DNA from: a plasmid
NCBI RefSeq assembly: GCF_054482525.1
Contig: NZ_JBTHVG010000003.1
Reading direction: 5' to 3' (one strand)
DNA: 64,000 nt
In this document: positions 1 through 64,000 of the stretch, in pieces
Position numbering within the stretch: position 1 is the first letter of the stretch
Layout of the letters: each line of letters begins with the position of its first letter
Made by a program: the position numbers and the translations under genes
The notes under the pieces: generated by a model
Told to the model about the DNA's origin: nothing
The model's database searches: none
The model's input: only the letters and a program-made list of their open reading frames with translations

Positions 1-127
1 CTCTATAAGGAAAAAGATGCCAGCTTTATGTCTTCAGGTACAAAGATATCTTGCTAAGAATACTCCTTATCTTCCTTGTGCAGACTGTTTCGTGCTTTCG
101 ATGTTGTTCATGAGTCTTAAAATCTGC

Positions 128-412
128 TCACTGTTTAGGGTACTCATGCTGTAAATCAGCAAGAAGGAAGCGCAGAACAACATAAGCAATCGGAAAAGGA
201 AACCATGCCAGTGACAGGCCATATATAGCGGAGATAAACATAGGGTAATTTAACTCACTTACAAAATTCGCTTCATTGTATTGTTGAATCGAAATGGCAG
301 AAGCAAAAATTATAATTAAAGTAAGAAAAATCCACTCTAGCCATCTCTTTTTATAACAAGCATAAGCGAAAGCTGTAGGGTAAAAAATAAAGCAAAAAAA
401 TTCCAGCTGCAA
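128..412 (-). CDS. hypothetical small membrane protein
   Basis: 94-aa ORF in track with hydrophobic stretches; no recognisable family. Confidence 0.3.
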   Translation of the reverse strand: MQLEFFCFIFYPTAFAYACYKKRWLEWIFLTLIIIFASAISIQQYNEANFVSELNYPMFISAIYGLSLAWFPFPIAYVVLRFLLADLQHEYPKQ

Positions 413-725
413 TTACGTTCATAAAAGTAACTTTCCTGATAGCGCCGTTATTTTTCGAATGCAGTATCATGAACAACTGCCATAACATTGATGATTGGCT
501 TTCTTTTTCTGAAGAACCTTCCGCGCGGCAAAGTTTCTCCCGCTTTGAGACGATAAAGCCAGAAAACATAAGCCGGAGGAACATTGCTGTCAAAAATATC
601 TGAACAAGTTTGAACTGTGATGCCTACTGTATTGTCTTTCCTCATCTCTTTAAAAGTGCCTTGCAATGCAGCGGATAACGTCATTTTTAAGAAACCTTTT
701 TTCTGTTTGAACGGATAGACTTGAC

Positions 726-1181
726 TTAGCTGGCTTGACTGTAATGTTTGCCACTAAAGATCCCTCGTTCTGAGGATGCAGGCACTACAAAGTTACCGTC
801 AGGTCTAATCATACGAGTTTGGATGAAATTTTTGCCGGATTTGGTTTTTTCAACCTGGTGCTCGATCTTCCATTCTTCTTTGACGGGACCGGATGACAAA
901 TGAACTAGAACCGGTACTTTTTTACGTGTTCTATCCAGAACAATACAATTTGATTTATCCGTATCAAAGCTTCCCTGAAGAGTATTCAAAGAGCAATTAT
1001 CATATCCCTCAACCGGAACTGCATTACCTTGGATATCAATTTTGAATCCTCCAGCTATTACAATTTCGGGTGCGTTATCATTTAAAGTCTCGTCATAGGC
1101 AGCATCAACTACATCGCAAGCAGTAAGAGTAAGTGACGATGCCACAGCAAGACACAATAAAGAAAATCTGTTTTTGAACAT
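726..1181 (-). CDS. putative lipoprotein
   Basis: 151-aa ORF; N-terminal signal peptide with lipobox-like LTAC; no family recognised. Confidence 0.5.
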   Translation of the reverse strand: MFKNRFSLLCLAVASSLTLTACDVVDAAYDETLNDNAPEIVIAGGFKIDIQGNAVPVEGYDNCSLNTLQGSFDTDKSNCIVLDRTRKKVPVLVHLSSGPVKEEWKIEHQVEKTKSGKNFIQTRMIRPDGNFVVPASSERGIFSGKHYSQAS

Positions 1182-1240
1182 ATTTGAGACCTTTTATAAA
1201 AATAAAATAACAGGAGAATTGTATCATTAACAGTCTAGTT

Positions 1241-1828
1241 CTAACGACTACCACTTTTAAGTATGTATTGAGCCAGTTTTATATTCAGGCACACCATATT
1301 GCACTCTAGCTCTTTCATCATTCTTGAAGAACTCTTAATTAAGTATTCTTCAAGTGGGCCAGCATATGCCCCTGATGTCACGATCGTTAGTTGCGTAAGA
1401 GGATGAGTCAAACTCTCAATGCCCTTCAGGATGTCATTCTGGACAGCAGCAATATAAACAGGCGAAGCCGCAATCAAATATTCATCATTCGGGCTGGACT
1501 GCATTAACTGGCTTATAGTTGCGCAACGGTTATGCTTACCTAGTGATTTTGTGATGGCTTTCCACCAGAGATCATGCCTGAATGGTACTTGATGAAATGT
1601 CGCCTCGTAAGAGGGCACCCGATCTCGACTATTTAAAAACCCCATCCCGGCAGAGATTATCCACAACTCCAGATTTCTGGTTGAGTTTAAAATTTCCTTT
1701 GCCGTAGACCAGTGATTACCTGAATACAAGGACAATGCCGGTACCGCCTGATTACTTCTGGCGTCGTCTACAATGTTACTCCAGGCATATGCTGCGTCGT
1801 CCGGGGTTTGTTTTGGATCTATGTCCAA
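1241..1828 (-). CDS. hypothetical protein
   Basis: 195-aa ORF directly left of the transposon insertion point; no family recognised. Confidence 0.5.
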   Translation of the reverse strand: MDIDPKQTPDDAAYAWSNIVDDARSNQAVPALSLYSGNHWSTAKEILNSTRNLELWIISAGMGFLNSRDRVPSYEATFHQVPFRHDLWWKAITKSLGKHNRCATISQLMQSSPNDEYLIAASPVYIAAVQNDILKGIESLTHPLTQLTIVTSGAYAGPLEEYLIKSSSRMMKELECNMVCLNIKLAQYILKSGSR

Positions 1829-1912
1829 TGTCGGCCAGACGTGGCCCTGATGATTCTTGCCCTTTGTACAGGAAGTGATTAAGTGTACTGGGGTCAGTTT
1901 GGATATCGAAAA

Positions 1913-4900
1913 TTATTGTACGTTAAGGTTATTTTTTGACCTGCCTAATTTAGCTGGCCTCAGCCGACGAAACTTACCGGCTGACGGTATCCGGTTGCTT
2001 TTCCATATATAATCGCCTGTCAGATTGATGTGTTCCCAGCCTAGCGGGGACAAATGCGACAGTAGTTGCTCGTTGATCTTCACTCCCTTACGCTTCAGAG
2101 CATCGACAGCTCTTTCCATATAGACGGTATTCCACAGGGATATGGCAGCTGTCAGGAGCGTCAGTCCACTGGCGCGATAGCTCTGATTTTCCGGTTTTCG
2201 GTCCCTGATTTCTCCCAGCCGGTGCATAAATACCGCTCGCGCCAGCGCGTTACGGGCTTCACCTTTATTCAGCCCCGCCTGTACCCGCCGACGCAGTGCA
2301 GGATCGCGGAACCAGTCGAGCATAAACAGAGTTCGTTCAATACGGCCAATTTCTCTCAGTGCTTTGGCCAGCCCGTTTTGCTTGGGGTAGCTGGCAAGCT
2401 TTTTCAGCATCAGGGATGCCGTCACGGTTCCCTGCTTTATCGAGGTTGCCAGACGCAGCACTTCACGCCAGTGAATTTCGATCTCTTTCAGATTCAGGCT
2501 GGTTGTTGATATCAGTGACTGAAGCGCCGGGTACTGGCCTGCTTTCCCTTTGATAAATAGCTTCTTGTCGTGGAGATTCCTGATTCGCGGACAGAACGCA
2601 AATCCCAGCAGATGCATCAGGGCAAAGACATGATCGGTGAAACCCGCTGTATCGGTGTAATGCTCCCTGATTTCCAGGTCGCTTTCGTGGTACAGCAAGC
2701 CATCGAGCACATGGGTTGAATCTCTGACCCGACTGATTATGCAGGTGTAAAACGGGCTGTATTGATCCGAAATATGGGTATAAAACTGACGTCCGGGCTC
2801 CTGCCCGTATTTCGGGTTAACCTGCCCTGCGTAGCGGCCTGATCTGCCTGTTCTGAAATTCTGTCCATCTGATGATGATGTTGTCCCGTCTCCCCAGAAT
2901 GCCGCCAGCGGCCTTTTCCCCTGCGCGTTTACCAGCTCTGCAAGGGCTGCTGAATAGGTTTCGTCGCGGATGTACCATGCCTGAATATCTTCGAGTGATG
3001 ATTTGGTGCTACCGGGGCAGGCTTCCGCCATTTTGGTCAGGCCAAGATTGATGCCATCCGCAAGAATGGTGGTGAGAAGCAGGCGGATATCGGGACGGGT
3101 AATGTCAGTTTTTATATGCGAAAAATGTCGGGTAAACGTCGTCCAGCTGTTTACCTCATCGAGAATTTCCGTGATTTTAGGGCGCGGTAGCATGCTGTAA
3201 ACCAGCTCTGCCAGCGGTGAAACCTGCACCGGAACGCTGTTATCCAGCGGAGAGACTTTTACGCCCCTGTAAGATATTTCCACATCGGGCAGTTCACCAA
3301 GGGCAGCCATGGCATTGACCTCTTCAAGCCTGGACTGAAGCAGGGTCATACGGCTGGTAATGTACTCATGATAATCAGCAGATACGGGAAGTGGCAGCGC
3401 CGGTGTGAGTTTGTCAAAGTCCTTTTCGGGAATGAGGTAATCATCAAAATTTTTGTAGCGGCGTGAACCTTTGACCCAGATGTCCCCGGAACGCAACGCC
3501 CCCTTAAGCTCGCTGAGCGCACAAAATTCATAGTACTGCCGGTCAATACCCGCAGGTGTAATTACCACCTTGCGCCAACTTTCTGGGACAAACTCAAGCG
3601 GCGCGGTGGCCGGAACTTTACGTGACTGCTTCCGGTACATATCCTTGATCACAACCAGCGCATCAGCCAGAGGTTGCGCTGCCGGAGTTGCGATTAACTG
3701 TAAAGCTGACAACATGCGCGGGGCATATTTCCGTAATGTGCTGTATTTCTCGGTAATAATATGCAGCGGGTCAAAATTATTTTTTCTGGCGAGATGGCGT
3801 GTTTCCTCCAGACTGGCGACAAATTCAGGCCATGGGAGTATGTTTTCTATTGCGAGCCATGGATCTCCCCCGGAATCACGGGCATCAGACAGCGCCTGAC
3901 CGACATTGATGTACTGCCTCAGTTTTGACTGGATCAGCTTTCCGGTCTGCTGAAGGCGCTCAGCCTGTGTTCTTTTGGCTTTGCTGAAAAGGCTGTTCAG
4001 CATTCGCTCATGCAACTCAATCACTTCGTCTGTCAGTGTGGCTCTGGCTTCTTCCAGCACGCACACCAGGATCGCATGACGCCGGGCTGCTGAAAATCGG
4101 GTCAAATCCCGGCTGCTCATCTTTCGGCCTTCCCGCGCCAGTTTCAGCAACCGGTTCTGGTGAATGGTACGATCTATACCTTCCGGTAATGCCAGCGATT
4201 CAATGCTACTGAGCCGATCAAGGTGTTGCAGCACGTTCTTACCATTGATTTTACCCGGAGGTTGCAGAAGCCATGTCAGCCTGGAAGACTGATTATCCGA
4301 TGACTCAAGTAAACAATCCAGAGCATCCCTGTGAGCCGGAGTTAACGGGGCATTCAGGGTCTGAAACACGATTTTATCGCCGCCTGCCATGGCCTCAGCA
4401 CAGGAACGCTCCACGACATCAATCGAGGGGATTATCACGTTGTTCTGCCGGAGCCAGACCAGTAGTTCTTCGGCCAGGAGAATACCTTTATCGGTGCGCG
4501 TCGCCATCGGCAGCAGGTGTGTAATACAGTCCTGCTGTATTTTGCCGGTGAACGCTTTTAAGCCAAGATAGCGGTACAGTTCGGTTAAATGTTCGCGTCG
4601 CGTAGTTTCCCTGCCGGAAAGGTAAGCTGGCCAGAGATCCCCGGTAAGTTTTAGCCTGCTGGCGATATGCTTCAGCAGCGCATCAGAGGGAGGGATTTTT
4701 TTATCCGGGGTAAAGCCGACATTTTTCAGATAGCAAAGAAGGACGGCAAAACCAAAACGGCTGGCAGGTTTACGGTGGGCACTGATAAGTGCCAGATCAT
4801 GTTCACTGAAATACGCCATCCGGGTCAGCGTTAACTCTTCGTCCGGTAATGCCAGTAATGATTCTCTTTCCGACAGAGAAAGAATCTGCCTCCTTGCCAT
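1913..4900 (-). CDS. tnpA: Tn3-family transposase TnpA
   Basis: 995-aa ORF, typical Tn3-family transposase length and N-terminus; stop codon lies inside the terminal IR. Confidence 0.9.
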   Translation of the reverse strand: MARRQILSLSERESLLALPDEELTLTRMAYFSEHDLALISAHRKPASRFGFAVLLCYLKNVGFTPDKKIPPSDALLKHIASRLKLTGDLWPAYLSGRETTRREHLTELYRYLGLKAFTGKIQQDCITHLLPMATRTDKGILLAEELLVWLRQNNVIIPSIDVVERSCAEAMAGGDKIVFQTLNAPLTPAHRDALDCLLESSDNQSSRLTWLLQPPGKINGKNVLQHLDRLSSIESLALPEGIDRTIHQNRLLKLAREGRKMSSRDLTRFSAARRHAILVCVLEEARATLTDEVIELHERMLNSLFSKAKRTQAERLQQTGKLIQSKLRQYINVGQALSDARDSGGDPWLAIENILPWPEFVASLEETRHLARKNNFDPLHIITEKYSTLRKYAPRMLSALQLIATPAAQPLADALVVIKDMYRKQSRKVPATAPLEFVPESWRKVVITPAGIDRQYYEFCALSELKGALRSGDIWVKGSRRYKNFDDYLIPEKDFDKLTPALPLPVSADYHEYITSRMTLLQSRLEEVNAMAALGELPDVEISYRGVKVSPLDNSVPVQVSPLAELVYSMLPRPKITEILDEVNSWTTFTRHFSHIKTDITRPDIRLLLTTILADGINLGLTKMAEACPGSTKSSLEDIQAWYIRDETYSAALAELVNAQGKRPLAAFWGDGTTSSSDGQNFRTGRSGRYAGQVNPKYGQEPGRQFYTHISDQYSPFYTCIISRVRDSTHVLDGLLYHESDLEIREHYTDTAGFTDHVFALMHLLGFAFCPRIRNLHDKKLFIKGKAGQYPALQSLISTTSLNLKEIEIHWREVLRLATSIKQGTVTASLMLKKLASYPKQNGLAKALREIGRIERTLFMLDWFRDPALRRRVQAGLNKGEARNALARAVFMHRLGEIRDRKPENQSYRASGLTLLTAAISLWNTVYMERAVDALKRKGVKINEQLLSHLSPLGWEHINLTGDYIWKSNRIPSAGKFRRLRPAKLGRSKNNLNVQ

Positions 4901-5067
4901 ATAGTTTCCCTCGTAAATTATCCGATGCGGTATTTTTAACAGAAATGCTTATCGCATAAGGGTACACCCTGACGCCATATTCAAAACGTGACGGCACACG
5001 ATGAATGACATAACCTATATGCGATAGATTAAATGCAATAACTTAAATGCGATAACGTGGTGGAAAA
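4901..5067. promoter_or_regulatory. res site and divergent tnpA/tnpR promoter region
   Basis: AT-rich 167-bp spacer between divergent tnpA and tnpR with repeated ATGCGATA-like motifs; position-based inference. Confidence 0.45.
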
Positions 5068-5703
5068 ATGTTCATCAGAGCTTATTTAAGGGCATCGACG
5101 GAAGATCAGTTCGCAGATCGGGCAAAAGAGATGCTGGAGCAGTTTGTTCAGGAGCGGGGACATAAAATAGCCAGTTACTACCGGGAGAACATCAGCGGTA
5201 CAAAACTTGACCGCCCGGAACTGGGGCGCTTACTGATGGACAGTCACCGCAATGATATTTTACTGGTCGAGCAGATAGACCGTCTGACCCGTCTGAGCAA
5301 CAGCGACTGGATGACTCTGAAAAAGCAAATCGAGCAACACGAGCTGCGGATTGTCAGCCTCGATGTACCCACCTCATGGCAGGCGCTGTCAGATAAAGAT
5401 CCTTCGCAGGCTGACCCAATCACCCGCGCCGTGATAACCGCCATCAATAATATGCTTATCGACCTGATGGCCGCGATGTCGCATAAGGACTGGCTGAGCC
5501 GCCGCCATCGGCAGAAGCAGGGAATTGAACGGGCACATACGCTGGGAAAATACCGGGGCAAACAGGCCGATCAGGAACGACATAAGAAAGTTCTGTATTA
5601 CCGACAGGTCAAGAAACTGAGCATAAGAGAAACTGCTGAAGCCACCGGTTACAGCACATCTCAGGTCTGCAGGATTCAGGCCCTGTTCAGGCCTGAAAAT
5701 TAA
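5068..5703 (+). CDS. tnpR: serine recombinase resolvase TnpR
   Basis: 211-aa ORF; resolvase-like N-terminus (RASTEDQ serine motif region) and C-terminal HTH. Confidence 0.85.
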   Translation: MFIRAYLRASTEDQFADRAKEMLEQFVQERGHKIASYYRENISGTKLDRPELGRLLMDSHRNDILLVEQIDRLTRLSNSDWMTLKKQIEQHELRIVSLDVPTSWQALSDKDPSQADPITRAVITAINNMLIDLMAAMSHKDWLSRRHRQKQGIERAHTLGKYRGKQADQERHKKVLYYRQVKKLSIRETAEATGYSTSQVCRIQALFRPEN

Positions 5704-5730
5704 GCACATTTTCTGAGGCTGGAAATCAAC

Positions 5731-6567
5731 TCATGCTGACAGCCTGAGCCTGTTGGCATGGTAAGCAATGTGCTCACCAATAAAGCTGGAAATGAAATAA
5801 TAGCTGTGGTCGTAACCAGTATGATATCGGAATGATGTGTTGATGTTCATCTCGTTGCACACTCTTTCAAGACTTTTAGTGCGTAACTGATCTTCATAAA
5901 AGGCGTCACTTAATCCCTGGTCAATAAAAATTTCTGGTAATTTCGCACCCTGTAAAATGAGACTGACGGGATCGTAGTGCTCCCACGTTTTTTTATTTTC
6001 ACCCAGGTACGCGGTGAATGCCTGTTGTCCCCATGGCACCTGAGAAGGTGACACTATTGGTGAAAATGCCGATACACTCACATATTCATCAGGATTTCGC
6101 AGCGACAGAACCAGCGCTCCCAGCCCCCCCATGGAGTGACCGGATATTGATTTCCTTGATGTTACAGGTAAATGCTCCATGACAACATCCGGAAGCTCAT
6201 GGAGAATATAGTCATACATCCTGTAATGCGTGTTCCACGGATGTTCCGTCGCGTTCAGATAAAATCCGGCACCCTGGCCCAGATCGTAGCTGTCAGCATC
6301 TGCGACATGCTCTCCACGGGGACTGGTATCAGGAACAACGACGATGATGTTGTTCCTGGCGGCATAATGCTGCATACCCGATTTGGTGATGAAATTCTGC
6401 TCCGTACAGGTCAGACCCGAGAGCCAGTACAGGACCGGCAGTTTTTCTGTTGCTGCTTTGGGGGGAAGATAAACACCGAAATTCATCTCACAATTAAGTG
6501 TTTGTGAATTATGGCGGTATACGTTTTGCCAGCCGCCAGCGCTGGCATGCTGCTCGATGAGTTCCAT
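5731..6567 (-). CDS. frmB: S-formylglutathione hydrolase (esterase D family)
   Basis: 278-aa ORF with esterase D/FrmB-like sequence including GHSMGG serine hydrolase motif. Confidence 0.85.
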   Translation of the reverse strand: MELIEQHASAGGWQNVYRHNSQTLNCEMNFGVYLPPKAATEKLPVLYWLSGLTCTEQNFITKSGMQHYAARNNIIVVVPDTSPRGEHVADADSYDLGQGAGFYLNATEHPWNTHYRMYDYILHELPDVVMEHLPVTSRKSISGHSMGGLGALVLSLRNPDEYVSVSAFSPIVSPSQVPWGQQAFTAYLGENKKTWEHYDPVSLILQGAKLPEIFIDQGLSDAFYEDQLRTKSLERVCNEMNINTSFRYHTGYDHSYYFISSFIGEHIAYHANRLRLSA

Positions 6568-6630
6568 TAGCCTCTCTCATGGTTATTTCCCCTGACAGGG
6601 AGTCAGGGGAAGTCTCTTTATAGCCGGACG

Positions 6631-7029
6631 TCAGATGAACGTATAAGCCGTGATTTTGTTACCCGCAGGGTCTCGCAGGTAGGCTGCATAGGCTCCAGGG
6701 AGATGGCTGCGCGGGCCAGGCTGACCTTCATCTTTCCCTCCGGCGGCAAGGCCCGCGGCGTGGAAAGCATCAACTTCTTCCGGACTTGCAGCTGCAAAGC
6801 CGACAGTAACGCCGTTGGCCGATGGCGCTTCACCGTTGCCCGGACGTGCAATAATAAAGGCTGGCTTTTCACGACCATAAAGTACCCAGCCATTGCCAAA
6901 CGGGCCGAGGTTATTGATGCCAAGCGTACCGAGGACAGCATCGTAAAAATCAGCGGATTTTTCAACATCGGATGCACCGATGAAGACGTGGGAAAAAACG
7001 TCATTACCAGAAATTACAGGTGTTGCCAT
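6631..7029 (-). CDS. VOC/glyoxalase-family protein
   Basis: 132-aa ORF with glyoxalase-like fold signature; sits between frmB and frmA. Confidence 0.65.
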   Translation of the reverse strand: MATPVISGNDVFSHVFIGASDVEKSADFYDAVLGTLGINNLGPFGNGWVLYGREKPAFIIARPGNGEAPSANGVTVGFAAASPEEVDAFHAAGLAAGGKDEGQPGPRSHLPGAYAAYLRDPAGNKITAYTFI

Positions 7030-7070
7030 GATCCATTTCCTTCAGTTGGTTTGACTCAGTTAAGACGCTA

Positions 7071-8210
<1,140 letters not shown>

Positions 8211-8486
8211 CTATTTAAGATAGGCGCGAACCAGTTCAATCGTATCGTCAACGGATTTACTGATTTCATGGCTGTAGCTGTCATTCTGGTCAAAGGTTTC
8301 CCGTATGTGGCTCTCGAGCACCTCTGCCATAAGACCGTTAGCTGCTCCGCGAACGGCAGCTATCTGCTGAAGAATGGAACGGCATTCAGCACCATTTTCC
8401 AGCGCTCTTTCCAGAGCATCAATCTGACCCCGAATACGGCGAACACGGGTAAGGACCTTTTTTTTCTCTTCAGGAGTACTGGGCAT
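8211..8486 (-). CDS. frmR: formaldehyde-responsive repressor FrmR (CsoR/RcnR family)
   Basis: 91-aa ORF with CsoR/RcnR-like helical sequence, first gene of the frm operon. Confidence 0.85.
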
Positions 8487-8510
8487 TATTTACCTCACCA
8501 TTTTTGATTT

Positions 8511-8575
8511 TATATACTATAGTGGAGTATATAATTATTATCAATGCATACTCCACTACAGTATAACTAAGAATA
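8511..8575. promoter_or_regulatory. frmR promoter/operator palindrome
   Basis: Inverted repeat CTATAGTGGAGTAT ... ATACTCCACTACAG immediately upstream of frmR. Confidence 0.5.
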
Positions 8576-8867
8576 AACATAACTACCTTTATTTGCGATA
8601 TAAATCATATATTTATATTATTTTTGGCTGTGATACTGTCGGAAGGAAAGTTACTACAAAAATGATATCTACCGATACGGGATTTGCGGCATAGGCGGTT
8701 CTGTTAAATTTCGCCAGATATTGGCTCATCATTGATGGTCAAAAAATGAGCCTAACGTACAATAATTTTCGATATCCAAACTGACCCCGTACTGAGCGTT
8801 CAGAGAACATTATCTTCCTTACATACCCATAGAACAGCTTTCTAAGAACGGTGGGCTCGCCTGAAAA

Positions 8868-9248
8868 TTACAAATCAGCCCCTTTCACGGCATCATTTTG
8901 ATTCTTCGCGTCTGCCCCCAGTAAGATGACCGGTTTTCTGCATGACAGTGTTATTCCTAACAAACGCAACACAAAACCACGCCAGCCAGAGCAAATTTTT
9001 TCATTTGCTGCGTAAAGCCTATTGTTTTCTCTTTTAAGCTTCGCCCACTCGTTACAGAGGGTAACATCATCAAGCGCTGTTATATGCTTCGCCTCACCTT
9101 CGACGATAACGGTATGGATACCGTATGCTGTAAATCTCATACTATTTTCCAGAACCCAGTTGCGGTATTCGTCGAGTCCACCTTCGGAACCGGTAGCTCT
9201 GCGCCACATTTCAATTTGCTTGTGTGATGGGTCAAGTGTACTTGTCAT
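8868..9248 (-). CDS. hypothetical protein
   Basis: 126-aa ORF immediately right of the transposon insertion; no family recognised. Confidence 0.45.
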   Translation of the reverse strand: MTSTLDPSHKQIEMWRRATGSEGGLDEYRNWVLENSMRFTAYGIHTVIVEGEAKHITALDDVTLCNEWAKLKRENNRLYAANEKICSGWRGFVLRLLGITLSCRKPVILLGADAKNQNDAVKGADL

Positions 9249-9507
9249 TGAAGCCTCGTCTCAGCGATAACGCTTGAAATAGCCCGCTTTGGTCATCATG
9301 AAATTAGCCATCTGACTGGCGATTTGATTGTATCTTACTCATAGTGCCCTACCTATAGGTTAAAAAGGGGCATTTTCGCTTTATAGCGTGTTCAGCAGCA
9401 TCAATCCTCCCAAGAAAGGCTGGCTTATTAAGCCGGTCCATCATTTTCTGTATATCTCTCATCAATTTTTATATCCGCCCTGGAGTGCACCGTTCAAGCA
9501 CACCGAT

Positions 9508-9536
9508 TAGGCAGATAGTCACTAGTTAACTCTTTA
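9508..9536. promoter_or_regulatory. perfect 10-bp-arm inverted repeat (candidate operator)
   Basis: AGTCACTAGT-N9-ACTAGTGACT in the AT-rich region upstream of the 9879 operon. Confidence 0.35.
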
Positions 9537-9784
9537 CTAGTGACTAAATTCCATTGATATACGTGACAACGTCACGTCATGAAAGCTTATAAATGCCTAT
9601 TTTTCATACAATGGGATTTAATTAGGAGTAAATCCCATAGGCTTACATAAGGATGACAATTAAAAGCGTTAAATATCAACCAGATAGAATGATTACCCCC
9701 AATTAATGGGCTCATCACATTATTTCACTGGCTGGGGTTATTGCTGGCATATCTGAAAGTGCTAATATGTTAGTCATTAGTAAT

Positions 9785-9803
9785 TAGTAAAGCCTTTACT
9801 AAA
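9785..9803. promoter_or_regulatory. perfect palindrome TTAGTAAAG-C-CTTTACTAA (candidate operator)
   Basis: 19-bp palindrome about 75 bp upstream of the 9879 start codon. Confidence 0.35.
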
Positions 9804-9878
9804 CGCGTTTCTACGTAAATTCTATAGGTTTTATAGTGTCCTACCTTTGCTCAAATCAAAATGTTCTGACATACCAAA

Positions 9879-10709
9879 ATGGAGTGTAAAATGACTCAAA
9901 ACCAGGGTTCTGAGCCAGTACCGGCGAGCCGGACAGGGCAGCTCATCAGCGCCCGGGATATGGCCATGCAGAAATTCGAAGAAGGGATGCGGTTAATCTC
10001 GGAAGCGTCGGAACTGTGCGGTCTCTCTCTCTTCACCAGCAGAATTATGCAGCCCAACGCATTTGGTCTTCCGTCGTCACTGGATCGCACCATCGAGGAG
10101 GGGCGTAAGGAAATTGACCGTAAAACGTGGAAAAGGCTCTTTGAAGAAACAGGTATGGACCGGTACTGGAACCATAAGCAAAAAGAAGCCTTTAACGAAT
10201 CCCTTCGTACGGATCCGCCCGTCGCTTCCCTGGAGATTGTTAAGGGAACATTACAGCATGCACTGGCTAACAGACGAGACACCCTTGCAGAAGGTTTCGT
10301 TGATGTTCTCAACAAGCTTGACCGAAGTTTCAAAAGCAATGCCAGGCAATATACAATGCCAAAAAAGCTTGTTCTTCGGGGGATTTTTCCTGGTGTGAAC
10401 GTGCTGAGGTACAACGGTTTCTCGCAGGACAATCACTTTTGTTTACGCGACTTTGAGAATATTGTATGCATCTGTTCTGATACTCCAACACCTGCAACCG
10501 GCGGTGGGCTGAGTATGGTCGACAGGCTGACGGCCATGAGAAATACAGAATTCACAGGCGAGGTCAGTGATGAGAATGGCTGGCGGTGTCGCCTGTTTGA
10601 GAATGGAAACGTTCATATTTGCATCGACAGTATCTCGCTTCTGAATGCTCTGAACGATCTTATCAGCATATATTTTGCAAACCAGCTTCCGGCCGCAGGA
10701 AAAAAATGA
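9879..10709 (+). CDS. hypothetical protein (plasmid backbone)
   Basis: 276-aa ORF; its stop overlaps the downstream start by 4 nt (ATGA), implying translational coupling. Confidence 0.5.
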   Translation: MECKMTQNQGSEPVPASRTGQLISARDMAMQKFEEGMRLISEASELCGLSLFTSRIMQPNAFGLPSSLDRTIEEGRKEIDRKTWKRLFEETGMDRYWNHKQKEAFNESLRTDPPVASLEIVKGTLQHALANRRDTLAEGFVDVLNKLDRSFKSNARQYTMPKKLVLRGIFPGVNVLRYNGFSQDNHFCLRDFENIVCICSDTPTPATGGGLSMVDRLTAMRNTEFTGEVSDENGWRCRLFENGNVHICIDSISLLNALNDLISIYFANQLPAAGKK

Positions 10710-11911
10710 TGATTGAAAATGATAAAGAAAAAAGCCTGAACGATGCTACCCCGCCAGAGGTGCAGAATGACATCCGCAGCGAATCCACTGAAAAATCAAA
10801 GGAAATGGGTCGTTCAAGGTACTCATCTATCGCGATGATCGATTACTTCAATGCAATCGAACGTCTGTGCAAAGAGAAAGAAATTAACCCGGAAAATATC
10901 GATCTGAGCTTCAAAGTTCACTGGCTCAGAAACGCTGTTGGCGGCTCGTTTGCAAGGTCACAGGAGATGTTCGCGGAGTACCAGAAGTATGTTAAAGAGG
11001 TTCCTGAAGAGGCCCGTTACCTGGATATACCCGATGAGGTAAAGGTTGCACTCGGCGATATTATCTCGTACATCACCTGGCACTACCGTAGAAGCTATAC
11101 CGCAATACAGAATGATAGTGTTAAAAAAGCTGAAGCACGTAGCATGCAGCTGGAGGAGGAGGTAACGCAGCTGTTACAGCGGCTTGAGCAAAGCGCTACC
11201 GATATGGATGAGCTGAAACTTGAGAATCAGGCACTACAGGGTCGATTAGAGATCCGGGACAGTACCGTCAAGGAGTTAGAAACAAGGCTGAATGTTGCCG
11301 AAGCAGAACTCGAAACCTGCCATCACCAGTTAGATAGCACACGGCATGAATTGAGCCTCGCACAGCAGTCAAATGACTCACTCTCCCAGCAACTGGCTGA
11401 ACGTAAAACAGAGATCGCTGGTCACCTTGAATATCAAAAAAAGCTGAACGAAGAGATCAACACGCAGCGTTCTGATAACGCCGGTCTTTCCAGACAATGC
11501 GACCAGTTAAGTCAGACTGTGTCAGATACAAAGGCAGAGAGGGACAGGTTTGAACAGGAATTGATTGCTGCACAGAACCTTTGTACTGAGCTGAAAAGTG
11601 CACTGTCCGGGAAAGAGGGTGACCTGGTGGCGGTGAATGCCGAGCTTACTGAACTCCATAAACTAAACGAGTCGCTGAGCGCCGACCTGAATAAAGTAAC
11701 TTTGGTCAGCCAGGGCTATGAAGCGGAAGTGGCTGAACAAAGCAATGAACTCAAAACGCTCCAGGCCAAAGTAATGAAGCTGGAAGCTACCCTGGAGGCG
11801 GAGAAAACAATCTCAGAATCCCTAAAAGGCACCATTGATACATTAACTGGTGCAATGGCAGGGGGAGGTACTGGAAAGTCAAAACAGCCGCGTAGCAGAA
11901 AAACATCATGA
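10706..11911 (+). CDS. kfrA: KfrA-like coiled-coil DNA-binding protein
   Basis: Start moved from the track to ATG at 10706; N-terminal KfrA-like domain followed by a long heptad-rich acidic coiled-coil and basic tail. Confidence 0.6.
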   Translation: MMIENDKEKSLNDATPPEVQNDIRSESTEKSKEMGRSRYSSIAMIDYFNAIERLCKEKEINPENIDLSFKVHWLRNAVGGSFARSQEMFAEYQKYVKEVPEEARYLDIPDEVKVALGDIISYITWHYRRSYTAIQNDSVKKAEARSMQLEEEVTQLLQRLEQSATDMDELKLENQALQGRLEIRDSTVKELETRLNVAEAELETCHHQLDSTRHELSLAQQSNDSLSQQLAERKTEIAGHLEYQKKLNEEINTQRSDNAGLSRQCDQLSQTVSDTKAERDRFEQELIAAQNLCTELKSALSGKEGDLVAVNAELTELHKLNESLSADLNKVTLVSQGYEAEVAEQSNELKTLQAKVMKLEATLEAEKTISESLKGTIDTLTGAMAGGGTGKSKQPRSRKTS

Positions 11912-11974
11912 TAAATGAAGCCAGGTTGATACACTTCTCTGCATCCCCTGGCACATAAGAACTTCTGCGGACAT

Positions 11975-12178
11975 TCAGCCCGTCCGCAGGAGTTTTCGTC
12001 CTTCAGTCAACAAATGCACTACCTTTTTTGAGTCTCCACTTTCCAGAGCAGAAAACACGTTACCGATTCTACCAACAGCTTGTATCTGAGTGATAACCCC
12101 AGTCTTGTAATCATCTAGGATCCCTGACAGGAAAGCGTTCAGTTTTGTCTGTTCGCTTAGCGAAAGCATGTAGGACAT
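11975..12178 (-). CDS. hypothetical protein
   Basis: 67-aa ORF, last gene of the minus-strand methyltransferase operon. Confidence 0.35.
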   Translation of the reverse strand: MSYMLSLSEQTKLNAFLSGILDDYKTGVITQIQAVGRIGNVFSALESGDSKKVVHLLTEGRKLLRTG

Positions 12179-12190
12179 TTTTTCTCCATT

Positions 12191-13510
12191 TTAAGCAGGT
12201 GTGTCAGTTGAAAGAGGTTTGCGTGATTCTGGAAAATGAGGCAGCACCATAGTTTCAGATGCTGTGGTCGCATCCCAGTGCCACCATCCATAAGGCCCAT
12301 ATTCACGGTTGTAATAATCTTTTTTGAGTTGCTTTCGGGCCAGATAAGCAGGAGTGGCCATACCAAATACTTCCATCGGGAACGGCTTATCGCTTTTTGT
12401 GTCGAGCAGGTAGAAGTCAGGGAACACCTCACTAATACTCGCATCATAACGCATGGGCTTAACGTACTGCCGGTGCTCTGCATCCAGCTTTTCTGCAACA
12501 ACCGCCTCATAGGAGGAGTCCAGAGGTATCCAGTTCTCGCTAACGTGCATCAGCACAATTTGATGAGCTCTTACAGAAGGGCCTCTGCCGGTTACCGCAG
12601 CTGGTGACGTCAACGCAAAGACAACTATTTTCGCCCCGGATTTCCATGCTGCGTACTCCGATGAAAATCGTTTCTTTACGCTATCCCAATGGACTTCTGA
12701 ATTGAAAAAAATCAGCGGTAGCCCCCCAAAATTCCGCAGGGGTAAAAATTTAAGTGGCTTCTCATGCTTTTCAGCATCGTAGCGAGGTAAAACTGACAGG
12801 AGCATGAGACGTTTATCACTCATCGCCTGTGATGAAAGACGCTGAATTTGCGACTGAGCGACAGGTTGTTTCGGGTCAGGTACACCAATGAATAAATGGT
12901 CACCTATGCAGGCTCTGCCGGTACGAATTTGTTTAGCGGTTTCAAGCAGACGATACCGTACCAGTGAATCGTTACGTTTCCCTGCCATTTTCGGGTACCA
13001 GACATTCAGACCAGACTCTGTCCACAAAAGACTAAGCAAGCCCAGGAGGGTCATTGAGGCCTGACCTCCTTCTGGTCGCTGAACATGGGGCAGGGGAGGC
13101 ACTTCTGATTTTTCAGGAGGATCTTTCTCTGTCATACCGATACCGAGCCTTACAGCCATATCACCTTCGGTTGTAATCCGGACCACACCACTCGCATATC
13201 CTTTCAGGCCGGTATGCCGGGCATCAAGGGAGAAGAATACACAGGAAGGATCATGCTCAATGCCCGTGTTAGCGGCTTTGACGAGAATAAAGGCATCACC
13301 GTTCGGTAAAGCACGAACATAAAGTCGCTTTTCTCCTTTTCCACGACATCCGCAGGTGATGACTGATTTTTGACCTGAGGTGTGGTGTGCCTTTTTAAGA
13401 GCCGACTGCCACCCTTTAGCAAACTCATCCTGCGTTTGAAAGTCAGGTGAATACCTTTTGACGTTTGGATCGTCGTCGTAAGCAATCATCACTGCGAATT
13501 TTTGGCTCAT
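12191..13510 (-). CDS. hypothetical protein, 439 aa (methyltransferase-linked)
   Basis: Large ORF co-directional with and downstream of the cytosine methyltransferase; no catalytic motif confidently recognised. Confidence 0.55.
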   Translation of the reverse strand: MSQKFAVMIAYDDDPNVKRYSPDFQTQDEFAKGWQSALKKAHHTSGQKSVITCGCRGKGEKRLYVRALPNGDAFILVKAANTGIEHDPSCVFFSLDARHTGLKGYASGVVRITTEGDMAVRLGIGMTEKDPPEKSEVPPLPHVQRPEGGQASMTLLGLLSLLWTESGLNVWYPKMAGKRNDSLVRYRLLETAKQIRTGRACIGDHLFIGVPDPKQPVAQSQIQRLSSQAMSDKRLMLLSVLPRYDAEKHEKPLKFLPLRNFGGLPLIFFNSEVHWDSVKKRFSSEYAAWKSGAKIVVFALTSPAAVTGRGPSVRAHQIVLMHVSENWIPLDSSYEAVVAEKLDAEHRQYVKPMRYDASISEVFPDFYLLDTKSDKPFPMEVFGMATPAYLARKQLKKDYYNREYGPYGWWHWDATTASETMVLPHFPESRKPLSTDTPA

Positions 13511-13532
13511 AGTAGTCTCCTAAACAGGAAGT

Positions 13533-13700
13533 TTAATATCCCAACCAGAGCAACACTTCCTGAGCGTCATACTGTTCCTTTACGCCCATGTCGCTAAAGA
13601 ATTCTTCGAAATCTGTTTCGGGAACGCAATGCCTGGACAGTTCTTGTAATGCTCGTTCTTTAGATACCGTCTCACCTTCAGCTGATTCGAAATACGTCAT
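13533..13700 (-). CDS. small hypothetical protein (55 aa)
   Basis: ORF below the track's size cut-off, translated by hand as MTYFESAEGETVSKERALQELSRH...; sits between the methyltransferase and the 439-aa gene. Confidence 0.3.
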   Translation of the reverse strand: MTYFESAEGETVSKERALQELSRHCVPETDFEEFFSDMGVKEQYDAQEVLLWLGY

Positions 13701-13760
13701 GGTTGACCTCTGACATTATTACAACAATCTTAAGCATTTAAATTGATGAAGGAGCTCAGG

Positions 13761-15230
13761 TCAGCTGACTTCGTCGTAAAACTGCCGCAAGCGCTGGGAG
13801 GCTGCAAATTCAATTCGTGACTTCAGCAGTTTGGCGACGGCCGCAAAGACATCAACGACCACGGAGTTCCCAAACTGTCTGTAAGCCTGTGTATTGGACA
13901 CAGGGATACGGAAAACACTTTCCCCGGGTTTATCGAAGCCCATTAGCCTGCTGCATTCACGTGGCGTTAGCATGCGTGGCCGACGGTCCATGTTGTATGT
14001 GTTATGGAAATCAGTTTCTCCCAGTTCATGAGACCAGCCCCGATCAATAAGAATTTCAGATCCGTCTTTCATATAGCGGCTTGAGAGGGTTCTGGTGACA
14101 CTATTAACATTGGAAGGATCTACTAGTCCAAAACCAAAACCATTGCCTTTTGCCGCATGTTTCTTTGCATAGTTGTATAAGTACTCCCAGAGTTTAGGGG
14201 AGAGGATGTATTTACTATCTACGCTCGGATCCAGTAAATCTGAGAGAGAAGGGCGCTTGTCCGGATAAAAGTCTTTAATGTCTCTCAGAGTAAAACCGTC
14301 TTTCAGACGTAGGTCGCGGCGAAAACCAATAAGGACGATACGTTCACGGTGCTGGGGTCGGAAATGACGGCCATCGATGACTTTAGGATCATCCGCGCCC
14401 GTGCTTTCGCTGTTTGCGACGTCGTAGCCAAGCTCATCGAGCGTTTTCATGATGATGTTAAAGGTATTACCCTTATCGTGACTCTTCAGATTTTTTACGT
14501 TTTCCAGAACAAAAATTGCAGGTTGTTTTGCCCGGATGATCCTGGCCACATCAAAGAAGAGCGTACCCTGAGTGTCGCACTCGAAACCGTGTTTGCGACC
14601 CATAGAGTTCTTTTTACTGACACCGGCGATGCTGAATGGCTGGCATGGAAATCCCGCAAGAAGAACATCATGATCCGGGATAGAGGCATCGATAAATTTG
14701 TATGCCTCGTCATCAGTAACCTCGGGCCGGTTGCTAAGAGTGATGTCACGGATGTCTGAATTGAAGCGGTGCTCGTTCTCATCGCAATACCAGTTCGCCC
14801 GGTAAGTACGGCTGGAATAAGTATTCCATTCGCTCGTGAAAAGACATTTACCACCGATGGCATCAAATCCGCTTCGCAGTCCACCTATCCCTGCAAACAG
14901 ATCGATAAAGCTAAAGTGCCTGTCCTCATAATCAGCAGGTCGTGAAGGTATTAAAGTCTGTAGATAGCGTCCATCTGCGATACTCAGCTCACAATGCTCA
15001 GGTATGCATGTAACCTGACGTTTAAGGGATGCACGGGACCAATTACTGCCATTTTCATCATTTAATACCTGAGCCAGATATTTCAGGTCATAAATGGTCG
15101 AAGCTGTTAACAAAGTTTTGTGGATCAGAGATGGTGTTTTATCCACATCATTCAGGTCTGTCTCAAGATCATGAGTGTAACGTTTCATCCAAACTCTCTC
15201 AGGAATAATATCTTTGAGATAGATTAACAC
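13761..15230 (-). CDS. DNA cytosine-5 methyltransferase, Dcm/M.EcoRII-like
   Basis: Motif I FAGIGG, motif IV PCQPFS, motif [12 protein letters not shown]; N-terminal extension as in Dcm; true start may be an internal Met. Confidence 0.85.
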
Positions 15231-15399
15231 GCTTAATTTGGATTATTTTTTGGTTCAGGTTCTAAATTTATTGTGATTATTCTGCCTTTAAGTTGCAAAA
15301 AGATTGGTTTTAAGCCCGCCCATGAAATAATGACTTGTTAAAATACTGCCTGTAAATAGGCTTGTGGATACATGTCTGTACTCAACAAATCAAGGTGAA

Positions 15400-15918
15400 A
15401 TGATGTTTTTTTTAACAAAGTTACTTTTGCCCATCATGATTGTTGTATTCCCAGTGGCGTCCTGGGGGAACTCAACAACTTTTGAGGCAAAGGTGGTTAA
15501 GATTGTTGACGGTGACACCATAACTGCGTTGGATGCTCAAAACACAACCATCAAAATACGGATGTATGGTATAGACGCTCCTGAATCTAAACAGGCTTTT
15601 GGCCAAAAAGCAAAACAGGCCTTAACCACAGCTATAGCAACTAAAATCGTTACCGTGATAGACCATGGTACGGATATCTATGGCCGTATGTTAGGTACCA
15701 TCTGGTTAGATGGATATGATATCAATGCCTCTATGGTGGACAGTGGATATGCGTGGGTTTATCGGTTCGAAGATAACGCCATTGTCCCTGGCTATATCAA
15801 ATATGAATCCGCAGCACAAAAGGAGGCAAAAGGGTTATGGGCAGACACCAACCCTGTCCCACCATGGCAGTGGAGACAGGCAAACGAAAAGCCCAGAAAG
15901 GTGAAAGAGAAGAAATAA
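15400..15918 (+). CDS. nuc: secreted thermonuclease (staphylococcal-nuclease fold)
   Basis: Start moved to ATG at 15400 after an AAGGTGA ribosome-binding site; signal peptide then SNase-like core (DGDT, GIDAPE motifs). Confidence 0.75.
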   Translation: MMFFLTKLLLPIMIVVFPVASWGNSTTFEAKVVKIVDGDTITALDAQNTTIKIRMYGIDAPESKQAFGQKAKQALTTAIATKIVTVIDHGTDIYGRMLGTIWLDGYDINASMVDSGYAWVYRFEDNAIVPGYIKYESAAQKEAKGLWADTNPVPPWQWRQANEKPRKVKEKK

Positions 15919-15920
15919 CC

Positions 15921-16817
15921 ATGATGAAAGAGCCTCATCCGTTACTTCAGTTGGTACTAAACGATTCCGGTCGTCTAACCATGCCTGTTTATTATAGAGA
16001 TCAACAGTATTGCCCGACTTGCCTTACAAAGGTGTTGAAGAGTGAGGATGGAAGTTTGGCGCACCTCGGGGAAATAAATCAAAATACATGTAGACCTTCT
16101 ATTTCAGTAGTTGTGACAAAAGCAATTATTGAAATGTTATGTGACGGGGAAAAAATATATGTAAATCCAATACGACACCGAGGCCGGGTGCTGGCACCCT
16201 CAGTAATTTTTTCTCCCGACACTCACACTTTCAAACCGTTTATAAATACAGACTATCAGCCTGTGGGAGCAAACTGGAAAAGTGAAAAGGGATATAAACT
16301 CGGTCTGTTTTATCTCAAAGATCGAGCCAACTCTATCAATAAAGAGGAATTTGATTTCATTGCCGTTATAGACCCTGAGGCAATGCAGAAAGAATTTATT
16401 TCGGCCTGGTCTGAGGTTGATGAAAAAAATCCATTGGAAACGCTGAAGCAGATCTTACGATCTAAAAACAACTCTTCTTTATGGGTAAAATGGCCTGGCA
16501 AAATTGAGCATGCGCAAAAAGGAAATTACAACGAAAATTACTGGTTCGATTATCAATCTGATAATCAGGAAGTGAACTGTACGGTCTCTGTTGTAGGTAT
16601 CGAAGGTAACAGTTCCGGTGAGACAATTTATAGATTGCAAACTTTGCTAAAGCGTAAGCTCAATGAATATCAACTGGTTCGGTCTTTAGGTACTATTATG
16701 CTTCTTGATAATACCGGGAATATGATTCCATCAAACCATCCTTATTTTGAAGTCATCTCAAAAGCATGTATAAATGGAGTGCGTGACTTTGTTCGTCAAA
16801 ACCCGTGGGTAGTCTGA
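15921..16817 (+). CDS. hypothetical protein, 298 aa, coupled to nuc
   Basis: Start at ATG 15921, 3 nt after the nuc stop; contains a CPTC motif; no family recognised. Confidence 0.5.
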   Translation: MMKEPHPLLQLVLNDSGRLTMPVYYRDQQYCPTCLTKVLKSEDGSLAHLGEINQNTCRPSISVVVTKAIIEMLCDGEKIYVNPIRHRGRVLAPSVIFSPDTHTFKPFINTDYQPVGANWKSEKGYKLGLFYLKDRANSINKEEFDFIAVIDPEAMQKEFISAWSEVDEKNPLETLKQILRSKNNSSLWVKWPGKIEHAQKGNYNENYWFDYQSDNQEVNCTVSVVGIEGNSSGETIYRLQTLLKRKLNEYQLVRSLGTIMLLDNTGNMIPSNHPYFEVISKACINGVRDFVRQNPWVV

Positions 16818-16864
16818 CGGTCAACTATAAAGCATAATATAATTAGTAATAACAAGGAACAGAC

Positions 16865-17272
16865 ATGAATGAAAACTCAGTAATCTTAATAAGTTTATTT
16901 TGGTTTTTTTTGGGATCGAGTGTTGTAGCTGGTTTTATGGATGCATCATTATATTGCTGGATTTTTGCAGCCATAAGCGCATTGTTTCTTCTTTCGGTGA
17001 TACAAACACCAAAGGAGTTAACGGTATCTATTAGTCATATGACAAGCAAAACGCTGATCTCAAAGACAGATGATGGATACACATTTAGCATTTCACCTTA
17101 CGGAGACGGGTACCGCTTATCAGTCTCGCCTGAAAATCGTCACAATGGTACCCAAAGCTTTGACGGCTGGTTCCCACGTTTTTTTTCCGAACCACAGTAT
17201 GCCAAATCATCTTTAACTAAATTTCTCGGTGAGTCCTTAGTATGGGAAGAAGATTCAAGTAATGCTCTATGA
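16865..17272 (+). CDS. small membrane protein
   Basis: 135-aa ORF with two N-terminal hydrophobic helices. Confidence 0.4.
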   Translation: MNENSVILISLFWFFLGSSVVAGFMDASLYCWIFAAISALFLLSVIQTPKELTVSISHMTSKTLISKTDDGYTFSISPYGDGYRLSVSPENRHNGTQSFDGWFPRFFSEPQYAKSSLTKFLGESLVWEEDSSNAL

Positions 17273-17317
17273 GATTACTTATTATAAATTTTTCTATTAA
17301 TCTCCATGGAGTGATAT

Positions 17318-17572
17318 ATGAATTTGGCCTATTTTTTATTTTTGTCTATAACTGTTATGCTTACGAGCTTTATTATTAAATCACTTGTCGTATTGGTAAA
17401 GTTCAAATTACTTCGTGATGAACGTCTCGAATATACCAGCAATAAAAATATTGATGAGATGTACGATTTAATGAATGCGAAGGAAGAAATCCTCATAAGG
17501 CATCATAAGCAGATGTTGGCATTGCATCTTTCACTATTAATATTCGTTCTATTTATTGCTTACATTTACTAA
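17318..17572 (+). CDS. small membrane protein
   Basis: 84-aa ORF with hydrophobic helices at both ends. Confidence 0.4.
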   Translation: MNLAYFLFLSITVMLTSFIIKSLVVLVKFKLLRDERLEYTSNKNIDEMYDLMNAKEEILIRHHKQMLALHLSLLIFVLFIAYIY

Positions 17573-17609
17573 AAATAATTTTATTCAACATTTCAACAAA
17601 GGGTTTTCA

Positions 17610-17897
17610 ATGGAAAGCTTCGAAACTGAACAAATGATTCAATATGCTTTCTACATAAATATCGTAATAACGACTGGTTTGGCATGGTTTTGCTTGCGGT
17701 CAGGATTGCATTACAATTTTTTCAGAAAAGCAGAGAGTGCCAGAACAAAAGGGCTGAGTAGTACCTCTACTGAACACGGTCCAGCAATAGTGAGACTAAA
17801 GAAGCTACAAGCATTAGTAGATTTTATTAGTAACTGTGCTTTTCTAATCCTTTCAATTGGCACAGCTTATATTTTGTATGTTTGGAGCCACAGTTAA
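17610..17897 (+). CDS. small membrane protein
   Basis: Start moved to internal ATG at 17610 after an AAAGGG ribosome-binding site; two hydrophobic helices. Confidence 0.35.
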   Translation: MESFETEQMIQYAFYINIVITTGLAWFCLRSGLHYNFFRKAESARTKGLSSTSTEHGPAIVRLKKLQALVDFISNCAFLILSIGTAYILYVWSHS

Positions 17898-17966
17898 CTC
17901 ATACGAGGTAACTTCGGCAGGTAACAACTTCTAATGCAGGACTTTAATAACTCTAAGGGATTCTAC

Positions 17967-18164
17967 ATGAAAAAAGACGATCTAATTACGCGTTGTAAAT
18001 TACTTAAAGGCGAACGCGATGAGTCTATCTTTACCATATTAATTGGGATAGTAGTAAAGCTGGGGCTGGTAGGCCTGGCATTCTATCTGTTGCTTGGTTC
18101 CACGATTGATTGGTCAAGCTGGAAAACTTATGCCGCCATGTTGATCTTGGGAGCATTTCTCTAA
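17967..18164 (+). CDS. small membrane protein
   Basis: Start moved to internal ATG at 17967 after an AAGGGA ribosome-binding site; hydrophobic C-terminal half. Confidence 0.35.
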   Translation: MKKDDLITRCKLLKGERDESIFTILIGIVVKLGLVGLAFYLLLGSTIDWSSWKTYAAMLILGAFL

Positions 18165-18500
18165 AATCTTGAACCTTTTTTCACTCATTACAAGCCATGA
18201 CCTAGTGCGTAGATCATACGATCTTTAAACCTTATGTCATTGATTTATAAGTACATATAACAAAGATTATGTTAAATACTGTATGTATGTACAGCATCAA
18301 CAGTTGCCCCCCTCATATTGAGGTAATTGCTACATTCATACCACTATTCTTCTTATAGTATCGACATCCTGAATTATTGCACCCTACTGCTTTGTCTTTA
18401 GCTGTTCCGAATTAAAATTCATTGCTCAATTTGGATCACATGACGATCAGCGTATTCCTTTGCTTTATCAAAGTTAAGTTTTTAAAACATAAGATATGTA

Positions 18501-18962
18501 ATGACAAATTCTCAATCTGATTTTCCTTTGAACGATCAAAATTTTCAGGCAGATTTGCTGAAAATCAAAAAGGTTTTCGCCGACCTTATAACGCAGGCAT
18601 CAGATGGTAAGATACCCATAAGGTCTTCTCATGTACACGGCTTACACCATTTCGAGGAGCTCTACATCCGGGCAAGAGCAGGCATGTGTTCGGTCCTGGG
18701 ATATCCGGTCATGGTTGTTTCAACTATCTCAGTTAAAGAGCCCGGCACAGGCATTTTTAGAGCGCTTCTTGCAGAATTGAAATGTATTGCAGATGAACAA
18801 AATTACATTTTGAAAATTGAAAATGTACTGCCTCCCCTATTCCGCAAATACCTTATTCAAGAAGGTTTTGTTTTCCCAGGTGAACCTTGGATGTGTGGTT
18901 CCGGCTATTGGTTTAAGAACCCACAAGTACTTCATGAAAATATTGAGTTATTATCTGTTTAA
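18501..18962 (+). CDS. hypothetical protein
   Basis: 153-aa ORF; no family recognised. Confidence 0.45.
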   Translation: MTNSQSDFPLNDQNFQADLLKIKKVFADLITQASDGKIPIRSSHVHGLHHFEELYIRARAGMCSVLGYPVMVVSTISVKEPGTGIFRALLAELKCIADEQNYILKIENVLPPLFRKYLIQEGFVFPGEPWMCGSGYWFKNPQVLHENIELLSV

Positions 18963-18991
18963 GTCGATCTAACAATTTCACTGGAGCTAAC

Positions 18992-19399
18992 ATGTCCCCG
19001 GAATTGGTATCAGACATTGCAAGAGTGGCGCATGAAAAGCTACTTTCAATTTTAACGGAGTGCGGCATAGAGAAGACGGCAGGCACTTGCCTTTTTGCAA
19101 GCTATCTTGTGTGTTATTTAGCAAAAACTAAAGGTCTAGATGCTGTTGTCCGTGGGGGTAACGGTGCAGATGATGGCGGTATATTTATAGAGTGTGGTGG
19201 CTTTGGCCATTATTGGTGTGAGTTGAATTTCGAAGAAGTGCAATATTATATTGACATCACTTCCGAACAGTTTGGGTTTCATCCATACATAGTGAAACTC
19301 GCCAACGATATAACAGGATGGCCTCGATATATTCCTGGTGATCAGGAAACGGTCGATAGTCATTTAGAACAATTATTACGCGACGGCTATACAGAATAG
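18992..19399 (+). CDS. hypothetical protein
   Basis: 135-aa ORF, contains a conserved-looking Cys/His patch (CGGFGHYWC); no family assigned. Confidence 0.45.
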   Translation: MSPELVSDIARVAHEKLLSILTECGIEKTAGTCLFASYLVCYLAKTKGLDAVVRGGNGADDGGIFIECGGFGHYWCELNFEEVQYYIDITSEQFGFHPYIVKLANDITGWPRYIPGDQETVDSHLEQLLRDGYTE

Positions 19400-19449
19400 G
19401 CTGCGTATACCCTATCGCAGCCTTTCAGGCTCTTAACCCTTGTGACCTG

Positions 19450-19977
19450 TTAACGGAACCACTCAGGATGACGCTGCCGATCAACTTTGATAACCTGCGA
19501 ATTAAATTCAACGACATCCGCTGGAGTAAGCATTAATTCATCAGGATTTACAATAAATGGTCTTAAAACCACTTCGCCACCGTCTTCTTTTGCACCGTAG
19601 ATATTAATAAGAAAGTGCAGTCGTTGATTTCCTTCAGCATTGCGTTGCCATTCTCTAAAAGTCAAAGTTTGTTTAATATAGTTTGTTAAAAGAAATGCGA
19701 ATTCAGATTCTTCCGTTTGTGAGATACCGATTTTGTTAGACATTTTTTTTAGTATCTTTCCGAGCATGGACACACAGGCATCTAGACTTAACGATGTTGA
19801 AATTTTGGTCGTATTAAAATCCTCCTGCGAAAGTGAAATCATCCATGTATTATCTTTATGATAGTCGGTAATATAAATAAAATGAGATGTAAAAGGCGTT
19901 GAGTGATTGAACTCTCCTAAGTTCCATCCATACTGACTCACTGTATTTGAGCTAAGTTCTTTGTCGGTAATGTTCAT
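19450..19977 (-). CDS. hypothetical protein
   Basis: 175-aa ORF convergent with the preceding gene. Confidence 0.45.
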   Translation of the reverse strand: MNITDKELSSNTVSQYGWNLGEFNHSTPFTSHFIYITDYHKDNTWMISLSQEDFNTTKISTSLSLDACVSMLGKILKKMSNKIGISQTEESEFAFLLTNYIKQTLTFREWQRNAEGNQRLHFLINIYGAKEDGGEVVLRPFIVNPDELMLTPADVVEFNSQVIKVDRQRHPEWFR

Positions 19978-20143
19978 AATTCATACCTTTCGATAAAGTC
20001 TGTAATGATAATTAGCTATCTCAAAGGACCAGAACAACTCTTGAAATAACCACACTCGAAGAATTTATCATATTGAACACCCCTACCTAATAACCTTGCC
20101 GACTTAATAAATCACAATAGCCCTCCCCTGACATTTTAAAATG

Positions 20144-20530
20144 CTACTTGAATTTTTGATAGCTTATGGTTGTTTTATGTTCTTTGTGATACGCATATGT
20201 CATCTTCTCTTTCCAGTACCAATCTTGTAGATCCTGCAAGTCTAGCCCATTTTTCTCACGTATGCTTTCGTGTAATTCGCTAAGCGCGAGTTTATCATTA
20301 GGTTTATAAATGGCTAATTTTTCTTCAAATAAATCCAGCCAACGTTTCCCCATCTTACGACGCAAAACAAACACCATCGTGATAAATGTAATGAAATGCA
20401 CAGCAATTAGTTCCAACTTATGCGATTGCTGACCAGATAAAATTACTATTGTAACAACAGGGATGGCCGTATATAAAGCAATCAAAGCGACCATAAGTTG
20501 GTATGGTTTTTCCCGTATTACCATGTTCAT
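20144..20530 (-). CDS. hypothetical membrane protein
   Basis: 128-aa ORF with two hydrophobic helices; last backbone gene before the resistance region. Confidence 0.4.
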   Translation of the reverse strand: MNMVIREKPYQLMVALIALYTAIPVVTIVILSGQQSHKLELIAVHFITFITMVFVLRRKMGKRWLDLFEEKLAIYKPNDKLALSELHESIREKNGLDLQDLQDWYWKEKMTYAYHKEHKTTISYQKFK

Positions 20531-20570
20531 GGGTAAACCAGAGGACGCTACTGCTTGCCAAAATCTTAAA

Positions 20571-20608
20571 GGGGAGCCCGCAGAATTCGGAAAAAATCGT
20601 ACGCTAAG
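20571..20608. repeat. 38-bp terminal inverted repeat of a Tn1721/Tn21-subgroup transposon
   Basis: GGGGAGCCCGCAGAATTCGGAAAAAATCGTACGCTAAG, matching the Tn1721 IR as I recall it; the tnpA stop lies within it. Confidence 0.7.
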
Positions 20609-22120
20609 GTTTTCCGGGCATCCGTAAGGGCCGAAACTTCCCGTCTTCCAGTCTGCGGCTCTGCCGCCAGACGTAATCGCCGGTTAGGTTGATGTGCTCC
20701 CAGCCCAGCGGCGACAGGAATTGCAGCAGCTCGCCGTCCACCGGCTTGCCGGCCTCGACCAACCCCTGGGTGGCGCGTTCCAGGTACACCGTGTTCCACA
20801 GCACGATAGCCGCCGTCACCAGGTTGAGGCCGCTGGCCCGGTAGCGCTGCTGCTCGAAGCTCCGATCCCTGATTTCCCCAAGGCGGTTGAAGAACACCGC
20901 CCTGGCCAGCGAGTTGCGCGCCTCACCTTTGTTCAGGCCGGCATGCACGCGGCGGCGCAGTTCAACACTTTGCAGCCAGTCCAGGATGAACAGCGTGCGC
21001 TCGATCCGGCCCAGCTCGCGCAGGGCCACGGCCAGTCCGTTCTGGCGCGGGTAGCTGCCGAGCTTGCGCAGCATCAGCGAGGCGGTGACGGTGCCCTGCT
21101 TGATCGAGCTGGCCAGGCGCAGGATGTCGTCCCAGTGGGCACGCACGTGCTTGATGTTCAGGGTGCCGCCGATCAGCGGGCGCAACGTCGGGTAGGCTTG
21201 CACGCCCTGCGGCACGTACAGCTTGGTTTCGCCGAGGTCGCGGATGCGCGGCGCGAAGCGGAAGCCTAGCAGGTGCATCAGGGCAAAGACGTGATCGGTG
21301 AAGCCGGCCGTGTCGGTGTAGTGCTCCTCGATCCGCAGGTCGGACTCGTGGTACAGCAGGCCGTCGAGCACATAGGTGGAATCGCGGACGCCGACATTCA
21401 CCACGCGGGTGCTGAACGGCGCGTACTGGTCGGAGATATGGGTATAGAACAGCCGTCCCGGCTCGCTACCGTACTTCGGGTTGACGTGCCCGGTGCTCTC
21501 GCCCCGGCCACCCGCGCGGAAGCGCTGGCCATCGGAGGATGAGGTCGTGCCGTCGCCCCAGTGGGCGGCAAAGGCGTGGCGATACTGGTGGTTGACCAGC
21601 TCGGCCAAGGCCGCCGAATAGGTTTCGTCGCGGATGTGCCAGGCTTGCAGCCAGGACAGCTTGGCGTAGGTCAGGCCGGGGCTCGACTCGGCCATCTTGG
21701 TCAGCCCGAGGTTGATCGCATCACCGAGGATTGCGGACAGCAGCAACGTCCTGTCTTTGGCCTCGGCCCCGTCCTTCAAGTGGGTGAAGTGGCGGCTGAA
21801 GCCCGTCCAGTCGTCCACGTCCATCAGCAGTTCGGTGATCTTGATGCGCGGCAGTAACTGGCTGGTTTGGTCGATCAGCGCCTGCGCCCGATCCGGCACC
21901 GCCGCATCCAGCGGGGTGATTTTCAGCCCTGACTCGGTGAGGATGGCATCGGGCAGCTCGTTGTCCTTGGCCAGGCGGGTGACGGTGGCCAACTGCTCGT
22001 CCAGCAGCTGCAAACGCTCTTCCAGGTACTGGTCGCTGTTCGGGTTGATCGCCAGGGGCAGGGCCTGCTCGCGCTTGAGTGCGGCGAACTTCTCGGCCGG
22101 CAGCAGGTAGTCGTCGAAGT
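20604..22120 (-). pseudogene. tnpA: Tn1721/Tn21-family transposase, 3' fragment truncated by IS26
   Basis: High-GC ORF encoding the C-terminal ~505 aa of a Tn3-family TnpA; reading frame runs into IS26 at 22121. Confidence 0.85.
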
Positions 22121-22940
22121 GGCACTGTTGCAAATAGTCGGTGGTGATAAACTTATCATCCCCTTTTGCTGATGGAGCTGCACATGAACCCATTCAAAGG
22201 CCGGCATTTTCAGCGTGACATCATTCTGTGGGCCGTACGCTGGTACTGCAAATACGGCATCAGTTACCGTGAGCTGCAGGAGATGCTGGCTGAACGCGGA
22301 GTGAATGTCGATCACTCCACGATTTACCGCTGGGTTCAGCGTTATGCGCCTGAAATGGAAAAACGGCTGCGCTGGTACTGGCGTAACCCTTCCGATCTTT
22401 GCCCGTGGCACATGGATGAAACCTACGTGAAGGTCAATGGCCGCTGGGCGTATCTGTACCGGGCCGTCGACAGCCGGGGCCGCACTGTCGATTTTTATCT
22501 CTCCTCCCGTCGTAACAGCAAAGCTGCATACCGGTTTCTGGGTAAAATCCTCAACAACGTGAAGAAGTGGCAGATCCCGCGATTCATCAACACGGATAAA
22601 GCGCCCGCCTATGGTCGCGCGCTTGCTCTGCTCAAACGCGAAGGCCGGTGCCCGTCTGACGTTGAACACCGACAGATTAAGTACCGGAACAACGTGATTG
22701 AATGCGATCATGGCAAACTGAAACGGATAATCGGCGCCACGCTGGGATTTAAATCCATGAAGACGGCTTACGCCACCATCAAAGGTATTGAGGTGATGCG
22801 TGCACTACGCAAAGGCCAGGCCTCAGCATTTTATTATGGTGATCCCCTGGGCGAAATGCGCCTGGTAAGCAGAGTTTTTGAAATGTAAGGCCTTTGAATA
22901 AGACAAAAGGCTGCCTCATCGCTAACTTTGCAACAGTGCC
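22121..22940 (+). mobile_element. tnp26: IS26 copy 1 (canonical Tnp26)
   Basis: 820 bp bounded by GGCACTGTTGCAAA terminal repeats; Tnp26 coding 22184-22888; residue 184 is Gly. Confidence 0.95.
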
Positions 22941-23529
22941 CGCTGTACCAAATGCGGGACAACGTAAGCACTACATTTCGCTCATCGCCGGCCCAGTCGG
23001 GCTGCGAGTTCCATAGCTTCAAGGTTTCCCTCAGCGCCTCGAATAGATCCTGTTCAGGAACCGGGTCAAAGAATTCCTCCGCTGCCGGACCTACCAAGGC
23101 AACGCTATGTTCTCTTGCTTTTGTAAGCAGGATAGCTAGATCAATGTCGATCATGGCTGGCTCGAAGATACCCGCAAGAATGTCATTGCGCTGCCATTCT
23201 CCAAATTGCAGCTCGCGCTTAGCCGGATAACGCCACGGGATGATGTCGTCATGCACGACAAGGGTGACTTCTATAGCGCGGAGCGTCTCGCTCTCGCCAG
23301 GGAAAGCCGAAGCCTCCATAAGATCATTGAGCAATGCTCGCCGCGTCGTTTCATCAAGCTTTACGGCCACAGTAACCAACAAATCAATATCGCTGTATGG
23401 CTTCAGGCCGCCATCCACTGCGGAGCCGTACAAATGCACGGCCAGCAACGTTGATTCCAGATGGCGCTCAATGACGCTTAGCACCTCTGATAGTTGGTTC
23501 GAAATTTCGATGGTCACCGCTTCCCTCAT
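22941..23529 (-). pseudogene. aadA2: aadA2 aminoglycoside adenylyltransferase, 3'-truncated by IS26
   Basis: N-terminal ~196 aa match the AadA2 sequence as recalled (MREAVTIEISNQLSEVLSVIERHLEST...); sequence diverges after RIWYS at the IS26 junction. Confidence 0.85.
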
Positions 23530-23534
23530 GATGT

Positions 23535-23825
23535 CTAACGGGCGAGGTAAGCCGACCGCAGAATGCGGGTCGGCTTGACCGAAATGTTAGAACCAGAAGC
23601 CAAAACGGATAACTTGAATTTGGCGACGGGCGCTAACCGTGAAAAAACGCTGCGCCACCGAGGCGGCACAGCACTGCAAAAACGATAGCTGCTTGCGCTT
23701 GCTACGCAAGGGCTAGAGGCCAAAAAGACTGAAAACCTGCGCAGCCCATGCAGGCGAAGCCCGGAAAAAAGGCAAAACAGGCACTGAATAACGCCTGAAA
23801 AGCTAAATGCCGTTTGAATAAACAT
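23535..23825 (-). CDS. gcuF: gene cassette of unknown function (gcuF/orfF)
   Basis: 96-aa ORF lying between dfrA12 and aadA2 in the classic dfrA12-orfF-aadA2 array; assigned by position. Confidence 0.5.
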   Translation of the reverse strand: MFIQTAFSFSGVIQCLFCLFSGLRLHGLRRFSVFLASSPCVASASSYRFCSAVPPRWRSVFSRLAPVAKFKLSVLASGSNISVKPTRILRSAYLAR

Positions 23826-23936
23826 GAGCTAAATAAAGCTGGGTTTCAGTGGTGCTAACGTTGGACGTAACGAGAGCCGGAGCGCAGCGGAGGGAACCAA
23901 AATGCGCAGCATTTTGGCGTCCCGTTGACGGAATGG

Positions 23937-24434
23937 TTAGCCGTTTCGACGCGCATAAACGGAGTGGGTGTACGGAATTACAGCTTGAATGGTTTCGGTT
24001 GAGACAAGCTCGAATTCTGTTTCGTTGAGCATTGGGAAGAAGGCGTCACCCTCGAAGGTTTGATGTACCTCAGATAGAAACACGCCGTGGGCGTGAGGTA
24101 GTGCCAGAGTGTATATCTCAGCTCCGCCCGCGACGTAGAGTTCATTGCCGAGTTCGGATGCCAAAGCGATAGCGTGCGACAGCGTTGAAACAACTACGCA
24201 GCCAGTGGCGCGGTAGTTAGCTTGGCGTGAGATTACCAATGTGTGACGGTTCGGTAGAGGCTTGCCGATAGACTCAAAGGTCTTTCGCCCCATGACAACG
24301 ACTTTTCCCTCAGTGAGTCTGCGAAAAATCTTCTGCTCACCCGGAATTTTCCAGGGGATATTAGGACCATTGCCAATAACCCGATTGGCTCCCATCGCAG
24401 CAACGAGATAAATGCGTACTGATTCCGAGTTCAT
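23937..24434 (-). CDS. dfrA12: trimethoprim-resistant dihydrofolate reductase DfrA12
   Basis: 165-aa ORF matching the DfrA12 sequence as recalled; first cassette next to attI1. Confidence 0.9.
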   Translation of the reverse strand: MNSESVRIYLVAAMGANRVIGNGPNIPWKIPGEQKIFRRLTEGKVVVMGRKTFESIGKPLPNRHTLVISRQANYRATGCVVVSTLSHAIALASELGNELYVAGGAEIYTLALPHAHGVFLSEVHQTFEGDAFFPMLNETEFELVSTETIQAVIPYTHSVYARRNG

Positions 24435-24578
24435 ATGGCTAACTTTGTTTTAGGGCGACTGCCCTGCTGCGTAACATCGTTGCTGCTCCATAACATCAAA
24501 CATCGACCCACGGCGTAACGCGCTTGCTGCTTGGATGCCCGAGGCATAGACTGTACAAAAAAACAGTCATAACAAGCC
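24435..24578. promoter_or_regulatory. attI1 and cassette promoter region of a class 1 integron
   Basis: Position between the intI1 start and the first cassette; inferred, not motif-checked. Confidence 0.45.
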
Positions 24579-24775
24579 ATGAAAACCGCCACTGCGCCGT
24601 TACCACCGCTGCGTTCGGTCAAGGTTCTGGACCAGTTGCGTGAGCGCATACGCTACTTGCATTACAGTTTACGAACCGAACAGGCTTATGTCAACTGGGT
24701 TCGTGCCTTCATCCGTTTCCACGGTGTGCGTCACCCGGCAACCTTGGGCAGCAGCGAAGTCGAGGCATTTCTGTC
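24579..24775 (+). pseudogene. intI1: class 1 integrase IntI1, N-terminal ~65 codons, truncated by IS26
   Basis: [66 protein letters not shown] then IS26 at 24776. Confidence 0.85.
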
Positions 24776-25595
24776 GGCACTGTTGCAAATAGTCGGTGGT
24801 GATAAACTTATCATCCCCTTTTGCTGATGGAGCTGCACATGAACCCATTCAAAGGCCGGCATTTTCAGCGTGACATCATTCTGTGGGCCGTACGCTGGTA
24901 CTGCAAATACGGCATCAGTTACCGTGAGCTGCAGGAGATGCTGGCTGAACGCGGAGTGAATGTCGATCACTCCACGATTTACCGCTGGGTTCAGCGTTAT
25001 GCGCCTGAAATGGAAAAACGGCTGCGCTGGTACTGGCGTAACCCTTCCGATCTTTGCCCGTGGCACATGGATGAAACCTACGTGAAGGTCAATGGCCGCT
25101 GGGCGTATCTGTACCGGGCCGTCGACAGCCGGGGCCGCACTGTCGATTTTTATCTCTCCTCCCGTCGTAACAGCAAAGCTGCATACCGGTTTCTGGGTAA
25201 AATCCTCAACAACGTGAAGAAGTGGCAGATCCCGCGATTCATCAACACGGATAAAGCGCCCGCCTATGGTCGCGCGCTTGCTCTGCTCAAACGCGAAGGC
25301 CGGTGCCCGTCTGACGTTGAACACCGACAGATTAAGTACCGGAACAACGTGATTGAATGCGATCATGGCAAACTGAAACGGATAATCGGCGCCACGCTGG
25401 GATTTAAATCCATGAAGACGGCTTACGCCACCATCAAAGGTATTGAGGTGATGCGTGCACTACGCAAAGGCCAGGCCTCAGCATTTTATTATGGTGATCC
25501 CCTGGGCGAAATGCGCCTGGTAAGCAGAGTTTTTGAAATGTAAGGCCTTTGAATAAGACAAAAGGCTGCCTCATCGCTAACTTTGCAACAGTGCC
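24776..25595 (+). mobile_element. tnp26: IS26 copy 2 (canonical), left arm of a Tn4352-like unit
   Basis: 820 bp with 14-bp terminal repeats; Tnp26 coding 24839-25543; Gly184. Confidence 0.95.
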
Positions 25596-25732
25596 AATTT
25601 ATGAGTAAAGGATTATGTCCACGATAAGCACCTGGGTCGATTCCTGGGAGGCGGCCATGAGGGTAGGGAAGCGCCGTCCCGTCAAGTCAGCGTAATGCTC
25701 TGCCAGTGTTACAACCAATTAACCAATTCTGA

Positions 25733-26548
25733 TTAGAAAAACTCATCGAGCATCAAATGAAACTGCAATTTATTCATATCAGGATTATCAATACCATATT
25801 TTTGAAAAAGCCGTTTCTGTAATGAAGGAGAAAACTCACCGAGGCAGTTCCATAGGATGGCAAGATCCTGGTATCGGTCTGCGATTCCGACTCGTCCAAC
25901 ATCAATACAACCTATTAATTTCCCCTCGTCAAAAATAAGGTTATCAAGTGAGAAATCACCATGAGTGACGACTGAATCCGGTGAGAATGGCAAAAGCTTA
26001 TGCATTTCTTTCCAGACTTGTTCAACAGGCCAGCCATTACGCTCGTCATCAAAATCACTCGCATCAACCAAACCGTTATTCATTCGTGATTGCGCCTGAG
26101 CGAGACGAAATACGCGATCGCTGTTAAAAGGACAATTACAAACAGGAATCGAATGCAACCGGCGCAGGAACACTGCCAGCGCATCAACAATATTTTCACC
26201 TGAATCAGGATATTCTTCTAATACCTGGAATGCTGTTTTCCCGGGGATCGCAGTGGTGAGTAACCATGCATCATCAGGAGTACGGATAAAATGCTTGATG
26301 GTCGGAAGAGGCATAAATTCCGTCAGCCAGTTTAGTCTGACCATCTCATCTGTAACATCATTGGCAACGCTACCTTTGCCATGTTTCAGAAACAACTCTG
26401 GCGCATCGGGCTTCCCATACAATCGATAGATTGTCGCACCTGATTGCCCGACATTATCGCGAGCCCATTTATACCCATATAAATCAGCATCCATGTTGGA
26501 ATTTAATCGCGGCCTCGAGCAAGACGTTTCCCGTTGAATATGGCTCAT
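25733..26548 (-). CDS. aph(3')-Ia: aminoglycoside 3'-phosphotransferase APH(3')-Ia
   Basis: 271-aa ORF matching the Tn903 kanamycin phosphotransferase sequence as recalled. Confidence 0.95.
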   Translation of the reverse strand: MSHIQRETSCSRPRLNSNMDADLYGYKWARDNVGQSGATIYRLYGKPDAPELFLKHGKGSVANDVTDEMVRLNWLTEFMPLPTIKHFIRTPDDAWLLTTAIPGKTAFQVLEEYPDSGENIVDALAVFLRRLHSIPVCNCPFNSDRVFRLAQAQSRMNNGLVDASDFDDERNGWPVEQVWKEMHKLLPFSPDSVVTHGDFSLDNLIFDEGKLIGCIDVGRVGIADRYQDLAILWNCLGEFSPSLQKRLFQKYGIDNPDMNKLQFHLMLDEFF

Positions 26549-26635
26549 AACACCCCTTGTATTACTGTTTATGTAAGCAGACAGTTTTATTGTTCATGAT
26601 GATATATTTTTATCTTGTGCAATGTAACATCAGAG

Positions 26636-27455
26636 GGCACTGTTGCAAATAGTCGGTGGTGATAAACTTATCATCCCCTTTTGCTGATGGAGCTGCACAT
26701 GAACCCATTCAAAGGCCGGCATTTTCAGCGTGACATCATTCTGTGGGCCGTACGCTGGTACTGCAAATACGGCATCAGTTACCGTGAGCTGCAGGAGATG
26801 CTGGCTGAACGCGGAGTGAATGTCGATCACTCCACGATTTACCGCTGGGTTCAGCGTTATGCGCCTGAAATGGAAAAACGGCTGCGCTGGTACTGGCGTA
26901 ACCCTTCCGATCTTTGCCCGTGGCACATGGATGAAACCTACGTGAAGGTCAATGGCCGCTGGGCGTATCTGTACCGGGCCGTCGACAGCCGGGGCCGCAC
27001 TGTCGATTTTTATCTCTCCTCCCGTCGTAACAGCAAAGCTGCATACCGGTTTCTGGGTAAAATCCTCAACAACGTGAAGAAGTGGCAGATCCCGCGATTC
27101 ATCAACACGGATAAAGCGCCCGCCTATGGTCGCGCGCTTGCTCTGCTCAAACGCGAAGGCCGGTGCCCGTCTGACGTTGAACACCGACAGATTAAGTACC
27201 GGAACAACGTGATTGAATGCGATCATGGCAAACTGAAACGGATAATCGGCGCCACGCTGGGATTTAAATCCATGAAGACGGCTTACGCCACCATCAAAGG
27301 TATTGAGGTGATGCGTGCACTACGCAAAGGCCAGGCCTCAGCATTTTATTATGGTGATCCCCTGGGCGAAATGCGCCTGGTAAGCAGAGTTTTTGAAATG
27401 TAAGGCCTTTGAATAAGACAAAAGGCTGCCTCATCGCTAACTTTGCAACAGTGCC
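26636..27455 (+). mobile_element. tnp26: IS26 copy 3 (canonical), right arm of a Tn4352-like unit
   Basis: 820 bp; Tnp26 coding 26699-27403; Gly184; direct orientation with copy 2, total span 2680 bp. Confidence 0.95.
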
Positions 27456-27664
27456 ATAAGAATATCATCAATAAAATTGAGTGTTGCTCTGTGGATAACT
27501 TGCAGAGTTTATTAAGTATCATTGCAGCAAAGATGAAATCAATGATTTATCAAAAATGATTGAAAGGTGGTTGTAAATAATGTTACAATGTGTGAGAAGC
27601 AGTCTAAATTCTTCGTGAAATAGTGATTTTTGAAGCTAATAAAAAACACACGTGGAATTTAGGG
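27456..27664 (+). mobile_element. ISEcp1 3'-end remnant with right IR, truncated by IS26
   Basis: Ends in ACGTGGAATTTAGGG followed by a ~41-bp spacer before blaCTX-M, the usual ISEcp1 promoter-providing arrangement. Confidence 0.8.
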
Positions 27665-27687
27665 AATACTGATGTAACACGGATTGA

Positions 27688-28581
<894 letters not shown>

Positions 28582-28583
28582 CT

Positions 28584-28932
28584 GGTTTTGTTGAATAAAT
28601 CGAACTTTTGCTGAGTTGAAGGATCAGATCACGTATCTTCCCGACAACGCAGACCGTTCCGTGGCAAAGCAAAAGTTCAAAATCACCAACTGGCCCACCT
28701 ACAATAAAGCCCTCATCAACCGTGGCTCCATAACTTTCTGGCTGGATGATGAAGCTATTCAGGCCTGGTATGAGTCAGCAACACCTTCTTCACGAGGCAG
28801 ACCTCAGCGCTATTCTGACCTTGCCATCACGACTGTGCTGGTCATTAAACGCGTATTCAGGCTGACCCTGCGCGCTGCGCAGGGCTTTATTGATTCCATT
28901 TTTTCTCTGATGAACGTTCCGCTACGCTGCCC
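28584..28932 (+). mobile_element. IS903-like fragment (left IR plus transposase N-terminus)
   Basis: Begins GGTTTTGTTGAATAAATCG; encodes MKDQITYLPDNADRSVAKQKF..., the IS903 transposase N-terminus; breaks off near 28932. Confidence 0.8.
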
Positions 28933-29192
28933 GGTGTAATGTCGGTGCTGATTTGGTCTTCAATAAGGCGATTTTTAGCCCGCTTTTTCCGGGGGGATGA
29001 AATGTTATTGGATTGCTAAATGATTTCAAAAAAGGGGTAACATAGAGCGGGGATTAGTGTGGCGAGGCGCAGGTTTCCGATGGCAGGCTAAACGCAAAAA
29101 ATGCGCTTTTTAGCCGGTGATGAGGTGAGGCCGGGAGGGGATGCGTCGCCGATCACAGTTTACAACAGGGTTTGATAACGGGAGGAAAAGTC

Positions 29193-29609
29193 ATGCTGCA
29201 GGGATTGAATCATCTGACGCTGGCGGTCAGCGATCTGGCGTCAAGCCTGGCATTTTATCAGCAGTTACCTGGAATGCGCCTGCACGCCAGCTGGGATAGC
29301 GGAGCCTATCTCTCCTGTGGGGCGCTGTGGCTGTGCTTGTCGCTGGATGAGCAGCGGCGTAAAACGCCCCCTCAGGAAAGCGACTATACCCACTACGCCT
29401 TCAGCGTGGCGGAAGAAGAGTTTGCCGGGGTGGTGGCTCTGCTGGCGCAGGCGGGGGCTGAGGTATGGAAAGATAACCACAGTGAAGGGGCGTCTTACTA
29501 TTTTCTCGACCCTGACGGCCATAAGCTGGAGCTGCATGTGGGGAATCTGGCGCAGCGGCTGGCCGCCTGTCGCGAACGCCCCTACAAGGGGATGGTCTTT
29601 TTTGATTGA
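29193..29609 (+). CDS. fosA3: fosfomycin-resistance glutathione transferase FosA3
   Basis: Start at internal Met ([15 protein letters not shown]...); 138-aa product matching FosA3 as recalled. Confidence 0.85.
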
Positions 29610-29613
29610 CGGG

Positions 29614-30132
29614 TTAGTTCAGCTTACTGCCGGATTTCAACGTGCAGATCCACAGCGGTGAATTGATAGAGCTGAGCAAGATAGCCTTTTCGTTGAGCTT
29701 CTGAGCGTTGAGAAACAGCCCGTCGTGGCTGTCGGACATCTCGCGCATAAAGTAGTCGAAAATCACGTTCGGCGATTCATCAATCGAGGAGGCGCTCGAT
29801 TCCCACTGATTGATGCGGTAATGACGCTCGGTGGCCGAGATGCGTTTGCTGCTGTAGGTAAACTTCACGTAGCGTTGCAGGTAGAGCCAGCCGGCGGCGG
29901 AGTCGGTGTAACCTTCGACCACCATCGAGCCTTTACCCTGCGCGCCAAAATTGAAGTGAATATTGCCGTTAACGTTCTCTTTGTCCATGTTCTCAAAGCG
30001 CATGATGCCCTTAGTGGAACAGCTCATGACACCCGCGTTGTCGGCAGGCAGCAGCCGCCAGGCGCTAAACGCGGCGGCGGCAATAAATACCAGAACGCAG
30101 AGGGCAAAGAACGGACGCGGCGCGAGTCTCAT
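29614..30132 (-). CDS. hypothetical exported protein linked to fosA3
   Basis: 172-aa ORF with N-terminal signal/TM segment, in the position of orf1 of the fosA3 module. Confidence 0.5.
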   Translation of the reverse strand: MRLAPRPFFALCVLVFIAAAAFSAWRLLPADNAGVMSCSTKGIMRFENMDKENVNGNIHFNFGAQGKGSMVVEGYTDSAAGWLYLQRYVKFTYSSKRISATERHYRINQWESSASSIDESPNVIFDYFMREMSDSHDGLFLNAQKLNEKAILLSSINSPLWICTLKSGSKLN

Positions 30133-30831
30133 TACGGCTTCCAGGAGTAGTAAAAGTAGTTATCGCAATAGCTGAACGGGTTATCTTCATGCATGGCGCA
30201 GTGGGCAAGGAACACGCGCCCCAGCCCGTTGGTTTCGAGCCGATCGCCGTAGAAGAAAAGAAAACGTTCACCGGGTTTACAGGCAATATTCAGCCGCTGG
30301 CGTACCTCATCGAAGTTTTTGCCGTAGGACTCTTCACTGACCGAACGTCGCATTTCATCGCTGGCCAGCAGTTCGCACTGGCTATGGCTGAGGCGGGTCA
30401 GCGCGATAGGCTGGGATTCACTGATGCCGACCAGACTGAAGGCAACCAGAAGCAGGGCAATGGTGAGCAAGCAGGCTCCGGCCATGTACCAGCACATCCC
30501 GCGAGCATGTGCGGAGCGCGGTGCGTCTGGCGTTGTCGTAACGGGCGGCGGTTCGGCAGGCGTCTGTTGTGGTGAAACCGGCGGCGCGTCGTCCAGCGCT
30601 TCGATAATGACCTCGGGATTAAGCTGCAAATAGCCGCGCGAGACGGTGACGATGATGTTATCGACGCCGTAATGGCGAAAGGTCTTCCGCAGCATGCTGA
30701 GATACTGATTCAGATTGCTGTTGGATGAGGTTAATCCATTGTCATCCCAGACTTTTTTCAGAACATCTTCCCGGCTGACAATCTCGGTATGGCGCAGAAA
30801 ATAGTTAAACAGGGCGCTGGCGGTGAGGGAT
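30132..30831 (-). pseudogene. winged-helix regulator gene, 5'-truncated by IS26
   Basis: ORF N-terminus MNKTKGCLIANFATVP is encoded inside IS26 copy 4; the native part has a transmembrane segment and a C-terminal DNA-binding-like region. Confidence 0.5.
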
Positions 30832-31651
30832 GGCACTGTTGCAAAGTTAGCGATGAGGCAGCCTTTTGTCTTATTCAAAGGCCTTACATTTCAAAAACTC
30901 TGCTTACCAGGCGCATTTCGCCCAGGGGATCACCATAATAAAATGCTGAGGCCTGGCCTTTGCGTAGTGCACGCATCACCTCAATACCTTTGATGGTGGC
31001 GTAAGCCGTCTTCATGGATTTAAATCCCAGCGTGGCGCCGATTATCCGTTTCAGTTTGCCATGATCGCATTCAATCACGTTGTTCCGGTACTTAATCTGT
31101 CGGTGTTCAACGTCAGACGGGCACCGGCCTTCGCGTTTGAGCAGAGCAAGCGCGCGACCATAGGCGGGCGCTTTATCCGTGTTGATGAATCGCGGGATCT
31201 GCCACTTCTTCACGTTGTTGAGGATTTTACCCAGAAACCGGTATGCAGCTTTGCTGTTACGACGGGAGGAGAGATAAAAATCGACAGTGCGGCCCCGGCT
31301 GTCGACGGCCCGGTACAGATACGCCCAGCGGCCATTGACCTTCACGTAGGTTTCATCCATGTGCCACGGGCAAAGATCGGAAGGGTTACGCCAGTACCAG
31401 CGCAGCCGTTTTTCCATTTCAGGCGCATAACGCTGAACCCAGCGGTAAATCGTGGAGTGATCGACATTCACTCCGCGTTCAGCCAGCATCTCCTGCAGCT
31501 CACGGTAACTGATGCCGTATTTGCAGTACCAGCGTACGGCCCACAGAATGATGTCACGCTGAAAATGCCGGCCTTTGAATGGGTTCATGTGCAGCTCCAT
31601 CAGCAAAAGGGGATGATAAGTTTATCACCACCGACTATTTGCAACAGTGCC
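30832..31651 (-). mobile_element. tnp26: IS26 copy 4 (canonical)
   Basis: 820 bp; Tnp26 coding 30884-31588 on minus strand; Gly184. Confidence 0.95.
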
Positions 31652-31801
31652 CGTCATACTTTCGCCTTCATGATCTGCAACGAGTTGATCAATAATAAGC
31701 GAAATTCGATAACGAAATTCGATATAAATCTAGAAAAAAATACCTCTATGTGTACTACGCAGTTTTAGCTGTGGCTTTCACAGGAGCACGCTTACTTACG
31801 G

Positions 31802-31839
31802 CTTAGCGTGCTTTATTTTCCGTTTTCTGAGGCGATCCC
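31802..31839. repeat. Tn21-subgroup-like 38-bp terminal inverted repeat
   Basis: Reverse complement reads GGGATCGCCTCAGAAAACGGAAAATAAAGCACGCTAAG, close to the Tn21 IR as recalled; abuts the orf5 break point. Confidence 0.5.
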
Positions 31840-32016
31840 TAGGAGCTCGGATCTCAGGACGAAGGTCTCCGCGAATGTCCGGTCGATCCGCGCGACGTCC
31901 CAGGCGGGCGTTCCCTTGGCGGACATCCACGCCGCAGCGTCGTGCATCAGCCGCACAACCTCGTCGATATCACCCGAGCAGGCGACCCGAACGTTCGGAG
32001 GCTCCTCGCTGTCCAT
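31840..32016 (-). pseudogene. orf5 (GNAT family) of the class 1 integron 3' conserved segment, truncated
   Basis: MDSEEPPNVRVACSGDIDEVVRLMHDAAAWMSAKGTPAWDVARIDRTFAETFVLRSELL then divergence. Confidence 0.7.
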
Positions 32017-32143
32017 TCGCTCCCCTGGCGCGGTATGAACCGCCGCCTCATAGTGCAGTTTGATCCTGACGAGCCCAGCATGTCTGCGCCCACCTTCGCG
32101 GAACCTGACCAGGGTCCGCTAGCGGGCGGCCGGAAGGTGAATG

Positions 32144-32983
32144 CTAGGCATGATCTAACCCTCGGTCTCTGGCGTCGCGACTGCGAAATTTCGCGAGGGT
32201 TTCCGAGAAGGTGATTGCGCTTCGCAGATCTCCAGGCGCGTGGGTGCGGACGTAGTCAGCGCCATTGCCGATCGCGTGAAGTTCCGCCGCAAGGCTCGCT
32301 GGACCCAGATCCTTTACAGGAAGGCCAACGGTGGCGCCCAAGAAGGATTTCCGCGACACCGAGACCAATAGCGGAAGCCCCAACGCCGACTTCAGCTTTT
32401 GAAGGTTCGACAGCACGTGCAGCGATGTTTCCGGTGCGGGGCTCAAGAAAAATCCCATCCCCGGATCGAGGATGAGCCGGTCGGCAGCGACCCCGCTCCG
32501 TCGCAAGGCGGAAACCCGCGCCTCGAAGAACCGCACAATCTCGTCGAGCGCGTCTTCGGGTCGAAGGTGACCGGTGCGGGTGGCGATGCCATCCCGCTGC
32601 GCTGAGTGCATAACCACCAGCCTGCAGTCCGCCTCAGCAATATCGGGATAGAGCGCAGGGTCAGGAAATCCTTGGATATCGTTCAGGTAGCCCACGCCGC
32701 GCTTGAGCGCATAGCGCTGGGTTTCCGGTTGGAAGCTGTCGATTGAAACACGGTGCATCTGATCGGACAGGGCGTCTAAGAGCGGCGCAATACGTCTGAT
32801 CTCATCGGCCGGCGATACAGGCCTCGCGTCCGGATGGCTGGCGGCCGGTCCGACATCCACGACGTCTGATCCGACTCGCAGCATTTCGATCGCCGCGGTG
32901 ACAGCGCCGGCGGGGTCTAGCCGCCGGCTCTCATCGAAGAAGGAGTCCTCGGTGAGATTCAGAATGCCGAACACCGTCACCAT
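32144..32983 (-). CDS. sul1: sulfonamide-resistant dihydropteroate synthase Sul1
   Basis: 279-aa product from internal Met [26 protein letters not shown]..., matching Sul1 as recalled. Confidence 0.95.
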
Positions 32984-33185
32984 GGCGTCGGCCTCCGCAG
33001 CGACTTCCACGATGGGGATCGGGCGAGCAAAAAGGCAGCAATTATGAGCCCCATACCTACAAAGCCCCACGCATCAAGCTTTTGCCCATGAAGCAACCAG
33101 GCAATGGCTGTAATTATGACGACGCCGAGTCCCGACCAGACTGCATAAGCAACACCGACAGGGATGGATTTCAGAACCAGAGAAC
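32977..33185 (-). pseudogene. qacEdelta1: qacEdelta1 efflux gene, additionally 5'-truncated
   Basis: C-terminal ~68 aa match QacEdelta1 ([22 protein letters not shown]...); stop overlaps the sul1 start as usual; N-terminal part replaced. Confidence 0.75.
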
Positions 33186-33189
33186 ATGT

Positions 33190-33327
33190 CATTGTACTGG
33201 AAGGCGCATTACAACTGCGGCTGGGGGATGAGTGGCACACCGTTTCTGCCGGGGAATCCCTGCGCTTCCATGCGGATATCCCGCACGCTTACGCCAATCC
33301 CGGTAAGGCCATTGTGACAGGGGTCTG
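33190..33327 (+). pseudogene. C-terminal fragment of a cupin-domain protein gene
   Basis: Hand translation ...[43 protein letters not shown], with the stop supplied inside the Tn2/Tn3 IR. Confidence 0.4.
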
Positions 33328-33357
33328 ACGCTCAGTGGAACGAAAACTCACGTTAAG
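33320..33357. repeat. Tn2/Tn3 38-bp terminal inverted repeat
   Basis: GGGGTCTGACGCTCAGTGGAACGAAAACTCACGTTAAG. Confidence 0.85.
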
Positions 33358-34655
33358 CAACGTTTTCTGCCTCTGACGCCTCTTTTAATGGTCTCAGATG
33401 TCCTTTGGTCACCAGTTCTGCCAGCGTGAAGGAATAATGGCCGAGCATATTGATATGTCCGTGGCAAAGCGGGGAGAGGCGTGCGATATCTTCATCATTC
33501 AGTGTTTCACCCTGCGCCCGGAGATGATCCAGGGCTGCCTGCATATAAATAGTGTTCCATAACACGACGGCGTTAGTGACCAGCCCCAGTGTGCCCAGTT
33601 GATCTTCCTGACCGTCGGTATATCGTTTTCTTATCTCACCTTTTTGACCGTGACAGATGGCTCTGGCAACGGCATGGCGACTTTCTCCCCGATTAAGCTG
33701 GGTCAGAATGCGCCGGCGGTAATCTTCATCATCAATATAATTAAGCAGATACAGCGTTTTGTTGATGCGCCCCACTTCAATGATTGCCTGAGTCAGTCCG
33801 GAAGGACGTTCACTTTTCAGCAATGAACGGACCAGCACTGAAACCTGTACTTTGCCCAGCTTCAGGGAGCCAGCGGTCCGGATCATTTCGTCCCACTGAA
33901 GGACTATTTTTCGGGGATCTGATTGCCCTCTGGCAATATCATTCAGCACGCCATAGTCGGCATCATGGTCCATTCGCCAGAAAACCGAAGCACCGGCATC
34001 AGCCAGGCGTGGAGAAAACTGGTATCCCAGCAGCCAGAAAAGGCCAAAGACAAGTTCGCTGGCACCTGCTGTATCGGTCATAATTTCGGTTGGATTCAGC
34101 CCGGTCTCCTGTTCCAGAAGACCTTCCAGCACAAAGATAGAGTCCCTCAGCGTCCCCGGTATAACGATGCCATGAAAGCCGGAATACTGATCGGACACAA
34201 AGTTGTACCAGGTGATCCCTCTGTTATTACCAAAGTATTTGCGGTTCGGTCCGGCATTGATTGTTCTGACTGGCGTAACAAAGCGCATTCCATCTGCAGA
34301 TGCCACTTCTCCTCCACCCCATATCTGTGCCAGTGGCAGCGTTGCCTGAAAATCAACCAGTCTGGCATTAGCGCTGGTGATAGTTTCAGCCCGCAGATAG
34401 TTCGCTTTTGTCCAGTTCAGCCGGTGTCGGGTCAGTGCAGGAACATTTGATCTGATCAGTGGTTCCAGACCGATATTGCAGGCTTCAGCCATCAGCACGG
34501 CGCTGATGCTGACGGGCAGATCATCAACTCTGGCACTGGCTTCACTAGCATGGAAAAACTCATCAGCAAATCCGGTATGGGCGTTAATTTCGAGCAGCAA
34601 CTCCGTTAAATCCACCGGAGGGAGTAGATCACTGATCATTTTGCTCAGTCGTTTC
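33353..34655 (-). pseudogene. tnpA: Tn2/Tn3 transposase, 3' fragment truncated by IS26
   Basis: 435-aa ORF with Tn3-type TnpA C-terminal sequence ending at the IR; cut at 34656 by IS26 copy 5. Confidence 0.85.
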
Positions 34656-35475
34656 GGCACTGTTGCAAATAGTCGGTGGTGATAAACTTATCATCCCCTT
34701 TTGCTGATGGAGCTGCACATGAACCCATTCAAAGGCCGGCATTTTCAGCGTGACATCATTCTGTGGGCCGTACGCTGGTACTGCAAATACGGCATCAGTT
34801 ACCGTGAGCTGCAGGAGATGCTGGCTGAACGCGGAGTGAATGTCGATCACTCCACGATTTACCGCTGGGTTCAGCGTTATGCGCCTGAAATGGAAAAACG
34901 GCTGCGCTGGTACTGGCGTAACCCTTCCGATCTTTGCCCGTGGCACATGGATGAAACCTACGTGAAGGTCAATGGCCGCTGGGCGTATCTGTACCGGGCC
35001 GTCGACAGCCGGGGCCGCACTGTCGATTTTTATCTCTCCTCCCGTCGTAACAGCAAAGCTGCATACCGGTTTCTGGGTAAAATCCTCAACAACGTGAAGA
35101 AGTGGCAGATCCCACGATTCATCAACACGGATAAAGCGCCCGCCTATGGTCGCGCGCTTGCTCTGCTCAAACGCGAAGGCCGGTGCCCGTCTGACGTTGA
35201 ACACCGACAGATTAAGTACCGGAACAACGTGATTGAATGCGATCATGGCAAACTGAAACGGATAATCAACGCCACGCTGGGATTTAAATCCATGAAGACG
35301 GCTTACGCCACCATCAAAGGTATTGAGGTGATGCGTGCACTACGCAAAGGCCAGGCCTCAGCATTTTATTATGGTGATCCCCTGGGCGAAATGCGCCTGG
35401 TAAGCAGAGTTTTTGAAATGTAAGGCCTTTGAATAAGACAAAAGGCTGCCTCATCGCTAACTTTGCAACAGTGCC
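34656..35475 (+). mobile_element. tnp26: IS26 copy 5 (Tnp26 G184N variant)
   Basis: 820 bp; Tnp26 coding 34719-35423; RIINATLGF instead of RIIGATLGF, plus one silent change. Confidence 0.95.
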
Positions 35476-35625
35476 GCCCCAGCAGCATCTCCAGCTGTGA
35501 ACGCTGTTCGGCTGACGGTATCAGTGCCAGTTTGTTCCACAGGCGCAACGTCGCCTTTTCCCTTACCTCTGAAATCAACCGGGTCAGCGTAGTGGCTCCG
35601 GGGAGAATAATAGTCTATCCCGGCA

Positions 35626-36003
35626 TTGCCAGTCGGGGATATTAAAAAGAGTATAGGTTTTTATTGCGATAAACTAGGTTTCACTTTGGTTCACCATGAA
35701 GATGGATTCGCAGTTCTAATGTGTAATGAGGTTCGGATTCATCTATGGGAGGCAAGTGATGAAGGCTGGCGCTCTCGTAGTAATGATTCACCGGTTTGTA
35801 CAGGTGCGGAGTCGTTTATTGCTGGTACTGCTAGTTGCCGCATTGAAGTAGAGGGAATTGATGAATTATATCAACATATTAAGCCTTTGGGCATTTTGCA
35901 CCCCAATACATCATTAAAAGATCAGTGGTGGGATGAACGAGACTTTGCAGTAATTGATCCCGACAACAATTTGATTAGCTTTTTTCAACAAATAAAAAGC
36001 TAA
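35626..36003 (+). CDS. bleO: bleomycin-binding protein, BleO-like
   Basis: Low-GC ORF matching the pUB110-type BleO sequence as recalled (PVGDIKKSIGFYCDKLGFTLVHHEDGFAVLMCNEVRIHLWEA...); the track starts it at a TTG, so the true N-terminus is uncertain. Confidence 0.75.
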   Translation: MPVGDIKKSIGFYCDKLGFTLVHHEDGFAVLMCNEVRIHLWEASDEGWRSRSNDSPVCTGAESFIAGTASCRIEVEGIDELYQHIKPLGILHPNTSLKDQWWDERDFAVIDPDNNLISFFQQIKS

Positions 36004-36020
36004 AATCTATTATTAATCTG

Positions 36021-36085
36021 TTCAGCAATCGGGCGCGATTGCTGAATAAAAGATACGAGAGACCTCTCTTGTATCTTTTTTATTT
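36021..36085 (+). terminator. tandem hairpins with T-run downstream of bleO
   Basis: TTCAGCAATC-GGGCGC-GATTGCTGAA then AGATACGAGAGA-CC-TCTCTTGTATCT followed by TTTTTTATTTT. Confidence 0.55.
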
Positions 36086-36090
36086 TGAGT

Positions 36091-36185
36091 GGTTTTGTCC
36101 GTTACACTAGAAAACCGAAAGACAATAAAAATTTTATTCTTGCTGAGTCTGGCTTTCGGTAAGCTAGACAAAACGGACAAAATAA
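36091..36185. repeat. long imperfect palindrome in the bleO module
   Basis: TTTTGTCCGTT...CCGAAAGAC...GTCTGGCTTTCGG...AACGGACAAAA, nested inverted repeats over ~95 bp. Confidence 0.4.
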
Positions 36186-36322
36186 AAATCTAAATATGCT
36201 TGAACAACTTGTAACTTAAATTCATAACTGTATTTTGCCATAAAAAATGACCTCCCATAAGTTAGATTTTTGGTCTAACTTATGGGGGTCAGTTCATTCT
36301 ACACTTGGGCTGCATGTTTTGA

Positions 36323-36715
36323 TTAATTATCTAATATCTCCGGATCTCCTGTAAAGGAATATAAAACTGCCTGCATGTTTTTCAAATAAAATACGGTGAA
36401 TTTCCCATCATCAGCGCTATACCAATCTCTCAAAAACGGATTTGCTTCAAGCATTGCTTCCCTTGCTTCCACGGTATCATCAATTACGGCTTCGCCGGTG
36501 AGCCGAATCCATTTTCCTTTTGCCATACCTGAGACTTCCACCTTTGAATTTGCCAATAACTGCTGATAAACTTTTTTCTGATTGGTTGTACCAAGATAGA
36601 CCTTGCCATTCCTCTCCATGGCTGCATTAAACGGTCTGACCCTTGGCTGGTCTCCTTCAACGGTTGCAAAATAAAAAGTTTTTGCTTCATTTAAAAAATC
36701 AACAACTTGACTCAT
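36323..36715 (-). CDS. pyridoxamine 5'-phosphate oxidase-like (split-barrel flavin-binding) protein
   Basis: 130-aa low-GC ORF; family assignment from general resemblance, unverified. Confidence 0.5.
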   Translation of the reverse strand: MSQVVDFLNEAKTFYFATVEGDQPRVRPFNAAMERNGKVYLGTTNQKKVYQQLLANSKVEVSGMAKGKWIRLTGEAVIDDTVEAREAMLEANPFLRDWYSADDGKFTVFYLKNMQAVLYSFTGDPEILDN

Positions 36716-36759
36716 CCTTTTTTACCTCCATAAATAAATTTTTCTTTACTTTTCTTTGA

Positions 36760-36997
36760 CCTAAATTCCACGTGCATTTTTTATTAGCTTAAAAGAACAC
36801 TATTTCACGAAGAATTTAAACTGATACTCCCACATTGTAACATTATTTACCACCACCTTTCAATCTTTTTCAATAAATTATTGATTGCAACTTTTGAGTA
36901 AAGATACTTATTAAACCCTGCAAGTTATCCACAGAGCAACACTCGATTTTCAAGATGATATCTTTATTATACCAGACATTTTTCATACACTTCCTTG
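36760..36997 (-). mobile_element. divergent ISEcp1-like (IS1380 family) 3'-end remnant, truncated by IS26
   Basis: Reverse complement aligns at roughly 85% identity with the ISEcp1 remnant at 27456-27664 and ends in ACGTGGAATTTAGG about 45 bp upstream of the 36715 start codon. Confidence 0.6.
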
Positions 36998-37817
36998 GGC
37001 ACTGTTGCAAAGTTAGCGATGAGGCAGCCTTTTGTCTTATTCAAAGGCCTTACATTTCAAAAACTCTGCTTACCAGGCGCATTTCGCCCAGGGGATCACC
37101 ATAATAAAATGCTGAGGCCTGGCCTTTGCGTAGTGCACGCATCACCTCAATACCTTTGATGGTGGCGTAAGCCGTCTTCATGGATTTAAATCCCAGCGTG
37201 GCGTTGATTATCCGTTTCAGTTTGCCATGATCGCATTCAATCACGTTGTTCCGGTACTTAATCTGTCGGTGTTCAACGTCAGACGGGCACCGGCCTTCGC
37301 GTTTGAGCAGAGCAAGCGCGCGACCATAGGCGGGCGCTTTATCCGTGTTGATGAATCGTGGGATCTGCCACTTCTTCACGTTGTTGAGGATTTTACCCAG
37401 AAACCGGTATGCAGCTTTGCTGTTACGACGGGAGGAGAGATAAAAATCGACAGTGCGGCCCCGGCTGTCGACGGCCCGGTACAGATACGCCCAGCGGCCA
37501 TTGACCTTCACGTAGGTTTCATCCATGTGCCACGGGCAAAGATCGGAAGGGTTACGCCAGTACCAGCGCAGCCGTTTTTCCATTTCAGGCGCATAACGCT
37601 GAACCCAGCGGTAAATCGTGGAGTGATCGACATTCACTCCGCGTTCAGCCAGCATCTCCTGCAGCTCACGGTAACTGATGCCGTATTTGCAGTACCAGCG
37701 TACGGCCCACAGAATGATGTCACGCTGAAAATGCCGGCCTTTGAATGGGTTCATGTGCAGCTCCATCAGCAAAAGGGGATGATAAGTTTATCACCACCGA
37801 CTATTTGCAACAGTGCC
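36998..37817 (-). mobile_element. tnp26: IS26 copy 6 (Tnp26 G184N variant)
   Basis: 820 bp; Tnp26 coding 37050-37754 on minus strand; Asn184. Confidence 0.95.
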
Positions 37818-38073
37818 AGTTTTATTGTTACATTTAAATCCACGCCGGGATCGCGGTTTTTTATCCCCCCCCTGGACCGCACATAAAGTGCAACAATTAT
37901 TCTTGCACTTAGTTAAGCGCCTTCCTACAATCGCCGCGATAGTGTATTCGAAATTGTTACAGTTTTGTGGCGATGATCGACACAAATGGCCTTAAGCCAG
38001 CCCGGACAAAGGAAGTGGCGCGGCTTCTCACGCTGCGTCTTGCCCGGCGGCTACATTTACCGGAATAAAAATA

Positions 38074-39249
38074 ATGAGCCTGCAAAAAACCTGGGGAAAC
38101 ATTCACCTGACCGCGCTCGGCGCGATGATGCTCTCCTTTCTGCTCGTCGGCTGCGACGACAGCGTCGCACAGAATGCTGCGCCTCCCGCCCCGACGGTCA
38201 GCGCCGCTAAGGTGCTGGTGAAGTCGATCAGTCAGTGGGATAGTTTTAACGGTCGCATTGAAGCGGTGGAGAGCGTTCAGCTTCGCCCTCGCGTCTCGGG
38301 ATACATTGATAAAGTGAATTACACTGACGGCCAGGAGGTGAAAAAGGGCCAGGTGCTGTTCACGATAGATGACAGAACCTATCGCGCCGCGCTGGAGCAG
38401 GCGCAGGCGGCGTTGGCAAGAGCCAAAACGCAGGCCAGCCTCGCGCAAAGCGAGGCGAACCGCACCGATAAATTAGTCCATACCAACCTCGTCTCCCGTG
38501 AAGAGTGGGAGCAGCGCCGGTCAGCCGCGGTTCAGGCGCAGGCCGACGTTCGCGCCGCGCAGGCGGCGGTGGATGCCGCGCAGCTTAACCTCGACTTCAC
38601 CAAAGTGACCGCCCCTATTGACGGCCGCGCCAGCCGGGCGCTGATCACCAGCGGTAACCTGGTCACCGCGGGCGACACCGCCAGCGTGCTCACCACCCTG
38701 GTCTCGCAAAAGACGGTGTACGTCTACTTTGACGTCGACGAGTCAACCTACCTCCACTATCAAAACCTCGCCCGCCGCGGGCAAGGCGCGTCCAGCGATA
38801 ATCAGGCGCTCCCGGTGGAGATTGGCCTGGTGGGCGAGGAGGGTTACCCCCACCAGGGCAAAGTGGATTTTCTCGATAATCAGTTAACGCCGAGTACCGG
38901 CACCATCCGCATGCGTGCGCTGCTGGATAACTCGCAGCGTCTGTTCACGCCGGGGCTGTTTGCCCGCGTGCGTCTGCCGGGCAGCGCAGAGTTCAAAGCC
39001 ACGCTGATCGACGACAAAGCGGTACTGACCGATCAGGATCGTAAATACGTCTATATCGTTGATAAAGATGGTAAAGCACAGCGCCGCGACATTACCCCAG
39101 GGCGGCTGGCAGACGGTTTACGCATCGTTCAGAAGGGGTTGAATCCTGGGGATAGCGTCATCGTCGACGGCTTACAAAAAGTGTTTATGCCGGGTATGCC
39201 GGTTAACGCCAAAACCGTTGCCATGACCTCCAGCGCCACCCTTAACTGA
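38074..39249 (+). CDS. oqxA: RND efflux periplasmic adaptor OqxA
   Basis: 391-aa ORF with lipoprotein signal (LLVGC) and membrane-fusion-protein sequence matching OqxA as recalled. Confidence 0.95.
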   Translation: MSLQKTWGNIHLTALGAMMLSFLLVGCDDSVAQNAAPPAPTVSAAKVLVKSISQWDSFNGRIEAVESVQLRPRVSGYIDKVNYTDGQEVKKGQVLFTIDDRTYRAALEQAQAALARAKTQASLAQSEANRTDKLVHTNLVSREEWEQRRSAAVQAQADVRAAQAAVDAAQLNLDFTKVTAPIDGRASRALITSGNLVTAGDTASVLTTLVSQKTVYVYFDVDESTYLHYQNLARRGQGASSDNQALPVEIGLVGEEGYPHQGKVDFLDNQLTPSTGTIRMRALLDNSQRLFTPGLFARVRLPGSAEFKATLIDDKAVLTDQDRKYVYIVDKDGKAQRRDITPGRLADGLRIVQKGLNPGDSVIVDGLQKVFMPGMPVNAKTVAMTSSATLN

Positions 39250-39272
39250 TCCCTAATCAGAGAATCCAAGAC

Positions 39273-42200
39273 ATGGACTTTTCCCGCTTTTTTATCGACA
39301 GGCCGATTTTCGCCGCGGTGCTGTCGATTTTAATTTTTATCACCGGGTTAATCGCTATCCCACTGCTGCCGGTGAGCGAATATCCGGATGTCGTCCCGCC
39401 GAGCGTCCAGGTGCGCGCGGAGTATCCCGGCGCCAACCCGAAAGTGATTGCCGAGACCGTGGCGACGCCGCTGGAGGAAGCGATCAACGGCGTTGAAAAC
39501 ATGATGTACATGAAATCGGTCGCCGGCTCCGACGGCGTGCTGGTCACCACCGTCACCTTCCGCCCGGGTACCGACCCGGATCAGGCGCAGGTTCAGGTGC
39601 AGAACCGCGTCGCGCAGGCCGAAGCGCGTCTGCCGGAGGATGTACGCCGTCTGGGGATCACCACCCAGAAGCAGTCTCCGACGCTGACCCTGGTGGTGCA
39701 TCTGTTCTCCCCCGGCGGGAAGTACGACTCGCTGTATATGCGCAACTACGCCACGCTGAAAGTGAAGGATGAGCTGGCGCGCCTGCCCGGCGTCGGCCAG
39801 ATCCAGATTTTTGGCTCCGGTGAATATGCGATGCGCGTCTGGCTGGATCCCAATAAGGTCGCTGCCCGCGGTCTGACGGCCTCGGATGTGGTGACGGCGA
39901 TGCAGGAGCAAAACGTCCAGGTGTCTGCCGGACAGCTTGGCGCCGAGCCGCTGCCGCAGGAGAGCGATTTCCTGATCTCCATTAACGCCCAGGGCCGTCT
40001 GCATACCGAAGAAGAGTTTGGCAATATCATTCTGAAAACGGCGCAGGATGGCTCGCTGGTCCGCCTGCGCGACGTGGCGCGCATCGAGATGGGTTCCGGT
40101 AGCTATGCGCTGCGCTCCCAGCTCAACAATAAGGATGCGGTCGGGATCGGTATCTTCCAGTCACCCGGCGCTAACGCCATCGATCTGTCGAACGCGGTAC
40201 GCGCCAAAATGGCCGAGCTGGCCACCCGCTTCCCGGAAGATATGCAATGGGCGGCGCCGTACGACCCGACGGTTTTCGTCCGCGACTCCATCCGCGCGGT
40301 GGTGCAGACGCTGCTGGAGGCGGTAGTGCTGGTGGTGCTGGTAGTGATCCTGTTCCTGCAGACCTGGCGCGCGTCGATTATCCCGTTGATCGCTGTGCCG
40401 GTATCGGTGGTGGGTACCTTCAGCATTCTCTATCTGCTGGGCTTCTCGCTGAATACCCTGAGCCTGTTCGGGCTGGTACTGGCTATCGGTATCGTGGTGG
40501 ACGACGCCATCGTGGTGGTGGAGAACGTCGAGCGTAATATCGAAGAGGGGCTTGCGCCGCTTGCCGCGGCGTATCAGGCGATGCGTGAGGTCTCCGGGCC
40601 GATTATCGCCATTGCGCTGGTGCTGTGTGCGGTGTTCGTGCCGATGGCGTTTCTCTCCGGGGTCACCGGCCAGTTCTACAAACAGTTCGCGGTGACCATC
40701 GCCATCTCGACGGTGATCTCGGCCATCAACTCGCTGACGCTCTCCCCGGCGCTGGCGGCCCTGCTGTTAAAGCCGCACGGCGCGAAGAAAGACCTCCCTA
40801 CCCGGCTGATCGATCGCCTGTTTGGCTGGATTTTCCGTCCGTTTAACCGCTTTTTCCTGCGCAGCTCGAACGGCTATCAGGGACTGGTAGGCAAAACGCT
40901 TGGACGCCGTGGCGCAGTGTTTGCGGTGTACCTGCTGCTGCTCTGCGCCGCTGGGGTGATGTTTAAAGTCGTCCCCGGCGGGTTTATTCCCACCCAGGAT
41001 AAGCTGTATCTCATTGGCGGCGTGAAGATGCCGGAAGGGTCGTCGCTGGCGCGCACCGACGCGGTGATCCGCAAAATGAGCGAGATCGGGATGAATACCG
41101 AAGGGGTCGACTATGCGGTCGCTTTCCCGGGGCTTAACGCGCTGCAGTTCACCAACACGCCGAATACCGGGACGATCTTTTTTGGCCTGAAACCGTTCGA
41201 CCAGCGCAAACACACGGCGGCGGAAATTAACGCGGAGATCAACGCCAAAATCGCGCAAATCCAGCAGGGCTTTGGCTTTTCCATCCTGCCGCCGCCGATT
41301 TTAGGTCTGGGTCAGGGTTCCGGCTACTCCCTGTACATCCAGGATCGCGGAGGGCTGGGCTATGGCGCGCTGCAAAGCGCGGTGAATGCGATGTCCGGGG
41401 CGATTATGCAGACGCCGGGGATGCACTTCCCGATCTCGACTTACCAGGCTAACGTGCCGCAGCTGGACGTGCAGGTCGATCGCGATAAGGCGAAAGCGCA
41501 GGGGGTATCGCTAACCGATCTGTTCGGTACGCTGCAGACCTATCTCGGCTCGTCTTATGTCAATGACTTTAACCAGTTCGGGCGTACCTGGCGCGTGATG
41601 GCCCAGGCTGACGGACCATACCGCGAGAGCGTGGAAGATATCGCCAATCTGCGCACCCGCAATAATCAGGGCGAAATGGTACCGATCGGCAGTATGGTGA
41701 ATATCAGTACCACCTACGGGCCGGATCCGGTGATCCGCTACAACGGTTATCCGGCGGCGGACCTGATTGGCGATGCCGATCCGCGGGTCCTCTCTTCTTC
41801 GCAGGCGATGACGCATCTGGAAGAGCTGTCGAAGCAGATCCTGCCGAATGGGATGAATATTGAGTGGACGGATCTCAGCTTCCAGCAGGCCACCCAGGGC
41901 AACACGGCGCTGATCGTCTTCCCGGTGGCGGTGCTGCTGGCATTCCTCGTACTGGCCGCGCTGTATGAAAGCTGGACCCTGCCGCTGGCGGTGATCCTTA
42001 TCGTACCGATGACGATGCTCTCCGCGCTGTTTGGCGTCTGGCTGACCGGGGGCGATAACAACGTCTTCGTGCAGGTGGGTCTGGTGGTCCTGATGGGCCT
42101 GGCCTGTAAAAACGCCATTCTGATCGTCGAGTTTGCCCGCGAGCTGGAGATCCAGGGGAAAGGCATCATGGAAGCGGCGCTGGAGGCATGCCGCCTGCGT

Positions 42201-42425
42201 CTGCGCCCGATCGTGATGACCTCCATCGCCTTTATCGCCGGGACCATTCCGCTGATCCTCGGCCACGGCGCGGGGGCGGAAGTCCGCGGCGTCACCGGGA
42301 TCACGGTGTTCTCCGGGATGCTGGGCGTGACGCTCTTCGGTCTGTTCCTGACGCCGGTGTTTTACGTGACGCTACGGAAACTGGTGACCCGCAGGAAGCC
42401 GGTCCAGGAGGATCTGCCCGCCTAG
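39273..42425 (+). CDS. oqxB: RND efflux transporter OqxB
   Basis: 1050-aa ORF, 12-TM RND permease, 23 bp downstream of oqxA. Confidence 0.95.
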   Translation: MDFSRFFIDRPIFAAVLSILIFITGLIAIPLLPVSEYPDVVPPSVQVRAEYPGANPKVIAETVATPLEEAINGVENMMYMKSVAGSDGVLVTTVTFRPGTDPDQAQVQVQNRVAQAEARLPEDVRRLGITTQKQSPTLTLVVHLFSPGGKYDSLYMRNYATLKVKDELARLPGVGQIQIFGSGEYAMRVWLDPNKVAARGLTASDVVTAMQEQNVQVSAGQLGAEPLPQESDFLISINAQGRLHTEEEFGNIILKTAQDGSLVRLRDVARIEMGSGSYALRSQLNNKDAVGIGIFQSPGANAIDLSNAVRAKMAELATRFPEDMQWAAPYDPTVFVRDSIRAVVQTLLEAVVLVVLVVILFLQTWRASIIPLIAVPVSVVGTFSILYLLGFSLNTLSLFGLVLAIGIVVDDAIVVVENVERNIEEGLAPLAAAYQAMREVSGPIIAIALVLCAVFVPMAFLSGVTGQFYKQFAVTIAISTVISAINSLTLSPALAALLLKPHGAKKDLPTRLIDRLFGWIFRPFNRFFLRSSNGYQGLVGKTLGRRGAVFAVYLLLLCAAGVMFKVVPGGFIPTQDKLYLIGGVKMPEGSSLARTDAVIRKMSEIGMNTEGVDYAVAFPGLNALQFTNTPNTGTIFFGLKPFDQRKHTAAEINAEINAKIAQIQQGFGFSILPPPILGLGQGSGYSLYIQDRGGLGYGALQSAVNAMSGAIMQTPGMHFPISTYQANVPQLDVQVDRDKAKAQGVSLTDLFGTLQTYLGSSYVNDFNQFGRTWRVMAQADGPYRESVEDIANLRTRNNQGEMVPIGSMVNISTTYGPDPVIRYNGYPAADLIGDADPRVLSSSQAMTHLEELSKQILPNGMNIEWTDLSFQQATQGNTALIVFPVAVLLAFLVLAALYESWTLPLAVILIVPMTMLSALFGVWLTGGDNNVFVQVGLVVLMGLACKNAILIVEFARELEIQGKGIMEAALEACRLRLRPIVMTSIAFIAGTIPLILGHGAGAEVRGVTGITVFSGMLGVTLFGLFLTPVFYVTLRKLVTRRKPVQEDLPA

Positions 42426-42440
42426 CCTGCAGCAGATAAC

Positions 42441-42478
42441 AAAAAAACCGCCTTCACAATTTGAAGGCGGTTTTTTTT
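42441..42478. terminator. bidirectional rho-independent terminator
   Basis: A-run, AACCGCCTTCA-CAATT-TGAAGGCGGTT hairpin, T-run; lies between convergent oqxB and oqxR. Confidence 0.7.
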
Positions 42479-42494
42479 CGTCACCAGAAAATGA

Positions 42495-43023
42495 TTAATG
42501 CGCTTTTTTAAAGCGGGCGATCATTTCCGGCACCGGGTCGCAGCCGCTGGTATCGGCGTTTTTGACCGCCTCCAGCGCGCTGGCCACGGTATGGCGAGCG
42601 AGGACGTTTAACGAAGCCTGCTCTGCTTCATCGGCAACCGATTTGAAGTACCAGCAGGCGTTGGCGCTGACCACGCAGCGGGCCGGGACGTCAGGACGCG
42701 ACGCCCACAGTTTTTTATCTTCGATAACCGAAAGATAGATATCACGCAGGGTGATCTTGTCCGCCGGACGGCCAAGATGAATTGAGCCGTTGCGACCAAG
42801 CGTGGAGACGATAATGCCGTCACGAGTTAGCGGAACCATTAGTTTACGGATAAAGCTCGGGTTCGCTTCCAGGCCGTAGGCCAGAATCGCACTCGTCGAA
42901 CGTTCACCCATCTGCTCCGCCATTGCTACGCTGAGAACCATCTGCAAAGCTGTCGGGAAGCGGTAATCTAACATGGCAGTGTCCTGGGTTGCGGTGAATC
43001 TTGTTCTTTTTAGCACCGCAGAG
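42495..43023 (-). CDS. oqxR: Rrf2-family repressor OqxR, N-terminus replaced at the IS26 junction
   Basis: Rrf2-like sequence from LDYRFPTALQMVLSVA onward; the in-frame N-terminus MNKTKGCLIANFATVP is encoded inside IS26 copy 7. Confidence 0.65.
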
Positions 43024-43843
43024 GGCACTGTTGCAAAGTTAGCGATGAGGCAGCCTTTTGTCTTATTCAAAGGCCTTACATTTCAAAAACTCTGCTTACC
43101 AGGCGCATTTCGCCCAGGGGATCACCATAATAAAATGCTGAGGCCTGGCCTTTGCGTAGTGCACGCATCACCTCAATACCTTTGATGGTGGCGTAAGCCG
43201 TCTTCATGGATTTAAATCCCAGCGTGGCGTTGATTATCCGTTTCAGTTTGCCATGATCGCATTCAATCACGTTGTTCCGGTACTTAATCTGTCGGTGTTC
43301 AACGTCAGACGGGCACCGGCCTTCGCGTTTGAGCAGAGCAAGCGCGCGACCATAGGCGGGCGCTTTATCCGTGTTGATGAATCGTGGGATCTGCCACTTC
43401 TTCACGTTGTTGAGGATTTTACCCAGAAACCGGTATGCAGCTTTGCTGTTACGACGGGAGGAGAGATAAAAATCGACAGTGCGGCCCCGGCTGTCGACGG
43501 CCCGGTACAGATACGCCCAGCGGCCATTGACCTTCACGTAGGTTTCATCCATGTGCCACGGGCAAAGATCGGAAGGGTTACGCCAGTACCAGCGCAGCCG
43601 TTTTTCCATTTCAGGCGCATAACGCTGAACCCAGCGGTAAATCGTGGAGTGATCGACATTCACTCCGCGTTCAGCCAGCATCTCCTGCAGCTCACGGTAA
43701 CTGATGCCGTATTTGCAGTACCAGCGTACGGCCCACAGAATGATGTCACGCTGAAAATGCCGGCCTTTGAATGGGTTCATGTGCAGCTCCATCAGCAAAA
43801 GGGGATGATAAGTTTATCACCACCGACTATTTGCAACAGTGCC
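43024..43843 (-). mobile_element. tnp26: IS26 copy 7 (Tnp26 G184N variant)
   Basis: 820 bp; Tnp26 coding 43076-43780 on minus strand; Asn184; direct orientation with copy 6 around oqxAB. Confidence 0.95.
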
Positions 43844-43990
43844 ACGCAAAGACGTAATGAGCAGTGTATCCCCTGCCACAATACCCTCTTCAGGGATGCT
43901 GTCAGTGGACGTCCAGTACTGACCCGCCAGCAAAGAATGAAATCGCTCTAAACGGTCAATGCTATTTTTGCTGACCAGGTCACCCATATA
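43844..43990 (-). pseudogene. backbone gene 5' fragment truncated by IS26
   Basis: Hand translation from ATG near 43990: MGDLVSKNSIDRLERFHSLLAGQYWTSTDSIPEEGIVAGDTLLITSLR, running into IS26 copy 7. Confidence 0.3.
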
Positions 43991-44237
43991 CTTTTCCTTC
44001 CAGATTCGTGTGTTAGGTGAATCATACCAGATTGCCCTTGCCGTCTAATAACGCAGAAAACTGTGAATCCAAAATTCCTTAAATTCAAACCTGTCCAATA
44101 TAAAAGATGGCTCTTTTTCTTATCCAGTGTTAAGCGATAATGCTCAATTTTATTTCATTATTGTCAGAATCAAAATAATCTGAAAATAAAAAAGGCTTCA
44201 GAATTGAAGCCTCTATATTATACAACGTGAATGTATT

Positions 44238-44594
44238 TTATTTATCTTTCACCGGGTTCATTTCCCAGTATCTTTCACGTACGTTTTCTTGGCAATGGTC
44301 CGCTCGCTCCGGCGTGTCCCTTTTACGAGTAGCAAATGCTTCAATTACGGCATTCAAGTCTTTTTCTTTGATTTTAGATCCAACAGGCAAGTTTTCTTCA
44401 AACTCAGTCCTTACCAGTTCTTTCGTTTTTTTATAATCGGTTTCACTTTGGATTTCAGGTTTTAAACAAATATCGGCAACCATCACATCTGATTTGCCCG
44501 GGATCGGTTTTTTCCCGTTTTCAGATGCAAGGACCGCAGAGGAGGTAAAGGCGACAGACAGAGTTGCACATAACAGAAGGTATTTTAATTTCAT
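44238..44594 (-). CDS. secreted hypothetical protein
   Basis: 118-aa ORF with signal peptide (MKLKYLLLCATLSVAFTSSAVLA). Confidence 0.45.
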   Translation of the reverse strand: MKLKYLLLCATLSVAFTSSAVLASENGKKPIPGKSDVMVADICLKPEIQSETDYKKTKELVRTEFEENLPVGSKIKEKDLNAVIEAFATRKRDTPERADHCQENVRERYWEMNPVKDK

Positions 44595-44743
44595 GACTCA
44601 CTCCATGATTATCAATGATGGTTGCTCAGACACATCATTTATACCATGCCTGTCACCGAATACGAGATCCCCATATTTTGGCTTTAAATATTATCCAATA
44701 GGGTTTCATACACCTGGCTTCTGAAAGCAAGGTTCAAGGAGCT

Positions 44744-45361
44744 TCAGGGGGAAATCAGATTGTTGTCGACCCAGTACTTGTGCAAACCTACCACCCAATT
44801 CCTGGAAATGGACGAAAGTTCATGCGCCAGTTCACGACAGCATTCAGGCGTAAAAATACGTATGGGTCCTGAAGTACCGATATCAACAGACATGATAAAC
44901 TCCAGAATGTTGCCATGGCATAGGTTGTTTCTCAGCCTGACAATTTCTGCTTCAGGTGTTCTCCCGGCTGCTACCTTAACCAACATATCCTGCTCGGCTG
45001 GAAATGAAAGTAATTCTACCGGCACCCCTTCCTGCTTGGCCTTTCTCAGTAAGGCATTACTCATTACGGAGATACCCTCCAAGTCCACCAGCTCAGGAGC
45101 TGCATGCTGATCGTTAACTGTTGGTTTCAGCATCAGCGACTTCAACGTAACCATGAGTGATGTTTCAATCCCGTTCAGGAAGCTCGTACAGGCCGGTATC
45201 CATAGTTCGTGATGCAACGCCTCGGTTGCTTGTTTAAAGAACCAGTCAATCACGGGGACAGTGTGATAATCATAATAGTGATTTATCTCGCTGAATCTTG
45301 ACATATAAGCATCGTACTCAGCCTGGTCTTCAGGAGATAAAAAATTTGGTGGGAGGGGCAT
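44744..45361 (-). CDS. hypothetical protein
   Basis: 205-aa ORF; no family recognised. Confidence 0.45.
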   Translation of the reverse strand: MPLPPNFLSPEDQAEYDAYMSRFSEINHYYDYHTVPVIDWFFKQATEALHHELWIPACTSFLNGIETSLMVTLKSLMLKPTVNDQHAAPELVDLEGISVMSNALLRKAKQEGVPVELLSFPAEQDMLVKVAAGRTPEAEIVRLRNNLCHGNILEFIMSVDIGTSGPIRIFTPECCRELAHELSSISRNWVVGLHKYWVDNNLISP

Positions 45362-45515
45362 CAGAATCCTTTCATCCTAGCTTGTATACCTTCTTCGTAG
45401 GCCAGCTCGCCATTATCGGTAAAAGATGGTTTTTGGTGTTTGTGACAAAGCTTAATTTTTCGTCAGGCTCGATAGCGTTACCGGAGAGATTTGATCTTTT
45501 CTCTGTAACTCGCAA

Positions 45516-45535
45516 TACTGTTTATACATACAGTA
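45516..45535. promoter_or_regulatory. LexA (SOS) box
   Basis: TACTGTTTATACATACAGTA, a close match to the TACTG-N10-CAGTA consensus, 20 bp upstream of the umuD-like start. Confidence 0.65.
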
Positions 45536-45554
45536 TGAGAATTCGAGTGTAGCT

Positions 45555-45989
45555 ATGTCTGTTATCCTTGAGCACATTAGCAACAAGCCTTACGAAATGG
45601 CACCTTTTTTCAGTGATTTACTGAGCTGTGGAGTGATGAGTCCGTGCGCCGGGCATGAAGATAATGAATTAAATTTGCATGAATATGTAGTCCGTAACCG
45701 CCCCTCAACCTTCTTTGTCAGGGCGGCGGGCCTCAGTATGATCAATGCCGGTATCAATGATGGCGCTATTCTGGTTGTGGATCGGTCTTTAACGGCACGA
45801 CACGGCTCTATCGTCGTTGCGCTGGTGGATGGAGAGTTCACGGTAAAGATCTTACACACGTATCCTGAGCTGCTTTTGATGCCTTCTAATCCAGCCTATA
45901 AGCCGATACGTGTAAATCCCGAATCCCTTGAGATATGGGGCGTCGTCACCTTTGCACTGAATCAGTTTAGCCATGTACATGCACGTTGA
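45555..45989 (+). CDS. umuD: UmuD/MucA-like self-cleaving accessory subunit of error-prone polymerase
   Basis: 144-aa ORF with LexA-like S24 peptidase features (cleavage-site-like CG, Ser/Lys dyad region). Confidence 0.8.
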   Translation: MSVILEHISNKPYEMAPFFSDLLSCGVMSPCAGHEDNELNLHEYVVRNRPSTFFVRAAGLSMINAGINDGAILVVDRSLTARHGSIVVALVDGEFTVKILHTYPELLLMPSNPAYKPIRVNPESLEIWGVVTFALNQFSHVHAR

Positions 45990-47232
45990 TATTAACGGGG
46001 CCTATGCGGCATTTGAGTGTGCGATGGATCCCAAGCTGGCAAAAAAGCCGCTCATCATAGCCAGCAATAACGATTCGTCCGTCATTGCAATGAATAAACT
46101 GGCTAAAAGCGTTGGTATTAAGCGTGGGACCCCAATTTTTAAGTGCAGGGATTTGATTCAGCAACACCAGATCGAAGTCCGGAGCTCTAACTTTACTTTG
46201 TATGAAGACTACTCAAATCGCTTCCATGAAACGCTGGAAAGCTTCGCGCCTCAATCGAGTCGATATAGCATAGATGAAAATTTCATGTTATTGAAAAACA
46301 TGAACAAGATAATAGATTATGAAGATTACGGCCGGTTGATCAGAAGTACACTTCTTCATAATCTGTCCCTTACCTGTGGTGTGGGGTGTTCAAGCACCAA
46401 AACCCTGGCTAAATTATGCACCTATGCGAGCAAACGATGGGCAGCTACAGGCGGGGTTGTAGTTTTGACTGATCAGGCCAGGATCAGGAAGCTCCTGGGC
46501 CTTATCAGTACCAGAGAAATATGGGGTATTGGTCAAAAGATCAGTGAACGCCTGTCGGCTTTCGGGATCATCACTGCCGGTGATTTTTATAATAGCGACG
46601 TTCGCTTTTTACGTAAAAGCTTTGGCGTTGAAATCGAGCGTACCTGGCGGGAACTGCATGGCGAACCATGTTTCCGGCTGCATGAATCCCCTCCTGTCCG
46701 GCAACAGATTATCGTTTCCAGAAGTTTTGGTCAGCGCCTTAATGAGATAGGCAAGCTACATGAGGCAGTTTCATTTTTTACCGCCCGGGCGGCAGAGCAG
46801 CTGCGCAAGGATGGCTCGTGGACCCGTCAAATCACAGTCTTCATTCAGAGCAGCAATTATGCGCAAGGTGAAAACCGCTACAGCAATTGTGGTATCGAGC
46901 CGCTTACCGCTACACAGGACACCCGCGATCTGGTTGATGCAGCCATGACCATCCTGAACCGCATTTACAAACCCGGGATAGCGTATGCGAAAGCTGGGGT
47001 AATGCTCTCCGCTATGACTGACGGCACAGAGCAACTCAGCCTGTTTGATGAGCGCCCGGCCAGGCCTGGCAGTCAGGCACTGATGAAAGTTATGGACCGG
47101 TTCAATAAAGAAAAGCGCGGAGCTCTGTTTTTGCTGGGGGAAGGCATTCAACAGGATTTTCGTATGAAACAGGCCATGCTATCACCGAGATATACGACCC
47201 GCTGGGATGAATTACTCGTTGTAAAAGCGTAG
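45973..47232 (+). CDS. umuC: UmuC/MucB-like Y-family DNA polymerase
   Basis: 419-aa ORF overlapping the umuD stop; N-terminus VDINGAYAAFE resembles the UmuC palm start; true start may be ATG at 45979. Confidence 0.85.
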   Translation: MYMHVDINGAYAAFECAMDPKLAKKPLIIASNNDSSVIAMNKLAKSVGIKRGTPIFKCRDLIQQHQIEVRSSNFTLYEDYSNRFHETLESFAPQSSRYSIDENFMLLKNMNKIIDYEDYGRLIRSTLLHNLSLTCGVGCSSTKTLAKLCTYASKRWAATGGVVVLTDQARIRKLLGLISTREIWGIGQKISERLSAFGIITAGDFYNSDVRFLRKSFGVEIERTWRELHGEPCFRLHESPPVRQQIIVSRSFGQRLNEIGKLHEAVSFFTARAAEQLRKDGSWTRQITVFIQSSNYAQGENRYSNCGIEPLTATQDTRDLVDAAMTILNRIYKPGIAYAKAGVMLSAMTDGTEQLSLFDERPARPGSQALMKVMDRFNKEKRGALFLLGEGIQQDFRMKQAMLSPRYTTRWDELLVVKA

Positions 47233-47277
47233 CGGCCATGACCGGCATGGCCGTACTCATCAAAAGTGAAAGTAACT

Positions 47278-48087
47278 TTAGGCCCCGCGAGCTTTTTCGA
47301 TTGCGCCCTGCAAAGTTGCTGCGTCCATAGCCCCGGGGATAAATGTGGTAGTCGCCGCATTCGGCTTTTTCATATTCATAATGATGAAGCCGGGTGTGCC
47401 GGTGATCCCAAGCGCTTCGCCCAGCTGCATGTTGCCGGAGATCACGTTTTCATATCGGTTTTTTTCCCTGTCAGAAAACGTGCTGTTAAACCCTGACTTA
47501 TCCACCACAGTATTAAAGTCGCTGAGTTCGAATTTGCGTTGAGAGGTCATGAAGGTATGAGCCACAGCCATCAGGTTGTTGTGGTATTTACGATAGGCTT
47601 CAGCACCGAAATTCTGATAGACGTGCAGACCCGTAGCGGCCCCCATGGCAGATACAGGTTTTGAACCGGCAAAAATCGGGAATTCTTTAAAGAAGAATTT
47701 TACATCTTTGCTCTGATTCATTACCGATTCAACAACAGGTGTAACCCGCATGCAGTAAATACACTGATAGTCGAAGAACTCGATTACCGCGACGTCGGCG
47801 TCATCCGGGCCGATGTTTGGCGTCTCCTTGGTATCCAGCAGAGCTGGCGCATATGGAATTATTCGTTCCACTGAGGCACTTACGTTCTGATTTTCCAGCG
47901 CCTTACCTGCTTCCACTAAATAATGGGGATTTTTTACCAGGTAAGTAGCGGCAATTTTGCCAATTTCTTCCTCACTGAGCACCTTCGGTTTAAAATAAGT
48001 TGCCGCGATTAACGCCGAGGCAGCGGTAGCAATTACCGCAGAAATTAAAATCGTGGCCATCGGTTTTAAATAAAATTCTTTAGACAT
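47278..48087 (-). CDS. DsbA-like thiol:disulfide oxidoreductase
   Basis: 269-aa ORF with N-terminal membrane anchor and thioredoxin-fold CIYC active site. Confidence 0.7.
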   Translation of the reverse strand: MSKEFYLKPMATILISAVIATAASALIAATYFKPKVLSEEEIGKIAATYLVKNPHYLVEAGKALENQNVSASVERIIPYAPALLDTKETPNIGPDDADVAVIEFFDYQCIYCMRVTPVVESVMNQSKDVKFFFKEFPIFAGSKPVSAMGAATGLHVYQNFGAEAYRKYHNNLMAVAHTFMTSQRKFELSDFNTVVDKSGFNSTFSDREKNRYENVISGNMQLGEALGITGTPGFIIMNMKKPNAATTTFIPGAMDAATLQGAIEKARGA

Positions 48088-48193
48088 AGCTACCTTTATG
48101 CTTTTCAGCCTGTTAGTTATTAACCTGCGATGGATTATACTGGCCCGGTAAATCGGAATTATTCGTGAAACAATGCTTTTTGGAGATTAAAGG

Positions 48194-48805
48194 ATGATTA
48201 GGCAGGGCTTTATACTCACAACCGCAATGCTTTTGAGTGGTTGTGGATATCATTTCGCAAACCAGGTAGATGCGTACGATCTAATGCCTCGTCCTGTTAC
48301 AAATAAAAGGTTTCAGATAGTCCCTCCGGACGAAAGTATTCAGTCCAGAATGTTTTCAGGCCGTTTTGCTGATGGATTAGCAAAAAAAGGAGTCATTATT
48401 TCCACTCACCAGCCAGATTATGTGCTCAGGTTCCGAATGAGCAGCTCACAGGAGAACATGCAGTATAGCGAGCAGCTTCTTACTGGGGTGACAGGCTACG
48501 TTGTAGATAAAAAGACAACGAGAACTGACAAGCATGGCGAATCGCATACTGACTATGACTACAGGCCGGTCGATGGGGTAATAGGCACTGAGACGATGTC
48601 GCAGATGCACTATATGCGACAGCTGGATGTCGAGGTATACCCGTCAGCGAAAGGAGCAAAGCAGGTTCTGAAAGTGAGTATGCAAAGCAATGCACCTGTG
48701 CCGTCAGACAGCATTGCTTATTCAGCAATGATCGACGCCTTTACTGATAAATTTGATGCGCCGCTGCGTTCCGGAAATTATGTTGCAGTGATCCCCTGGA
48801 ACTGA
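48194..48805 (+). CDS. putative lipoprotein
   Basis: 203-aa ORF with lipobox LLSGC. Confidence 0.45.
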   Translation: MIRQGFILTTAMLLSGCGYHFANQVDAYDLMPRPVTNKRFQIVPPDESIQSRMFSGRFADGLAKKGVIISTHQPDYVLRFRMSSSQENMQYSEQLLTGVTGYVVDKKTTRTDKHGESHTDYDYRPVDGVIGTETMSQMHYMRQLDVEVYPSAKGAKQVLKVSMQSNAPVPSDSIAYSAMIDAFTDKFDAPLRSGNYVAVIPWN

Positions 48806-48864
48806 AAGCAGACGGCGGGAAGAGAATGTTCAAAAGTGACTTTTGGACACGCACATAAACGTGG

Positions 48865-49287
48865 CTATCGCCCTCCCCCATTAAAATCATAAAGTCGGTA
48901 AAGATCGCCCATCGTGATGGAATTGGGCTTATTAATGATTAGATACTGTAACTGTTCTTTATGTTGAGTACTGGCGGCTGCATTCATAAGCACTTCCAGG
49001 TAGAACTTGTAGCCTATGCTTCGCTCTGAATACATATACTGGAACTGCATCAGTAAAATGCCTGACATAACATACAACAGCAGCAGACTGAGTAACACAG
49101 TGCTATCAGGCTGTTCCAGTGCCATACTGACATACCCTGAACCCAGAATGCACAGAAGCCAACCCGTCATTAGAGCAGGCACCCTACGACTCAGACGTTC
49201 ATAACAACGTTTTATTACGGGATCCCGGAGATACTTTTTGTCAGGTATCCCCGTTGCCCTGATGACGAAGTTACTGAGTATCGACAT
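48865..49287 (-). CDS. hypothetical membrane protein
   Basis: 140-aa ORF with two central hydrophobic helices. Confidence 0.4.
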   Translation of the reverse strand: MSILSNFVIRATGIPDKKYLRDPVIKRCYERLSRRVPALMTGWLLCILGSGYVSMALEQPDSTVLLSLLLLYVMSGILLMQFQYMYSERSIGYKFYLEVLMNAAASTQHKEQLQYLIINKPNSITMGDLYRLYDFNGGGR

Positions 49288-49320
49288 CTTTTTTCCTTCT
49301 GGACGCTCTCAGTCAATAAA

Positions 49321-49719
49321 TCAGGCCAGGCGCTCATTGAAAGCTACCACGAGCTGCGAATCGGGATTTTTTACCAGTTCGGGCCGGATAACTTTTAGTT
49401 GCCTCGTTGGGGCGAGCTCATCTGTAGGCCTGATGGTGGTATTACCCGGCCCCTTGCGGGTACTGTCGGTGTTTACCTTGAGCTTTTTATTTCCCAGGTA
49501 GCTTTCCATCTTTTTAGAGATGGTGTCACCTGTGGTCGCAACACCAGAGAGTTCCTTTAGTTGTTCACCTTGATCCATTTGTACCGATGACATCAGAAAT
49601 ACGATTCCTGGATCGTTTTCCGTTCCACAGGCTCCGTACTGACATTGTGCAGCGAAAACGGGCTGTACACCTACAGCAACCAGCATTAACGTACTCAGTA
49701 AAGTAGATTTCATACACAC
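49321..49719 (-). CDS. secreted hypothetical protein
   Basis: 132-aa ORF with signal peptide; start may be the internal Met at 49713. Confidence 0.4.
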   Translation of the reverse strand: MCMKSTLLSTLMLVAVGVQPVFAAQCQYGACGTENDPGIVFLMSSVQMDQGEQLKELSGVATTGDTISKKMESYLGNKKLKVNTDSTRKGPGNTTIRPTDELAPTRQLKVIRPELVKNPDSQLVVAFNERLA

Positions 49720-49737
49720 CTCTTACAGTCGGAAAAG

Positions 49738-50487
49738 TTACTTTTGCGCAGCGCCCATTTGGGTCACCAGGTTTTCCGGGCTCAGCCACCCCGTAAATAA
49801 CTGCGGTTTGCCGCTTAGTGTCACCATGGTAGGAGTACCTTGCAGCGGGATTGTTGAGGCCACCTGGAAATGCGATTTGATAATGTTTAAGCAAGCCTCA
49901 TCAGGACGTCCTTCCGGGATAGTTGAAACCGGATTCATCGCTGCATCCAGAGCTTCGTTTGGCTTTGCTGAACACCAGATTTTGGCCATGTTCCCGGCTA
50001 CTACCGAGTTCAGTCCTGCACGTGGGAATGCAAGAAACTTAATCGAAATACCGGCATCAAGATAAGACTTCAGATCATGATGCAGTTTTTGGCAGTATCC
50101 ACAGGTTATATCGGTAAAGATAGCAAGCCGGTATTTTTCGTTTGGTGATTTGTAGTCGATGGATTTTGTTTTGGATGCGAATTCCCGGACGCCCATTAAA
50201 ATGGCCTGCTCAGTGGTGTTTACCACATCTTTACCTTTCACGTGGAATAAGCTTCCGGTAAAAATGTAATCTCCGTCTTTGCTCACGTAACTTACCCCCT
50301 CCCTGGAAATCACCGTAAAAATATCTTTTACTGGCGAGGGTTCGACGTGCTCGATTGAAAGCCCAATGGCTTTGAGCTTATCCCGGGCTGCATCTGGCAG
50401 TACCATTGTATTAACCGGCTCGGCATTCATCGTGAAGGCGGTACTTAATGAAAGAAGTAATACCGATGCCTTAATAATTTTTTTCAT
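49738..50487 (-). CDS. DsbC-like periplasmic disulfide isomerase
   Basis: 249-aa ORF with signal peptide and CGYC active site in a thioredoxin-like C-terminal domain. Confidence 0.75.
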   Translation of the reverse strand: MKKIIKASVLLLSLSTAFTMNAEPVNTMVLPDAARDKLKAIGLSIEHVEPSPVKDIFTVISREGVSYVSKDGDYIFTGSLFHVKGKDVVNTTEQAILMGVREFASKTKSIDYKSPNEKYRLAIFTDITCGYCQKLHHDLKSYLDAGISIKFLAFPRAGLNSVVAGNMAKIWCSAKPNEALDAAMNPVSTIPEGRPDEACLNIIKSHFQVASTIPLQGTPTMVTLSGKPQLFTGWLSPENLVTQMGAAQK

Positions 50488-50634
50488 TTATGCTCCTTGA
50501 ATCGAGCACTAATATTATCACGCCCAAAAATTCCAGAATTTTGCTTAAACGCTTAAATCAACGGGTAAAGCCGAAAGAAAGTCGATAGATATATGGGAGA
50601 ATAGATAAAACGTAGATTCAGTGGAGAAATCGTT

Positions 50635-51174
50635 GTGTTTACACCACCAGCAGATGATGTGAAACCTATTCCCGTTCCTGATGAGATTTACACTCAGTGC
50701 ATTACGGATGCCGCCCGCTTCTTCGGAATTGATGCCGAACTGGTTTTTACGTTGTTTGACAATGAAGGCGGTAAGGTTGGTACTTTCAGCAGGAATACTA
50801 ACGGCACTTATGATATTGGCCCGATGCAGATCAACTCATCCAATCTGCCTGAAATAAAAAAGCATTTCCCGACTGTAACGTGGCGGGTTCTGGCTTACGA
50901 TGCTTGCGCTAGTTTCTGGGTTGGAACATGGTGGCTCTACAGAAAAATTGTTGATCGCAAGGGCAATGTGTTTGAAGGGATTGCAGATTACAACAGCAAA
51001 ACCCCAAAGGTACGTGCAAAGTACATATTTAACTTCATGGTAAAGTACAATCGCCGGATCCAGCAGCGTAACGGGATGGGTGAGCTTTATCAATGGACCC
51101 AACAACCTCCTCGATACAATGGCCATATAGCTAAAAATGTCCCGGAGCAAAACCCGACTCCTGTTGTTAAATAA
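50635..51174 (+). CDS. lytic transglycosylase (conjugation-associated)
   Basis: 179-aa ORF with SLT-domain-like sequence; assignment from general resemblance. Confidence 0.6.
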   Translation: MFTPPADDVKPIPVPDEIYTQCITDAARFFGIDAELVFTLFDNEGGKVGTFSRNTNGTYDIGPMQINSSNLPEIKKHFPTVTWRVLAYDACASFWVGTWWLYRKIVDRKGNVFEGIADYNSKTPKVRAKYIFNFMVKYNRRIQQRNGMGELYQWTQQPPRYNGHIAKNVPEQNPTPVVK

Positions 51175-51256
51175 ATTCAACCTGATATTACAGAAGATCA
51201 TCGAGTAGCTTGGGTACCCCCCCGCAAAAAATTCGCATAGACTCAGGGGTAATAAA

Positions 51257-51823
51257 TTGTCTTTTTCTGCAAGAAATATATTTAAGATTCTCTCTTCTTT
51301 CTTGATGCAGAAAAGCCCTCTTCATGAAGAAGTATGTGTTCCTGAAGAAACAACAGCTGGTTTATGGGGCCCTCTCCCTGATTCGCATGTCGTGCTTTTC
51401 TTAGATTTCGATGGGGTTTGTCACAGGTGCAAAAATGAAACCTTTGAGCGAATGCCATTGGTGGAAAAATTACTGGATAAATGCCCTTCCATGGTGATTG
51501 TCATCTCCAGTTCGTGGCGTGAATGTGCCAGTATAACTTACCTGAAATCTCTTTTCCGGCTACCTTATAGAGACAAAGTCATAGGTGCTACCGATTCGGT
51601 ATATTTAAAACCTAATCAGTCAGGTGTGCGGGCTGCTGAGTGTGAGGACTTTGTATTTTCACATCGAGTTAAAGCATTTATCTGCCTTGATGACGACGAA
51701 TCATTATTCCCGGTCGGTTATCCACATTTGCAAAAAACCAATTATTACACCGGCCTCACCGAATCTGATCTTGCAGCTCTTAACACCAGGTATCATCTGC
51801 TTATGAAACGTTGGGCTTCCTGA
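51257..51823 (+). CDS. hypothetical protein, possibly HAD-like hydrolase
   Basis: 188-aa ORF with FLDFDGV motif resembling HAD motif I (DxDG[TV]); weak. Confidence 0.4.
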   Translation: MSFSARNIFKILSSFLMQKSPLHEEVCVPEETTAGLWGPLPDSHVVLFLDFDGVCHRCKNETFERMPLVEKLLDKCPSMVIVISSSWRECASITYLKSLFRLPYRDKVIGATDSVYLKPNQSGVRAAECEDFVFSHRVKAFICLDDDESLFPVGYPHLQKTNYYTGLTESDLAALNTRYHLLMKRWAS

Positions 51824-51930
51824 ATTAAAGTAACTTTTACGGAGAGCATGCCCGCATTATCAGTTCTATGCTTCTCCATTTCTGCCCCGGGTCAAAGCAT
51901 TGCACAGTTGGAAGAAAACATGCCGGTCTC

Positions 51931-53220
51931 TTAAGCTTGCTGCTCAGTTTGGTTCCGGTGCTGAAAAACCTGCCAACGGTGCTTTAGGAATTCAGTATTG
52001 ATGGGTTTACGCAGCGGCTTAATAAACTCTCCTTGATATGCCGCTAAATCATGATCTACCGCCAAAGCTTCAGCGAGAATGTTAACCTCCAACGTCACCG
52101 GATGAATGGCAATCATGTTTGCGTCGAAAAGATCGTGTATATCATGGCGTAAGAGCAACCCATTTGTATAATGGTCTACTCCTCCGTTACGATGCTCCAT
52201 CAGATGAGCAGCCTCAGTGCGCTGGCGCAGTCTAGAGCCTGTAATCACACATTGGTCATAACAGTTGTTGCGGACGGCTTCTGCAAATGAGGCCTGATCT
52301 GGTCGTGTCTCGACAGTTGTCTTACTACCCTTACGCTTACCCGGTACAGTAGTTTCATCAGGAATATTCGGCTGAAGCTCCTTTTCTTCTATACCATCAG
52401 TCTTCATAGCGACCATAATCGCGGCCGGTGGAGATTTAGGCTGATCTTCCTGCGATCTTTCGCGGCCACCAACTGGATACCCTAGAAAACCCTCAATGAT
52501 CTCTAGTGGAGGTAATGTAGCGTTTGAACGTGCATAAATAGCGAACTCTGCGGCACGTCCGCCGGGAATATATCTACGTACCAGTATTGGAAGAGAGGCT
52601 TCTTCATCTGGTTCCTCTTTTTCCGACAGGATTATTCGTTCGGTGAGACGGGCTGAATTTTTTTTCATTTCACTCAACAGTCTATTGCGTTCTTTTACCT
52701 TTCGGTCATTATCCTCCAACATCTTACGATGACTAACCTTAGCCAGATGGTCTTCCAGTTCCTGTATATATTCGGGATCGATAGTGTCAATTAGACCGAA
52801 CGCCATCAACCGCTCCCCCCTTGTTTTACAAGATTCTAGCCGAACGCGAATGTACTCCTTACGCTTGGCCATCAAATGTTCTTTTTGTTTTTTTTCTCGA
52901 ATTACACGGAGCTGAGTATTGTAATTAGAATAAACGGTTTCGCTATTCTGCTCTGTCTCTAGAGCAAATTTTTGTAGGTGTTCACGTAGTTTTTTACGGG
53001 TATTTTTGGGGGCATGCATTACGGTACGCTCAATGTATGAGCCTGTGCAGCGTAAAGAAAGTACAGTTTCAGCATGGGAATAACCAGCATTGAGACGATA
53101 GCGGGCAATTTTAAGCAAATTATTAAAGTGTGCACCATTACATATACCTAGTTCTTCCAAGACACGACGTTCTCTATCATTAATAGATGGATGGTTAATA
53201 TCTTTTACTTTGTTTGCCAT
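51931..53220 (-). CDS. HNH endonuclease-domain protein with long N-terminal coiled region
   Basis: 429-aa ORF; C-terminal CYDQC ... HLMEHRNGGVDHYTNGLLLRHDIHDLFD resembles an HNH motif. Confidence 0.6.
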   Translation of the reverse strand: MANKVKDINHPSINDRERRVLEELGICNGAHFNNLLKIARYRLNAGYSHAETVLSLRCTGSYIERTVMHAPKNTRKKLREHLQKFALETEQNSETVYSNYNTQLRVIREKKQKEHLMAKRKEYIRVRLESCKTRGERLMAFGLIDTIDPEYIQELEDHLAKVSHRKMLEDNDRKVKERNRLLSEMKKNSARLTERIILSEKEEPDEEASLPILVRRYIPGGRAAEFAIYARSNATLPPLEIIEGFLGYPVGGRERSQEDQPKSPPAAIMVAMKTDGIEEKELQPNIPDETTVPGKRKGSKTTVETRPDQASFAEAVRNNCYDQCVITGSRLRQRTEAAHLMEHRNGGVDHYTNGLLLRHDIHDLFDANMIAIHPVTLEVNILAEALAVDHDLAAYQGEFIKPLRKPINTEFLKHRWQVFQHRNQTEQQA

Positions 53221-53308
53221 GTCCTGTGTCTCAGTGCCTATTCAGCCGGAACATCTACTACATAAAGAACGAGATTGTACAGAAATCAGCTAAGTTTATG
53301 AATAAAAA

Positions 53309-53345
53309 AGGCCGCAAATTTATACTTTGCGGCCTTCACTGTTTA
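53309..53345 (-). terminator. hairpin terminator downstream of trhG
   Basis: AAGGCCGCAAA-loop-TTTGCGGCCTT with flanking A/T runs. Confidence 0.45.
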
Positions 53346-53400
53346 ACACCATATTTTAGTAAATACGTTTAATTTTCATTAGGTTATATTTGAAACTCAC

Positions 53401-56400
53401 CTACCTTTTATTTTCATTAAGCCACTGATCCGCTTTATCGACACGTGACTGGTAAGGCTCATTTGTGTTGCTCAGCTCTGACTTCATGTACTGAATGAAT
53501 TCATCTGCTTTCTGAGGCCCAAAGCGTGGGTCATCCGTCAATTGCTGCCGGATAGCCCTTTCAGAGTTCTGCGCTGCATTCGCATAAGTCGAAACGCCGT
53601 CGCTGCTAATACTCTGATACCGGTCACTTACAGCTGCGACGCCATCAGACATCTGCATGTGATTAAGGACTTTACCCTGGAGAGAATCAGGCATATTTGC
53701 AGGGTTAGAGGCATCATTTGCTATCGATGTCTGGGTTTGAAGGATGCCCGCTCCCGTAAGCATCTCATTTACCGGTTTCGCCCCAACGCTGGTTAGCGTA
53801 TCCGAAACAAATTGCTGGCCCCCGAGTAGCGCACCAGAAATCGCGCCCCGCTCAGTGTTGGCCTCTATCTTTTCCCCAACCAAGCGATCTGTGACGGTCT
53901 GAGTGCGGTTACCAACGAGACCACCGCCCGACCCACCCTCTCCTAGGTTTGCCCGTACGACTGACTCAAGTGAACCATCAGCTCTGTTATGAGTGTTGAA
54001 ACTGCTATGGATGCTCTGAACGTCATTCATACTCCAGTTAACGTTATAGTTACCCAGTTCATTAAGGATCTTCTGGGTATCCGCTTTGAGCTGCTCTCTT
54101 TCGGCACCGGTAGCCATGGTGCTGGCACCATAGGTAAAGACAGCTTGCTGTGCCAATTCAGCTCGCTTATCGTCCCGGCTTAAGTTCGGGTTGTTGGCAA
54201 CACGACTAAAGTAGTTATCAGTGTTATTAGATAAGCCACGAACTTGACCGCTCTGATACATACTGTTCAAAGCAGTGGCTCGTTGATCCATTCCATCACC
54301 AACCACCCGACCTCCGGTAGCCTTTTCCAGATCGTTAAATGTGCCTTCTGCATTTCTGACATCCTGACCTGAATTGACGACTTTCTCTACACCCTGATTA
54401 TTCAGTACAGGGCCATTCGTTTTGAGAGAATTGAGCACATTCCTTTCTTCATCAGAATAAGTGCGGCCCACGTTGTTGTTATGTATTCCCTGAATATCGC
54501 CTTTGCCCGCGTTATCAAGGTTATACGGAGTAAAGCCAGCTTCACTTTTTCCAGGGACACGCTGAGTCGCGTCCTGAGCGTTGGAGGAAAGACCGAGTTT
54601 AGCCTGCGAATCAACACTTCCACCCAGTTCCCCTACGCGTGACGCACTCATCACGCCAGACGTATTTACGCTGTCAGGAGTTCTATCCTGTGCCTGAGTG
54701 ATAGTATTAATTCCTGACCCTTCGCCTGAAATTCTGTCGAGCTGATTGGTGATAGGTAGCAGCTGCTGTGCATTACCACCGAAGTCGGAAACCAGACTTT
54801 TAAGCAGGCTGGAGGTTTCACGGAGATCCTGTTTATTACTTTCGGCCGTCTCTCCCCGGGCGGTATCAATCGCAATTTTTTGCTCACTGAAATCTCGTGT
54901 TGCAGCCACAAGCGCGTCAGTACGTTGAAGCTGCGAACCAAGCTGATTACTGGCCTTGAAGGTATCGTTATAGGAGTTGAATTTCTCCATAAACGCATTC
55001 TCATCCAGCCCATTCTTACGAGCAAAATTCCTTACATCATCATCACTGAAGTTTTTGTTGCGAATAGAATCGGAGAACCTGTCCAGGTTAATGCTTTGTT
55101 TAGAATCAAGGCTCATTCCACTATTGGAGCTGGCGTTAGTCGATACCGATGTAGAAATGTTTTGCGCCATCGTCTGTGTCGCCTGGTTCATTTTCGACGA
55201 TGCTTCTTTAAACGCATTAGTATTGGATATCTGATCGCTGCTTACCTGAGACGCCGCTTTACTGAACTGGTCAGTCAAAGCAGAATCCTGGCTAAGCTGA
55301 TTCGTGATTGCTTTTGAAAGGTCATTTGAAAGCGAGTCACTGCCTGTATTGGTCTTAGATGCGCCGCTACTCAATTGCCCTGCTACAGCTGCTTTCAGCC
55401 CGGCTCCGTTGCCAGTTCCAGCACCTCCATTAAGCCCAGCGTTTAGAATAACATTTGAAGCAATGCTGGCCATCTGAGACGCACTCACCCCATGTTTCGT
55501 TGCAATACCTTCTGCTACAGAGGCACCAATCTTATCCGAGATCTGCTTCATTGTTTGCAGGTTGGTTGAGAACTGCTGGCTCGACTGTCCTGACCTTCCA
55601 ATTTCACTCATCTGACTGTAACCAGCCTGGAATGAATTACTTGCCGCACTCATAACTGATGAGGTTACAGCTGATCCTTGCCCCTGGCTGTTAGCGATAC
55701 TTGAACCAGCATTCCACATTCCAAGACGGAAATTACTTGAATCAACTGCGCCGCCATCGCTGTATCCCTGACCGGTACTGGTCAAGGCGGTTCGTGTCAC
55801 GTCACCAAATGAAGATTTACCGCTGTTAGGGCCATCCCATACTTTGGGCGTTACATGACCAGTATCCACCGGCGCATCGGGGGTCACTCCCTTAACCGCA
55901 TTCATCATCGGGTGAATCGACTGTGTCATCAGGAATAATGTGAGTACCGGAATCAGAGCATAAAGCGCGGAAGCAACAGACAGGTATGAACTGTATGTTT
56001 CCGCAAGCCCTGGGAGCCCCATCCACGTGACGGCATTATTCTGGCTGTTGAGGGTGCTCCAGGTATCCAGATCGGCCGTCGCGACTTTCTTCACATACGC
56101 GTTGACCATTACTGCCGTAAGCGGCCACATATTCACGAAGAGAATAAGTTGCAAATATTTCGCCGCAGCGGCAACACCATTACCACCTAACGCCAGCAGC
56201 ATAAGCAAAGCAAATGGAGCAACCATGTAAGCAAACATCTCAAGGAATGCGATTGCTGCTCCAGACAGTTGTAACCACAACTGGCCCTGTGAAGCCATTG
56301 TGTTGGTTCGCTTCAGAGAAGCCTCAAACAACTGCATATCGGAAGCCAGACTGAGTGGGGTCTTATATTTGCTTGCGCCATTTCTGAGCTCATTCATTAT

Positions 56401-57354
56401 GAACAGGTTCAGGGTGGCGTCATACGAACCAATAGCCTTACCGTACATACCATTTGCTGACGCCATAACATCAGTAAAACTTGCGCCGGTAGGTGCACCA
56501 TTTGCTTCGTCTGGAGTAAGGATGCCGTTTGTCTGTCCTATAAGGGAAATAGTCTGGCGAGCTTCAGCTGTACTGGTAACCTGTTTCACAGTTGACCAGA
56601 CCTCATCACACGTACCAGATTTTGAACCGTTAGCGCCAACAATACTGGCAGAGGCATTCTTCAGTGCGCCTTTCATCGCCTGATTAATCCGGTCCATGCT
56701 ATCTGCCAGATTAGCTGAGAAAATATCGTTAAAAATAGTTTCTTTACCGGCAATATTTGCGCTTGAGTTTTGGGTAGCCTTCAGGCAGTTGTATGCAAGA
56801 GACTGAACGGTAGCACATACGTTCATTGGCCCTAGCCCGCTGGCCGGTTCAGGAAATGCAGAACAGTAGCCCTGGCTATCGCCGCCCCATTGCAAAAACT
56901 TCACGAATCGGATCATCGGACCGAGGGTGATGTCATCGTCCAGAGTTGTTGCAGACAGGTCCACCGGAGAAAGCGGATCAAACGCAGTTTTATAATCCTT
57001 CAGCAAACCCTGGCTTAAGTTAGTGGTGACGGTGGCCATCGCAGCAATAAAAATTGGAATTCCGTCGACGTTTCTGACCTCTCCCGACTTTACAGATTCA
57101 ATAGTTACATCCACTCGAACCATTGCCATCATGAAAAGGATCAACCCCAAAAACCAGGAGAAAAACGGTAATTCATTTTTGGTCGGAGCCTGAAGCCATA
57201 GCCACGTTTTATAGAATAGGCTCACACCTGCTACAACGGCGGCCGTGGTCAGGAACTCTTTTACACCAGTATATTGAGAAAAGATTAGGGCAATACCGGT
57301 AAAAGCCGACCAGACAAAATCAATATCACCCAGGGTATATATGTTGTAATCCAT
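53401..57354 (-). CDS. trhG: conjugative mating-pair stabilisation protein TraG/TrhG
   Basis: 1317-aa ORF; polytopic N-terminal membrane domain and long Ser/Gly/Asn/Gln-rich C-terminal region typical of F-type TraG. Confidence 0.85.
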   Translation of the reverse strand: MDYNIYTLGDIDFVWSAFTGIALIFSQYTGVKEFLTTAAVVAGVSLFYKTWLWLQAPTKNELPFFSWFLGLILFMMAMVRVDVTIESVKSGEVRNVDGIPIFIAAMATVTTNLSQGLLKDYKTAFDPLSPVDLSATTLDDDITLGPMIRFVKFLQWGGDSQGYCSAFPEPASGLGPMNVCATVQSLAYNCLKATQNSSANIAGKETIFNDIFSANLADSMDRINQAMKGALKNASASIVGANGSKSGTCDEVWSTVKQVTSTAEARQTISLIGQTNGILTPDEANGAPTGASFTDVMASANGMYGKAIGSYDATLNLFIMNELRNGASKYKTPLSLASDMQLFEASLKRTNTMASQGQLWLQLSGAAIAFLEMFAYMVAPFALLMLLALGGNGVAAAAKYLQLILFVNMWPLTAVMVNAYVKKVATADLDTWSTLNSQNNAVTWMGLPGLAETYSSYLSVASALYALIPVLTLFLMTQSIHPMMNAVKGVTPDAPVDTGHVTPKVWDGPNSGKSSFGDVTRTALTSTGQGYSDGGAVDSSNFRLGMWNAGSSIANSQGQGSAVTSSVMSAASNSFQAGYSQMSEIGRSGQSSQQFSTNLQTMKQISDKIGASVAEGIATKHGVSASQMASIASNVILNAGLNGGAGTGNGAGLKAAVAGQLSSGASKTNTGSDSLSNDLSKAITNQLSQDSALTDQFSKAASQVSSDQISNTNAFKEASSKMNQATQTMAQNISTSVSTNASSNSGMSLDSKQSINLDRFSDSIRNKNFSDDDVRNFARKNGLDENAFMEKFNSYNDTFKASNQLGSQLQRTDALVAATRDFSEQKIAIDTARGETAESNKQDLRETSSLLKSLVSDFGGNAQQLLPITNQLDRISGEGSGINTITQAQDRTPDSVNTSGVMSASRVGELGGSVDSQAKLGLSSNAQDATQRVPGKSEAGFTPYNLDNAGKGDIQGIHNNNVGRTYSDEERNVLNSLKTNGPVLNNQGVEKVVNSGQDVRNAEGTFNDLEKATGGRVVGDGMDQRATALNSMYQSGQVRGLSNNTDNYFSRVANNPNLSRDDKRAELAQQAVFTYGASTMATGAEREQLKADTQKILNELGNYNVNWSMNDVQSIHSSFNTHNRADGSLESVVRANLGEGGSGGGLVGNRTQTVTDRLVGEKIEANTERGAISGALLGGQQFVSDTLTSVGAKPVNEMLTGAGILQTQTSIANDASNPANMPDSLQGKVLNHMQMSDGVAAVSDRYQSISSDGVSTYANAAQNSERAIRQQLTDDPRFGPQKADEFIQYMKSELSNTNEPYQSRVDKADQWLNENKR

Positions 57355-57362
57355 GTCAGACC

Positions 57363-58841
57363 TCAGTTACGTGTGCCACGAATACTTTCAGTGAAAGCCT
57401 TCCGTTGCAGGCGACGGTTATCCCAGGTTGAAATGACGTCCGAGCTGGTACCGACCTGGCTGTGCGATAGCTCATAGGCGGCTTTAACCTGTTTTGAGAG
57501 ATTGTCTGTTAATCGGTTGAGATCATCCCTTTTACCCGACAGCGACTCACTCGGTATGCTCATGGTTGAAATTTTGGCCTCAACCTGGCGCAACATGTTG
57601 ATTACGAGGCTCGTCGCAGCAATAGTGCTTATGTCCTGAATGTATGCGTACCCTTCCGGTGCTTCGAATGTTTGCAAAGAGTCGATAATGGTCGGGATGC
57701 CGATATAGGAGATAATGCGTAATTCATCATCTGAAACACGAACGTCGTTGATGATTTTTTTCTGTACGTTTAAAAGAAGATCAGAAATGGTATCCTTCAA
57801 TCCCTTAAAACCACCGTCATTAACTTCTGACATGACAAGGCACTGAGCCTTTCGTGGGGATGATGGATCTGGTGCCGGAGAACACTTGAGCATTTTAATT
57901 GATCCGCCAGCTGGTGGCCCCATGATGTAATCCGTGACAGTCATGGTAGACGGGCGGACTTCCATTCCCGCTTTTTCGCCTTTGCTATCCCAGTTGATAA
58001 TGACAGTACCCACGAGAGACATAAGTTGTTCTGCCAATTTATAACCGGATAACTCCGTTACCCCTCCGATGTTCATTGTTCCCTTATCAATATCCATGAA
58101 CGACATATAGAAGAGGTTACCACTGAATTTTTCAGCGAACTCTTCGGGATCCTTTGCTTTAACCTGAGAAGTGACAGCTTCAGGTGACTTTGTCATCGAT
58201 GAGCCAAAATCAGGAATGAGACCATTAATCGATCCCAGAATTGAGGCTGGTCCAGAGCTAACTGAGTTAGCAAACTGGCTTGGCGTACCCACGTTTTCAG
58301 AAAGGAAAGAGTAAGTTGCATTGCATGAATCTTTCGCAAATTTATTTAGCGCTTGCAGTTTGTTTTGGATGTCATTAATCGTTGCAGCACAGTCAGCACA
58401 AATAGCTGAAACAGCAACGTTAAAAGCATAGATAGCCGCACCCTGGGCAATACCACGGGCCACCTGCACAAGCTGGTCCCCGTTGATCATGCTGAAGGAC
58501 CCAAGAAAAACGTCAATACCATTACAACCGACAGAAGCTTTTGGAAACGACATGGAAACAAGGTTGGTATTAACGTTTGTTGTTCGGTAAGACATTGACC
58601 CGCCAACTATGCCTGTACGGGTTGCTGTGGAAAAGGTGGCCGGGCTGGTAGACGTCATCATGCCATTGAAAATGTTACGCATTGCGTTGTCTGCATTTGC
58701 AGTCGGGGCTAAAATTGCAGCACAAACAGAAAGAGACAAAAGTAACTTTTTGAAGTTGAAAACGGCATTACTGCGCATAAGTGCCTCCAAAACTGCCGCC
58801 AGCATTGAGATAATTGACCGGATCGGCCGTAGGCATGTCAT
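57363..58841 (-). CDS. trhH: conjugative pilus assembly protein TraH/TrhH
   Basis: 492-aa ORF, periplasmic with signal peptide; true start probably an internal Met (for example near 58778), since the track ORF overlaps the trhF 3' end. Confidence 0.8.
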   Translation of the reverse strand: MTCLRPIRSIISMLAAVLEALMRSNAVFNFKKLLLSLSVCAAILAPTANADNAMRNIFNGMMTSTSPATFSTATRTGIVGGSMSYRTTNVNTNLVSMSFPKASVGCNGIDVFLGSFSMINGDQLVQVARGIAQGAAIYAFNVAVSAICADCAATINDIQNKLQALNKFAKDSCNATYSFLSENVGTPSQFANSVSSGPASILGSINGLIPDFGSSMTKSPEAVTSQVKAKDPEEFAEKFSGNLFYMSFMDIDKGTMNIGGVTELSGYKLAEQLMSLVGTVIINWDSKGEKAGMEVRPSTMTVTDYIMGPPAGGSIKMLKCSPAPDPSSPRKAQCLVMSEVNDGGFKGLKDTISDLLLNVQKKIINDVRVSDDELRIISYIGIPTIIDSLQTFEAPEGYAYIQDISTIAATSLVINMLRQVEAKISTMSIPSESLSGKRDDLNRLTDNLSKQVKAAYELSHSQVGTSSDVISTWDNRRLQRKAFTESIRGTRN

Positions 58842-59814
58842 AGCCTTCGAGTTTTTGGTCCATTATTTTTTGAAGTAAGAATGGGTCTGATTCCATTTCG
58901 GATTTATTAACGGTAATAACGCCATCATCACCGATGGTATATTGCCTTTTAATATCTAGAGTTGACTGAAACGAAGCGTCATCGATCAGATTCATGCCCT
59001 TCGCGGCAAGTATAATAGTGTTCTTTAATTCATCAGCGGAGATCATGCCTTCACTAATGCGCTGAGCTGATGTCCCATCCTTTGAAACCAGGAAAATTGT
59101 AGGTACCTCTCGAATTTTAAATTGATCAATAATTTGTGCATTGGGGATGTTAAAATCCTGAAAAAGGCCATTATGCAATGGCCTTCCATCCATACTGATT
59201 GGAAGAATATCTACCGAATAATAGTTCTGCATAAATTGAAGTATTTGGCTCTCTTCGTGGCAAAACTGGCAAGTACTCTGGAAAAAGAAAAATAAACCTG
59301 ACTTAGTAAAGATATCTTTCATTACCGTTTGCTGATTTTTTTCAACAACAGTGCGGTGAGCATCCAGTGCCACCTTTTCCACTGGTTGCCTGCGTTTTTC
59401 AGACATCATCGGGTTTTTAAGAAAATAATCTTTTGATTTGTCAGAAAAACGCGTACTGATATCCAGCATTAACCTTTGCGCCGTGTAATAACGTGATAGA
59501 TTTTCTGCGGTAGGGTTATCCATTGCCTGCGTTAACAGTCGAGGCATATTCTCTTTTAGCCATTTTGAATTTAAATCTACCTTTTCCTCTTTTGAAGGCG
59601 AGCTAGCAGCACCGGTTGGTGGCAAAACCTTTTCTTCTTCAGCTTCGCTTTTTTTAGCAGGATCGTCATACCAGAAGAAACCCTTCTTATAAGCCTGGCC
59701 TGATACAAAGGGCGTATCTTTTATTAGGGGTTGCTCAGGGCTGGCGTGGGCACCAGTAATTACCAAAGACATAAGCAAAACCATCTTTGAAGGCGCTAAT
59801 GCAATACGAGTCAT
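58768..59814 (-). CDS. trhF: conjugative pilus assembly protein TraF/TrhF (thioredoxin-like)
   Basis: 348-aa ORF with signal peptide and thioredoxin-like CQFC motif. Confidence 0.8.
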   Translation of the reverse strand: MTRIALAPSKMVLLMSLVITGAHASPEQPLIKDTPFVSGQAYKKGFFWYDDPAKKSEAEEEKVLPPTGAASSPSKEEKVDLNSKWLKENMPRLLTQAMDNPTAENLSRYYTAQRLMLDISTRFSDKSKDYFLKNPMMSEKRRQPVEKVALDAHRTVVEKNQQTVMKDIFTKSGLFFFFQSTCQFCHEESQILQFMQNYYSVDILPISMDGRPLHNGLFQDFNIPNAQIIDQFKIREVPTIFLVSKDGTSAQRISEGMISADELKNTIILAAKGMNLIDDASFQSTLDIKRQYTIGDDGVITVNKSEMESDPFLLQKIMDQKLEGYDMPTADPVNYLNAGGSFGGTYAQ

Positions 59815-60407
59815 AGACCGTTCTCCTTTTCTGATGCGGTTATGATGGCATACAAAAAAAAGGTTAGAGCTCGTATAGCATGGTCGTTTTTATGTTGAAA
59901 AGGACGGAAAAGGAGTGCTGACTAAGAAGATAGTCTCGGTGATGGAAAGATCATCCATCTTGCACATTGTGAAAAATCCGGTGTAACAAAAACATGGTTT
60001 TATCGAATATCTAAAAGCAAATATTGCTTTGAAAACAGGTGTATTAAGAGCTGAAAAAAATCATCACCAGTAACGCTGTTTCTATATTTCAAAGAAGGAA
60101 TAGCTAAGGATCAAAGAAGCGAACTTAGGCAAGAATATAAAATATATTAATTGAAAGCGATTAAGAAGTCGTCATGCATAGAAGGTTTTAGAGAACCTAA
60201 GTAGTTTTACGTTTTCAACAGAAAAAAAGGTGAACATTTTTTGGAACGAAGAAAGACTGTATAAAGAAAAATCAAATTATATCTTTACTTGTCAAGAGTT
60301 AATATTTAAGTTGTAACTAATATTTGATTGTAAAGCAAACAACAGAATTTGACTTAAGTCAATATTTAGATTCAGACAAGGCAAGTTTCGCGATATCTTT
60401 TTTAAAT

Positions 60408-60920
60408 TTAATCTAATTCTTCTTGAGAATACCTCTCTATGGCTGAAGCAGTTGAAGATAATCTGCAACGTGGACAATAAGCATCATTTGTCACTGGCAC
60501 AATGTATGGGCGTTTACATTTTTCGCAGGCACCTAGTTCTTCAATTTCTTTCATAGAAGTAAGGATTTCTATTATTTTATTAACTTCCGGTGCGCATACA
60601 AAGTATCCCAGATTATGAAGGACACTCATTATTCGGTTGAAGTCAATTTGCCGAAAACTCGCTTCCGGATTTATTGGATCAAAACCAAAATAGTTAACTG
60701 CGACATCAATAACAGCAGAAAAAGCTCGGCGGTTATCTGTGCGTTTGCTCCAGCCCCGGATACCTTTTTTGAGTTTTGTTTTTGCACCAGGCTCAAAATC
60801 GATATTTTCAGCAACATGATTACCGTACAAAATTCGTATTGTATTTTTATTTGCCCCAAGCGACATAGTCCTTGCTGCTCGCAATAGAGCATTAGCTTTT
60901 GTTTGATCGACCTTTGCCAT
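60408..60920 (-). CDS. zinc-ribbon protein, candidate transfer activator (TrhY-like by position)
   Basis: 170-aa ORF with C-terminal CEKC...CPRC; placement upstream of trhF-H-G matches my recollection of the IncHI trhR-trhY-trhX-trhF-trhH-trhG operon. Confidence 0.4.
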   Translation of the reverse strand: MAKVDQTKANALLRAARTMSLGANKNTIRILYGNHVAENIDFEPGAKTKLKKGIRGWSKRTDNRRAFSAVIDVAVNYFGFDPINPEASFRQIDFNRIMSVLHNLGYFVCAPEVNKIIEILTSMKEIEELGACEKCKRPYIVPVTNDAYCPRCRLSSTASAIERYSQEELD

Positions 60921-60921
60921 A

Positions 60922-61722
60922 TTAATAATCCTTTAACATAACTTTATTTGTTAAAGTGTTGAACACATCCTGACGGTGACTGGTGAACATAGTGTCATAA
61001 CGTAATAGTTCCATCAAATCATCACTAACTTTTCCTAACCGGATGTCAGCAGACAATTCATAAGCCCAGGCAAAAACTTTCGTTTTAAGTGAAACACTCT
61101 CTTCAATATGCCCTTGTGAGAAAGCAATTGTACGTGGGAAAAGAACGACATCGTTAATTGTTTTTAACGATGAATAACCAATGTCTTTAATAGCATCAGC
61201 TGTAGTTGGTTTTAAACCAAAGAAAACACTTACAAACTCTGGTGCGAGCATTGAGATAAAGAACACCTGCATAAAGTAGTCATTCTGTATATCAACACAT
61301 TTAGAACGCAACTCATGAATCTTCTTGGGATTATAGATATCCACTGTACCATTCAGAAAAGTCACTTTTTCACCGGCATCGTAAATACCATAGTCAATAT
61401 CATTTGTATCATATTCACGAATTACATTGGAATCACCGTCCAAGACCGCAGAAAAAAACCTCTCCCATGTAATTTCCTTTCCGAGTGTACGCGGAACCAA
61501 AAAACTACCTGGACGTGTTTCCACTTCAAAAGCTAAATCAGCGGCTGTACTAAATCCTTTCCCAAATAGGCGACGCTGGAGAAGAGGAGTCCCAGTTTGA
61601 TATGCAGAAGATCCATGCACAGGCAATAACATTAAAAATGCACGGTAACTACGAATAAGCGAAATCTCAGTGCGGAAAAGTTTACCGAGTAAGCTACGAG
61701 TTAAATTATCAGATTCTGACAT
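60922..61722 (-). CDS. candidate transfer activator (TrhR-like by position)
   Basis: 266-aa ORF, first gene of the minus-strand operon, 1 nt before the downstream gene. Confidence 0.4.
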   Translation of the reverse strand: MSESDNLTRSLLGKLFRTEISLIRSYRAFLMLLPVHGSSAYQTGTPLLQRRLFGKGFSTAADLAFEVETRPGSFLVPRTLGKEITWERFFSAVLDGDSNVIREYDTNDIDYGIYDAGEKVTFLNGTVDIYNPKKIHELRSKCVDIQNDYFMQVFFISMLAPEFVSVFFGLKPTTADAIKDIGYSSLKTINDVVLFPRTIAFSQGHIEESVSLKTKVFAWAYELSADIRLGKVSDDLMELLRYDTMFTSHRQDVFNTLTNKVMLKDY

Positions 61723-62071
61723 GTGCTGATTGTCCTTGCGCCATTACAATTGTTCAAATCTTCAACATGGATTTTTTGTTAGGTGTTCGGTAGGGTGAAA
61801 AGTAACTTTTAGTATTTTCTTAAGGCTTGAATAAGCCTTAAATCTATCCCTTCAACCACACCGCTTACTTGTAACACTTTTTAACCAAACTGACCAGAAT
61901 TTTATCAAAATTTCTTCGCATGCTAACGAAATGTGAAGCGATTAAAAAAAAACCTAAATCCAGCCCCTCCCAACGTTGGATTAGAATAACGACGTCTTTC
62001 ACTGACCGTCATAAACTGACATTTTTACTTTTCATCAACCTCATGCTTACATAGGATCACTAAACAAAGAA

Positions 62072-62191
62072 AAGTGACCCTATGAATACCTCACATAGGG
62101 TCACTTATGTTTGAAAAGTGACCCTATGTAATGTCGTCATAGGGTCACTTTTTATAAAAGTGTCACTATGGACAAAGTTCCATAGGGTCAT
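62072..62191. promoter_or_regulatory. array of three palindromic operator-like sites
   Basis: AGTGACCCTATG-N9-CATAGGGTCACT at 62072-62105 and 62117-62150, plus a degenerate third copy at 62159-62191, in the divergent intergenic region. Confidence 0.55.
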
Positions 62192-62480
62192 TTTTTTTGG
62201 AAAAGTGGCACTAGATATATGTATAACTTTAATAGAGCAATGCACATTATCAAAAGCAATAATCCACAATGGTCATTCCCTCAAAAGTAACTTTAGAGGG
62301 TAGCGATGGAAGTGAGGCTAAACTCGCTGTTACTGTTTCTGAAGGCCCCTCCCGAATGGGGGAAACAGCGAGTGCATTACATCTGTTCAATTCCCTCATC
62401 AAAGAGCATTCAAAAATCTTCTGTTCGTGAAAAAAAACGGAAATTTCCTCCGGTATAGTAATTTCACATCAGGAGGCGTC

Positions 62481-62966
62481 ATGAGTAATTCGAATCTTAT
62501 AAGTTCTATAGAGCTAACACGTAAAAATTTACGTGCTCAGATTGAAGGTTTGCGTGTTGAGGCTGAAGATCTCATTACAAAATACTGGATCAAGTGGAAG
62601 GAACGAAACCACCAAGAGATTAACCTTACCCGACATAGCAAAGTTCCAAAGAGGGAGTATCTGGGTTCTTACGCACCAAAAGTTGAGCTAATTGGTAATG
62701 CCAGAAAAGTAACGATCACTTGGCATCAGTTCAGCCCTTATAAAACAAGAGCGCCTAGTCACATGTCAAAACGGGTGCAACCAATGAAAAGTGGAAAATA
62801 TTCTAAGAACTGTTTTGTAAACCATGCCAGCTGGGAATACGAAATGATTTCTGAAACGGAAGCATTGCTGGAGCCTTACAGAGAAATGCTTGAGCTCTAT
62901 CATTCAGCATATATCGAACTTGGACGAAAAATCCGTCAATACTCAAAAACTAAGGTGGCACAATGA
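62481..62966 (+). CDS. hypothetical protein, first gene of the divergent plus-strand operon
   Basis: Start taken at internal Met (MSNSNLISS); by position this could be an HtdA-like regulator, but that is a guess. Confidence 0.35.
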   Translation: MSNSNLISSIELTRKNLRAQIEGLRVEAEDLITKYWIKWKERNHQEINLTRHSKVPKREYLGSYAPKVELIGNARKVTITWHQFSPYKTRAPSHMSKRVQPMKSGKYSKNCFVNHASWEYEMISETEALLEPYREMLELYHSAYIELGRKIRQYSKTKVAQ

Positions 62967-63700
62967 CCGACGCAATTATCACGGACAATGAGCGTATTAA
63001 CATTGAACCAAAAGATGTAATGGTAAAAGGTTCAAATAAAAAGCAAGGCGTAAACGCTCAAACTTCTACTCAACGTAGACCAGAGCACCAGGGTATGGCC
63101 AAAGTTATTATTAACCCCGGCACCCCAGATTTTAACCGGTTTTTAACTGCCAGAAATGGAGCAGTCATCAGAGGTTTTGATGATGTGAGTATCGCTATTT
63201 CCTCTCTCTTTAAAACGGTTGATGCAGTTAAACATCCTGACCTTGTTCAGGCTATTCAGGATTGGTTCAACGAGCTGCATGAAGAAAACAATAAGATGAA
63301 AGAAAATCTTGTTGCTTATATTAAGTCAATTGAGTTCGACAAGAATGACTCATTCATGTCATCAACTCAGTTTGTACCTTTCAGTTTTGAACCAGTACAA
63401 CTCAACTTCAATAACCACAACACCATGAGGTTTTACAAGTACATCTTCGAGATGAACCAGCTCATGAACACAATGTATGAGTACAACTCATTGGGTTTAC
63501 TGGCTGTAAGCGACTATCCGGTTATGTCTCACAACATTATAAAGAGTATTAATTTATATGTTGAGAATGTGAAAAAGACTCTGAATGTTTCTCGCCGTAA
63601 GGATGGGCCATACAGTCCAGCAGAGTTCATCACCAAAGTAATGCAATATAAAAGTGTGCAGGCATACATTGCAGCCGAACTGTCAGGCAAACGTCGATAA
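62963..63700 (+). CDS. hypothetical protein
   Basis: 245-aa ORF overlapping the upstream stop by 4 nt. Confidence 0.4.
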   Translation: MTDAIITDNERINIEPKDVMVKGSNKKQGVNAQTSTQRRPEHQGMAKVIINPGTPDFNRFLTARNGAVIRGFDDVSIAISSLFKTVDAVKHPDLVQAIQDWFNELHEENNKMKENLVAYIKSIEFDKNDSFMSSTQFVPFSFEPVQLNFNNHNTMRFYKYIFEMNQLMNTMYEYNSLGLLAVSDYPVMSHNIIKSINLYVENVKKTLNVSRRKDGPYSPAEFITKVMQYKSVQAYIAAELSGKRR

Positions 63701-63703
63701 GGT

Positions 63704-64000
63704 ATGATGATGAATTTCAGGGCGCTGTATTTATGTATTAAACGGATTTTGGGGATATTCTCATCTCAGGAGAATGATGCAACCTCTGTAATGATTGAGG
63801 ATATATCAAGCCTCTCTCCTTTTGCGCAGATTCTAGGAGATCAGAAGTACACTGTTCCTGATCATCCAAATCCAGAAGTCCTGAAATTCATCGAGTATCC
63901 AACTCGTCCGACGGGCATACAGACATTTAATGAACAGTCAATCCTGTCTCTGTATCGGGAAAAGCTGCACTCAATTTCAATGATGTTAGCTATCAGCGAT
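63704..64000 (+). CDS. hypothetical protein, 3'-incomplete at window edge
   Basis: Open frame from ATG at 63704 to the end of the window. Confidence 0.35.
   Translation, partial: MMMNFRALYLCIKRILGIFSSQENDATSVMIEDISSLSPFAQILGDQKYTVPDHPNPEVLKFIEYPTRPTGIQTFNEQSILSLYREKLHSISMMLAISD

Follow-up and report, generated by a model that had tools for sequence, protein, structure and literature searches.

The closest described counterparts of the locus reported here are the autoregulated kfrA genes of the IncU plasmid RA3 and of the IncP-1 plasmids RK2 and R751. In RA3, the KfrA operator is made up of 9-nt repeats, three of them direct and two inverted, that surround the −10 element; its motif is unique in the plasmid and repression exceeds 200-fold (PMC7783346). 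In R751, the operator is an inverted repeat lying over the −10 element (PMC7821693).

We analysed a stretch of 64,000 nucleotides (contig NZ_JBTHVG010000003.1 of RefSeq assembly GCF_054482525.1; hereafter the window), which represents the backbone of an IncHI2 plasmid and carries a two-gene operon encoding a DUF4942 protein and a coiled-coil protein. IncHI2 and IncHI1 plasmids are major vehicles of multidrug, colistin and metal resistance, and the operon is present on 1,431 PLSDB plasmids, which are IncHI resistance plasmids. Current annotation describes its products merely as 'DUF4942' and as 'hypothetical' or 'coiled-coil'. Our literature searches returned mentions of DUF4942 without any functional account of the domain, and nothing tying KfrA to IncHI2 in a relevant manner. 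Neighbouring genes encode DUF1173, a cytosine methyltransferase, a thermonuclease and H-NS. Membership of a defence system was considered and dropped, the PADLOC search having yielded coiled-coil noise only. The features of the locus, in window coordinates, are as follows.

8868–9248, minus strand: divergent hypothetical gene, 126 aa (RefSeq WP_001426317.1 and open reading frame list), forming the left boundary
9249–9890: intergenic region of 642 nt, AT-rich, read as the control region from its composition and its islands of conservation in a five-locus alignment
9516–9546: palindrome A, distal operator candidate, with heptads TAGTCAC TAGTTAA, ctc, TTTACTA GTGACTA
9563–9575: palindrome B, GTGAC-N3-GTCAC (extended form ACGTGACAACGTCACGT, 9561–9577)
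9611–9638: palindrome C, ATGGGATTTA-N8-TAAATCCCAT
9741–9768, plus strand: putative promoter, with −35 TTGCTG (9741–9746), a 16-nt spacer and extended −10 TGCTAATAT (9760–9768)
9771–9802: palindrome/heptad array D, proximal operator candidate, TAGTCAT TAGTAAT TAGTAAA, gcc, TTTACTA
9837–9841: empty insertion point of a sil/pco Tn7-like transposon, occupied in R478 with 5 bp duplicated
9891–10709, plus strand: DUF4942 gene, 272 aa (Pfam PF13708; RefSeq WP_000193209.1; homologue alignment), with GGAG at 9882–9885
10706–11911, plus strand: gene for the head-plus-coiled-coil protein, 401 aa, its start overlapping the upstream stop, with AGGA at 10697–10700
11965–11989: G+C-rich hairpin between convergent genes, the likely end of the operon; a terminator-like scan calls it on the minus strand, and GAGTTTTCG comes after it on the plus strand

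The 642-nt spacer has a G+C content of 38%, against 48% for the window, and contains three inverted repeats that are perfect over arms of 9 nt or longer and enclose no more than 10 nt of loop. Among 2000 dinucleotide-preserving shuffles, 1.0% reached at least two such repeats and 0.2% at least three; together with the conservation described below, this led us to reject a chance origin of the palindromes. The first-pass annotation had described a 630-bp AT-rich region holding two perfect palindromes. Its composition and the two inverted repeats stand, but the coordinates were off and two more palindromes, B and C, had been overlooked. The first palindrome, placed at 9508–9536, is not a single perfect palindrome there, the real site lying ~8–10 nt away at 9516–9546; the second is indeed perfect but is shifted by one base, from 9785–9803 to 9784–9802. 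The core that the annotation saw in both is genuine: TAGT-N9-ACTA (two matches in the 64-kb window against 0.37 expected) and TAGT-N3-TAGT (four against 0.75) are found in each of A and D and only there.

Palindromes A and D are arrays built from a 7-bp repeat, TAGTNAN, which occurs in them both directly and inverted. Palindrome A comprises two direct and two inverted heptads and can be read either as perfect 11-nt arms (TAGTCACTAGT / ACTAGTGACTA) around a 9-nt centre or as 14-nt arms with one mismatch around a 3-nt centre. Array D begins 3 nt past the extended −10 element and includes the perfect 9+1+9 palindrome TTAGTAAAG-C-CTTTACTAA. The spacings between A and D in different loci are 262, 262, 264, 270 and 286 bp; these are not consistently in helical phase, so that DNA looping between the two arrays can be raised as speculation only.

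Diverged operon copies in IncHI2, IncHI1, Photorhabdus, Enterobacter and metagenome loci are preceded by the same four palindromes in unchanged order. The order and arms of all four are kept, with drifting centres and flanks, in loci whose coiled-coil proteins are 24–81% identical to that of the window, and the palindromes remain with the operon where the leftward neighbour differs. Palindrome A is kept in loci L005, L006, L015, L025 and L027, with L003 retaining its right half only. The core of array D, TAGTAA-N5/6-TTACTA, is conserved in nine further loci, 3–25 nt downstream of the −10 element; in L017, palindrome D has diverged and is placed before that element. Palindrome B shows exact arms around a variable centre in all 11 loci for which upstream DNA was read, and its invariance extends to loci with diverged TAGT sites. 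Its identity as a CRP site was rejected by eye on account of wrong spacing. Palindrome C combines invariant arms with a variable centre in most loci (five-locus alignment), and in L017 both of its arms are changed in mirrored fashion. In the most diverged locus, the TAGT arrays have shifted together with the operon proteins. As exact motifs, palindromes A to D, including B and C taken individually, occur nowhere else in the 274,762 bp of R478, and this restriction to a single spacer led us to reject a plasmid-wide regulon.

The extended −10 element, TGnTAnnnT, is invariant in the five-locus alignment (T271, G272, T274, A275 and T279) and is also found in L015, L025, L027, L028 and L029. The promoter at 9741–9768 remains putative, being read from the sequence: it matches the consensus hexamers at 8 of 12 positions, and a consensus promoter scan reported no promoter in the spacer. 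No match to Rfam models (above threshold) or tRNA models was obtained for the spacer. The earlier suggestion that this is the control region for the gene pair is well supported, since diverged loci keep the palindromes together with the operon and palindrome D lies just past an invariant extended −10 element; we accordingly read 9249–9890 as the conserved control region of the DUF4942/coiled-coil operon. The divergent gene offers a further point of reference. Its 126-aa product matches neither Pfam nor NCBIfam, and in L004, L015 and L025 a gene of this size is uncalled at the matching position while the palindromes are still there; persistence of the palindromes without the gene rules out that they mainly control it. 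The control region is dispensable for gene retention: the genes are intact in R478 and in about 50 IncHI2 records of E. coli although a 32-kb transposon stands there between the operon and the sites.

The first gene of the operon had been described as encoding an uncharacterised protein of 276 aa. An open frame of that length from 9879 does exist, but the most likely start is the ATG at 9891, where both RefSeq and the homologue alignment place it, giving 272 aa. A profile search, as the annotation had proposed, identified the Pfam domain PF13708 (DUF4942) over residues 77–265 (E = 2.8e-26; 92.8 bits against a Pfam gathering score of 25), which gives the protein a family, albeit one lacking a functional account in the literature. 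Searches of the DUF4942 protein returned no recognised DNA-binding motif, and its predicted model was poor and without structural match. The ATGA overlap between its stop and the coiled-coil start was confirmed at 10706–10709. A 4-nt overlap is also seen in L004, L005 and L008, and gaps of 1–20 nt separate the genes in L003, L015, L016, L017, L026, L028 and L029. In each of the 11 loci with a readable position, the coiled-coil gene is immediately preceded by DUF4942, which is frameshifted in a twelfth locus. The tight coupling proposed earlier is supported by this junction, at which the genes of every locus either overlap by 4 nt or lie no more than 20 nt apart; conserved overlapping or abutting codons are the arrangement of a translationally coupled pair, and it is by arrangement that coupling is suggested.

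The coiled-coil protein consists, in the family alignment, of a conserved head (residues ~38–145), a divergent, heptad-rich coiled coil (~135–385) and a basic tail. Generic coiled-coil and SMC-type matches cover residues ~135–385, as expected of the long coiled coil of KfrA. The label 'KfrA-like' given to it by the first-pass annotation holds for architecture, namely that of a plasmid-borne protein in which ~250 aa of coiled coil link a helical head to a basic tail, but no sequence model files the protein under KfrA. Pfam KfrA_N gave no match at E ≤ 10 to the window protein or to its isolated head, and was absent among the matches listed for 13 family members at the same threshold; an exhaustive profile search of 1.84 billion proteins returned 15 relatives, with no KfrA among them. 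Sequence models recognise the head neither as KfrA_N nor as any DNA-binding domain. Comparison of the head with KfrA_N by hhalign yielded a weak collinear match (score 25.65, P = 9e-4, probability 12–23%, 87–89 columns) that includes a GGSF turn. Control scores were all lower: 9.9 and 11.1 for reversed sequences, a mean of 15.1 and a maximum of 19.6 for 200 block shuffles, and 9–19 for unrelated helical alignments. It had also been proposed that absence of the 276-aa gene from other kfrA loci would refute the annotation's reading. The outcome is divided: a DUF4942 neighbour is absent at the seven canonical kfrA loci examined, but is present in every readable locus of this coiled-coil family. 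At the operon we found no linkage to partition genes or to kfrB/kfrC-type partners; in R478, ParA/ParB lie at 15–18 kb and the operon pair at 147–149 kb.

A separate observation concerns the insertion point at 9837–9841. A sil/pco Tn7-like transposon occupies the homologous point in two diverged backbones, those of IncHI2 R478 and IncHI1B NZ_CP114565.1, whose coiled-coil proteins are 42.6% identical. The insertions lie 40 bp (R478) and 39 bp (NZ_CP114565.1) from palindrome D, are flanked by the 5-bp duplications GGTCC and GGTGG, respectively, and share one orientation, with the tnsA end towards palindrome D; the transposon end sequences are identical at both junctions. Locus L016 carries a diverged Tn7-like end upstream of DUF4942, and the insertion base is the point of interruption in about 50 E. 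coli records out of about 290. Insertions that arose independently, coincide in position and orientation and each carry a 5-bp duplication are expected of a Tn7-type attachment site, and these two show that pattern. The known chromosomal site of the sil/pco element is yhiN/yhiM (PMC8417528), and blastn detected no similarity between the plasmid insertion site and the chromosomal yhiN site.

The reading we favour, whose chances we judge to be evenly balanced, is that of a KfrA-like autorepressed operon of the IncHI backbone, with its promoter-operator at 9249–9890, in which the coiled-coil protein binds the TAGT arrays and represses. The operon probably represses itself. Its layout, the conservation of that layout and the pairing of the genes are shown by the sequences; we infer the promoter, the identity of the binder and the repression. 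The head of the coiled-coil protein would bind the TAGT arrays as a dimer or higher oligomer, and its binding would shut off its own operon, as RA3 KfrA does. The proximal array at 9771–9802 would cover the transcription start, with the distal array possibly contributing cooperativity from 262 bp upstream. Additional factors would have their sites at palindromes B and C. Several observations count against this reading: sequence models place the head, whose hhalign probability is low, neither in KfrA_N nor in any DNA-binding domain; the consensus scan reported no promoter in the spacer; the genes stay intact where the transposon cuts them off from the sites; and the presence of three palindrome types implies more than one binding protein.

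That same variety of palindromes lends itself to a different reading, in which regulators encoded elsewhere on the plasmid or in the host, including H-NS-type silencing of the AT-rich spacer, bind the palindromes. The invariance of B despite diverged TAGT sites and a plasmid H-NS gene a few kb away in every locus with a readable leftward flank are consistent with such external control; however, the motifs recur nowhere else in R478, which speaks against a plasmid-wide regulon, and, where divergence is greatest, the TAGT arrays and the operon proteins have changed together. We consider external control rather unlikely. The partner within the operon is another candidate binder: the DUF4942 protein, alone or complexed with the coiled-coil protein, might be the sequence-specific binder of the TAGT arrays, the coiled-coil protein acting as scaffold or filament. 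It is the product of the first gene and always co-encoded, its domain is fused in longer proteins to an N6-adenine DNA methyltransferase module acting on DNA, and the coiled-coil head is without a recognised DNA-binding domain. Against this, DUF4942 itself has no recognised DNA-binding motif, its model finding no structural match; L006 retains the palindromes and the coiled-coil gene with DUF4942 frameshifted (possibly an assembly error), and it is the head-plus-coiled-coil architecture that has direct autorepressor precedent. We consider this assignment of the binder quite improbable. A role of the hairpins as nucleic-acid structure (leader RNA, terminator of the leftward gene or single-strand promoter) rather than as duplex protein sites was rejected, and we regard it as highly improbable. 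In its favour, folding as single-stranded DNA beats shuffles (plus strand, z = −4.9; minus strand, z = −3.5) and palindrome C shows mirrored arm changes in L017. The z-scores are not independent evidence, however, because any palindrome folds well, and the arms are invariant rather than covarying (covariation term +2.08, unfavourable; double change in 2 of 37 pairs). Fixed arms with variable centres are the expectation for dimer-binding sites, no T-run follows the hairpins, no terminator is called at the palindromes and no Rfam family is matched.

The region around palindrome D might instead owe its conservation or its use chiefly to a role in the attachment of the sil/pco Tn7-like transposon, a possibility that we consider doubtful and that is compatible with an operator role. 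It draws on the recurrence of the same transposon in the same orientation, with different 5-bp duplications, at 39–40 bp from D in IncHI2 and IncHI1B, and on the Tn7-like end in L016 and the split E. coli records. The transposon cannot, however, explain the conservation of the palindromes, because they are conserved in many transposon-free loci, and both the use of yhiN/yhiM on the chromosome and the lack of blastn similarity to it weigh against this reading. A related and equally tentative proposal is that the proximal operator (D plus ~40 bp rightward) doubles as a dedicated landing site, where a transposon-encoded selector would read the palindrome or a plasmid protein bound to it.

If the autorepressed KfrA-like operon is correct, KfrA-type head-plus-coiled-coil autoregulators would reach the IncHI group through a head family missed by current models, and DUF4942 would for the first time be placed in a functional setting, that of an obligate partner to a coiled-coil protein that binds DNA. 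The reproducible insertion point of the sil/pco element is useful in plasmid typing and possibly for understanding plasmid-target choice by Tn7-like elements; were the landing-site reading true, an insertion fixed at 39–40 bp would cut the operon off its promoter and bring metal resistance to IncHI at a defined site.

Comparison with known systems likens the insertion point to attTn7, where TnsD-directed insertion likewise duplicates 5 bp, involves TGT...ACA ends and keeps to one orientation, in which the tnsA-proximal end faces the conserved sequence at a fixed offset. Footprint geometry of TnsD at attTn7 is among the matters covered by PMC2918618. The flanking conserved sequence here is a non-coding plasmid palindrome, whereas that of attTn7 is the end of a conserved chromosomal gene, and the sil/pco element has its own known chromosomal site. 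The DUF4942 protein, for its part, shares its Pfam domain with DUF4942–N6-adenine DNA methyltransferase fusions (WP_000096325.1 of R478 and phage 'putative methylases'; for the long protein of R478, E = 2.3e-22). The 562-aa form carries a methyltransferase module (NPPF motif, MTS/N6_Mtase matches), which the window protein, a stand-alone version of the domain, does not have.

Among KfrA systems, KfrA of IncP-1 RK2/R751 (PF11740, KfrA_N) shares the head plus coiled coil, the weak collinear head profile match with its GGSF turn, and an inverted repeat overlapping the promoter, which is an autoregulatory operator there (PMC7821693) and a candidate operator here. It differs in that homology at HMMER level is absent and in that kfrA of R751 has korB/incC as neighbours, with kfrB and kfrC coming after it; DUF4942 adjoins none of the seven canonical kfrA genes. 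Compared with KfrA of RA3, the repeats are of 7 bp (TAGTNAN) instead of 9 bp, the head goes undetected by KfrA_N models, the partner is DUF4942, upstream and overlapping, in place of KfrC, the operon is without incC/korB partition-gene linkage, and three further palindromes lie upstream. Both proteins are nevertheless plasmid-borne, join a helical head to a long coiled coil and are co-encoded with a second operon protein, and in both cases short direct and inverted repeats at the −10 element, with a motif unique in the plasmid, form the operator (PMC7783346) or, here, the candidate operator.

The operon formed by the DUF4942 gene and the coiled-coil protein gene is preceded by a 642-nt spacer (9249-9890) of 38% G+C, against 48% for the window, in keeping with the AT-rich upstream region described in the first-pass annotation. 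That annotation recognized two palindromes sharing a TAGT core (A and D below) and overlooked two more between them (B and C).

Features of the control region and operon
9516-9546, palindrome A
9563-9575, palindrome B, GTGAC-AAC-GTCAC
9611-9638, palindrome C, ATGGGATTTA-N8-TAAATCCCAT
9771-9802, palindrome D array
9891-10709, plus strand, DUF4942 gene; product WP_000193209.1 (RefSeq), annotated 'DUF4942 domain-containing protein'
10706-11911, plus strand, coiled-coil protein gene; product WP_001572381.1 (RefSeq), annotated 'hypothetical' or 'coiled-coil domain-containing protein'

Palindrome A is indeed an inverted repeat, lying at 9516-9546 instead of the 9508-9536 first proposed, with perfect 11-nt arms (TAGTCACTAGT / ACTAGTGACTA) and 9 nt between them; it can also be read as 14-nt arms with one mismatch and 3 nt between. 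The palindrome in D is perfect (9+1+9), as claimed, and shifts from 9785-9803 to 9784-9802. Both sites carry TAGT-N9-ACTA and TAGT-N3-TAGT, confirming the shared core; in the 64-kb window these patterns have two matches (0.37 expected) and four matches (0.75 expected), respectively, none outside the two sites. A and D are built from 7-bp TAGTNAN units, arranged in the window as two direct, 3 nt and two inverted in A, and as three direct, 3 nt and one inverted in D. Three perfect inverted repeats in the spacer have arms of 9 nt or more; 0.2% of 2000 dinucleotide shuffles reach that number.

Comparison of the upstream DNA of eleven loci, aligned or read, showed the order A, B, C, D to be common to them, with spacings of ~47 nt from A to B, ~48 nt from B to C and ~150-185 nt from C to D. 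Palindrome arms are fixed, while centres and flanks are free to vary: the arms of B are exact in 11/11 loci, and C is invariant in most, L017 carrying mirrored substitutions in both arms (ATGCGATATAA / TTATATCGCAT). In the Photorhabdus locus (L003), A is reduced to its right half (~4700-4790) and a group II intron with reverse transcriptase/maturase genes (2147-4512) lies directly left of the control region. The palindromes stay with the operon when the leftward neighbour differs between loci: L015 and L025 have a DUF6884 gene there, and L004 is without the 126-aa gene found in the window (8868-9248, minus strand). The feature is thus real and conserved, and its conservation as a unit linked to the operon upholds the proposal of a control region for the coupled pair. 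Immediately 5' of D, TGnTAnnnT is invariant (9760-9768 in the window, TGCTAATAT), and TTGCTG lies 16 nt upstream; by sequence, the two form a putative extended -10 promoter of conserved position, which a consensus promoter scan did not call. The exact palindrome motifs have no further copy in the 274,762 bp of the IncHI2 reference plasmid R478. No covariation was found in the arms, no terminator was called at the palindromes and no Rfam family matched, which, given the invariance of the arms, argues for protein sites on duplex DNA.

The ATGA overlap between the two genes is present at 10706-10709. For the first gene, the 276-aa start gives way to the more likely ATG at 9891 (272 aa), which is preceded by GGAG (9882-9885), is used by RefSeq and is where homologues also begin. 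Large IncHI2 plasmids from E. coli, Salmonella, Enterobacter and others carry the region 9249-11911 at 100% identity, with matches in 291 E. coli records and in 1,177 PLSDB plasmids, the majority conjugative; the pair is also present in R478. By tblastn, the coiled-coil gene occurs on 1,431 plasmids, of which ~1,150 are IncHI2-type at ≥95% identity and 282, IncHI1-type plasmids among them, show ~43% identity. Gene neighbourhoods were read in twelve more loci, their coiled-coil proteins sharing 24-81% identity with that of the window: L003 (Photorhabdus), L004 (Enterobacter), L005, L006, L008, L015, L016, L017, L025 (IncHI1-type), L026/L027 (IncHI1B), L028 and L029. Each locus in which the sequence immediately 5' of the coiled-coil gene can be read has DUF4942 there, the two genes either overlapping by 4 nt or lying 1-20 nt apart. 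In the metagenome-derived L006, frameshifts (1231-1950) disrupt DUF4942, which is thus a pseudogene or misassembled; the coiled-coil gene is intact there, as are palindromes A to D. L028, the most diverged locus, has an ORF of 100 aa (2855-3157) between D and DUF4942, and its operon may comprise three genes.

Features flanking the operon
1913-4900, 995-aa ORF
5731-8486, just left of the 126-aa gene, three genes, by sequence apparently for an esterase (278 aa), a class III alcohol dehydrogenase (369 aa) and an FrmR-type repressor (91 aa)
11975-15230, convergent block: DUF1173 protein (426-439 aa), 55-59-aa ORF and orphan cytosine methyltransferase

The DUF1173 and cytosine methyltransferase genes converge on the operon from the right in every locus with that flank, usually preceded by a short 67-71-aa ORF and followed by a thermonuclease where the sequence is long enough. 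An H-NS gene, usually also the thermonuclease, is nearby wherever further flanking sequence is present. The genes at 5731-8486 look, by their sequences, like formaldehyde-detoxification genes; they represent an accessory insertion, since in other IncHI2 plasmids a 221-aa backbone gene comes directly after the 126-aa gene.

In R478, the palindromes (114,407-114,693) and the operon (147,196-149,216) are separated by a 32.4-kb Tn7-like element with sil and pco, inserted at the equivalent of 9837-9841, a point that is empty in the window. The element has TGT...ACA ends, a 5-bp duplication (GGTCC) and its tnsA end toward D, with junctions at 114,733, 40 bp from D, and at 147,143 (L011). In an IncHI1B plasmid (L027 ~2770, L026 ~2575) with diverged-type flanks, the same element occupies the homologous point, in the same orientation, 39 bp from D and with the duplication GGTGG. 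A diverged Tn7-like end abuts DUF4942 in L016, and ~50 of ~290 E. coli records split at exactly the insertion base. These insertions, which part the operon from its control region, look independent and site-specific. The chromosomal site reported for the element is yhiN/yhiM (PMC8417528); IncH plasmids go unmentioned in a survey of Tn7 target selectors. Separately, a direct repeat, ATAGTGyCCTACCT, occurs near both spacer ends (9341-9354 and 9833-9846), adjoined at each by CTATAGGTT (9353-9361 and 9822-9830) in permuted order; its right-hand copy overlaps the insertion point, and in L005 the left copy is conserved and the right copy partly so.

The coiled-coil protein had been called KfrA-like, a description that suits its architecture and leaves family membership unproven: its helical head (residues ~38-145) is conserved, the motifs VHWLR..VGGSF.R.QEM and VPEEAR being invariant, and leads into a coiled coil of ~250 aa, which is divergent, and then a basic tail. 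The family is very small, with nine clusters in a word-seeded search; an exhaustive search of 1.84 billion representatives with the head profile returned 15 proteins, the full-length members sharing this architecture (~384-415 aa). In a profile-profile comparison planned beforehand, the head was set against a diverse KfrA_N alignment, drawn from R751 and six more plasmids together with seven database proteins, and matched over 87 collinear columns that take in the GGSF turn, at a score of 25.65 (P=9e-4, probability 23%). All controls gave lower scores: 9.9 and 11.1 for reversed alignments, 9-19 for unrelated helical alignments, and 15.1 on average, 19.6 at most, for 200 block shuffles. Short of proof, the match suggests that the two heads are very distantly related or have converged on one design. 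The DUF4942 gene is absent beside seven canonical kfrA genes, those of R751, pAsa5, an Enterobacter IncF plasmid and the Paenibacillus, Vibrio, pYK0414-12 and Thioflavicoccus plasmids, so the pairing does not extend to these kfrA loci.

We infer that the coiled-coil protein is the binder of the TAGT sites; it would bind D and repress its own operon, with A as an auxiliary site, a scheme to which our analysis gives about an even chance. DUF4942 may instead be the binder or a co-binder; longer proteins combine it with an N6-adenine DNA methyltransferase module. The window protein matches the Pfam family strongly; its predicted structure is poor (pLDDT 63.5), that model yielded no structural neighbour, and a search for its function found no informative literature. 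R478 encodes a second such protein:

Second DUF4942 gene of R478 and its neighbour (L014, R478 250,001-274,762)
16919-18610, minus strand, 562-aa DUF4942 protein with fused N6-adenine methyltransferase module and NPPF motif
18858-20021, minus strand, directly before it, 387-aa protein, ParB-like by eye

Given the ParB-like appearance of the 387-aa protein, this is a second case of DUF4942 next to a probable DNA-binding partner. The sole firm statements on DUF4942 are its obligate pairing with the coiled-coil family and its methyltransferase fusion elsewhere. Alternatively, the spacer may be controlled by H-NS or by regulators from outside the operon; B and C certainly need an explanation other than the TAGT binder.

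The pairing provides a first context for DUF4942, and both the clinical weight of IncHI plasmids and the transposon landing site add somewhat to the value of the finding. KfrA proteins repress their own expression and consist of a DNA-binding head at the N terminus and a coiled-coil tail (PMC7821693, PMC7783346). In R751, the KfrA operator consists of an inverted repeat lying across the -10 element (PMC7821693). That of RA3 has three direct repeats of 9 nt, followed by the -10 element and two inverted copies; the motif is unique in the plasmid, and repression is >200-fold (PMC7783346). The layout in the window, with direct and inverted short repeats that are plasmid-unique and abut the -10 element, is the same in kind, and this likeness favours autorepression by the coiled-coil protein. 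In this sense the coiled-coil protein is 'KfrA-like' in its probable mode of action.

Follow-up and report, generated by a model that had tools for sequence, protein, structure and literature searches.

An orphan Dcm-type methylase gene beside a DUF1173 gene in the conserved backbone of IncHI plasmids

The four co-directional genes at 11975-15230 of the analysed DNA (the window, a stretch of 64,000 nucleotides from an IncHI2 plasmid) probably form a conserved piece of the IncHI backbone, in which an orphan methylase has independent genes of the backbone or of establishment as neighbours, and not a restriction-modification pair. The restriction-like module that the first-pass annotation had proposed for them was not borne out: the protein put forward as possible nuclease, a member of the DUF1173 family, is mostly encoded without a methylase and is intact where the methylase gene has been destroyed. 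The block is present at 99% identity or more in over 1,100 plasmids (at least 80% of 11500-15700 in one place in 1,116 plasmids; 1,129 records at 99% identity or more).

All four ORFs proposed at the outset were found at their coordinates on the minus strand, and the gaps between them are indeed short: 60 nt between the genes for the methylase and the 55-aa protein, 22 nt between those for the 55-aa and 439-aa proteins, and 12 nt between those for the 439-aa and 67-aa proteins. Each gene is preceded by a Shine-Dalgarno-like sequence (GAGG, AGGAG or GGAG). Of the three genes described as uncharacterised, that for the 439-aa protein turned out to have a family, DUF1173 (PF06666), which is also its label in RefSeq. 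The features of the region are:

9891-10709, plus strand: DUF4942 gene, a convergent neighbour, in synteny with the operon throughout the IncHI-like relatives
10706-11911, plus strand: coiled-coil gene (about 400 aa), a convergent neighbour, likewise syntenic in every IncHI-like relative
11965-11989, minus strand: terminator-like hairpin (9 bp stem, 6 GC) with a weak T-run, which overlaps the 67-aa stop codon and faces the convergent coiled-coil gene
11975-12178, minus strand: 67-aa basic protein (pI 9.2), lineage-restricted (IncHI2, IncHI1 and one Photorhabdus element only)
12191-13510, minus strand: DUF1173 (PF06666) protein, 439 aa, pI 9.1 (Pfam E 5.7e-39, residues 26-393)
13533-13700, minus strand: 55-aa acidic mini-protein of family phrog_25588 (PHROG E 2e-24)
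13715-13742, minus strand: predicted promoter-like site inside the operon, in the 60 nt between the methylase and 55-aa genes (TTTAAA-16-AATAAT, extended TG)
13761-15188, minus strand: C5 DNA cytosine methyltransferase of the Dcm/EcoRII subfamily, 475 aa from ATG 15188 (the ORF runs to GTG 15230, 489 aa)
15327-15356, minus strand: sigma-70 promoter-like site, TTTACA-18-CATTAT (consensus scan), 5' of the methylase gene in the AT-rich divergent intergenic region that it has in common with the thermonuclease gene
15403-15918, plus strand: divergent thermonuclease gene (SNase/RK2 ParB-like; RefSeq annotation, NCBIfam EcnA and NucI matches), outside the operon

The number of promoter-like sites in the region did not exceed the shuffle expectation, and the site at 15327-15356 is therefore weak evidence for a promoter. 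Scans for Rfam families and repeats gave nothing relevant here, and a 298-aa neighbour had no family match. Tra1 genes lie within the window at 44-64 kb. In relatives the methylase gene either overlaps the small ORF or is separated from it by 12 nt; since stop and start codons overlap in some of them, the methylase, 55-aa and DUF1173 genes may be co-transcribed and hence have some functional link.

The methylase is an orphan enzyme of the Dcm/EcoRII subfamily. Its C5-methylase motifs, at first sight called unmistakable, can be read in the translation (I, FxGxG; IV, PCQ; VI, ENV; VIII, QxRxR; IX; and X, GN within GNSVVV) and are confirmed by matches to PF00145 (Pfam E 6e-75, model positions 1-322 of 324), to the PF18284 domain DNA_meth_N (E 6.5e-6) and to NF007772 (846 bits, curated cutoff 710); the best PADLOC match is the orphan-methylase model PDLC03733 (E 3e-206). 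The RefSeq annotation and the alignments to relatives favour the start at ATG 15188. Plasmid-borne methylases that are 66% identical to it include one annotated 'modification methylase EcoRII', and its R27 homologue R0154 has a recorded 66.7% identity to M.EcoRII. Because of this identity of about 66% to M.EcoRII, the enzyme most likely modifies the inner cytosine of CCWGG, on plasmid and host. Protection of the plasmid from EcoRII-family restriction is inferred by analogy with the dcm gene of another plasmid, pKAZ3, which in experiments gave about 2,700-fold protection from EcoRII; the chromosomal Dcm that many E. coli isolates have protected all plasmids tested (PMC11602122). In R27, the homologues of thermonuclease (R0153) and methylase (R0154) are both up at the transfer-permissive temperature of 25 C, R0154 4.7-fold (PMC7366339). 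The IncHI methylase thus shares its subfamily with E. coli Dcm, the M.EcoRII of IncN plasmids and the dcm product of pKAZ3, and like the orphan plasmid enzymes of the Dcm/M.EcoRII type it is without an adjacent restriction gene, whereas chromosomal dcm has vsr behind it and the M.EcoRII of IncN plasmids has the EcoRII endonuclease as a partner. As such it is an ordinary find, one more orphan Dcm-type enzyme.

Three regions make up the DUF1173 protein: a zinc motif at the N-terminal end (C53, C55, H86, C90), a middle part and, at about 294-413, a C-terminal PD-(D/E)XK-like domain that contains E335, K351, P364-D365, D370 and E380-V-F382. The search for a solved relative or a published experiment returned none, and NCBIfam and PHROG gave no match; the predicted structure is confident. 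A fold-recognition study had predicted PF06666 to be PD-(D/E)XK-related, with an N-terminal CxCxnHx3-5C motif and a C-terminal nuclease-like domain, both of which the 439-aa protein has, but lacking the active-site signature (PMC3045609). Among 149 diverse representatives we found C53, C55, H86 and C90 invariant (CxC...Hx3C), position 335 acidic in 100%, and K351 (100%), D370 (98%), D365 (84%) and E380 (86%) widely conserved; about 15% of the representatives are without D365 or E380. These positions of the C-terminal domain fall exactly on alpha1, beta2 and beta3, the elements that bear the catalytic residues of PD-(D/E)XK enzymes. In contrast to the published description, therefore, the acidic positions are conserved, K351 is invariant and only the canonical lysine is missing: its position (382) is F in the window protein and F, Y or W in 125 of the 149 representatives. 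The canonical signature E...(P)D...(D/E)xK is accordingly absent, in agreement with the first reading, which had not seen it with confidence, and K351 on the preceding strand might take the place of the lysine. Some source records call homologues CopG/Arc/MetJ-type regulators; no Pfam match backs these names. A known anti-phage defence system was considered and rejected: PADLOC gave only a weak partial match, between residues 317-403 and the C-terminal 87 of the 1,221 model positions of the candidate PDC-S68 (E 8e-5), which by sequence is a match of a common domain and not of system membership.

On conjugative plasmids and ICEs, DUF1173 is an autonomous protein. Clustering at 50% identity gives 2,534 groups, and 3,401 of the 72,556 plasmid records searched have a member; others are on ICEs. 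Across 80 species-representative loci with 10 kb flanks, from a genome scan with a closer alignment subset, phmmer placed a C5 methylase within 10 kb of the DUF1173 gene at one locus, as a weak match 5 kb away; a motif regex recovered none within 5 kb, and none was adjacent in the seven plasmids sampled (from Klebsiella, Pseudomonas, Citrobacter, Acinetobacter, Xanthomonas, Rhizobium and Burkholderia). Neighbour clustering (83 loci) gave no universal partner; what recurs are plasmid and ICE housekeeping genes (ParA, ParB, UmuC, serine or tyrosine recombinases, relaxase, T4SS genes). The methylase-DUF1173 pair was found only in IncHI-like backbones, where the whole block is syntenic and the order methylase-55 aa-DUF1173 persists down to 53% DUF1173 identity. 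The conservation of the gene pair, on which the first-pass annotation had made its proposal depend, therefore holds across IncHI1/HI2-like backbones but not elsewhere, and not in pKAM644_1 (MOBH, IncHI1B, Klebsiella), where the SNase and DUF1173 genes stand together with psiA 2 kb downstream and no methylase in 45 kb; in Klebsiella plasmids the thermonuclease remains beside DUF1173 where the methylase is missing. Three natural variants have lost the methylase and retain an intact DUF1173 gene: i) a Photorhabdus element without methylase residues 158-451; ii) p35161-1, with ISEc8 inside the methylase gene; and iii) a Shigella plasmid in which methylase residues 1-266 are missing. As chromosomal Dcm could cover the knock-outs of Salmonella and Shigella and an IS may silence the genes downstream, either of which could mask toxicity, these variants are no strict proof that cells without CCWGG methylation tolerate DUF1173.

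Both small ORFs are real genes, since they are kept in relatives (IncHI1, Photorhabdus and metagenomic) and their pN (about 0.21-0.24) is well under pS (0.65-0.92). The 55-aa gene is kept in all IncHI-like loci (four comparisons with pN 0.21-0.35 and pS 0.65-0.92; dN/dS, where it could be computed, 0.17) and encodes a strongly acidic protein (net charge -9, pI 4.2) with a predicted compact alpha/beta fold (AF2 pLDDT 91). It has no Pfam match even at E 10, phrog_25588 is its sole family match, and nearly all matches of a word-indexed homologue search were near-identical copies. A homologue is gene 01 of phage PhiM1 (nt 785-943), also present in about 30 related phages, and in plasmids homologues occur within arrays of small co-directional genes. 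An Mrr_cat-like nuclease beside one plasmid homologue (L099) was tried as a relative of DUF1173 and rejected (hhalign probability 0.5%). Judging by its charge and gene position, the 55-aa product is probably an anti-defence or takeover factor with an early action on some host function: T7 Ocr (gp0.3) and ArdA are similarly acidic, and T7 gene 0.3 has a first-gene position like that of the phage homologue, although the 55-aa protein is much smaller and has no sequence likeness to Ocr or ArdA (no Pfam match). The 67-aa protein had no match in Pfam, PHROG, NCBIfam or PADLOC; it is kept at 60-70% identity in two relatives (L002 and L086; dN/dS about 0.13), and its gene is absent or replaced by another ORF in L087-L091.

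Could the four genes nevertheless constitute a restriction-modification or toxin-immunity module, in which the DUF1173 nuclease would attack unmarked DNA, or would be restrained by the acidic 55-aa protein, while the methylase shields plasmid and host? As in type II systems such as EcoRII, a C5 methylase is found on the same strand as a protein of restriction-endonuclease-like fold, tightly spaced; the acidic triad of that fold is kept, a very acidic mini-protein precedes the basic nuclease-like one, the gene order has been maintained to 53% identity, and the DUF1173 C-terminus resembles PDC-S68, if weakly. In type II systems the two genes go together, however, and the putative 'R' gene of the window has no methylase beside it in nearly all places where it is found: the great majority of orthologues, which share its conserved residues, stand alone (in Pseudomonas, Acinetobacter, Rhizobium, Xanthomonas and Burkholderia, among others). 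Restriction enzymes evolve fast, whereas DUF1173 is a large, broadly conserved and slowly diverging family with the evolution of a backbone gene. The 55-aa family, for its part, is found without DUF1173 in phages and other plasmids, and DUF1173 without the 55-aa gene outside IncHI. A cognate pair was thus rejected on the co-occurrence, the sampled plasmid contexts and the natural knock-outs, and the wider reading, against which stand the single locus out of 80, the methylase-free Klebsiella IncHI-type plasmid and the three methylase-dead elements, is very improbable. Of the first suggestion that the 439-aa protein is a cognate nuclease or a backbone gene, the backbone family and, as a prediction, the nuclease-like fold stand; the cognate role probably does not. 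Even more improbable, indeed close to negligible, is an analogue of dcm-vsr with DUF1173 as a Vsr-like repair enzyme that nicks at T:G mismatches left when 5-methylcytosines of the adjacent methylase are deaminated: the gene row does resemble that of E. coli, where the gene behind that of the Dcm-type methylase encodes a zinc-binding, non-canonical PD-(D/E)XK-like protein, but DUF1173 neither falls among the Vsr endonucleases by sequence nor is associated with C5 methylases.

Other alternatives concern the DUF1173 protein itself. It may be a catalytically inert zinc-knuckle protein, DNA-binding or regulatory, on a re-used nuclease fold and with unrelated cargo as neighbours; the reported lack of an active-site signature (PMC3045609), the aromatic residue at the lysine position, the representatives without D365 or E380 and the regulator names of some homologues would fit, but the names have no Pfam match behind them, and conservation to this degree, at the very places of the catalytic residues, makes metal binding or catalysis hard to avoid, so that we regard inertness as unlikely. 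The opposite proposal, doubtful but somewhat easier to entertain, is an active non-canonical PD-(D/E)XK nuclease with the triad E335/D365/E380, a relocated K351 and a Cys2-His-Cys knuckle. This would be a new, widespread function of plasmids and ICEs, e.g. in processing or protecting incoming DNA or in attacking competing elements, which in IncHI would be wired with the orphan methylase and the acidic protein into an anti-restriction or establishment operon. It is improbable, though less so than a restriction pair, that the genes are an accessory module for plasmid stability or multimer resolution, like parCBA of RK2 (resolvase plus SNase-like ParB nuclease), with DUF1173 aiding recombination. 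In IncHI and Klebsiella plasmids and in some of Pseudomonas, DUF1173 lies by an SNase/ParB-like nuclease; it is directly 3' of serine recombinases in Pantoea loci, downstream of a tyrosine-recombinase-like ORF in 17 of 80 loci (a weak assignment, Pfam i-E 0.003) and often near parA and parB; recombinases accompany it in a minority of loci, however, and deletion 13 of R27, which removes the whole block (parB-nuclease R0153, methylase R0154, R0155, DUF1173 R0156 and R0157), did not significantly lower stability in E. coli MG1655, the block being dispensable in the laboratory (PMC4853401).

In the reading that we prefer, that of an orphan methylase among independent backbone genes, the methylase would mark CCWGG sites and so shield the plasmid from EcoRII-family restriction on its entry into new cells, and the same marking would blunt post-segregational killing by EcoRII-type systems. 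The acidic 55-aa protein would act early on its host target. For DUF1173 we infer that it binds a particular DNA structure, and probably cuts or nicks it, with no link to cytosine methylation; this would take place during plasmid establishment, recombination or processing. The methylase and 55-aa genes may have been placed as a unit between an older divergent pair of thermonuclease and DUF1173 genes, in which case the adjacency of methylase and DUF1173 would be explained by the history of the backbone and not by function.

IncHI1 and IncHI2 plasmids rank among the main vehicles of multidrug, mcr and metal resistance, and knowing the backbone genes that help them to cross restriction barriers is useful in practice. 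The 55-aa family, which these plasmids have in common with ΦM1-like phages, where it stands in first position, would be an inexpensive choice for anti-defence screening. DUF1173 deserves attention as well: to know whether it is a nuclease, and with which substrate, would add a missing piece to the inventory of conjugative elements.

The four co-directional minus-strand ORFs that the first-pass annotation had placed between 11975 and 15230 were all recovered, in the following setting:

9891-10709, plus strand, DUF4942 gene
10706-11911, plus strand, coiled-coil gene (~400 aa)
11975-12178, minus strand, 67-aa ORF
12191-13510, minus strand, 439-aa ORF (DUF1173)
13533-13700, minus strand, 55-aa ORF
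13761-15230, minus strand, C5 methyltransferase (longest ORF, from GTG 15230, 489 aa)
15403-15918, plus strand, thermonuclease (SNase, RK2 ParB-like), divergent from the methylase
15921-16817, plus strand, 298-aa protein, following the thermonuclease

The gaps within the block measure 60, 22 and 12 nt, and the three downstream start codons are preceded by GAGG, AGGAG and GGAG. Promoter-like sites were found in the AT-rich stretch 5' of the methylase and in the 60-nt gap, and the last stop codon of the block is overlapped by a GC-rich hairpin; shuffling would be expected to give at least as many such sites, which makes them weak as evidence. The methylase probably starts at ATG 15188 (475 aa; preceded by GAGAG), so that the 489-aa form would overstate its length: RefSeq uses the later start, and relatives align only from about residue 12-19 of the 489-aa form onwards. 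Judged by sequence comparison, the 55-aa and 67-aa ORFs are genuine genes: both are kept in IncHI1 and in a Photorhabdus element, the 55-aa ORF also in metagenomic relatives, with a non-synonymous divergence of 0.21-0.24 vs 0.65-0.92 for synonymous sites (dN/dS ~0.13-0.17 where computable).

The first reading of the methylase also stood, as the full C5 motif set is present. The enzyme matched PF00145 (E 6e-75), the Dcm-type N-terminal domain PF18284 and NCBIfam NF007772 (846 bits; cutoff 710), and its top PADLOC model was 'orphan methyltransferase'. It shares 72% identity with the IncHI1 enzyme and 66% with other plasmid-borne methylases, one of them annotated 'modification methylase EcoRII'; for the homologue R0154 of the IncHI1 plasmid R27 an identity of 66.7% to M.EcoRII is on record. 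These comparisons place it among the orphan Dcm/EcoRII-type enzymes, with a likely CCWGG specificity. By analogy with close relatives it probably protects the plasmid: chromosomal Dcm protects conjugating plasmids against EcoRII restriction, and the plasmid-borne dcm of pKAZ3 gave ~2,700-fold protection (PMC11602122). At 25 C, which permits transfer of R27, the methylase gene is 4.7-fold and the divergent nuclease gene 2.9-fold up, and the genes downstream of the methylase are not listed as changed (PMC7366339).

The profile search identified the 439-aa protein as DUF1173 (PF06666, E 6e-39), a family of 2,534 clusters at 50% identity (three alignments plus profile search). The literature search retrieved a single treatment, a fold-recognition paper of 2010 (PMC3045609), in which the N-terminus is predicted to hold a zinc motif, CxCxnHx3-5C, and the C-terminus to form a domain related to PD-(D/E)XK proteins, one 'lacking the active-site signature'. 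Our AlphaFold2 model (149 sequences) was very confident (pLDDT 93.5, pTM 0.92). The proteins listed for it included PD-(D/E)XK members (RAP domains, I-Bth0305I, XisH, Vsr, TnsA, Sen34, Bax1, VRR-NUC and Hjc) and OB folds (Stn1, Ten1, RPA and the AsnRS N-terminal domain); neither Foldseek nor the sequence profile gave a significant match in the PDB, and AFDB50 returned family members only. C53, C55, H86, C90, K351 and W412 occur in all 149 representatives, an acidic residue fills position 335 throughout, and D370 (98%), E380 (86%) and D365 (84%) are highly conserved. In the model's secondary structure these residues sit on the canonical PD-(D/E)XK elements: E335 opens helix 333-344, strand 366-368 directly follows P364-D365, and E380-V-F382 lies within strand 377-382, with helix 387-404 and strand 410-413 coming next. 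The residue counts and their placement in the model thus indicate that most of the family, the window protein included, retains E...PD...Ex, with an aromatic residue in place of the catalytic lysine. K351 closes the preceding strand and, from the predicted topology, should adjoin D365. The window protein is basic (pI 9.1). Its residues 317-403 also match the final ~87 of the 1,221 positions in the PADLOC candidate model PDC-S68 (E 8e-5), so a domain of this kind occurs in a large candidate defence protein too.

The co-directional partner had been proposed to form a restriction-like module with the methylase, and the check across plasmids showed the pair to be kept in the IncHI-like lineage and gone outside it. 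IncHI-like elements retain the gene order together with the entire neighbourhood (a ~315-aa gene and the SNase on one side, the coiled-coil gene and DUF4942 on the other), with DUF1173 proteins 81% (pHCM1, IncHI1), 82% (a Photorhabdus tasmaniensis contig) and 53-64% (metagenomic contigs) identical to ours. The DUF4942 gene strongly matches phrog_38825 (E no better than 0.036 with a phage methyltransferase PHROG) and the coiled-coil gene weakly matches SMC/LmuB/JetC-type proteins; this pair is convergent with the methylase operon and syntenic in all IncHI-like relatives examined (L086-L091). The thermonuclease and the 298-aa gene, for which Pfam, NCBIfam, PHROG and PADLOC gave no family, are likewise kept in all IncHI-like loci. 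The window itself belongs to an IncHI2 plasmid. At ≥80% coverage in one place, window 11500-15700 was found in 1,116 plasmid records, and 1,129 records matched at ≥99% identity; the carriers are mostly conjugative MOBH plasmids from Escherichia, Salmonella and Enterobacter. The block is flanked by pco copper-resistance genes and by a resistance region, and the Tra1 transfer genes lie at 44-64 kb. A class 1 integron is marked in the resistance region by an Rfam AAC_AAD_leader / attI site (24411-24489, minus strand, 71 bits).

Beyond this lineage, a phmmer search with the window methylase over 80 species-representative DUF1173 genome loci (10 kb flanks) found a C5 methylase in one, weakly (47 bits) and 5 kb away, and in 83 loci a motif regular expression picked up neither amino- nor C5-methylases within 5 kb. 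The sampled Klebsiella, Pseudomonas, Citrobacter, Acinetobacter, Xanthomonas, Rhizobium and Burkholderia plasmids had no methylase beside DUF1173; its neighbours there were replication, partition, relaxase/T4CP, T4SS, umuDC or recombinase genes. Recurrent neighbours were ParA (16 loci), ParB (15), UmuC (13), serine recombinases (at least 12) and an XRE-type regulator. In 17 of the 80 loci (Rhodocyclales, Aquabacterium and similar; e.g. L050 8893-9837 and L079 8988-9962, and 15 others) an ORF of 314-324 aa abuts or overlaps the DUF1173 start; its N-terminal HTH and weak Phage_integrase match (Pfam i-E 0.003; XerC E 7e-4) lend weak support to a tyrosine-recombinase-like protein. Pantoea loci have a serine recombinase in this place. 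The related Klebsiella plasmid pKAM644_1 (MOBH, IncFIB/HI1B) carries a divergent SNase and DUF1173 pair with no methylase in 45 kb, the SNase being followed by a phospholipase-D-family gene, not the 298-aa gene. Because the pairing vanishes outside the IncHI-like lineage and pKAM644_1 has SNase and DUF1173 with no methylase, the methylase and the 55-aa gene may be a unit that an older SNase/DUF1173 arrangement has gained or lost. The plasmid SOS inhibition gene psiA lies 2 kb downstream of DUF1173 and co-directional in pKAM644_1 (19014-22871), which hints at a leading or establishment region there.

Three natural elements carry a destroyed methylase beside an intact DUF1173: in the Photorhabdus element methylase residues 158-451 are gone, PCQ and ENV motifs included, with the three downstream genes intact, the gene is interrupted by ISEc8 in Salmonella plasmid p35161-1, and residues 1-266 are missing in a Shigella plasmid. 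These losses argue against a toxic, methylation-sensitive nuclease, although in the Salmonella and Shigella hosts a chromosomal Dcm could stand in, and polar effects could silence the downstream genes. Together with the single methylase in 80 loci they leave the restriction-modification reading unsupported, and we hold it to be very improbable despite the synteny in IncHI plasmids. Equally improbable is an analogue of Vsr, one of the folds listed for the model. A stability or resolution accessory, a role to which the ParA, ParB and recombinase neighbours could be related, is improbable too: R27 deletion 13, which removes R0150-R0157 (among them parB-nuclease R0153, methylase R0154, R0155, DUF1173 R0156 and R0157), was easily obtained and left plasmid stability in E. 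coli MG1655 undiminished (PMC4853401 and its Table S2). An inert DNA-binding protein is somewhat less unlikely; the family mostly has the aromatic substitution, next to an otherwise retained E...PD...Ex.

The 55-aa protein (net charge -9, pI 4.2) has no Pfam family; its entire length aligns with phrog_25588 (E 2e-24), and structure prediction gives a compact alpha/beta mini-fold (pLDDT 91). The homologue in Pectobacterium phage ΦM1 is gene 01 (nt 785-943), leftmost in the genome, and ~30 ΦM1-related Autographiviridae likewise carry it as their first gene. Plasmid members (L099 5001-5165, L100 ~4001-4153, L101 3989-4153) include Burkholderia and Pectobacterium homologues within arrays of small co-directional ORFs, and one on an Enterobacter MOBF plasmid (L099), downstream of MobF and 25 nt after a gene (4424-4975) for a 183-aa membrane-anchored Mrr_cat-like 'restriction endonuclease' right after the relaxase. 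A Xanthomonas plasmid has DUF1173 in this post-relaxase slot; a relationship between DUF1173 and the Mrr_cat-like nuclease was considered and rejected. Charge and position would make the 55-aa family a candidate for an early takeover or anti-defence role. The basic 67-aa protein has no detectable family and is confined to IncHI1, IncHI2 and the Photorhabdus element.

The best-supported reading is that IncHI backbone synteny keeps together a probably protective orphan Dcm/EcoRII-type methylase, an acidic 55-aa protein of phage-early type and DUF1173, an autonomous conjugative-element protein that combines a zinc knuckle with a nuclease-like domain of non-canonical type. We favour a role for DUF1173 in which it would bind or cleave particular DNA structures during establishment or recombination. 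The four-gene module is itself ordinary, annotated already in more than 1,100 plasmids, and its wider interest lies in the role of DUF1173 alone.

Follow-up and report, generated by a model that had tools for sequence, protein, structure and literature searches.

A putative two-gene operon in the backbone of IncHI-type conjugative plasmids: a predicted exported SNase-family nuclease and an orphan partner resembling CoiA in its predicted fold

What does a nuclease gene with an export signal do in the backbone of a conjugative plasmid, and which of the genes that follow it belong to the same functional unit? The question is raised by a 64,000-nucleotide stretch of plasmid DNA (NCBI RefSeq assembly GCF_054482525.1, contig NZ_JBTHVG010000003.1), referred to here as the window, which is backbone of a large IncHI2 resistance plasmid and is found identically in more than 600 sequenced plasmids. 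Plasmids of the IncHI1 and IncHI2 types are among the principal vehicles of resistance to multiple drugs, colistin and heavy metals in Salmonella, E. coli and Enterobacter. A first-pass annotation described a secreted thermonuclease gene, a tightly spaced gene for a 298-aa protein and four genes for small membrane proteins, and proposed one six-gene operon with a possible role in export, immunity or exclusion. All of the reading frames that it described are present where it placed them. The features of the locus are as follows.

12191-13510, minus strand: DUF1173 protein (annotation and Pfam), conserved backbone neighbour behind the Dcm gene
13533-13700, minus strand: 55-aa ORF, conserved backbone neighbour behind the Dcm gene
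13761..15230, minus strand: Dcm-subfamily DNA cytosine-5 methyltransferase (NCBIfam PRK10458 match), divergent neighbour of the nuclease-partner pair
15336..15344, plus strand: candidate extended -10 promoter element (TG-t-TAAAAT), about 55 nt 5' of the nuclease start codon
15400..15918, plus strand: SNase-family (thermonuclease-like) nuclease, 172 aa (Pfam SNase match, intact active-site residues)
15400..15468, plus strand: predicted Sec signal peptide of the nuclease, residues 1-23, cleavage likely after ...ASWG
15921..16817, plus strand: 298-aa partner, predicted to be cytoplasmic, orphan family, CoiA-like predicted architecture
16011..16091, plus strand: putative zinc-ribbon segment of the partner (C31-P-T-C34 ... 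H48 ... C57), from conservation and weak Pfam matches
16865..17272, plus strand: orf3, 135 aa, chimeric ORF resulting from the loss of 530 bp at what is now the junction of 17032 and 17033
17318..17572, plus strand: orf4, 84 aa, two hydrophobic segments (hydropathy), without a PGAP annotation in the reference record
17610..17897, plus strand: orf5, 95 aa (113 aa from a TTG at 17556), one to two hydrophobic segments (hydropathy)
17967..18164, plus strand: orf6, 65 aa (76 aa from an ATG at 17934), one to two hydrophobic segments (hydropathy)

Judged from its sequence, the product of the first gene is a genuine SNase family protein with predicted Sec export and predicted Ca2+ dependence. The Pfam SNase (PF00565) match covers model positions 1-107 of 107 (E 5.3e-24), and in alignments to PDB chains of staphylococcal nuclease (thermonuclease) the equivalents of DGDT, R35, D40, E43, Y85 and R87 are kept, the retained motifs being DGDT, the arginine in IRMYG, D-A-P-E and Y-G-R. 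The residues that make up the catalytic and Ca2+ sites (equivalents of D21, R35, D40, E43 and R87) are invariant in 12 lineages and the gene is under purifying selection (dN/dS 0.10-0.13). The N-terminus is hydrophobic (MMFFLTKLLLPIMIVVFPVASWG; hydropathy 2.27 over residues 1-19; PGAP places the start at 15403, giving 171 aa), and a hydrophobic N-terminus with an AxA-type site at its end is found in 12 of 12 orthologues. The signal peptide and the staphylococcal-nuclease-like core described by the first-pass annotation were both recovered. The domain and the catalytic and Ca2+-binding residues are the same as in the staphylococcal nuclease family, many members of which likewise carry an N-terminal export signal. 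In contrast to the named SNase equivalogs, the plasmid enzyme forms a distinct IncHI clade in which the partner gene is always next, and it stays below the curated NCBIfam cutoffs for EcnA (NF047969; 68 vs 180 bits) and NucI (NF047694; 49 vs 250) and scores at most 25 bits against the PRK06518 models, whose cutoffs are at least 283. SNase-type genes as such, among them the 'thermonuclease family' genes that enterobacterial plasmids commonly carry, are found in at least 5,000 plasmid records.

The nuclease gene ends with a TAA stop codon at 15916-15918 and the ATG of the 298-aa ORF follows at 15921, with two bases between them. This tight coupling, noted at the outset, is borne out across the family, as the pair is syntenic in every relative examined (12/12 lineages, with partner identity down to about 20%), with junctions that range from an 8-nt overlap to a 17-nt gap and with stop and start codons that often overlap. 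The partner gene is also under purifying selection (dN/dS 0.19-0.24), and it evolves 2-5 times faster than the nuclease gene. Conservation in 12 divergent lineages and the dN/dS values show that both large genes are more than chance reading frames. All relatives of the partner are encoded on enterobacterial-type conjugative plasmids or plasmid-like contigs, and a search for phage homologues found none. Upstream of the pair, a TTG.TA.AAT block is conserved at a constant distance from the nuclease start in nine aligned, divergent Dcm-nuclease intergenic regions, and it probably represents the promoter of the operon, with transcription predicted to begin near 15351. A promoter and terminator consensus scan gave match counts at chance level, which leaves the aligned element as the only promoter candidate kept, and an Rfam scan of 12-21 kb in the window found nothing.

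The 298-aa partner belongs to a closed family. No Pfam match was obtained even at E 10, NCBIfam, PADLOC, PHROGs and PDB sequence profiles gave no usable match, and deep searches (1.84e9 representatives; 5.8e9 clusters) returned only 'hypothetical proteins' of the same family and no sequences bridging it to CoiA or any named family. A published listing of 'thermonuclease, phospholipase D' and a PLD gene after the nuclease in pPMK1-NDM had prompted the idea of a cryptic phospholipase-D protein, which was rejected (hhalign probability 0.06%). In pPMK1-NDM, a sister lineage, the slot after the nuclease is filled by a different cytoplasmic nuclease-type protein with a single-HKD PLDc_2 domain. No signal peptide was found in any partner orthologue. 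The predicted architecture comprises an N-terminal zinc ribbon, a central alpha/beta domain and a C-terminal alpha+beta domain, in a model of moderate confidence (pLDDT 72.6, pTM 0.59), the shape of which resembles CoiA, with a central core that may be restriction-endonuclease-like. The CPTC motif pointed out earlier corresponds to residues 31-34 and lies in the putative zinc ribbon, the residues of which are kept in most nuclease-linked members (C31 and C34 in 15/17 each, H48 in 12/17, C57 in 14/17) but are not invariant, two lineages being without the cysteines. For the equivalent segment of a distant member, P0049, weak Pfam matches to DUF7828, DUF7830, CoiA_N (E 0.2) and Zn_Ribbon_1 were obtained.

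CoiA is a D-loop resolvase of competence in Bacillota, to which it was described as restricted; it has a small zinc finger and a PD-(D/E)XK alpha/beta core whose catalytic residues are an Asp in beta2 and a Glu in beta3 (D95 and E105, respectively, in the S. pneumoniae protein) (10.1101/2024.02.06.579203). The domain order described for CoiA (PF06054; CoiA_N PF25164) matches the predicted order in the partner, and a small N-terminal zinc finger as in CoiA appears to be present, although metal binding is putative. The differences are considerable. There is no HMM or sequence match between the two, and none of 24 partner-family members gave a Pfam match to CoiA at E 0.1 or better. The two catalytic acids of CoiA have no identifiable conserved counterpart in the partner, for which family conservation failed to reveal a canonical D...(D/E)xK triad: the polar residues that are invariant throughout the family are S121, K123, E234 and D263, and among nuclease-linked members the candidate acids D111 and E122 are kept in 6/17 and 11/17, respectively. 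The partner could therefore be non-catalytic or use another chemistry. CoiA belongs to competence regulons of Bacillota, whereas the partner is encoded on enterobacterial conjugative plasmids and, unlike CoiA, is always paired with an exported nuclease.

An exported nuclease next to a cytoplasmic CoiA-like partner most likely represents, therefore, two co-expressed nucleic-acid-handling functions in different compartments, a reading that we hold with about evenly balanced confidence. The pair would form an operon of two genes in the backbone of conjugative plasmids of the IncHI type (MOBH/MPF_F), driven by the conserved extended -10 promoter that faces away from the Dcm methyltransferase gene. 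The first product would be a Sec-exported, Ca2+-dependent SNase whose substrate is periplasmic or extracellular DNA or RNA. The second, translationally coupled to the first, would stay in the cytoplasm and, with its putative zinc ribbon, putative restriction-endonuclease-like core and C-terminal alpha+beta domain, may bind and possibly cut structured or single-stranded DNA inside the cell. The pair would then be neither a toxin with its antidote nor an export machine. The pPMK1-NDM lineage, with another nuclease-type protein in the slot of the partner, is in line with this proposal. A more specific version, in which the pair is a DNA-handling module not recognised before, with an SNase that degrades DNA at the cell envelope and a structure-specific, CoiA-like nuclease in the cytoplasm that acts on single-stranded or D-loop DNA, such as DNA entering by conjugation or transformation, and thereby controls recombination, establishment or exclusion of foreign DNA, is regarded as decidedly speculative and improbable. 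Against the proposal in general it counts that independent functions leave the strict translational coupling unexplained, and the partner model is of moderate confidence, with neither an HMM-level link to CoiA nor a conserved triad. Among known plasmid loci, the parCBA stability operon of RP4/RK2 encodes with ParB an SNase-like Ca2+-dependent nuclease. By description this operon, too, belongs to a plasmid backbone and links an SNase-type nuclease to a further protein that processes DNA, but no resolvase or ParC equivalent adjoins the pair described here, and the partner is not a serine recombinase.

Secreted nucleases are also known to be encoded together with cytoplasmic inhibitors, as in barnase-barstar, colicin DNase-Im and Anabaena NucA-NuiA, and folds of the NTF2 or cystatin type occur among immunity proteins. 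These systems share with the plasmid pair the order of an exported nuclease gene followed by the gene of a cytoplasmic protein and the translational coupling. The partner might accordingly be a cognate inhibitor or chaperone that associates with the precursor of the nuclease ahead of export, so that the enzyme does no harm or stays competent for export; an immunity arrangement was among the possibilities named by the first-pass annotation. Every full-length partner comes after a nuclease, the signal peptide is confined to the nuclease, the faster evolution of the partner is as in many immunity proteins, and its C-terminal domain gave weak NTF2- or cystatin-like sub-domain matches. We nevertheless consider this explanation unlikely. 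In a toxin-antidote pair the nuclease would not be expected without its inhibitor, whereas the closest relatives of the plasmid nuclease (50-52% identity, in the same slot beside DUF1173, as in Klebsiella plasmids) and the IncC nuclease are without a partner, and partner-like proteins without a nuclease nearby are encoded on IncT and Klebsiella MOBH plasmids. In contrast to inhibitors of the barnase-barstar type, the partner exceeds the nuclease in size and, with its CoiA-like predicted fold, has the look of a DNA enzyme. A linker-fused AF2 co-fold of the two proteins (12 paired sequences), which is a weak test, gave no sign of a complex, with a pTM of 0.43 vs 0.59 for the partner alone and unchanged local confidence. 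SNase moreover requires Ca2+ levels not found in the cytoplasm. In addition, engineered E. coli strains in which staphylococcal nuclease is exported to the periplasm have been described (PMC5674116).

A second alternative, that the partner works with the Dcm enzyme and the nuclease gene merely shares the operon, is judged to be quite unlikely. The partner would here be a restriction-type endonuclease that spares methylated CCWGG, or a Vsr-like nuclease for the repair of T:G mismatches, which arise from deamination of 5-methylcytosine. A divergent arrangement of a methyltransferase and an endonuclease-fold protein is typical of restriction-modification systems, the methyltransferase is a true Dcm-subfamily enzyme (846 bits against NCBIfam PRK10458, cutoff 710) whose gene lies 5' of the pair in most lineages, and the predicted fold of the partner appears to be restriction-endonuclease-like. 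Among DUF1173-flanked nuclease loci the partner is present at the 10 with Dcm and absent from the two without it (L022, L023), counts that represent few independent evolutionary events. In type II restriction-modification the cognate methyltransferase would be expected at every locus; here, the pair occurs without Dcm in one lineage (L013), the Dcm gene is fragmented in two others (L007, L008) and no methyltransferase is encoded close to the unlinked partner-like proteins. No Vsr or restriction enzyme was among the structural matches of the partner, in which a catalytic triad could not be traced either.

The proposal of a six-gene operon, in which the small membrane proteins would serve to export or anchor the nuclease, to neutralise it or to bring about exclusion, is very improbable. 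The four ORFs are indeed encoded on the same strand as the pair and each contains one to two hydrophobic segments (19-residue Kyte-Doolittle windows with a hydropathy of at least 1.6), as the first-pass annotation had it, the gaps between the 298-aa ORF and the successive small ORFs measure 37-69 nt and no convincing terminator is predicted inside the block. This much of the operon idea stands and the tail may be co-transcribed, but synteny in relatives, named beforehand as the test of the block, holds for the nuclease and its partner and fails for the six genes. As a whole the small-ORF block is found in IncHI2 plasmids only, and its composition varies even there, with seven ORFs in the R478-like lineage vs four here and other genes in place of orf6 in pN17S347-1. 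BLASTN and translation against the R478-like IncHI2 lineages L011 and L012 showed that orf3 consists of ~56 codons from the N-terminal end of a 104-aa membrane ORF, followed by the final ~75 codons of what is there an independent 77-aa soluble ORF. In other lineages unrelated genes replace the block, in several with unrelated or opposite-strand genes right after the partner, and IS elements interrupt the tail in natural plasmids that are still typed as conjugative. The nuclease, furthermore, has its own Sec signal. Some of the small units recur patchily outside IncHI2 and look like real genes. Downstream of the pair, the 77-aa unit is found with 55-62% amino acid identity in L002, L006 and L018, which makes the most widely conserved small unit a soluble and not a membrane-bound protein. 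The orf4 protein is identical in L011, L018 encodes a 42% identical relative and L009 a partial one. The orf5 unit is among those that recur in L002; its relative downstream of the pair in the IncHI1-type plasmid pLec-476cz is 35% identical (dN/dS 0.27). The orf6 gene is confined to IncHI2, with 9 non-synonymous vs 5 synonymous codon differences between IncHI2 lineages. The small hydrophobic ORFs are best described as a lineage-specific, dispensable accessory tail outside the conserved unit.

That the pair defends against phages or other plasmids, with the partner as the sensor of invading DNA and the nuclease as effector, is hardly credible: a weak PADLOC match of the nuclease to a candidate 'SNc+LTD' system protein (E 3e-11) and the nearby methyltransferase and other DNA-related backbone genes would fit it, but that match spans only the generic SNase domain, the partner has neither a PADLOC match nor phage homologues, and the nuclease is exported and therefore could not be regulated directly by a cytoplasmic sensor.

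For the annotation of these plasmids it follows that the conserved unit is a pair of genes and not a block of six, and that the 135-aa 'membrane protein' owes its existence to a deletion and is an artefact. More than 1,400 sequenced plasmids have the two genes in their backbone, and both are nevertheless functionally unstudied, as a search of the literature on IncHI plasmids and plasmid SNase genes found no functional study of the nuclease or the partner. Should the partner prove to be an inhibitor, it would represent a new class of SNase inhibitor; either outcome would be modestly useful, and no long-standing open question is addressed. If it is a CoiA-like DNA-structure nuclease, a type of protein described as restricted to competence in Bacillota would extend to Gram-negative plasmids, with, if the more specific version is true, the first case of a recombination nuclease of the CoiA type at work on conjugative plasmids of Gram-negative bacteria, and the partner would be a testable candidate for the handling of incoming or branched DNA by these plasmids.

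The conserved feature of this locus is a bicistron of a nuclease and a CoiA-like protein, whereas the six-gene operon proposed in the first-pass annotation, consisting of a secreted thermonuclease, a tightly spaced partner and four small membrane proteins, is not conserved. The genes concerned are:

13761-15230, minus strand, divergent cytosine methyltransferase (Dcm)
15400-15918, plus strand, exported SNase-family nuclease (alternative start 15403)
15921-16817, plus strand, 298-aa partner
16865-17272, plus strand, orf3, 135 aa
17318-17572, plus strand, orf4, 84 aa
17610-17897, plus strand, orf5, 95 aa
17967-18164, plus strand, orf6, 65 aa

The six ORFs are present as described, with the partner ATG two bases past the nuclease stop, a CPTC motif at partner residues 31-34, and four further same-strand ORFs with gaps of 37-69 nt, each with one or two 19-residue stretches of strong hydrophobicity. 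In the reference record pSTM6-275, the PGAP annotation covers four of the six, and the region is backbone DNA that is flanked on one side by pco copper-resistance genes, DUF4942, a ~400-aa protein, DUF1173, a 55-aa ORF and the DNA cytosine methyltransferase and on the other by a resistance region. The 3-kb region shows 100% identity to >600 large conjugative IncHI2 plasmids (Escherichia, Salmonella, Enterobacter, Klebsiella) and 95-99% identity to ~460 further plasmids. Beyond a 336-nt gap, two more same-strand ORFs (153 aa and 135 aa; 18501-19399) are found, which are hypothetical proteins in the reference plasmid. The window also contains a mosaic region of higher GC (20600-44000) with a 529-aa ORF resembling a truncated Tn3-family transposase (20604-22193, minus strand), a pair of genes for 391 aa and 1050 aa reminiscent of an RND efflux pump (38074-42425), and seven ORFs of equal length (240 aa, TTG start; 22166, 24821, 26681, 34701 and, on the minus strand, 30884, 37050 and 43076) that resemble multiple insertions of a single IS26-like element.

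The thermonuclease-type identity of the first protein is borne out by a full-model match to Pfam SNase (E 5e-24), and Ca2+ and catalytic residues are retained in alignment to staphylococcal nuclease structures. Across 12 collected orthologues the catalytic residues are invariant, and all 12 have a hydrophobic N-terminus with an AxA-type end site. As the nuclease scores far under the curated cutoffs of the equivalogs NucI, EcnA and PRK06518, it is a member of the SNase family and none of these three. Its dN/dS is 0.10-0.13, and SNase-type genes abound on plasmids (at least 5,000 records).

The partner, likewise under purifying selection (dN/dS 0.19-0.24), has no match in Pfam, NCBIfam, PADLOC, PHROGs or PDB sequences, and its relatives (34-40 clusters among 5.8 billion; 26 among 1.84 billion representatives) are all unnamed. 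A hydropathy scan revealed no hydrophobic segment. The CPTC motif is widespread in the family, not invariant, and together with H48 and C57 looks like a small zinc ribbon. Remote homology and structure prediction placed the partner in no named family by sequence libraries but did point to a CoiA-like fold and architecture: the AF2 model (pLDDT 72.6) starts with a hairpin region, followed by a central alpha/beta domain and, at the C-terminus, a domain of sheet plus helix, Foldseek retrieved another CoiA-like protein (E 1.6e-5), and DUF7828, DUF7830, CoiA_N and a zinc ribbon are weakly matched in Pfam by the N-terminus of a distant family member. CoiA has been described as a D-loop resolvase of the cytoplasm in which an N-terminal zinc finger precedes a PD-(D/E)XK core, with an unannotated extension at the C-terminus (10.1101/2024.02.06.579203), and the domain order predicted for the partner is the same. 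However, a conserved D...(D/E)xK triad was not traceable across the partner family, in which the invariant polar residues are S121, K123, E234 and D263; therefore, the resemblance is one of fold and architecture only, and does not establish membership of the CoiA family. UniProt H9THC4 (473 aa, Salmonella Heidelberg), recorded as a 'TNase-like domain-containing protein', includes the entire partner at 100% identity and appears to be a nuclease-partner fusion, arising by natural frameshift or annotation artefact.

The pair is syntenic in divergent lineages. IncHI1-type plasmids (R27-like, pLec-476cz) have the same order, with DUF1173, a small ORF and Dcm facing the pair, at 52% partner identity, and in all nine contigs of further divergent partners (73% down to ~20% identity) an SNase gene lies directly upstream on the same strand. 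The junctions vary between an overlap of 8 nt and a gap of 17 nt. The leading candidate for the promoter of the operon is an extended -10 element (TG-n-TAnAAT) that in nine lineages lies at a constant spacing ahead of the nuclease start. In comparisons of 15403-16817 with L021 and with L002/L003, synonymous sites have diverged 2-3 times as far in the partner as in the directly adjacent nuclease of the same plasmid pairs (0.70 vs 0.37, 0.52 vs 0.18), which hints at recombination or a mosaic history inside the operon. Partner-like proteins repeatedly adjoin very large Ig-like (Big_3/DUF4165) proteins (L004 7137-12101, L015 4836-9816, L017 5976-8408); conjugation was reported to need Ig-like RSP proteins of IncHI plasmids (PMC6764697). 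In a 154-kb contig of a divergent lineage (L006 8640-12942) the pair and three small ORFs are directly followed by the type VI secretion genes VipA, VipB, VasE and DotU.

The 1.5 kb downstream of the pair, in contrast, are restricted to IncHI2. The R478-like lineage carries seven small ORFs here, relative to which the window has a 530-bp deletion (junction 17032/17033) that removes an 85-aa ORF and creates a fusion between a 104-aa membrane ORF, of which the first ~56 codons remain, and a separate 77-aa soluble ORF, which contributes its last ~75 codons. The 135-aa 'membrane protein' orf3 is therefore a chimera and not a single original gene. In pN17S347-1 the end of orf6 is replaced by other genes, and natural plasmids carry IS1D or IS903B within the tail. 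Insertions in the records opened, all still typed conjugative, are:

L025 656-1788, IS3-family element between Dcm and nuclease, parting the nuclease from its putative promoter
L026 3195-3892, IS1D inside the small-ORF tail
L003 7613-8821, IS10 (IS4-family) 180 bp after the partner, R27-type plasmid

The small units are more than noise: behind the pair, three other lineages have the 77-aa soluble unit (55-62% identity), two have orf4 and one has orf5, and dN is far lower than the saturated dS. The most fitting view is of a drifting set of small accessory genes tending to follow the pair.

That the partner is an inhibitor of the nuclease, the immunity arrangement suggested earlier, is improbable. 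The nearest nuclease relatives outside the clade (50-52% identity), on Klebsiella IncHI1B/IncFIB plasmids, occupy the same slot beside DUF1173 without a partner. In the sister lineage pPMK1-NDM the next gene encodes a cytoplasmic single-HKD PLDc_2 protein (L022 4567-5385), unrelated to the partner and rejected as its relative, which may fill the slot as a non-orthologous gene; at another such Klebsiella locus H-NS comes next, and in IncC it is an HU gene that follows the nuclease. IncT and Klebsiella MOBH plasmids encode partner-like proteins, shorter or unlinked, without a nuclease in the vicinity. A linker-fused co-fold with 12 paired sequences gave pTM 0.43 versus 0.59 for the partner alone, local confidence being unchanged, which is weak evidence because the alignment was shallow and PAE output was lacking.

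Slightly less probable still is a restriction-like or Vsr-like role of the partner linked to Dcm. The upstream gene does encode a methyltransferase of the Dcm subfamily, and at DUF1173-flanked nuclease loci partner presence tracks Dcm presence, which keeps this minority hypothesis alive. However, Dcm is fragmented in L007, unlinked partner homologues have no methyltransferase nearby, and the pair stands without Dcm nearby in L013, and is therefore regarded as the core unit. The Dcm ORF can be extended by 14 codons from the PGAP start to a GTG at 15230 (15189-15230); as a TAACAC/TAACAT motif (minus-strand start codon) is conserved there in nine lineages, the annotated start may be too short.

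Set against these two main rivals, the chances are about even that the pair constitutes two co-expressed nucleic-acid-handling proteins that act in different compartments.

Follow-up and report, generated by a model that had tools for sequence, protein, structure and literature searches.

The unequal ends of the resistance island in this plasmid are most likely (probability about 0.85) the outcome of three events, namely a deletion in the backbone, the insertion of a Tn1721-type transposon, and a later erosion of one side by IS26. The window, a stretch of 64,000 nucleotides, contains an island of 23,273 bp whose flanks are collinear with plasmids typed as IncHI2A (99.7-100% identity); on the basis of this flank identity the plasmid is assigned to IncHI2. 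Comparative sequence analysis shows all three steps and their order, and the whole island derives from a single Tn1721-type insertion; the chemistry of the third step is what we infer. The literature contains general descriptions of the boundaries of IncHI2 resistance regions, among which no explicit account of this three-step history was found.

At its left boundary the island begins with an intact, complete 38-bp Tn1721-type terminal inverted repeat (GGGGAGCCCGCAGAATTCGGAAAAAATCGTACGCTAAG, positions 20571-20608), as the initial annotation had stated. This is the repeat at the tnpA end (IRR), and it differs at 3 of 38 positions from the opposite repeat (IRL) of pSA26-MCR-1. Next to it is a tnpA remnant of about 505 codons (20604-22120, minus strand) that is cut by IS26 copy 1; of the Tn3-family transposase only the C-terminal half is encoded (NF033527, profile positions 466-954 of 954, E = 2.4e-223). 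Only IRR and this remnant were found in the window when it was compared with a complete Tn1721 carrying mcp/orfI, res, tnpR, and tetA(A), and the mcp gene was seen only in the ancestor-like pSA26-MCR-1. On the minus strand IRR is followed by TTTAAGATTTTGG; the adjoining TTAAA (20566-20570; TTTAA on the other strand) is the kept copy of the 5-bp target-site duplication, with TTTAA located beside IRL in pSA26-MCR-1, beside IRR in the window, and in a single copy in the empty site. The left neighbour of the repeat had been regarded as an undisrupted backbone gene, but it is part of an ORF that was split by Tn1721. The ORF listed here (20144-20530, 128 aa) starts at an internal Met, which is an Ile in NC_021845, and its 5' end is absent. 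It belongs to a 3' remnant (20144-20570, minus strand) of a backbone ORF that measures 163 aa when intact and 388 aa when fused as in pSH111_227. For the 163-aa ORF, the start codon is predicted from an AGAGG Shine-Dalgarno-like motif, from the annotation in two records, and from the Ile that NC_021845 has in place of the internal Met. A 128-aa gene of the IncHI1 plasmid pEQ1 was considered as a counterpart of the left ORF and rejected; the two proteins are unrelated, and their equal length is coincidental.

The right boundary is formed by IS26 copy 7 (43024-43843, minus strand, G184N variant), whose complete right end (...TTTGCAACAGTGCC) meets the backbone directly at position 43844. There it adjoins codon 48 of a backbone gene, of which only the first 48 codons remain (43844-43987, minus strand). 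Copy 7 does cut off the 5' part of a backbone ORF, as initially noted, but this ORF starts at 43987 rather than at 43990. Its frame runs 8 codons into IS26 and stops at 43817, so that a chimera of 56 aa results. In OW849189, NC_021845, and pEQ1 a 3336-bp gene (1111 aa) begins at this start, and the stub is a real but incomplete ORF, neither spurious nor complete. The 1111-aa gene is conserved in IncHI2 and IncHI1 plasmids and has recognisable relatives in plasmids of Citrobacter, Providencia, and Delftia.

The amount of backbone that seems to be missing differs between references. In comparison with R478-like plasmids the window lacks the segment L002 8145-12565, a flank-to-flank gap of 4,421 bp, and no part of this DNA is present elsewhere in the 64-kb window. 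On pSH111_227, which represents the empty site, the window flanks are collinear and 99.7-99.8% identical (L006 5082-10146 and 1-4485), and the island replaces exactly the 596 bp between them. An older deletion accounts for 3,825 bp (L002 8720-12544). It shows a 3-bp AAG microhomology but no IS at its junction, and places nt 719 of the 1111-aa gene in frame with nt 45 of the downstream 163-aa ORF, a fusion retained in pSH111_227 as an annotated 388-aa ORF. The deletion is present in 17 plasmids without Tn1721 or IS26 at the site, and the 3,825 bp are also gone in 52 plasmids that still bear the Tn1721 IRL. The gap against the distant reference (4.4 kb) thus overstates what IS26 removed (0.6 kb). 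The left-edge ORF and the right-edge stub are the 3' and 5' ends of the same fusion ORF. The suggestion that the matching 3' part of the stub is absent from the left edge is consequently half true: both pieces are the two ends of the 388-aa ORF in the immediate ancestor, whereas most of the 3' part of the 1111-aa gene is indeed absent but was lost earlier, with the IS-free 3,825 bp. The proposed loss of backbone at the IS26 edge is borne out by the 596-bp gap between collinear flanks, by the absence of the missing DNA from the window, and by an intact IS26 end at a junction for which the window holds no matching 8-bp duplication. Its attribution to IS26 stands for about 600 bp only, the other 3,825 bp belonging to the older deletion, and copy 7 is perhaps not the responsible copy.

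Counts of the individual junctions across 72,556 plasmids agree with stepwise formation. The backbone/IRR junction occurs in 618 records, the IS26/codon-48 junction, base for base, in 318 plasmids, the IRL junction in 52 records, and the deleted backbone without a transposon in 17 records; a Tn1721 IRL in undeleted backbone was found in none of the 72,556 plasmids. Both Tn1721 junctions can be found at 100% identity within one plasmid (e.g., CP022165 and CP020493), and some 50 plasmids, pSA26-MCR-1 among them, have kept the two together. The right flank of pSA26-MCR-1 is identical to that of the window over 5 kb (100%), and the plasmid shows, in this order, gene nt 1-719, 26 bp (GTTTAAGTCCATCGGAAGGTATTTAA), Tn1721 IRL, and the mcp gene. 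Only 375 records contain any DNA from the missing 4.4 kb, 269 of them nearly the whole segment, and the majority of the 318 complete plasmids that carry the IS26 junction must therefore lack it entirely. Other plasmids carry further partial truncations of the same backbone locus. The exact IRR, IS26/codon-48, and IRL junctions are useful as lineage markers for IncHI2 resistance plasmids; beyond such bookkeeping their importance is small.

In the proposed history, an IS-independent 3,825-bp deletion first fused the 1111-aa gene to the 163-aa ORF, and a Tn1721-family transposon then entered the fusion ORF and duplicated TTTAA. Later, codon 48 of the gene became the new outer junction of an IS26 within the growing island, and the Tn1721 IRL end was lost together with 601 bp of backbone, which comprise 575 bp of the gene, a further 21 bp, and the other copy of TTTAA (596 bp when measured against the empty site). 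In this step IS26 most likely acted by intramolecular replicative transposition, with a nearby target and in the orientation that produces deletions; this mechanism excises the intervening DNA and leaves the IS end in precise contact with the target, without an 8-bp duplication. The junction was subsequently inherited while the DNA on its inner side was repeatedly exchanged through IS26-mediated events and recombination, so that the edge IS26 is now a G184N variant and part of an oqxAB (Tn6010-like) unit. Plasmids sharing the IS26/codon-48 junction contain either IS26 variant and have different inner neighbours. With the same outer junction, pSTM6-275 carries a canonical IS26 that has sul1 on its inner side, whereas the window has the G184N variant with an oqxR-side flank. 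Because the edge variants of the two plasmids differ, the deletion may have been made by an IS26 other than copy 7. The junction itself is an inherited, ordinary scar common to hundreds of sequenced plasmids.

The window contains seven complete 820-bp IS26 copies (14 matches to the 14-bp terminal repeat versus 0 expected), each with GGCACTGTTGCAAA and its complement at the two ends as perfect 14-bp terminal inverted repeats. Translation of copies 1 and 7 yielded a 234-aa Tnp26 with G184N as the sole difference, and the annotation of pSTM6-275 gives an IS26-family transposase for the corresponding copy. Copies 1 (Tnp26 G184; 22121-22940), 2 (24776-25595), and 3 (26636-27455) are canonical and lie on the plus strand, copy 4 (30832-31651) is canonical and oriented oppositely on the minus strand, and copies 5 (34656-35475, plus) and 6 (36998-37817, minus) are G184N variants. 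Between them are located, from left to right, an integron cassette fragment with truncated aadA and dfrA12 (22941-24775, minus), an aph(3')-Ia module (25596-26635, minus), a blaCTX-M and fosA3 module (27456-30831, plus), sul1 with a second Tn3-family tnpA remnant (31652-34655, minus), a bleO module (35476-36997, plus), and oqxA, oqxB, and an Rrf2-family regulator (37818-43023, plus). Together with copies 6 and 7, the last group makes up a Tn6010-like IS26 composite. As in Tn6010 (IS26-oqxAB-oqxR-IS26), two directly oriented copies bracket the three genes. However, the unit is flanked by CTTCCTTG on one side and ACGCAAAG on the other without an 8-bp duplication and thus is not a simple composite transposon insertion here. 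No matching 8-bp target-site duplication was found at any of the seven copies in the window, in either orientation, and neither ACGCAAAG nor CTTTGCGT was matched at any IS26 flank. The lack of duplications is to be expected where deletions and recombination have occurred and does not weaken the identification as IS26. The 23.4-kb island in its entirety has no one-piece match among the database plasmids.

The codon-48 junction might also have arisen in two steps, by insertion of IS26 with an 8-bp duplication (ACGCAAAG) followed by homologous recombination with a directly oriented IS26 of the island, which would delete IRL and the 601 bp of backbone. This route is possible, although we consider it unlikely. 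It would be in line with the abundance of IS26 copies in both orientations, and exchange at the edge IS26 is clear from the different variants and inner flanks of the plasmids sharing the junction. However, the inner junction predicted for such a simple insertion at codon 48 with its duplication was found in none of the 72,556 plasmids (coverage at least 80%), which is negative evidence only. Both routes give identical products, and the missing database intermediate favours one step only weakly.

Far less probable is a single event in which copy 7 deleted the whole 4.4 kb and left a clean left edge beside an intact gene. The flank gap against R478-like plasmids would fit such an event, but the 3,825 bp were already absent, across an IS-free junction, from the plasmids with an empty site and from those retaining IRL, and the left-edge ORF has no 5' end. 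An even more remote reading assumes no loss at all, with the right-edge ORF being spurious or complete or its missing part moved away by an IS26-mediated inversion. The stub is short, and the 64 kb open to inspection belong to a larger plasmid, elsewhere in which the 596 bp could lie. Nevertheless, the stub corresponds to the beginning of a gene that IncHI2 and IncHI1 plasmids conserve, the window contains neither the missing DNA nor an inverted 8-bp flank, and the segment is wholly absent from most plasmids with the IS26/codon-48 junction.

Loss of DNA next to IS26 is a known kind of event. Harmer and Hall, among others, reportedly described adjacent deletions on resistance plasmids that result from intramolecular replicative transposition or from IS26-IS26 recombination (work cited in PMC8920835 and PMC9019673). 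The present case resembles these in the complete IS26 end on a truncated target gene, the lack of an 8-bp duplication, the loss of the intervening DNA, and the assembly of the island from IS26-bounded modules. It does not differ in kind, but is ancestral, shared by 318 plasmids, and its junction IS26 has since been exchanged. Likewise, the left edge resembles Tn1721 (Tn3 family, Tn21/Tn501 subgroup) in its 38-bp repeats, Tn3-family TnpA, 5-bp target duplication, and, in the ancestor, an mcp gene next to IRL, whereas the window has kept no more than IRR and roughly half of tnpA and IS26 modules have replaced the rest.

The proteins lost (1111, 171, and 163 aa) received no function from sequence searches against NCBIfam, Pfam, and PDB, and a marginal PADLOC match to KwaB (E = 0.003, 14.9 bits) was taken as chance. 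It is conceivable, albeit improbable, that the stepwise erosion of this locus was non-neutral and its inactivation selected. The 1111-aa protein or the 388-aa fusion would then be costly or restrict incoming mobile elements, and inactivation would have helped the locus to become a landing pad for resistance genes in the ST3-type IncHI2 lineage.

The multiresistance regions of the IncHI2/ST3 plasmids pHNSHP45-2, pHN6DS2, and pSTM6-275 share the backbone and the two boundary types with the window but differ in the order and content of the internal IS26 modules, and pSTM6-275 contains both window junctions at 100% identity. Boundary-marker PCRs for such regions are termed 'HP1-IS26-aphA1' and 'Tn1721-HP2' (PMC6288184).

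Both flanks of the 23,273-bp resistance island are IncHI2 backbone and share 99-100% identity with hundreds of IncHI2A-typed plasmids; umuDC lies a short way to the right. The window flanks were mapped onto pSH111_227, a related plasmid without the resistance region, which is the kind of comparison suggested in the initial annotation. They are collinear there, with no change of strand (left flank on 5082-10146, 99.8% identity; right flank on 1-4485, 99.7% identity), and exactly 596 bp (4486-5081) are absent from the window. Thus, the island replaces 596 bp of backbone. On OW849189, an R478-like and distant reference whose right flank is 91-93% identical to the window, the gap between the flanks spans 8145-12565 (4,421 bp), and none of this segment is found elsewhere in the window. 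The right flank of pSA26-MCR-1 shows 100% identity to that of the window across 5 kb. Positions 13355-14550 of OW849189 (approximately 1.2 kb, including a 299-aa ORF) are also absent from the left flank, at approximately 19782-19785 of the window; this difference from the R478-like reference represents a further indel that separates the backbones of IncHI2 lineages.

On the right, IS26 copy 7 is complete up to its terminus (...TTTGCAACAGTGCC), which meets AT-rich backbone at 43844. As the initial annotation had proposed, this copy cuts into the 5' part of a backbone ORF, which starts on the minus strand at 43987 (3 nt from the 43990 given there) and comprises 48 backbone codons followed by 8 codons of IS26. 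The resulting 56-aa chimeric ORF (43817-43987, minus strand) is annotated in RefSeq as the hypothetical protein WP_152919720.1 of pSTM6-275, and in this way an artefact created by the junction has spread through the database annotations. The same start opens a 3336-bp ORF coding for 1111 aa in OW849189 (8001-11336), NC_021845, and the IncHI1 plasmid pEQ1. The stub therefore is the incomplete beginning of a real gene and no spurious ORF; the window retains only 43844-43987 of this gene. Conservation of the 1111-aa protein extends across IncHI2 and IncHI1 plasmids, and distant relatives exist on plasmids of Citrobacter, Providencia, and Delftia. No sequence match was found in Pfam, NCBIfam, or the PDB, and PADLOC yielded only a marginal match to KwaB (E = 0.003). 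The protein is evidently dispensable, given that most of it is missing from hundreds of conjugative plasmids.

The left edge is, as previously described, an intact Tn1721-like inverted repeat, complete over 38 bp (20571-20608, GGGGAGCCCGCAGAATTCGGAAAAAATCGTACGCTAAG) and followed on the minus strand by TTTAAGATTTTGG. The ORF next to the repeat on the island side is truncated by IS26 copy 1 and codes for a protein aligning to positions 466-954 of the Tn3-family transposase profile (954 positions; E = 2.4e-223). TTTAA adjoins both the IRR (the repeat at the tnpA end) and the opposite IRL but occurs only once in uninterrupted backbone, and therefore represents the 5-bp duplication expected for a Tn3-family insertion. 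The adjacent backbone gene had been considered undisrupted. In intact plasmids, however, this part lies within a 163-aa ORF whose predicted start codon (ATG) follows an AGAGG motif at a distance of 7 nt, and the internal Met that opens the 128-aa left ORF of the window is Ile in NC_021845. Judged from these sequence features, the label "undisrupted" is therefore probably wrong.

Plasmid pSA26-MCR-1 carries nt 1-719 of the 1111-aa gene, directly followed by 26 bp (GTTTAAGTCCATCGGAAGGTATTTAA), the IRL (GGGGGAACCGCAGAATTC...), and an mcp gene. The 26 bp correspond to OW849189 12545-12570, within the downstream 163-aa ORF. The junction (GGCAAG/GTTTAAG) contains no IS and only AAG microhomology, and 3,825 bp (OW849189 8720-12544) are deleted. 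In pSH111_227 this older deletion forms an in-frame fusion of the 1111-aa gene to the 163-aa ORF, annotated as a single 388-aa ORF (4342-5508). The left ORF of the window consists of its last 128 codons, with 13 further in-frame codons up to the repeat. Tn1721 entered this fusion ORF, and the stub at the right edge (codons 1-48) and the ORF at the left edge therefore are opposite ends of one ancestral ORF.

Among 72,556 plasmids, the backbone/IRR junction was found in 618 records, the IS26/codon-48 junction in 318, and the junction of gene nt 719, the 26 bp, and the IRL in 52. The IRL and IRR junctions occur together in several records (e.g., CP022165, CP020493, CP034390, and CP022735). The 3,825-bp-deleted backbone without transposon occurs in 17 records, all 100% identity matches and including pSH111_227, and the IRL in undeleted backbone in none. 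The 3,825-bp deletion therefore preceded Tn1721 insertion, and the IS26 event came last. Compared with the ancestor that carried the transposon, IS26 took away 601 bp of backbone and, with it, the IRL end of Tn1721. The proposed loss of backbone through IS26 thus holds for the gap relative to pSH111_227, whereas 3,825 bp of the 4,421-bp gap relative to OW849189 had already disappeared at an IS-free junction.

Not a single terminal base of IS26 is missing at the codon-48 junction, an indication of transposase chemistry and not of illegitimate recombination. Neither ACGCAAAG nor CTTTGCGT was found on another IS26 flank in the window, and no plasmid in the database carries a simple IS26 insertion at codon 48 with a duplication. 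Together, these features fit an adjacent deletion made in one step through intramolecular replicative transposition of IS26, to which we assign a probability of about 0.55. An IS26 insertion followed by IS26-IS26 recombination would yield an identical product, and we regard this two-stage route as less likely. The 4.4-kb segment appears to be truly lost, not relocated: only 375 records contain any part of it (269 of them nearly all), and it is therefore entirely missing from most of the 318 plasmids that carry the IS26 junction.

The IS26 copies of the window fall into two variants, which differ at 3 nt. Copies 1-4 (starting at 22121, 24776, 26636, and 30832) are canonical, and copies 5-7 (34656, 36998, and 43024) encode Tnp26 G184N (IS26-v1), which is reported to be more active. 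The outer junction of pSTM6-275 is identical to that of the window, but there it is formed by a canonical IS26 with a sul1 inner flank instead of a G184N copy with an oqxR-side inner flank. The IS26/codon-48 junction is inherited, and the edge IS26 is part of a Tn6010-like oqxAB unit that came in, or recombined, at a later stage. Copy 7 therefore did not necessarily make the deletion. The asymmetric edges observed initially are confirmed, and their interpretation is partly supported: it holds for the backbone loss at the IS26 edge but probably not for the undisrupted left gene.

Deletions adjacent to IS26 and islands assembled by it are textbook knowledge for resistance plasmids. The boundaries of the IncHI2/ST3 multiresistance region have already been marked by "HP1-IS26" and "Tn1721-HP2" (PMC6288184), and related papers describe rearrangements of these plasmids as driven by IS26 and truncated Tn1721 (PMC9019673, PMC8920835). 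An explicit statement of the three-step reconstruction was not found in the literature on these plasmids; this history is a refinement of a known phenomenon and not a new kind of event.

All seven IS26 copies are complete (820 bp), and the window contains 14 occurrences of their 14-bp terminal repeat (0 expected). Matching 8-bp flanks were found for none of the seven (22121-43843). The IS26-bounded modules inside the island carry truncated aadA with dfrA12; aph(3')-Ia; blaCTX-M with fosA3; sul1 with a second Tn3-family tnpA remnant; bleO; and oqxA, oqxB, and an Rrf2-family regulator. No database plasmid matched the whole 23.4-kb island as one piece (best match, 78% of the query in five pieces), and the module order appears to be a unique mosaic built from common parts. 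The transposase remnant beside sul1 (33353-34660; profile positions 546-954) is cut by IS26 copy 5; it is not the same as the left-edge remnant of Tn1721.

Follow-up and report, generated by a model that had tools for sequence, protein, structure and literature searches.

A 21.7-kb IS26-bounded multiresistance island, probably built from modules with standard IS26 beside a pOLA52-type block that keeps IS26-v1

The window, a 64,000-nucleotide stretch of plasmid DNA, carries seven IS26 copies interleaved with resistance segments between positions 22121 and 43843. The left boundary of this island is a truncated Tn1721-type transposon (20571–22120, minus strand), which consists of a 38-bp terminal repeat, GGGGAGCCCGCAGAATTCGGAAAAAATCGTACGCTAAG, at 20571–20608 and the 3′ part of tnpA (NCBIfam Tn3-family transposase, profile positions 466–954); we take the repeat to be that of Tn1721. 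The tnpA piece is interrupted by IS26 copy 1 (22121–22940, plus), which has the standard G184 allele. The adjoining class 1 integron fragment (22941–24775, minus) contains a truncated aadA2, a DUF1010 ORF, dfrA12 (23937–24434; NCBIfam DfrA12) and a 341-bp remnant, which we infer to be attI1/intI1. AadA ends at profile position 199 of 258, and the DUF1010 ORF, annotated as such in relatives as well, is presumably the cassette gcuF. The fragment recurs in the opposite orientation, at 100% identity, in pHXY0908 and pNB4833-1. IS26 copies 2 (24776–25595) and 3 (26636–27455), both of the standard allele and on the plus strand, form the left and right ends of Tn4352 and enclose its 1,040-bp central aphA1 (aph(3′)-Ia) segment (25596–26635, minus; gene at 25733–26548 in the ORF list), which is matched at 100% in five relatives and annotated there as aph(3′)-Ia. 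The following segment (27456–30831, plus) carries blaCTX-M-14 (27706–28581), an IS903 fragment, fosA3 and two downstream ORFs, matches the CTX-M-14/FosA3-annotated regions of pHNTS53-1, pSH16G4909 and pSA1850-CTX at 99.97%, and is followed by IS26 copy 4 (30832–31651, minus), again of the standard allele.

To the right of copy 4 lies an integron 3′-conserved-segment remnant (31652–33318, minus) with a short ORF, sul1 (32144–32983; NCBIfam Sul1), a truncated qacEdelta1 and a 135-bp piece of a cupin gene; six relatives carry this remnant at 100% identity. It is followed by the Tn2/Tn3 38-bp terminal repeat, GGGGTCTGACGCTCAGTGGAACGAAAACTCACGTTAAG, at 33319–33356 and the 3′ part of tnpA (33319–34655, minus; Tn3-family transposase profile positions 546–954), which together match pOLA52 41897–43233 at 100%. 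The two tnpA fragments of the island, 20571–22120 and 33319–34655, were also considered as halves of one transposon, a reading rejected because they are unrelated in sequence. The second fragment is interrupted by IS26 copy 5 (34656–35475, plus), an IS26-v1 (459A, 613–614 AA; Tnp26 N184), and beyond it the segment 35476–36997, matching pOLA52 at 99.87%, carries bleO (about 35614–36000, plus) and a nimC-like gene (36323–36715, minus; pyridoxamine 5′-phosphate oxidase family), assigned from NCBIfam bleO and the annotation in relatives. IS26 copy 6 (36998–37817, minus) and copy 7 (43024–43843, minus), both IS26-v1, form the left and right ends of the oqxAB pseudo-compound transposon Tn6010 and flank oqxA (38074–39249), oqxB (39273–42425) and the gene for the Rrf2-family regulator oqxR (42495–42974, minus) in the plus-oriented segment 37818–43023. 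Copy 7 is also the right boundary of the island, adjoining the IncHI2 backbone.

The initial annotation had described seven 820-bp IS26 copies with intact 14-bp ends in two sequence classes. Consistent with this, the 14-bp end GGCACTGTTGCAAA occurs 14 times (0.05 matches expected by chance), as seven inverted pairs spaced at exactly 820 bp, and BLAST of IS26 against the window returned exactly seven full-length and no partial copies. Column-by-column comparison reveals that copies 1–4 are mutually identical, that copies 5–7 are mutually identical, and that the two classes are separated by three bases only: 459 G>A, which changes CCG to CCA and is silent at P132, and 613–614 GG>AA, which changes GGC to AAC and gives Tnp26 G184N. 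Both the assignment of G184 to copies 1–4 and N184 to copies 5–7 and the further silent difference that copies 5–7 were said to share are thus confirmed, the latter also being visible as ESRD versus ESWD in an antisense frame. All seven tnp26 genes, annotated in relatives as ‘IS6-like element IS26 family transposase’, translate from position 64 into an intact protein of 234 aa with RIIGATLGF in copies 1–4 and RIINATLGF in copies 5–7; they lie on the plus strand in copies 1, 2, 3 and 5 and on the minus strand in copies 4, 6 and 7. Among the 14 flanking 8-mers no match, direct or reverse complement, was found that would mark an 8-bp target-site duplication, and none surrounds Tn4352; as no such duplication is expected after the conservative route of Tnp26 or after later rearrangement, this does not argue against membership in IS26. 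Of the 35 possible placements of three variant copies among seven, 5 put them side by side and 2 put them together at one end, so their clustering alone is weak evidence and draws its support from the comparative data.

On their sequence, copies 5–7 appear to be plain IS26-v1, a named and already described isoform. IS26-v1 is defined by three bases that differ from IS26, two of them causing Tnp26 G184N (PMC9412624), and corresponds to the isoform IS15-delta-1 (PMC6807381); copies 5–7 have exactly 459 G>A and 613–614 GG>AA, with no difference from IS26-v1 detected in the comparison. Position 184 lies in the loop that follows the helix bearing the E of the DDE motif (PMC8477213). The effect of G184N on cointegration that the initial annotation had mentioned is borne out by citing passages of four papers (PMC8477213, PMC9019673, PMC11137137, PMC12540391), which credit Pong et al. 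2019 (FEMS Microbiol Lett 366:fnz031) with the finding that it raises Tnp26 activity and cointegration frequency. Given this reported gain in cointegration frequency, the three v1 copies are probably the more active IS26 of the island, a prediction taken from this citing literature. The two forms often occur in one replicon (6,266 copies of IS26 vs 1,385 of IS26-v1; PMC11137137).

Our comparison with pOLA52 reveals 99.94% identity to window positions 33319–41422 (8.1 kb compared). The four checkable junctions, c5L, c5R, c6L and c6R, are identical in pOLA52, where the allele at bases 459, 613 and 614 is likewise AAA (AAA denoting v1 and GGG the standard form), and the third IS26 of pOLA52 is identified as v1 from its protein accession and from 819 nt that match at 100%. 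Copies 6 and 7, both on the minus strand, surround oqxAB–oqxR as in Tn6010, with copy 5, bleO, nim and the Tn2/3 repeat upstream as in the pOLA52-type block. By comparison, the dfrA12, Tn4352 and CTX-M-14/fosA3 modules are absent from pOLA52, in which only a 348-bp IS903-like piece matches besides the shared block. One refinement concerns the border of the block: the sequence shared with pOLA52 begins at the Tn2/Tn3 repeat (33319), which precedes copy 5 by 1,337 bp, and not where the allele switches.

To survey the linkage of N184 to resistance modules, as the initial annotation had proposed, PLSDB was searched with queries that joined 500 bp of flank to 230 bp from the right end of IS26, and matches to the IS alone were excluded by an E-value threshold of 1e-150. 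This design types positions 613–614 at right-end (IRR) junctions only, left-end junctions being typed in individually compared loci, and the percent-identity typing agreed with the sequence in all 8 of 8 plasmids compared. Among the sampled rows, which are a spread sample and not phylogenetically independent, N184 outnumbers G184 at the oqxR–IS26 junction (31 vs 11) and at the nim/bleO–IS26 junction (23 vs 6), whereas it accounts for at most 1 against 17 G184 at the fosA3-module junction and at most 2 against 31 G184 at the Tn4352 junction (pooled Fisher p = 8e-16 for oqxAB/bleO vs Tn4352/fosA3, kinship ignored). In the sampled PLSDB plasmids N184 thus makes up about 74–79% of typed oqxAB and bleO junctions and about 6% of those of Tn4352 and fosA3, being enriched at the former and rare at the latter.

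The backbone flanks of the island are 100% identical to IncHI2 plasmids, and related IncHI2 plasmids retain the stretch spanning copies 4–7 while the left part is variable. All modules are at least 99.9% identical to those of the relatives, differing in order or orientation, and no PLSDB record covers at least 80% of the 24-kb query as one place; pHNTS53-1 is 100% identical to the window over 14.2 kb. A model with a single inversion, leading from a pHNTS53-1/pHXY0908-like ancestor to the window, is compatible with the junction labels. The left-hand orientation of the window is already present in p13C1065T-1 and similar relatives, so no single rearrangement path is favoured.

Taken together, the pOLA52 match, the variation of the left part among IncHI2 plasmids and the enrichment of N184 at oqxAB and bleO junctions support the earlier proposal that the bleO/oqxAB part arrived separately. 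We consider it very probable, from sequence comparison, that the locus is an IncHI2-type, 21.7-kb IS26-bounded multiresistance island in which modules with standard IS26 stand beside a pOLA52-type block that has kept IS26-v1. The right-hand 10.5 kb (33319–43843), with the order Tn2/3 end, IS26-v1, bleO–nim, IS26-v1, oqxAB–oqxR, IS26-v1, would be the known pOLA52-type fragment and would have retained its v1 allele (G184N plus one silent change), while the dfrA12 integron fragment, Tn4352 (aphA1) and the CTX-M-14/fosA3 module would have been joined and reshuffled beside it with standard IS26. Tnp26 yields cointegrates only, by two routes: a copy-in route, which leaves an 8-bp duplication, and a far more frequent targeted conservative route between two IS26, which leaves none (PMC7885326). 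The same paper reports that the transposases, and the DNA at the reacting end, have to be identical. Homologous recombination between IS26 copies contributes inversions and deletions, and together with the two routes it would leave resistance segments interleaved with IS26 without target-site duplications, as observed here.

Among relatives the allele is unstable. At identical junctions, copies 5–7 are all GGG in pSH16G4909, pSA1850-CTX, pS52 and pNB4833-1, as are the two retained junctions in pS585_1; ps11011-CTX has GAA at these junctions, pHXY0908 a mixture (AAA, GGG, AAA), and in pHNTS53-1 the left-boundary IS26 next to fosA3 is also v1. Three plasmids share a frameshift (loss of T463 plus A466C) in the IS26 at the position of copy 5, which shows that base differences in IS26 are passed on together with their junction. 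The variation from AAA to GAA or GGG at the same junction of near-identical plasmids makes the allele a useful but imperfect marker. These differences could arise from gene conversion, from IS swapping, or from homogenisation of the repeat in assembly or polishing.

It would be consistent with this instability if neighbouring IS26 copies had been homogenised locally after assembly, by gene conversion or homologous recombination, the clustering then reflecting proximity instead of origin. Within several relatives copies 5–7 share one allele that differs between plasmids, GAA resembles a recombinant of the standard and v1 forms, and the targeted conservative reaction proceeds by Holliday-junction migration through the IS and could move base differences between copies (PMC7885326). 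However, N184 copies already flank oqxAB in pOLA52 and in the unrelated IncF/IncX backbones of p13P477T-7 and pEC4-2, which carry standard copies elsewhere in the compared stretch; N184 is the majority at oqxAB/bleO junctions in roughly 320–340 plasmids and rare at Tn4352/fosA3; and copy 4, which is standard, remains distinct from v1 copy 5 only 3 kb away. We therefore regard homogenisation as an improbable source of the pattern. An assembly or polishing artefact, in which short reads mapping to several copies of an 820-bp repeat with three differing bases place the wrong variant, is conceivable for the five relatives that are GGG at every IS26 of the compared stretch giving an allele call (one pS52 copy gives none), the uniformity expected if minority bases were polished away, but is highly unlikely for the window, since the pattern of four standard and three v1 copies, with the three bases linked in each, is repeated at the corresponding positions of the independent assembly pHNTS53-1 and is in line with pOLA52, S. 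Indiana 222 and p14EC029b, while mixed or uniform calls are the more likely product of artefacts.

Separate arrival of a v1-bearing block thus remains our preferred reading, and a broader extension of it can be put forward only tentatively: nearly all oqxAB on plasmids might go back to one IS26-v1-mediated capture from a Klebsiella chromosome, with the hyperactive N184 as founder allele and with GGG and GAA at identical junctions of near-identical IncHI2 plasmids arising by frequent block-wise conversion among IS26 copies. If this somewhat doubtful idea were true, the IS copies of one plasmid would evolve in concert, and so rapidly that markers of lineage are lost. IS26 base variants can serve as practical tracers of resistance-module assembly, and G184N may lend the oqxAB/bleO block a higher mobility than that of the adjacent modules. 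The literature already describes the variant, its higher activity and its presence alongside standard IS26 on one replicon, and it covers the movement of the 10-kb pOLA52 fragment into Salmonella IncHI2 plasmids. The window is therefore one further example and not a new principle; a mildly useful addition is the frequency obtained in the survey, with N184 in roughly three quarters of typed oqxAB/bleO junctions vs about 6% at Tn4352/fosA3, together with the instability of the marker between close relatives.

Copies 5–7 are identical to the WP_001067858.1-annotated copies of pOLA52 and many other plasmids, that is, to IS26-v1 (alias IS15-delta-1 or IS15DI), which has 820 bp and the 14-bp ends of IS26. 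As in Tn4352, the directly oriented copies 2 and 3 lie around the aphA1 segment, and they have the standard allele, as do about 94% of the sampled public copies. The IS26-rich IncHI2 islands of pHNTS53-1, pSH16G4909, pHXY0908 and p13C1065T-1 share with the window its backbone boundaries (c1L and c7L) and its modules, but the order and orientation of dfrA12, aphA1 and CTX-M-14/fosA3 are different. The bleO/oqxAB 10-kb block was first seen in the IncX1 plasmid pOLA52, the prototype oqxAB plasmid, and its transfer into Salmonella IncHI2 plasmids has already been proposed (PMC6387526). The pOLA52 order, IS26-v1(+)–bleO–nim–IS26-v1(–)–oqxAB, recurs in the window with the same gene order and IS26 orientations, and the two differ in their surroundings: the right-hand IS26 adjoins the blaTEM-1 part of a broken Tn3 in pOLA52 and the IncHI2 backbone in the window, where, unlike in pOLA52, the Tn2/3 end adjoins the sul1 integron remnant.

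The IS26-bounded multiresistance island (22121–43843) carries seven full IS26 copies and no IS26 fragments, as judged by BLAST of IS26 against the window. The window contains 14 occurrences of the 14-bp end GGCACTGTTGCAAA, arranged as seven inverted pairs with a spacing of exactly 820 bp (chance expectation ~0.05). The tnp26 gene lies on the + strand in copies 1, 2, 3 and 5 (starting at 22121, 24776, 26636 and 34656) and on the – strand in copies 4, 6 and 7 (30832, 36998 and 43024), and all seven transposases are intact (234 aa). Copies 1–4 are all the same, copies 5–7 are all the same, and only three IS26 positions separate the two classes: 459 G>A in copies 5–7 is silent (CCG>CCA, P132), whereas 613–614 GG>AA changes GGC to AAC, giving G184N. 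The bases at 459, 613 and 614 define the alleles used here (GGG, standard; AAA, IS26-v1). The initial annotation had described seven intact 820-bp copies in two classes, separated by G184N and a silent change, the latter seen as ESRD versus ESWD in an antisense frame; this feature is real and was correctly read, and its interpretation holds. Of the 35 possible arrangements of three variant and four standard copies, 2 place all the variants at one end; by itself the clustering is thus only weakly improbable, and the interpretation must rest on comparative evidence.

The left boundary of the island is a transposon end with a 38-bp terminal repeat, which we take to be Tn1721-type, and a truncated tnpA 3' half (20571–22120), cut by standard copy 1. 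It is followed by a truncated aadA2, a DUF1010 open reading frame, dfrA12 and a putative intI1 remnant (22941–24775), by Tn4352 (copy 2, aphA1 and copy 3), and by blaCTX-M-14, an IS903 fragment and fosA3 (27456–30831) up to standard copy 4. Beyond copy 4 lie sul1 and a truncated qacEdelta1 (31652–33318), a Tn2/Tn3 38-bp terminal repeat with truncated tnpA (33319–34655), v1 copy 5 (34656–35475), bleO and a nimC-like gene, v1 copy 6, oqxA, oqxB and oqxR, and v1 copy 7. The adjoining IncHI2 backbone on the right (umuDC, dsbA, traG/trhH) is 100% identical to pHNTS53-1 across 10 kb. The Tn1721-type and Tn2/3 fragments share no sequence kinship with each other. A 135-bp cupin-domain gene fragment (33184–33318) sits between the 5'-truncated qacEdelta1 and the Tn2/3 terminal repeat, and this odd joint is 100% conserved in all eight compared relatives carrying it.

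Our comparison with pOLA52, the IncX1 prototype oqxAB plasmid, reveals the order IS26(+)-bleO-nim-IS26(–)-oqxAB-IS26(–), with all three IS26 copies annotated N184. Two of them, wholly within the fetched stretch, are AAA and share their 20-bp junctions with copies 5 and 6; the third is 100% identical to the v1 allele over 819 nt. Window 33319–41422 is 99.94% identical to pOLA52 41897–50000, which puts the start of the shared block at the Tn2/3 terminal repeat, 1,337 bp to the left of copy 5. For the remaining window modules, the match in pOLA52 is limited to a 348-bp IS903-like piece downstream of blaCTX-M-14 (28587–28934 versus 10378–10725, 98.9%), the only other pOLA52 similarity outside IS26 and the 10-kb block. 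N184 copies around oqxAB also occur in unrelated IncF and IncX backbones (p13P477T-7, pEC4-2).

Related IncHI2 plasmids have the island boundaries in common, together with the copy 4 to copy 7 block, and a 14.2-kb piece is 100% identical in four plasmids; their left-hand modules vary in content as well as in order and orientation. Only four PLSDB plasmids (CP022169, CP033256, CP019260 and CP047551) contain copy 1 and its two flanks (21821–23240) at 100% identity. Since no PLSDB record covers at least 80% of the 24-kb query in a single place, the precise module order may, from these sequence matches, be unrepresented in PLSDB. No matching 8-mers, direct or reverse complement, were found among the 14 IS26 flanks, as expected if the array arose through the targeted conservative reaction of IS26 and recombination between copies (mechanism from PMC7885326) rather than through simple copy-in.

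Allele linkage was surveyed at module junctions in 72,556 PLSDB plasmids, using queries that joined 500 bp of unique flank to the final 230 bp of IS26; percent identity of the match gave the bases at 613–614, and typed rows were drawn from 60 evenly spaced rows per search. The oqxR junction (339 records) yielded 31 N184-type and 11 G184-type rows, a further 15 rows with short junction deletions being left out of the count, and the nim/bleO junction (322 full-length records) yielded 23 and 6. By comparison, the fosA3 module junction (145 full-length records) gave at most 1 N184-type and 17 G184-type rows, and the Tn4352 aphA1 junction (1,109 full-length records) at most 2 and 31. Among sampled rows, the N184 fraction is thus ~74–79% at the oqxR and nim/bleO junctions versus ~6% at the fosA3 and Tn4352 junctions (pooled Fisher p = 8e-16, which overstates the evidence because rows are phylogenetically non-independent), against a background v1 frequency of ~18% (from PMC11137137). 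Identity-based typing agreed with the actual sequence in all eight plasmids fetched as a check. In the sampled rows, the N184 allele is enriched at oqxAB/bleO and rare at Tn4352/fosA3 junctions. Taken together, the pOLA52 match, the variable IncHI2 left modules, the junction surveys and the published 10-kb transfer support the initial proposal that the bleO/oqxAB part arrived separately.

The allele at one identical junction is not constant across close relatives. The copy 5–7 positions are all GGG in pSH16G4909, pSA1850-CTX, pS52 and pNB4833-1, and AAA, GGG, AAA in pHXY0908; pS585_1 keeps two of these junctions, both GGG, and in pHNTS53-1 the left-boundary copy, adjoining fosA3, is v1. Loci L002, L005, L008, L009 and L010 (IncHI2 relatives and pSA1850-CTX) carry the standard allele at every callable IS26, including the bleO and oqxAB junctions; one pS52 copy escaped the typing script because its right end has a base change. 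Such uniformity may reflect real conversion or repeat homogenisation in assembly or polishing, and the junction differences generally could stem from gene conversion, IS exchange during Holliday-junction migration, or homogenisation in polishing. The triplet GAA, G184N without the silent change, occupies the copy 5–7 junctions in ps11011-CTX (L003; 13925, 16267 and 22293, and also 5556) and pEC4-2 (L014; 14475 and 20501), and is possibly an IS26 x IS26-v1 recombinant or, reading from PMC12540391, the variant named IS26-v3. In three different plasmids (L006 16833–17651, L007 12135–12953, L011 12134–12952), the copy-5-position IS26-v1 is 819 bp long, with T463 lost and A466C; its tnp26 is frameshifted and their gene tables list no IS26 coding sequence there, whereas window copy 5 is intact. 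The shared changes look, on sequence grounds, like an inherited lineage marker rather than random sequencing error, so base differences in IS26 can be passed on faithfully at a given junction.

IS26-v1 is defined by three nucleotides unlike IS26, two of them giving G184N (PMC9412624), and corresponds to the old IS15-delta-1 isoform, described as differing by 3 bp and one amino acid (PMC6807381). NCBI protein accessions separate the alleles (WP_001067855.1, G184; WP_001067858.1, N184). The initial statement that G184N raises cointegration agrees with later papers, which link G184N to increased Tnp26 activity and cointegration, citing Pong et al. 2019 (PMC8477213, PMC9019673, PMC11137137, PMC12540391). 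The Tnp26 DNA-binding study locates G184 in a loop that follows the helix bearing the DDE-motif E, and suggested enhanced end binding as a hypothetical cause (PMC8477213). Plasmid-wide transposase counts are 6,266 for IS26 and 1,385 for IS26-v1, both often within one replicon (PMC11137137). In Salmonella, the presence of nimC, blmS, IS26 and Tn3 upstream of Tn6010 has been taken in a review as a sign that an entire 10-kb fragment was transferred from pOLA52 (PMC6387526). Published work already covers the variant and its phenotype, its occurrence alongside standard IS26 and the derivation of the block from pOLA52.
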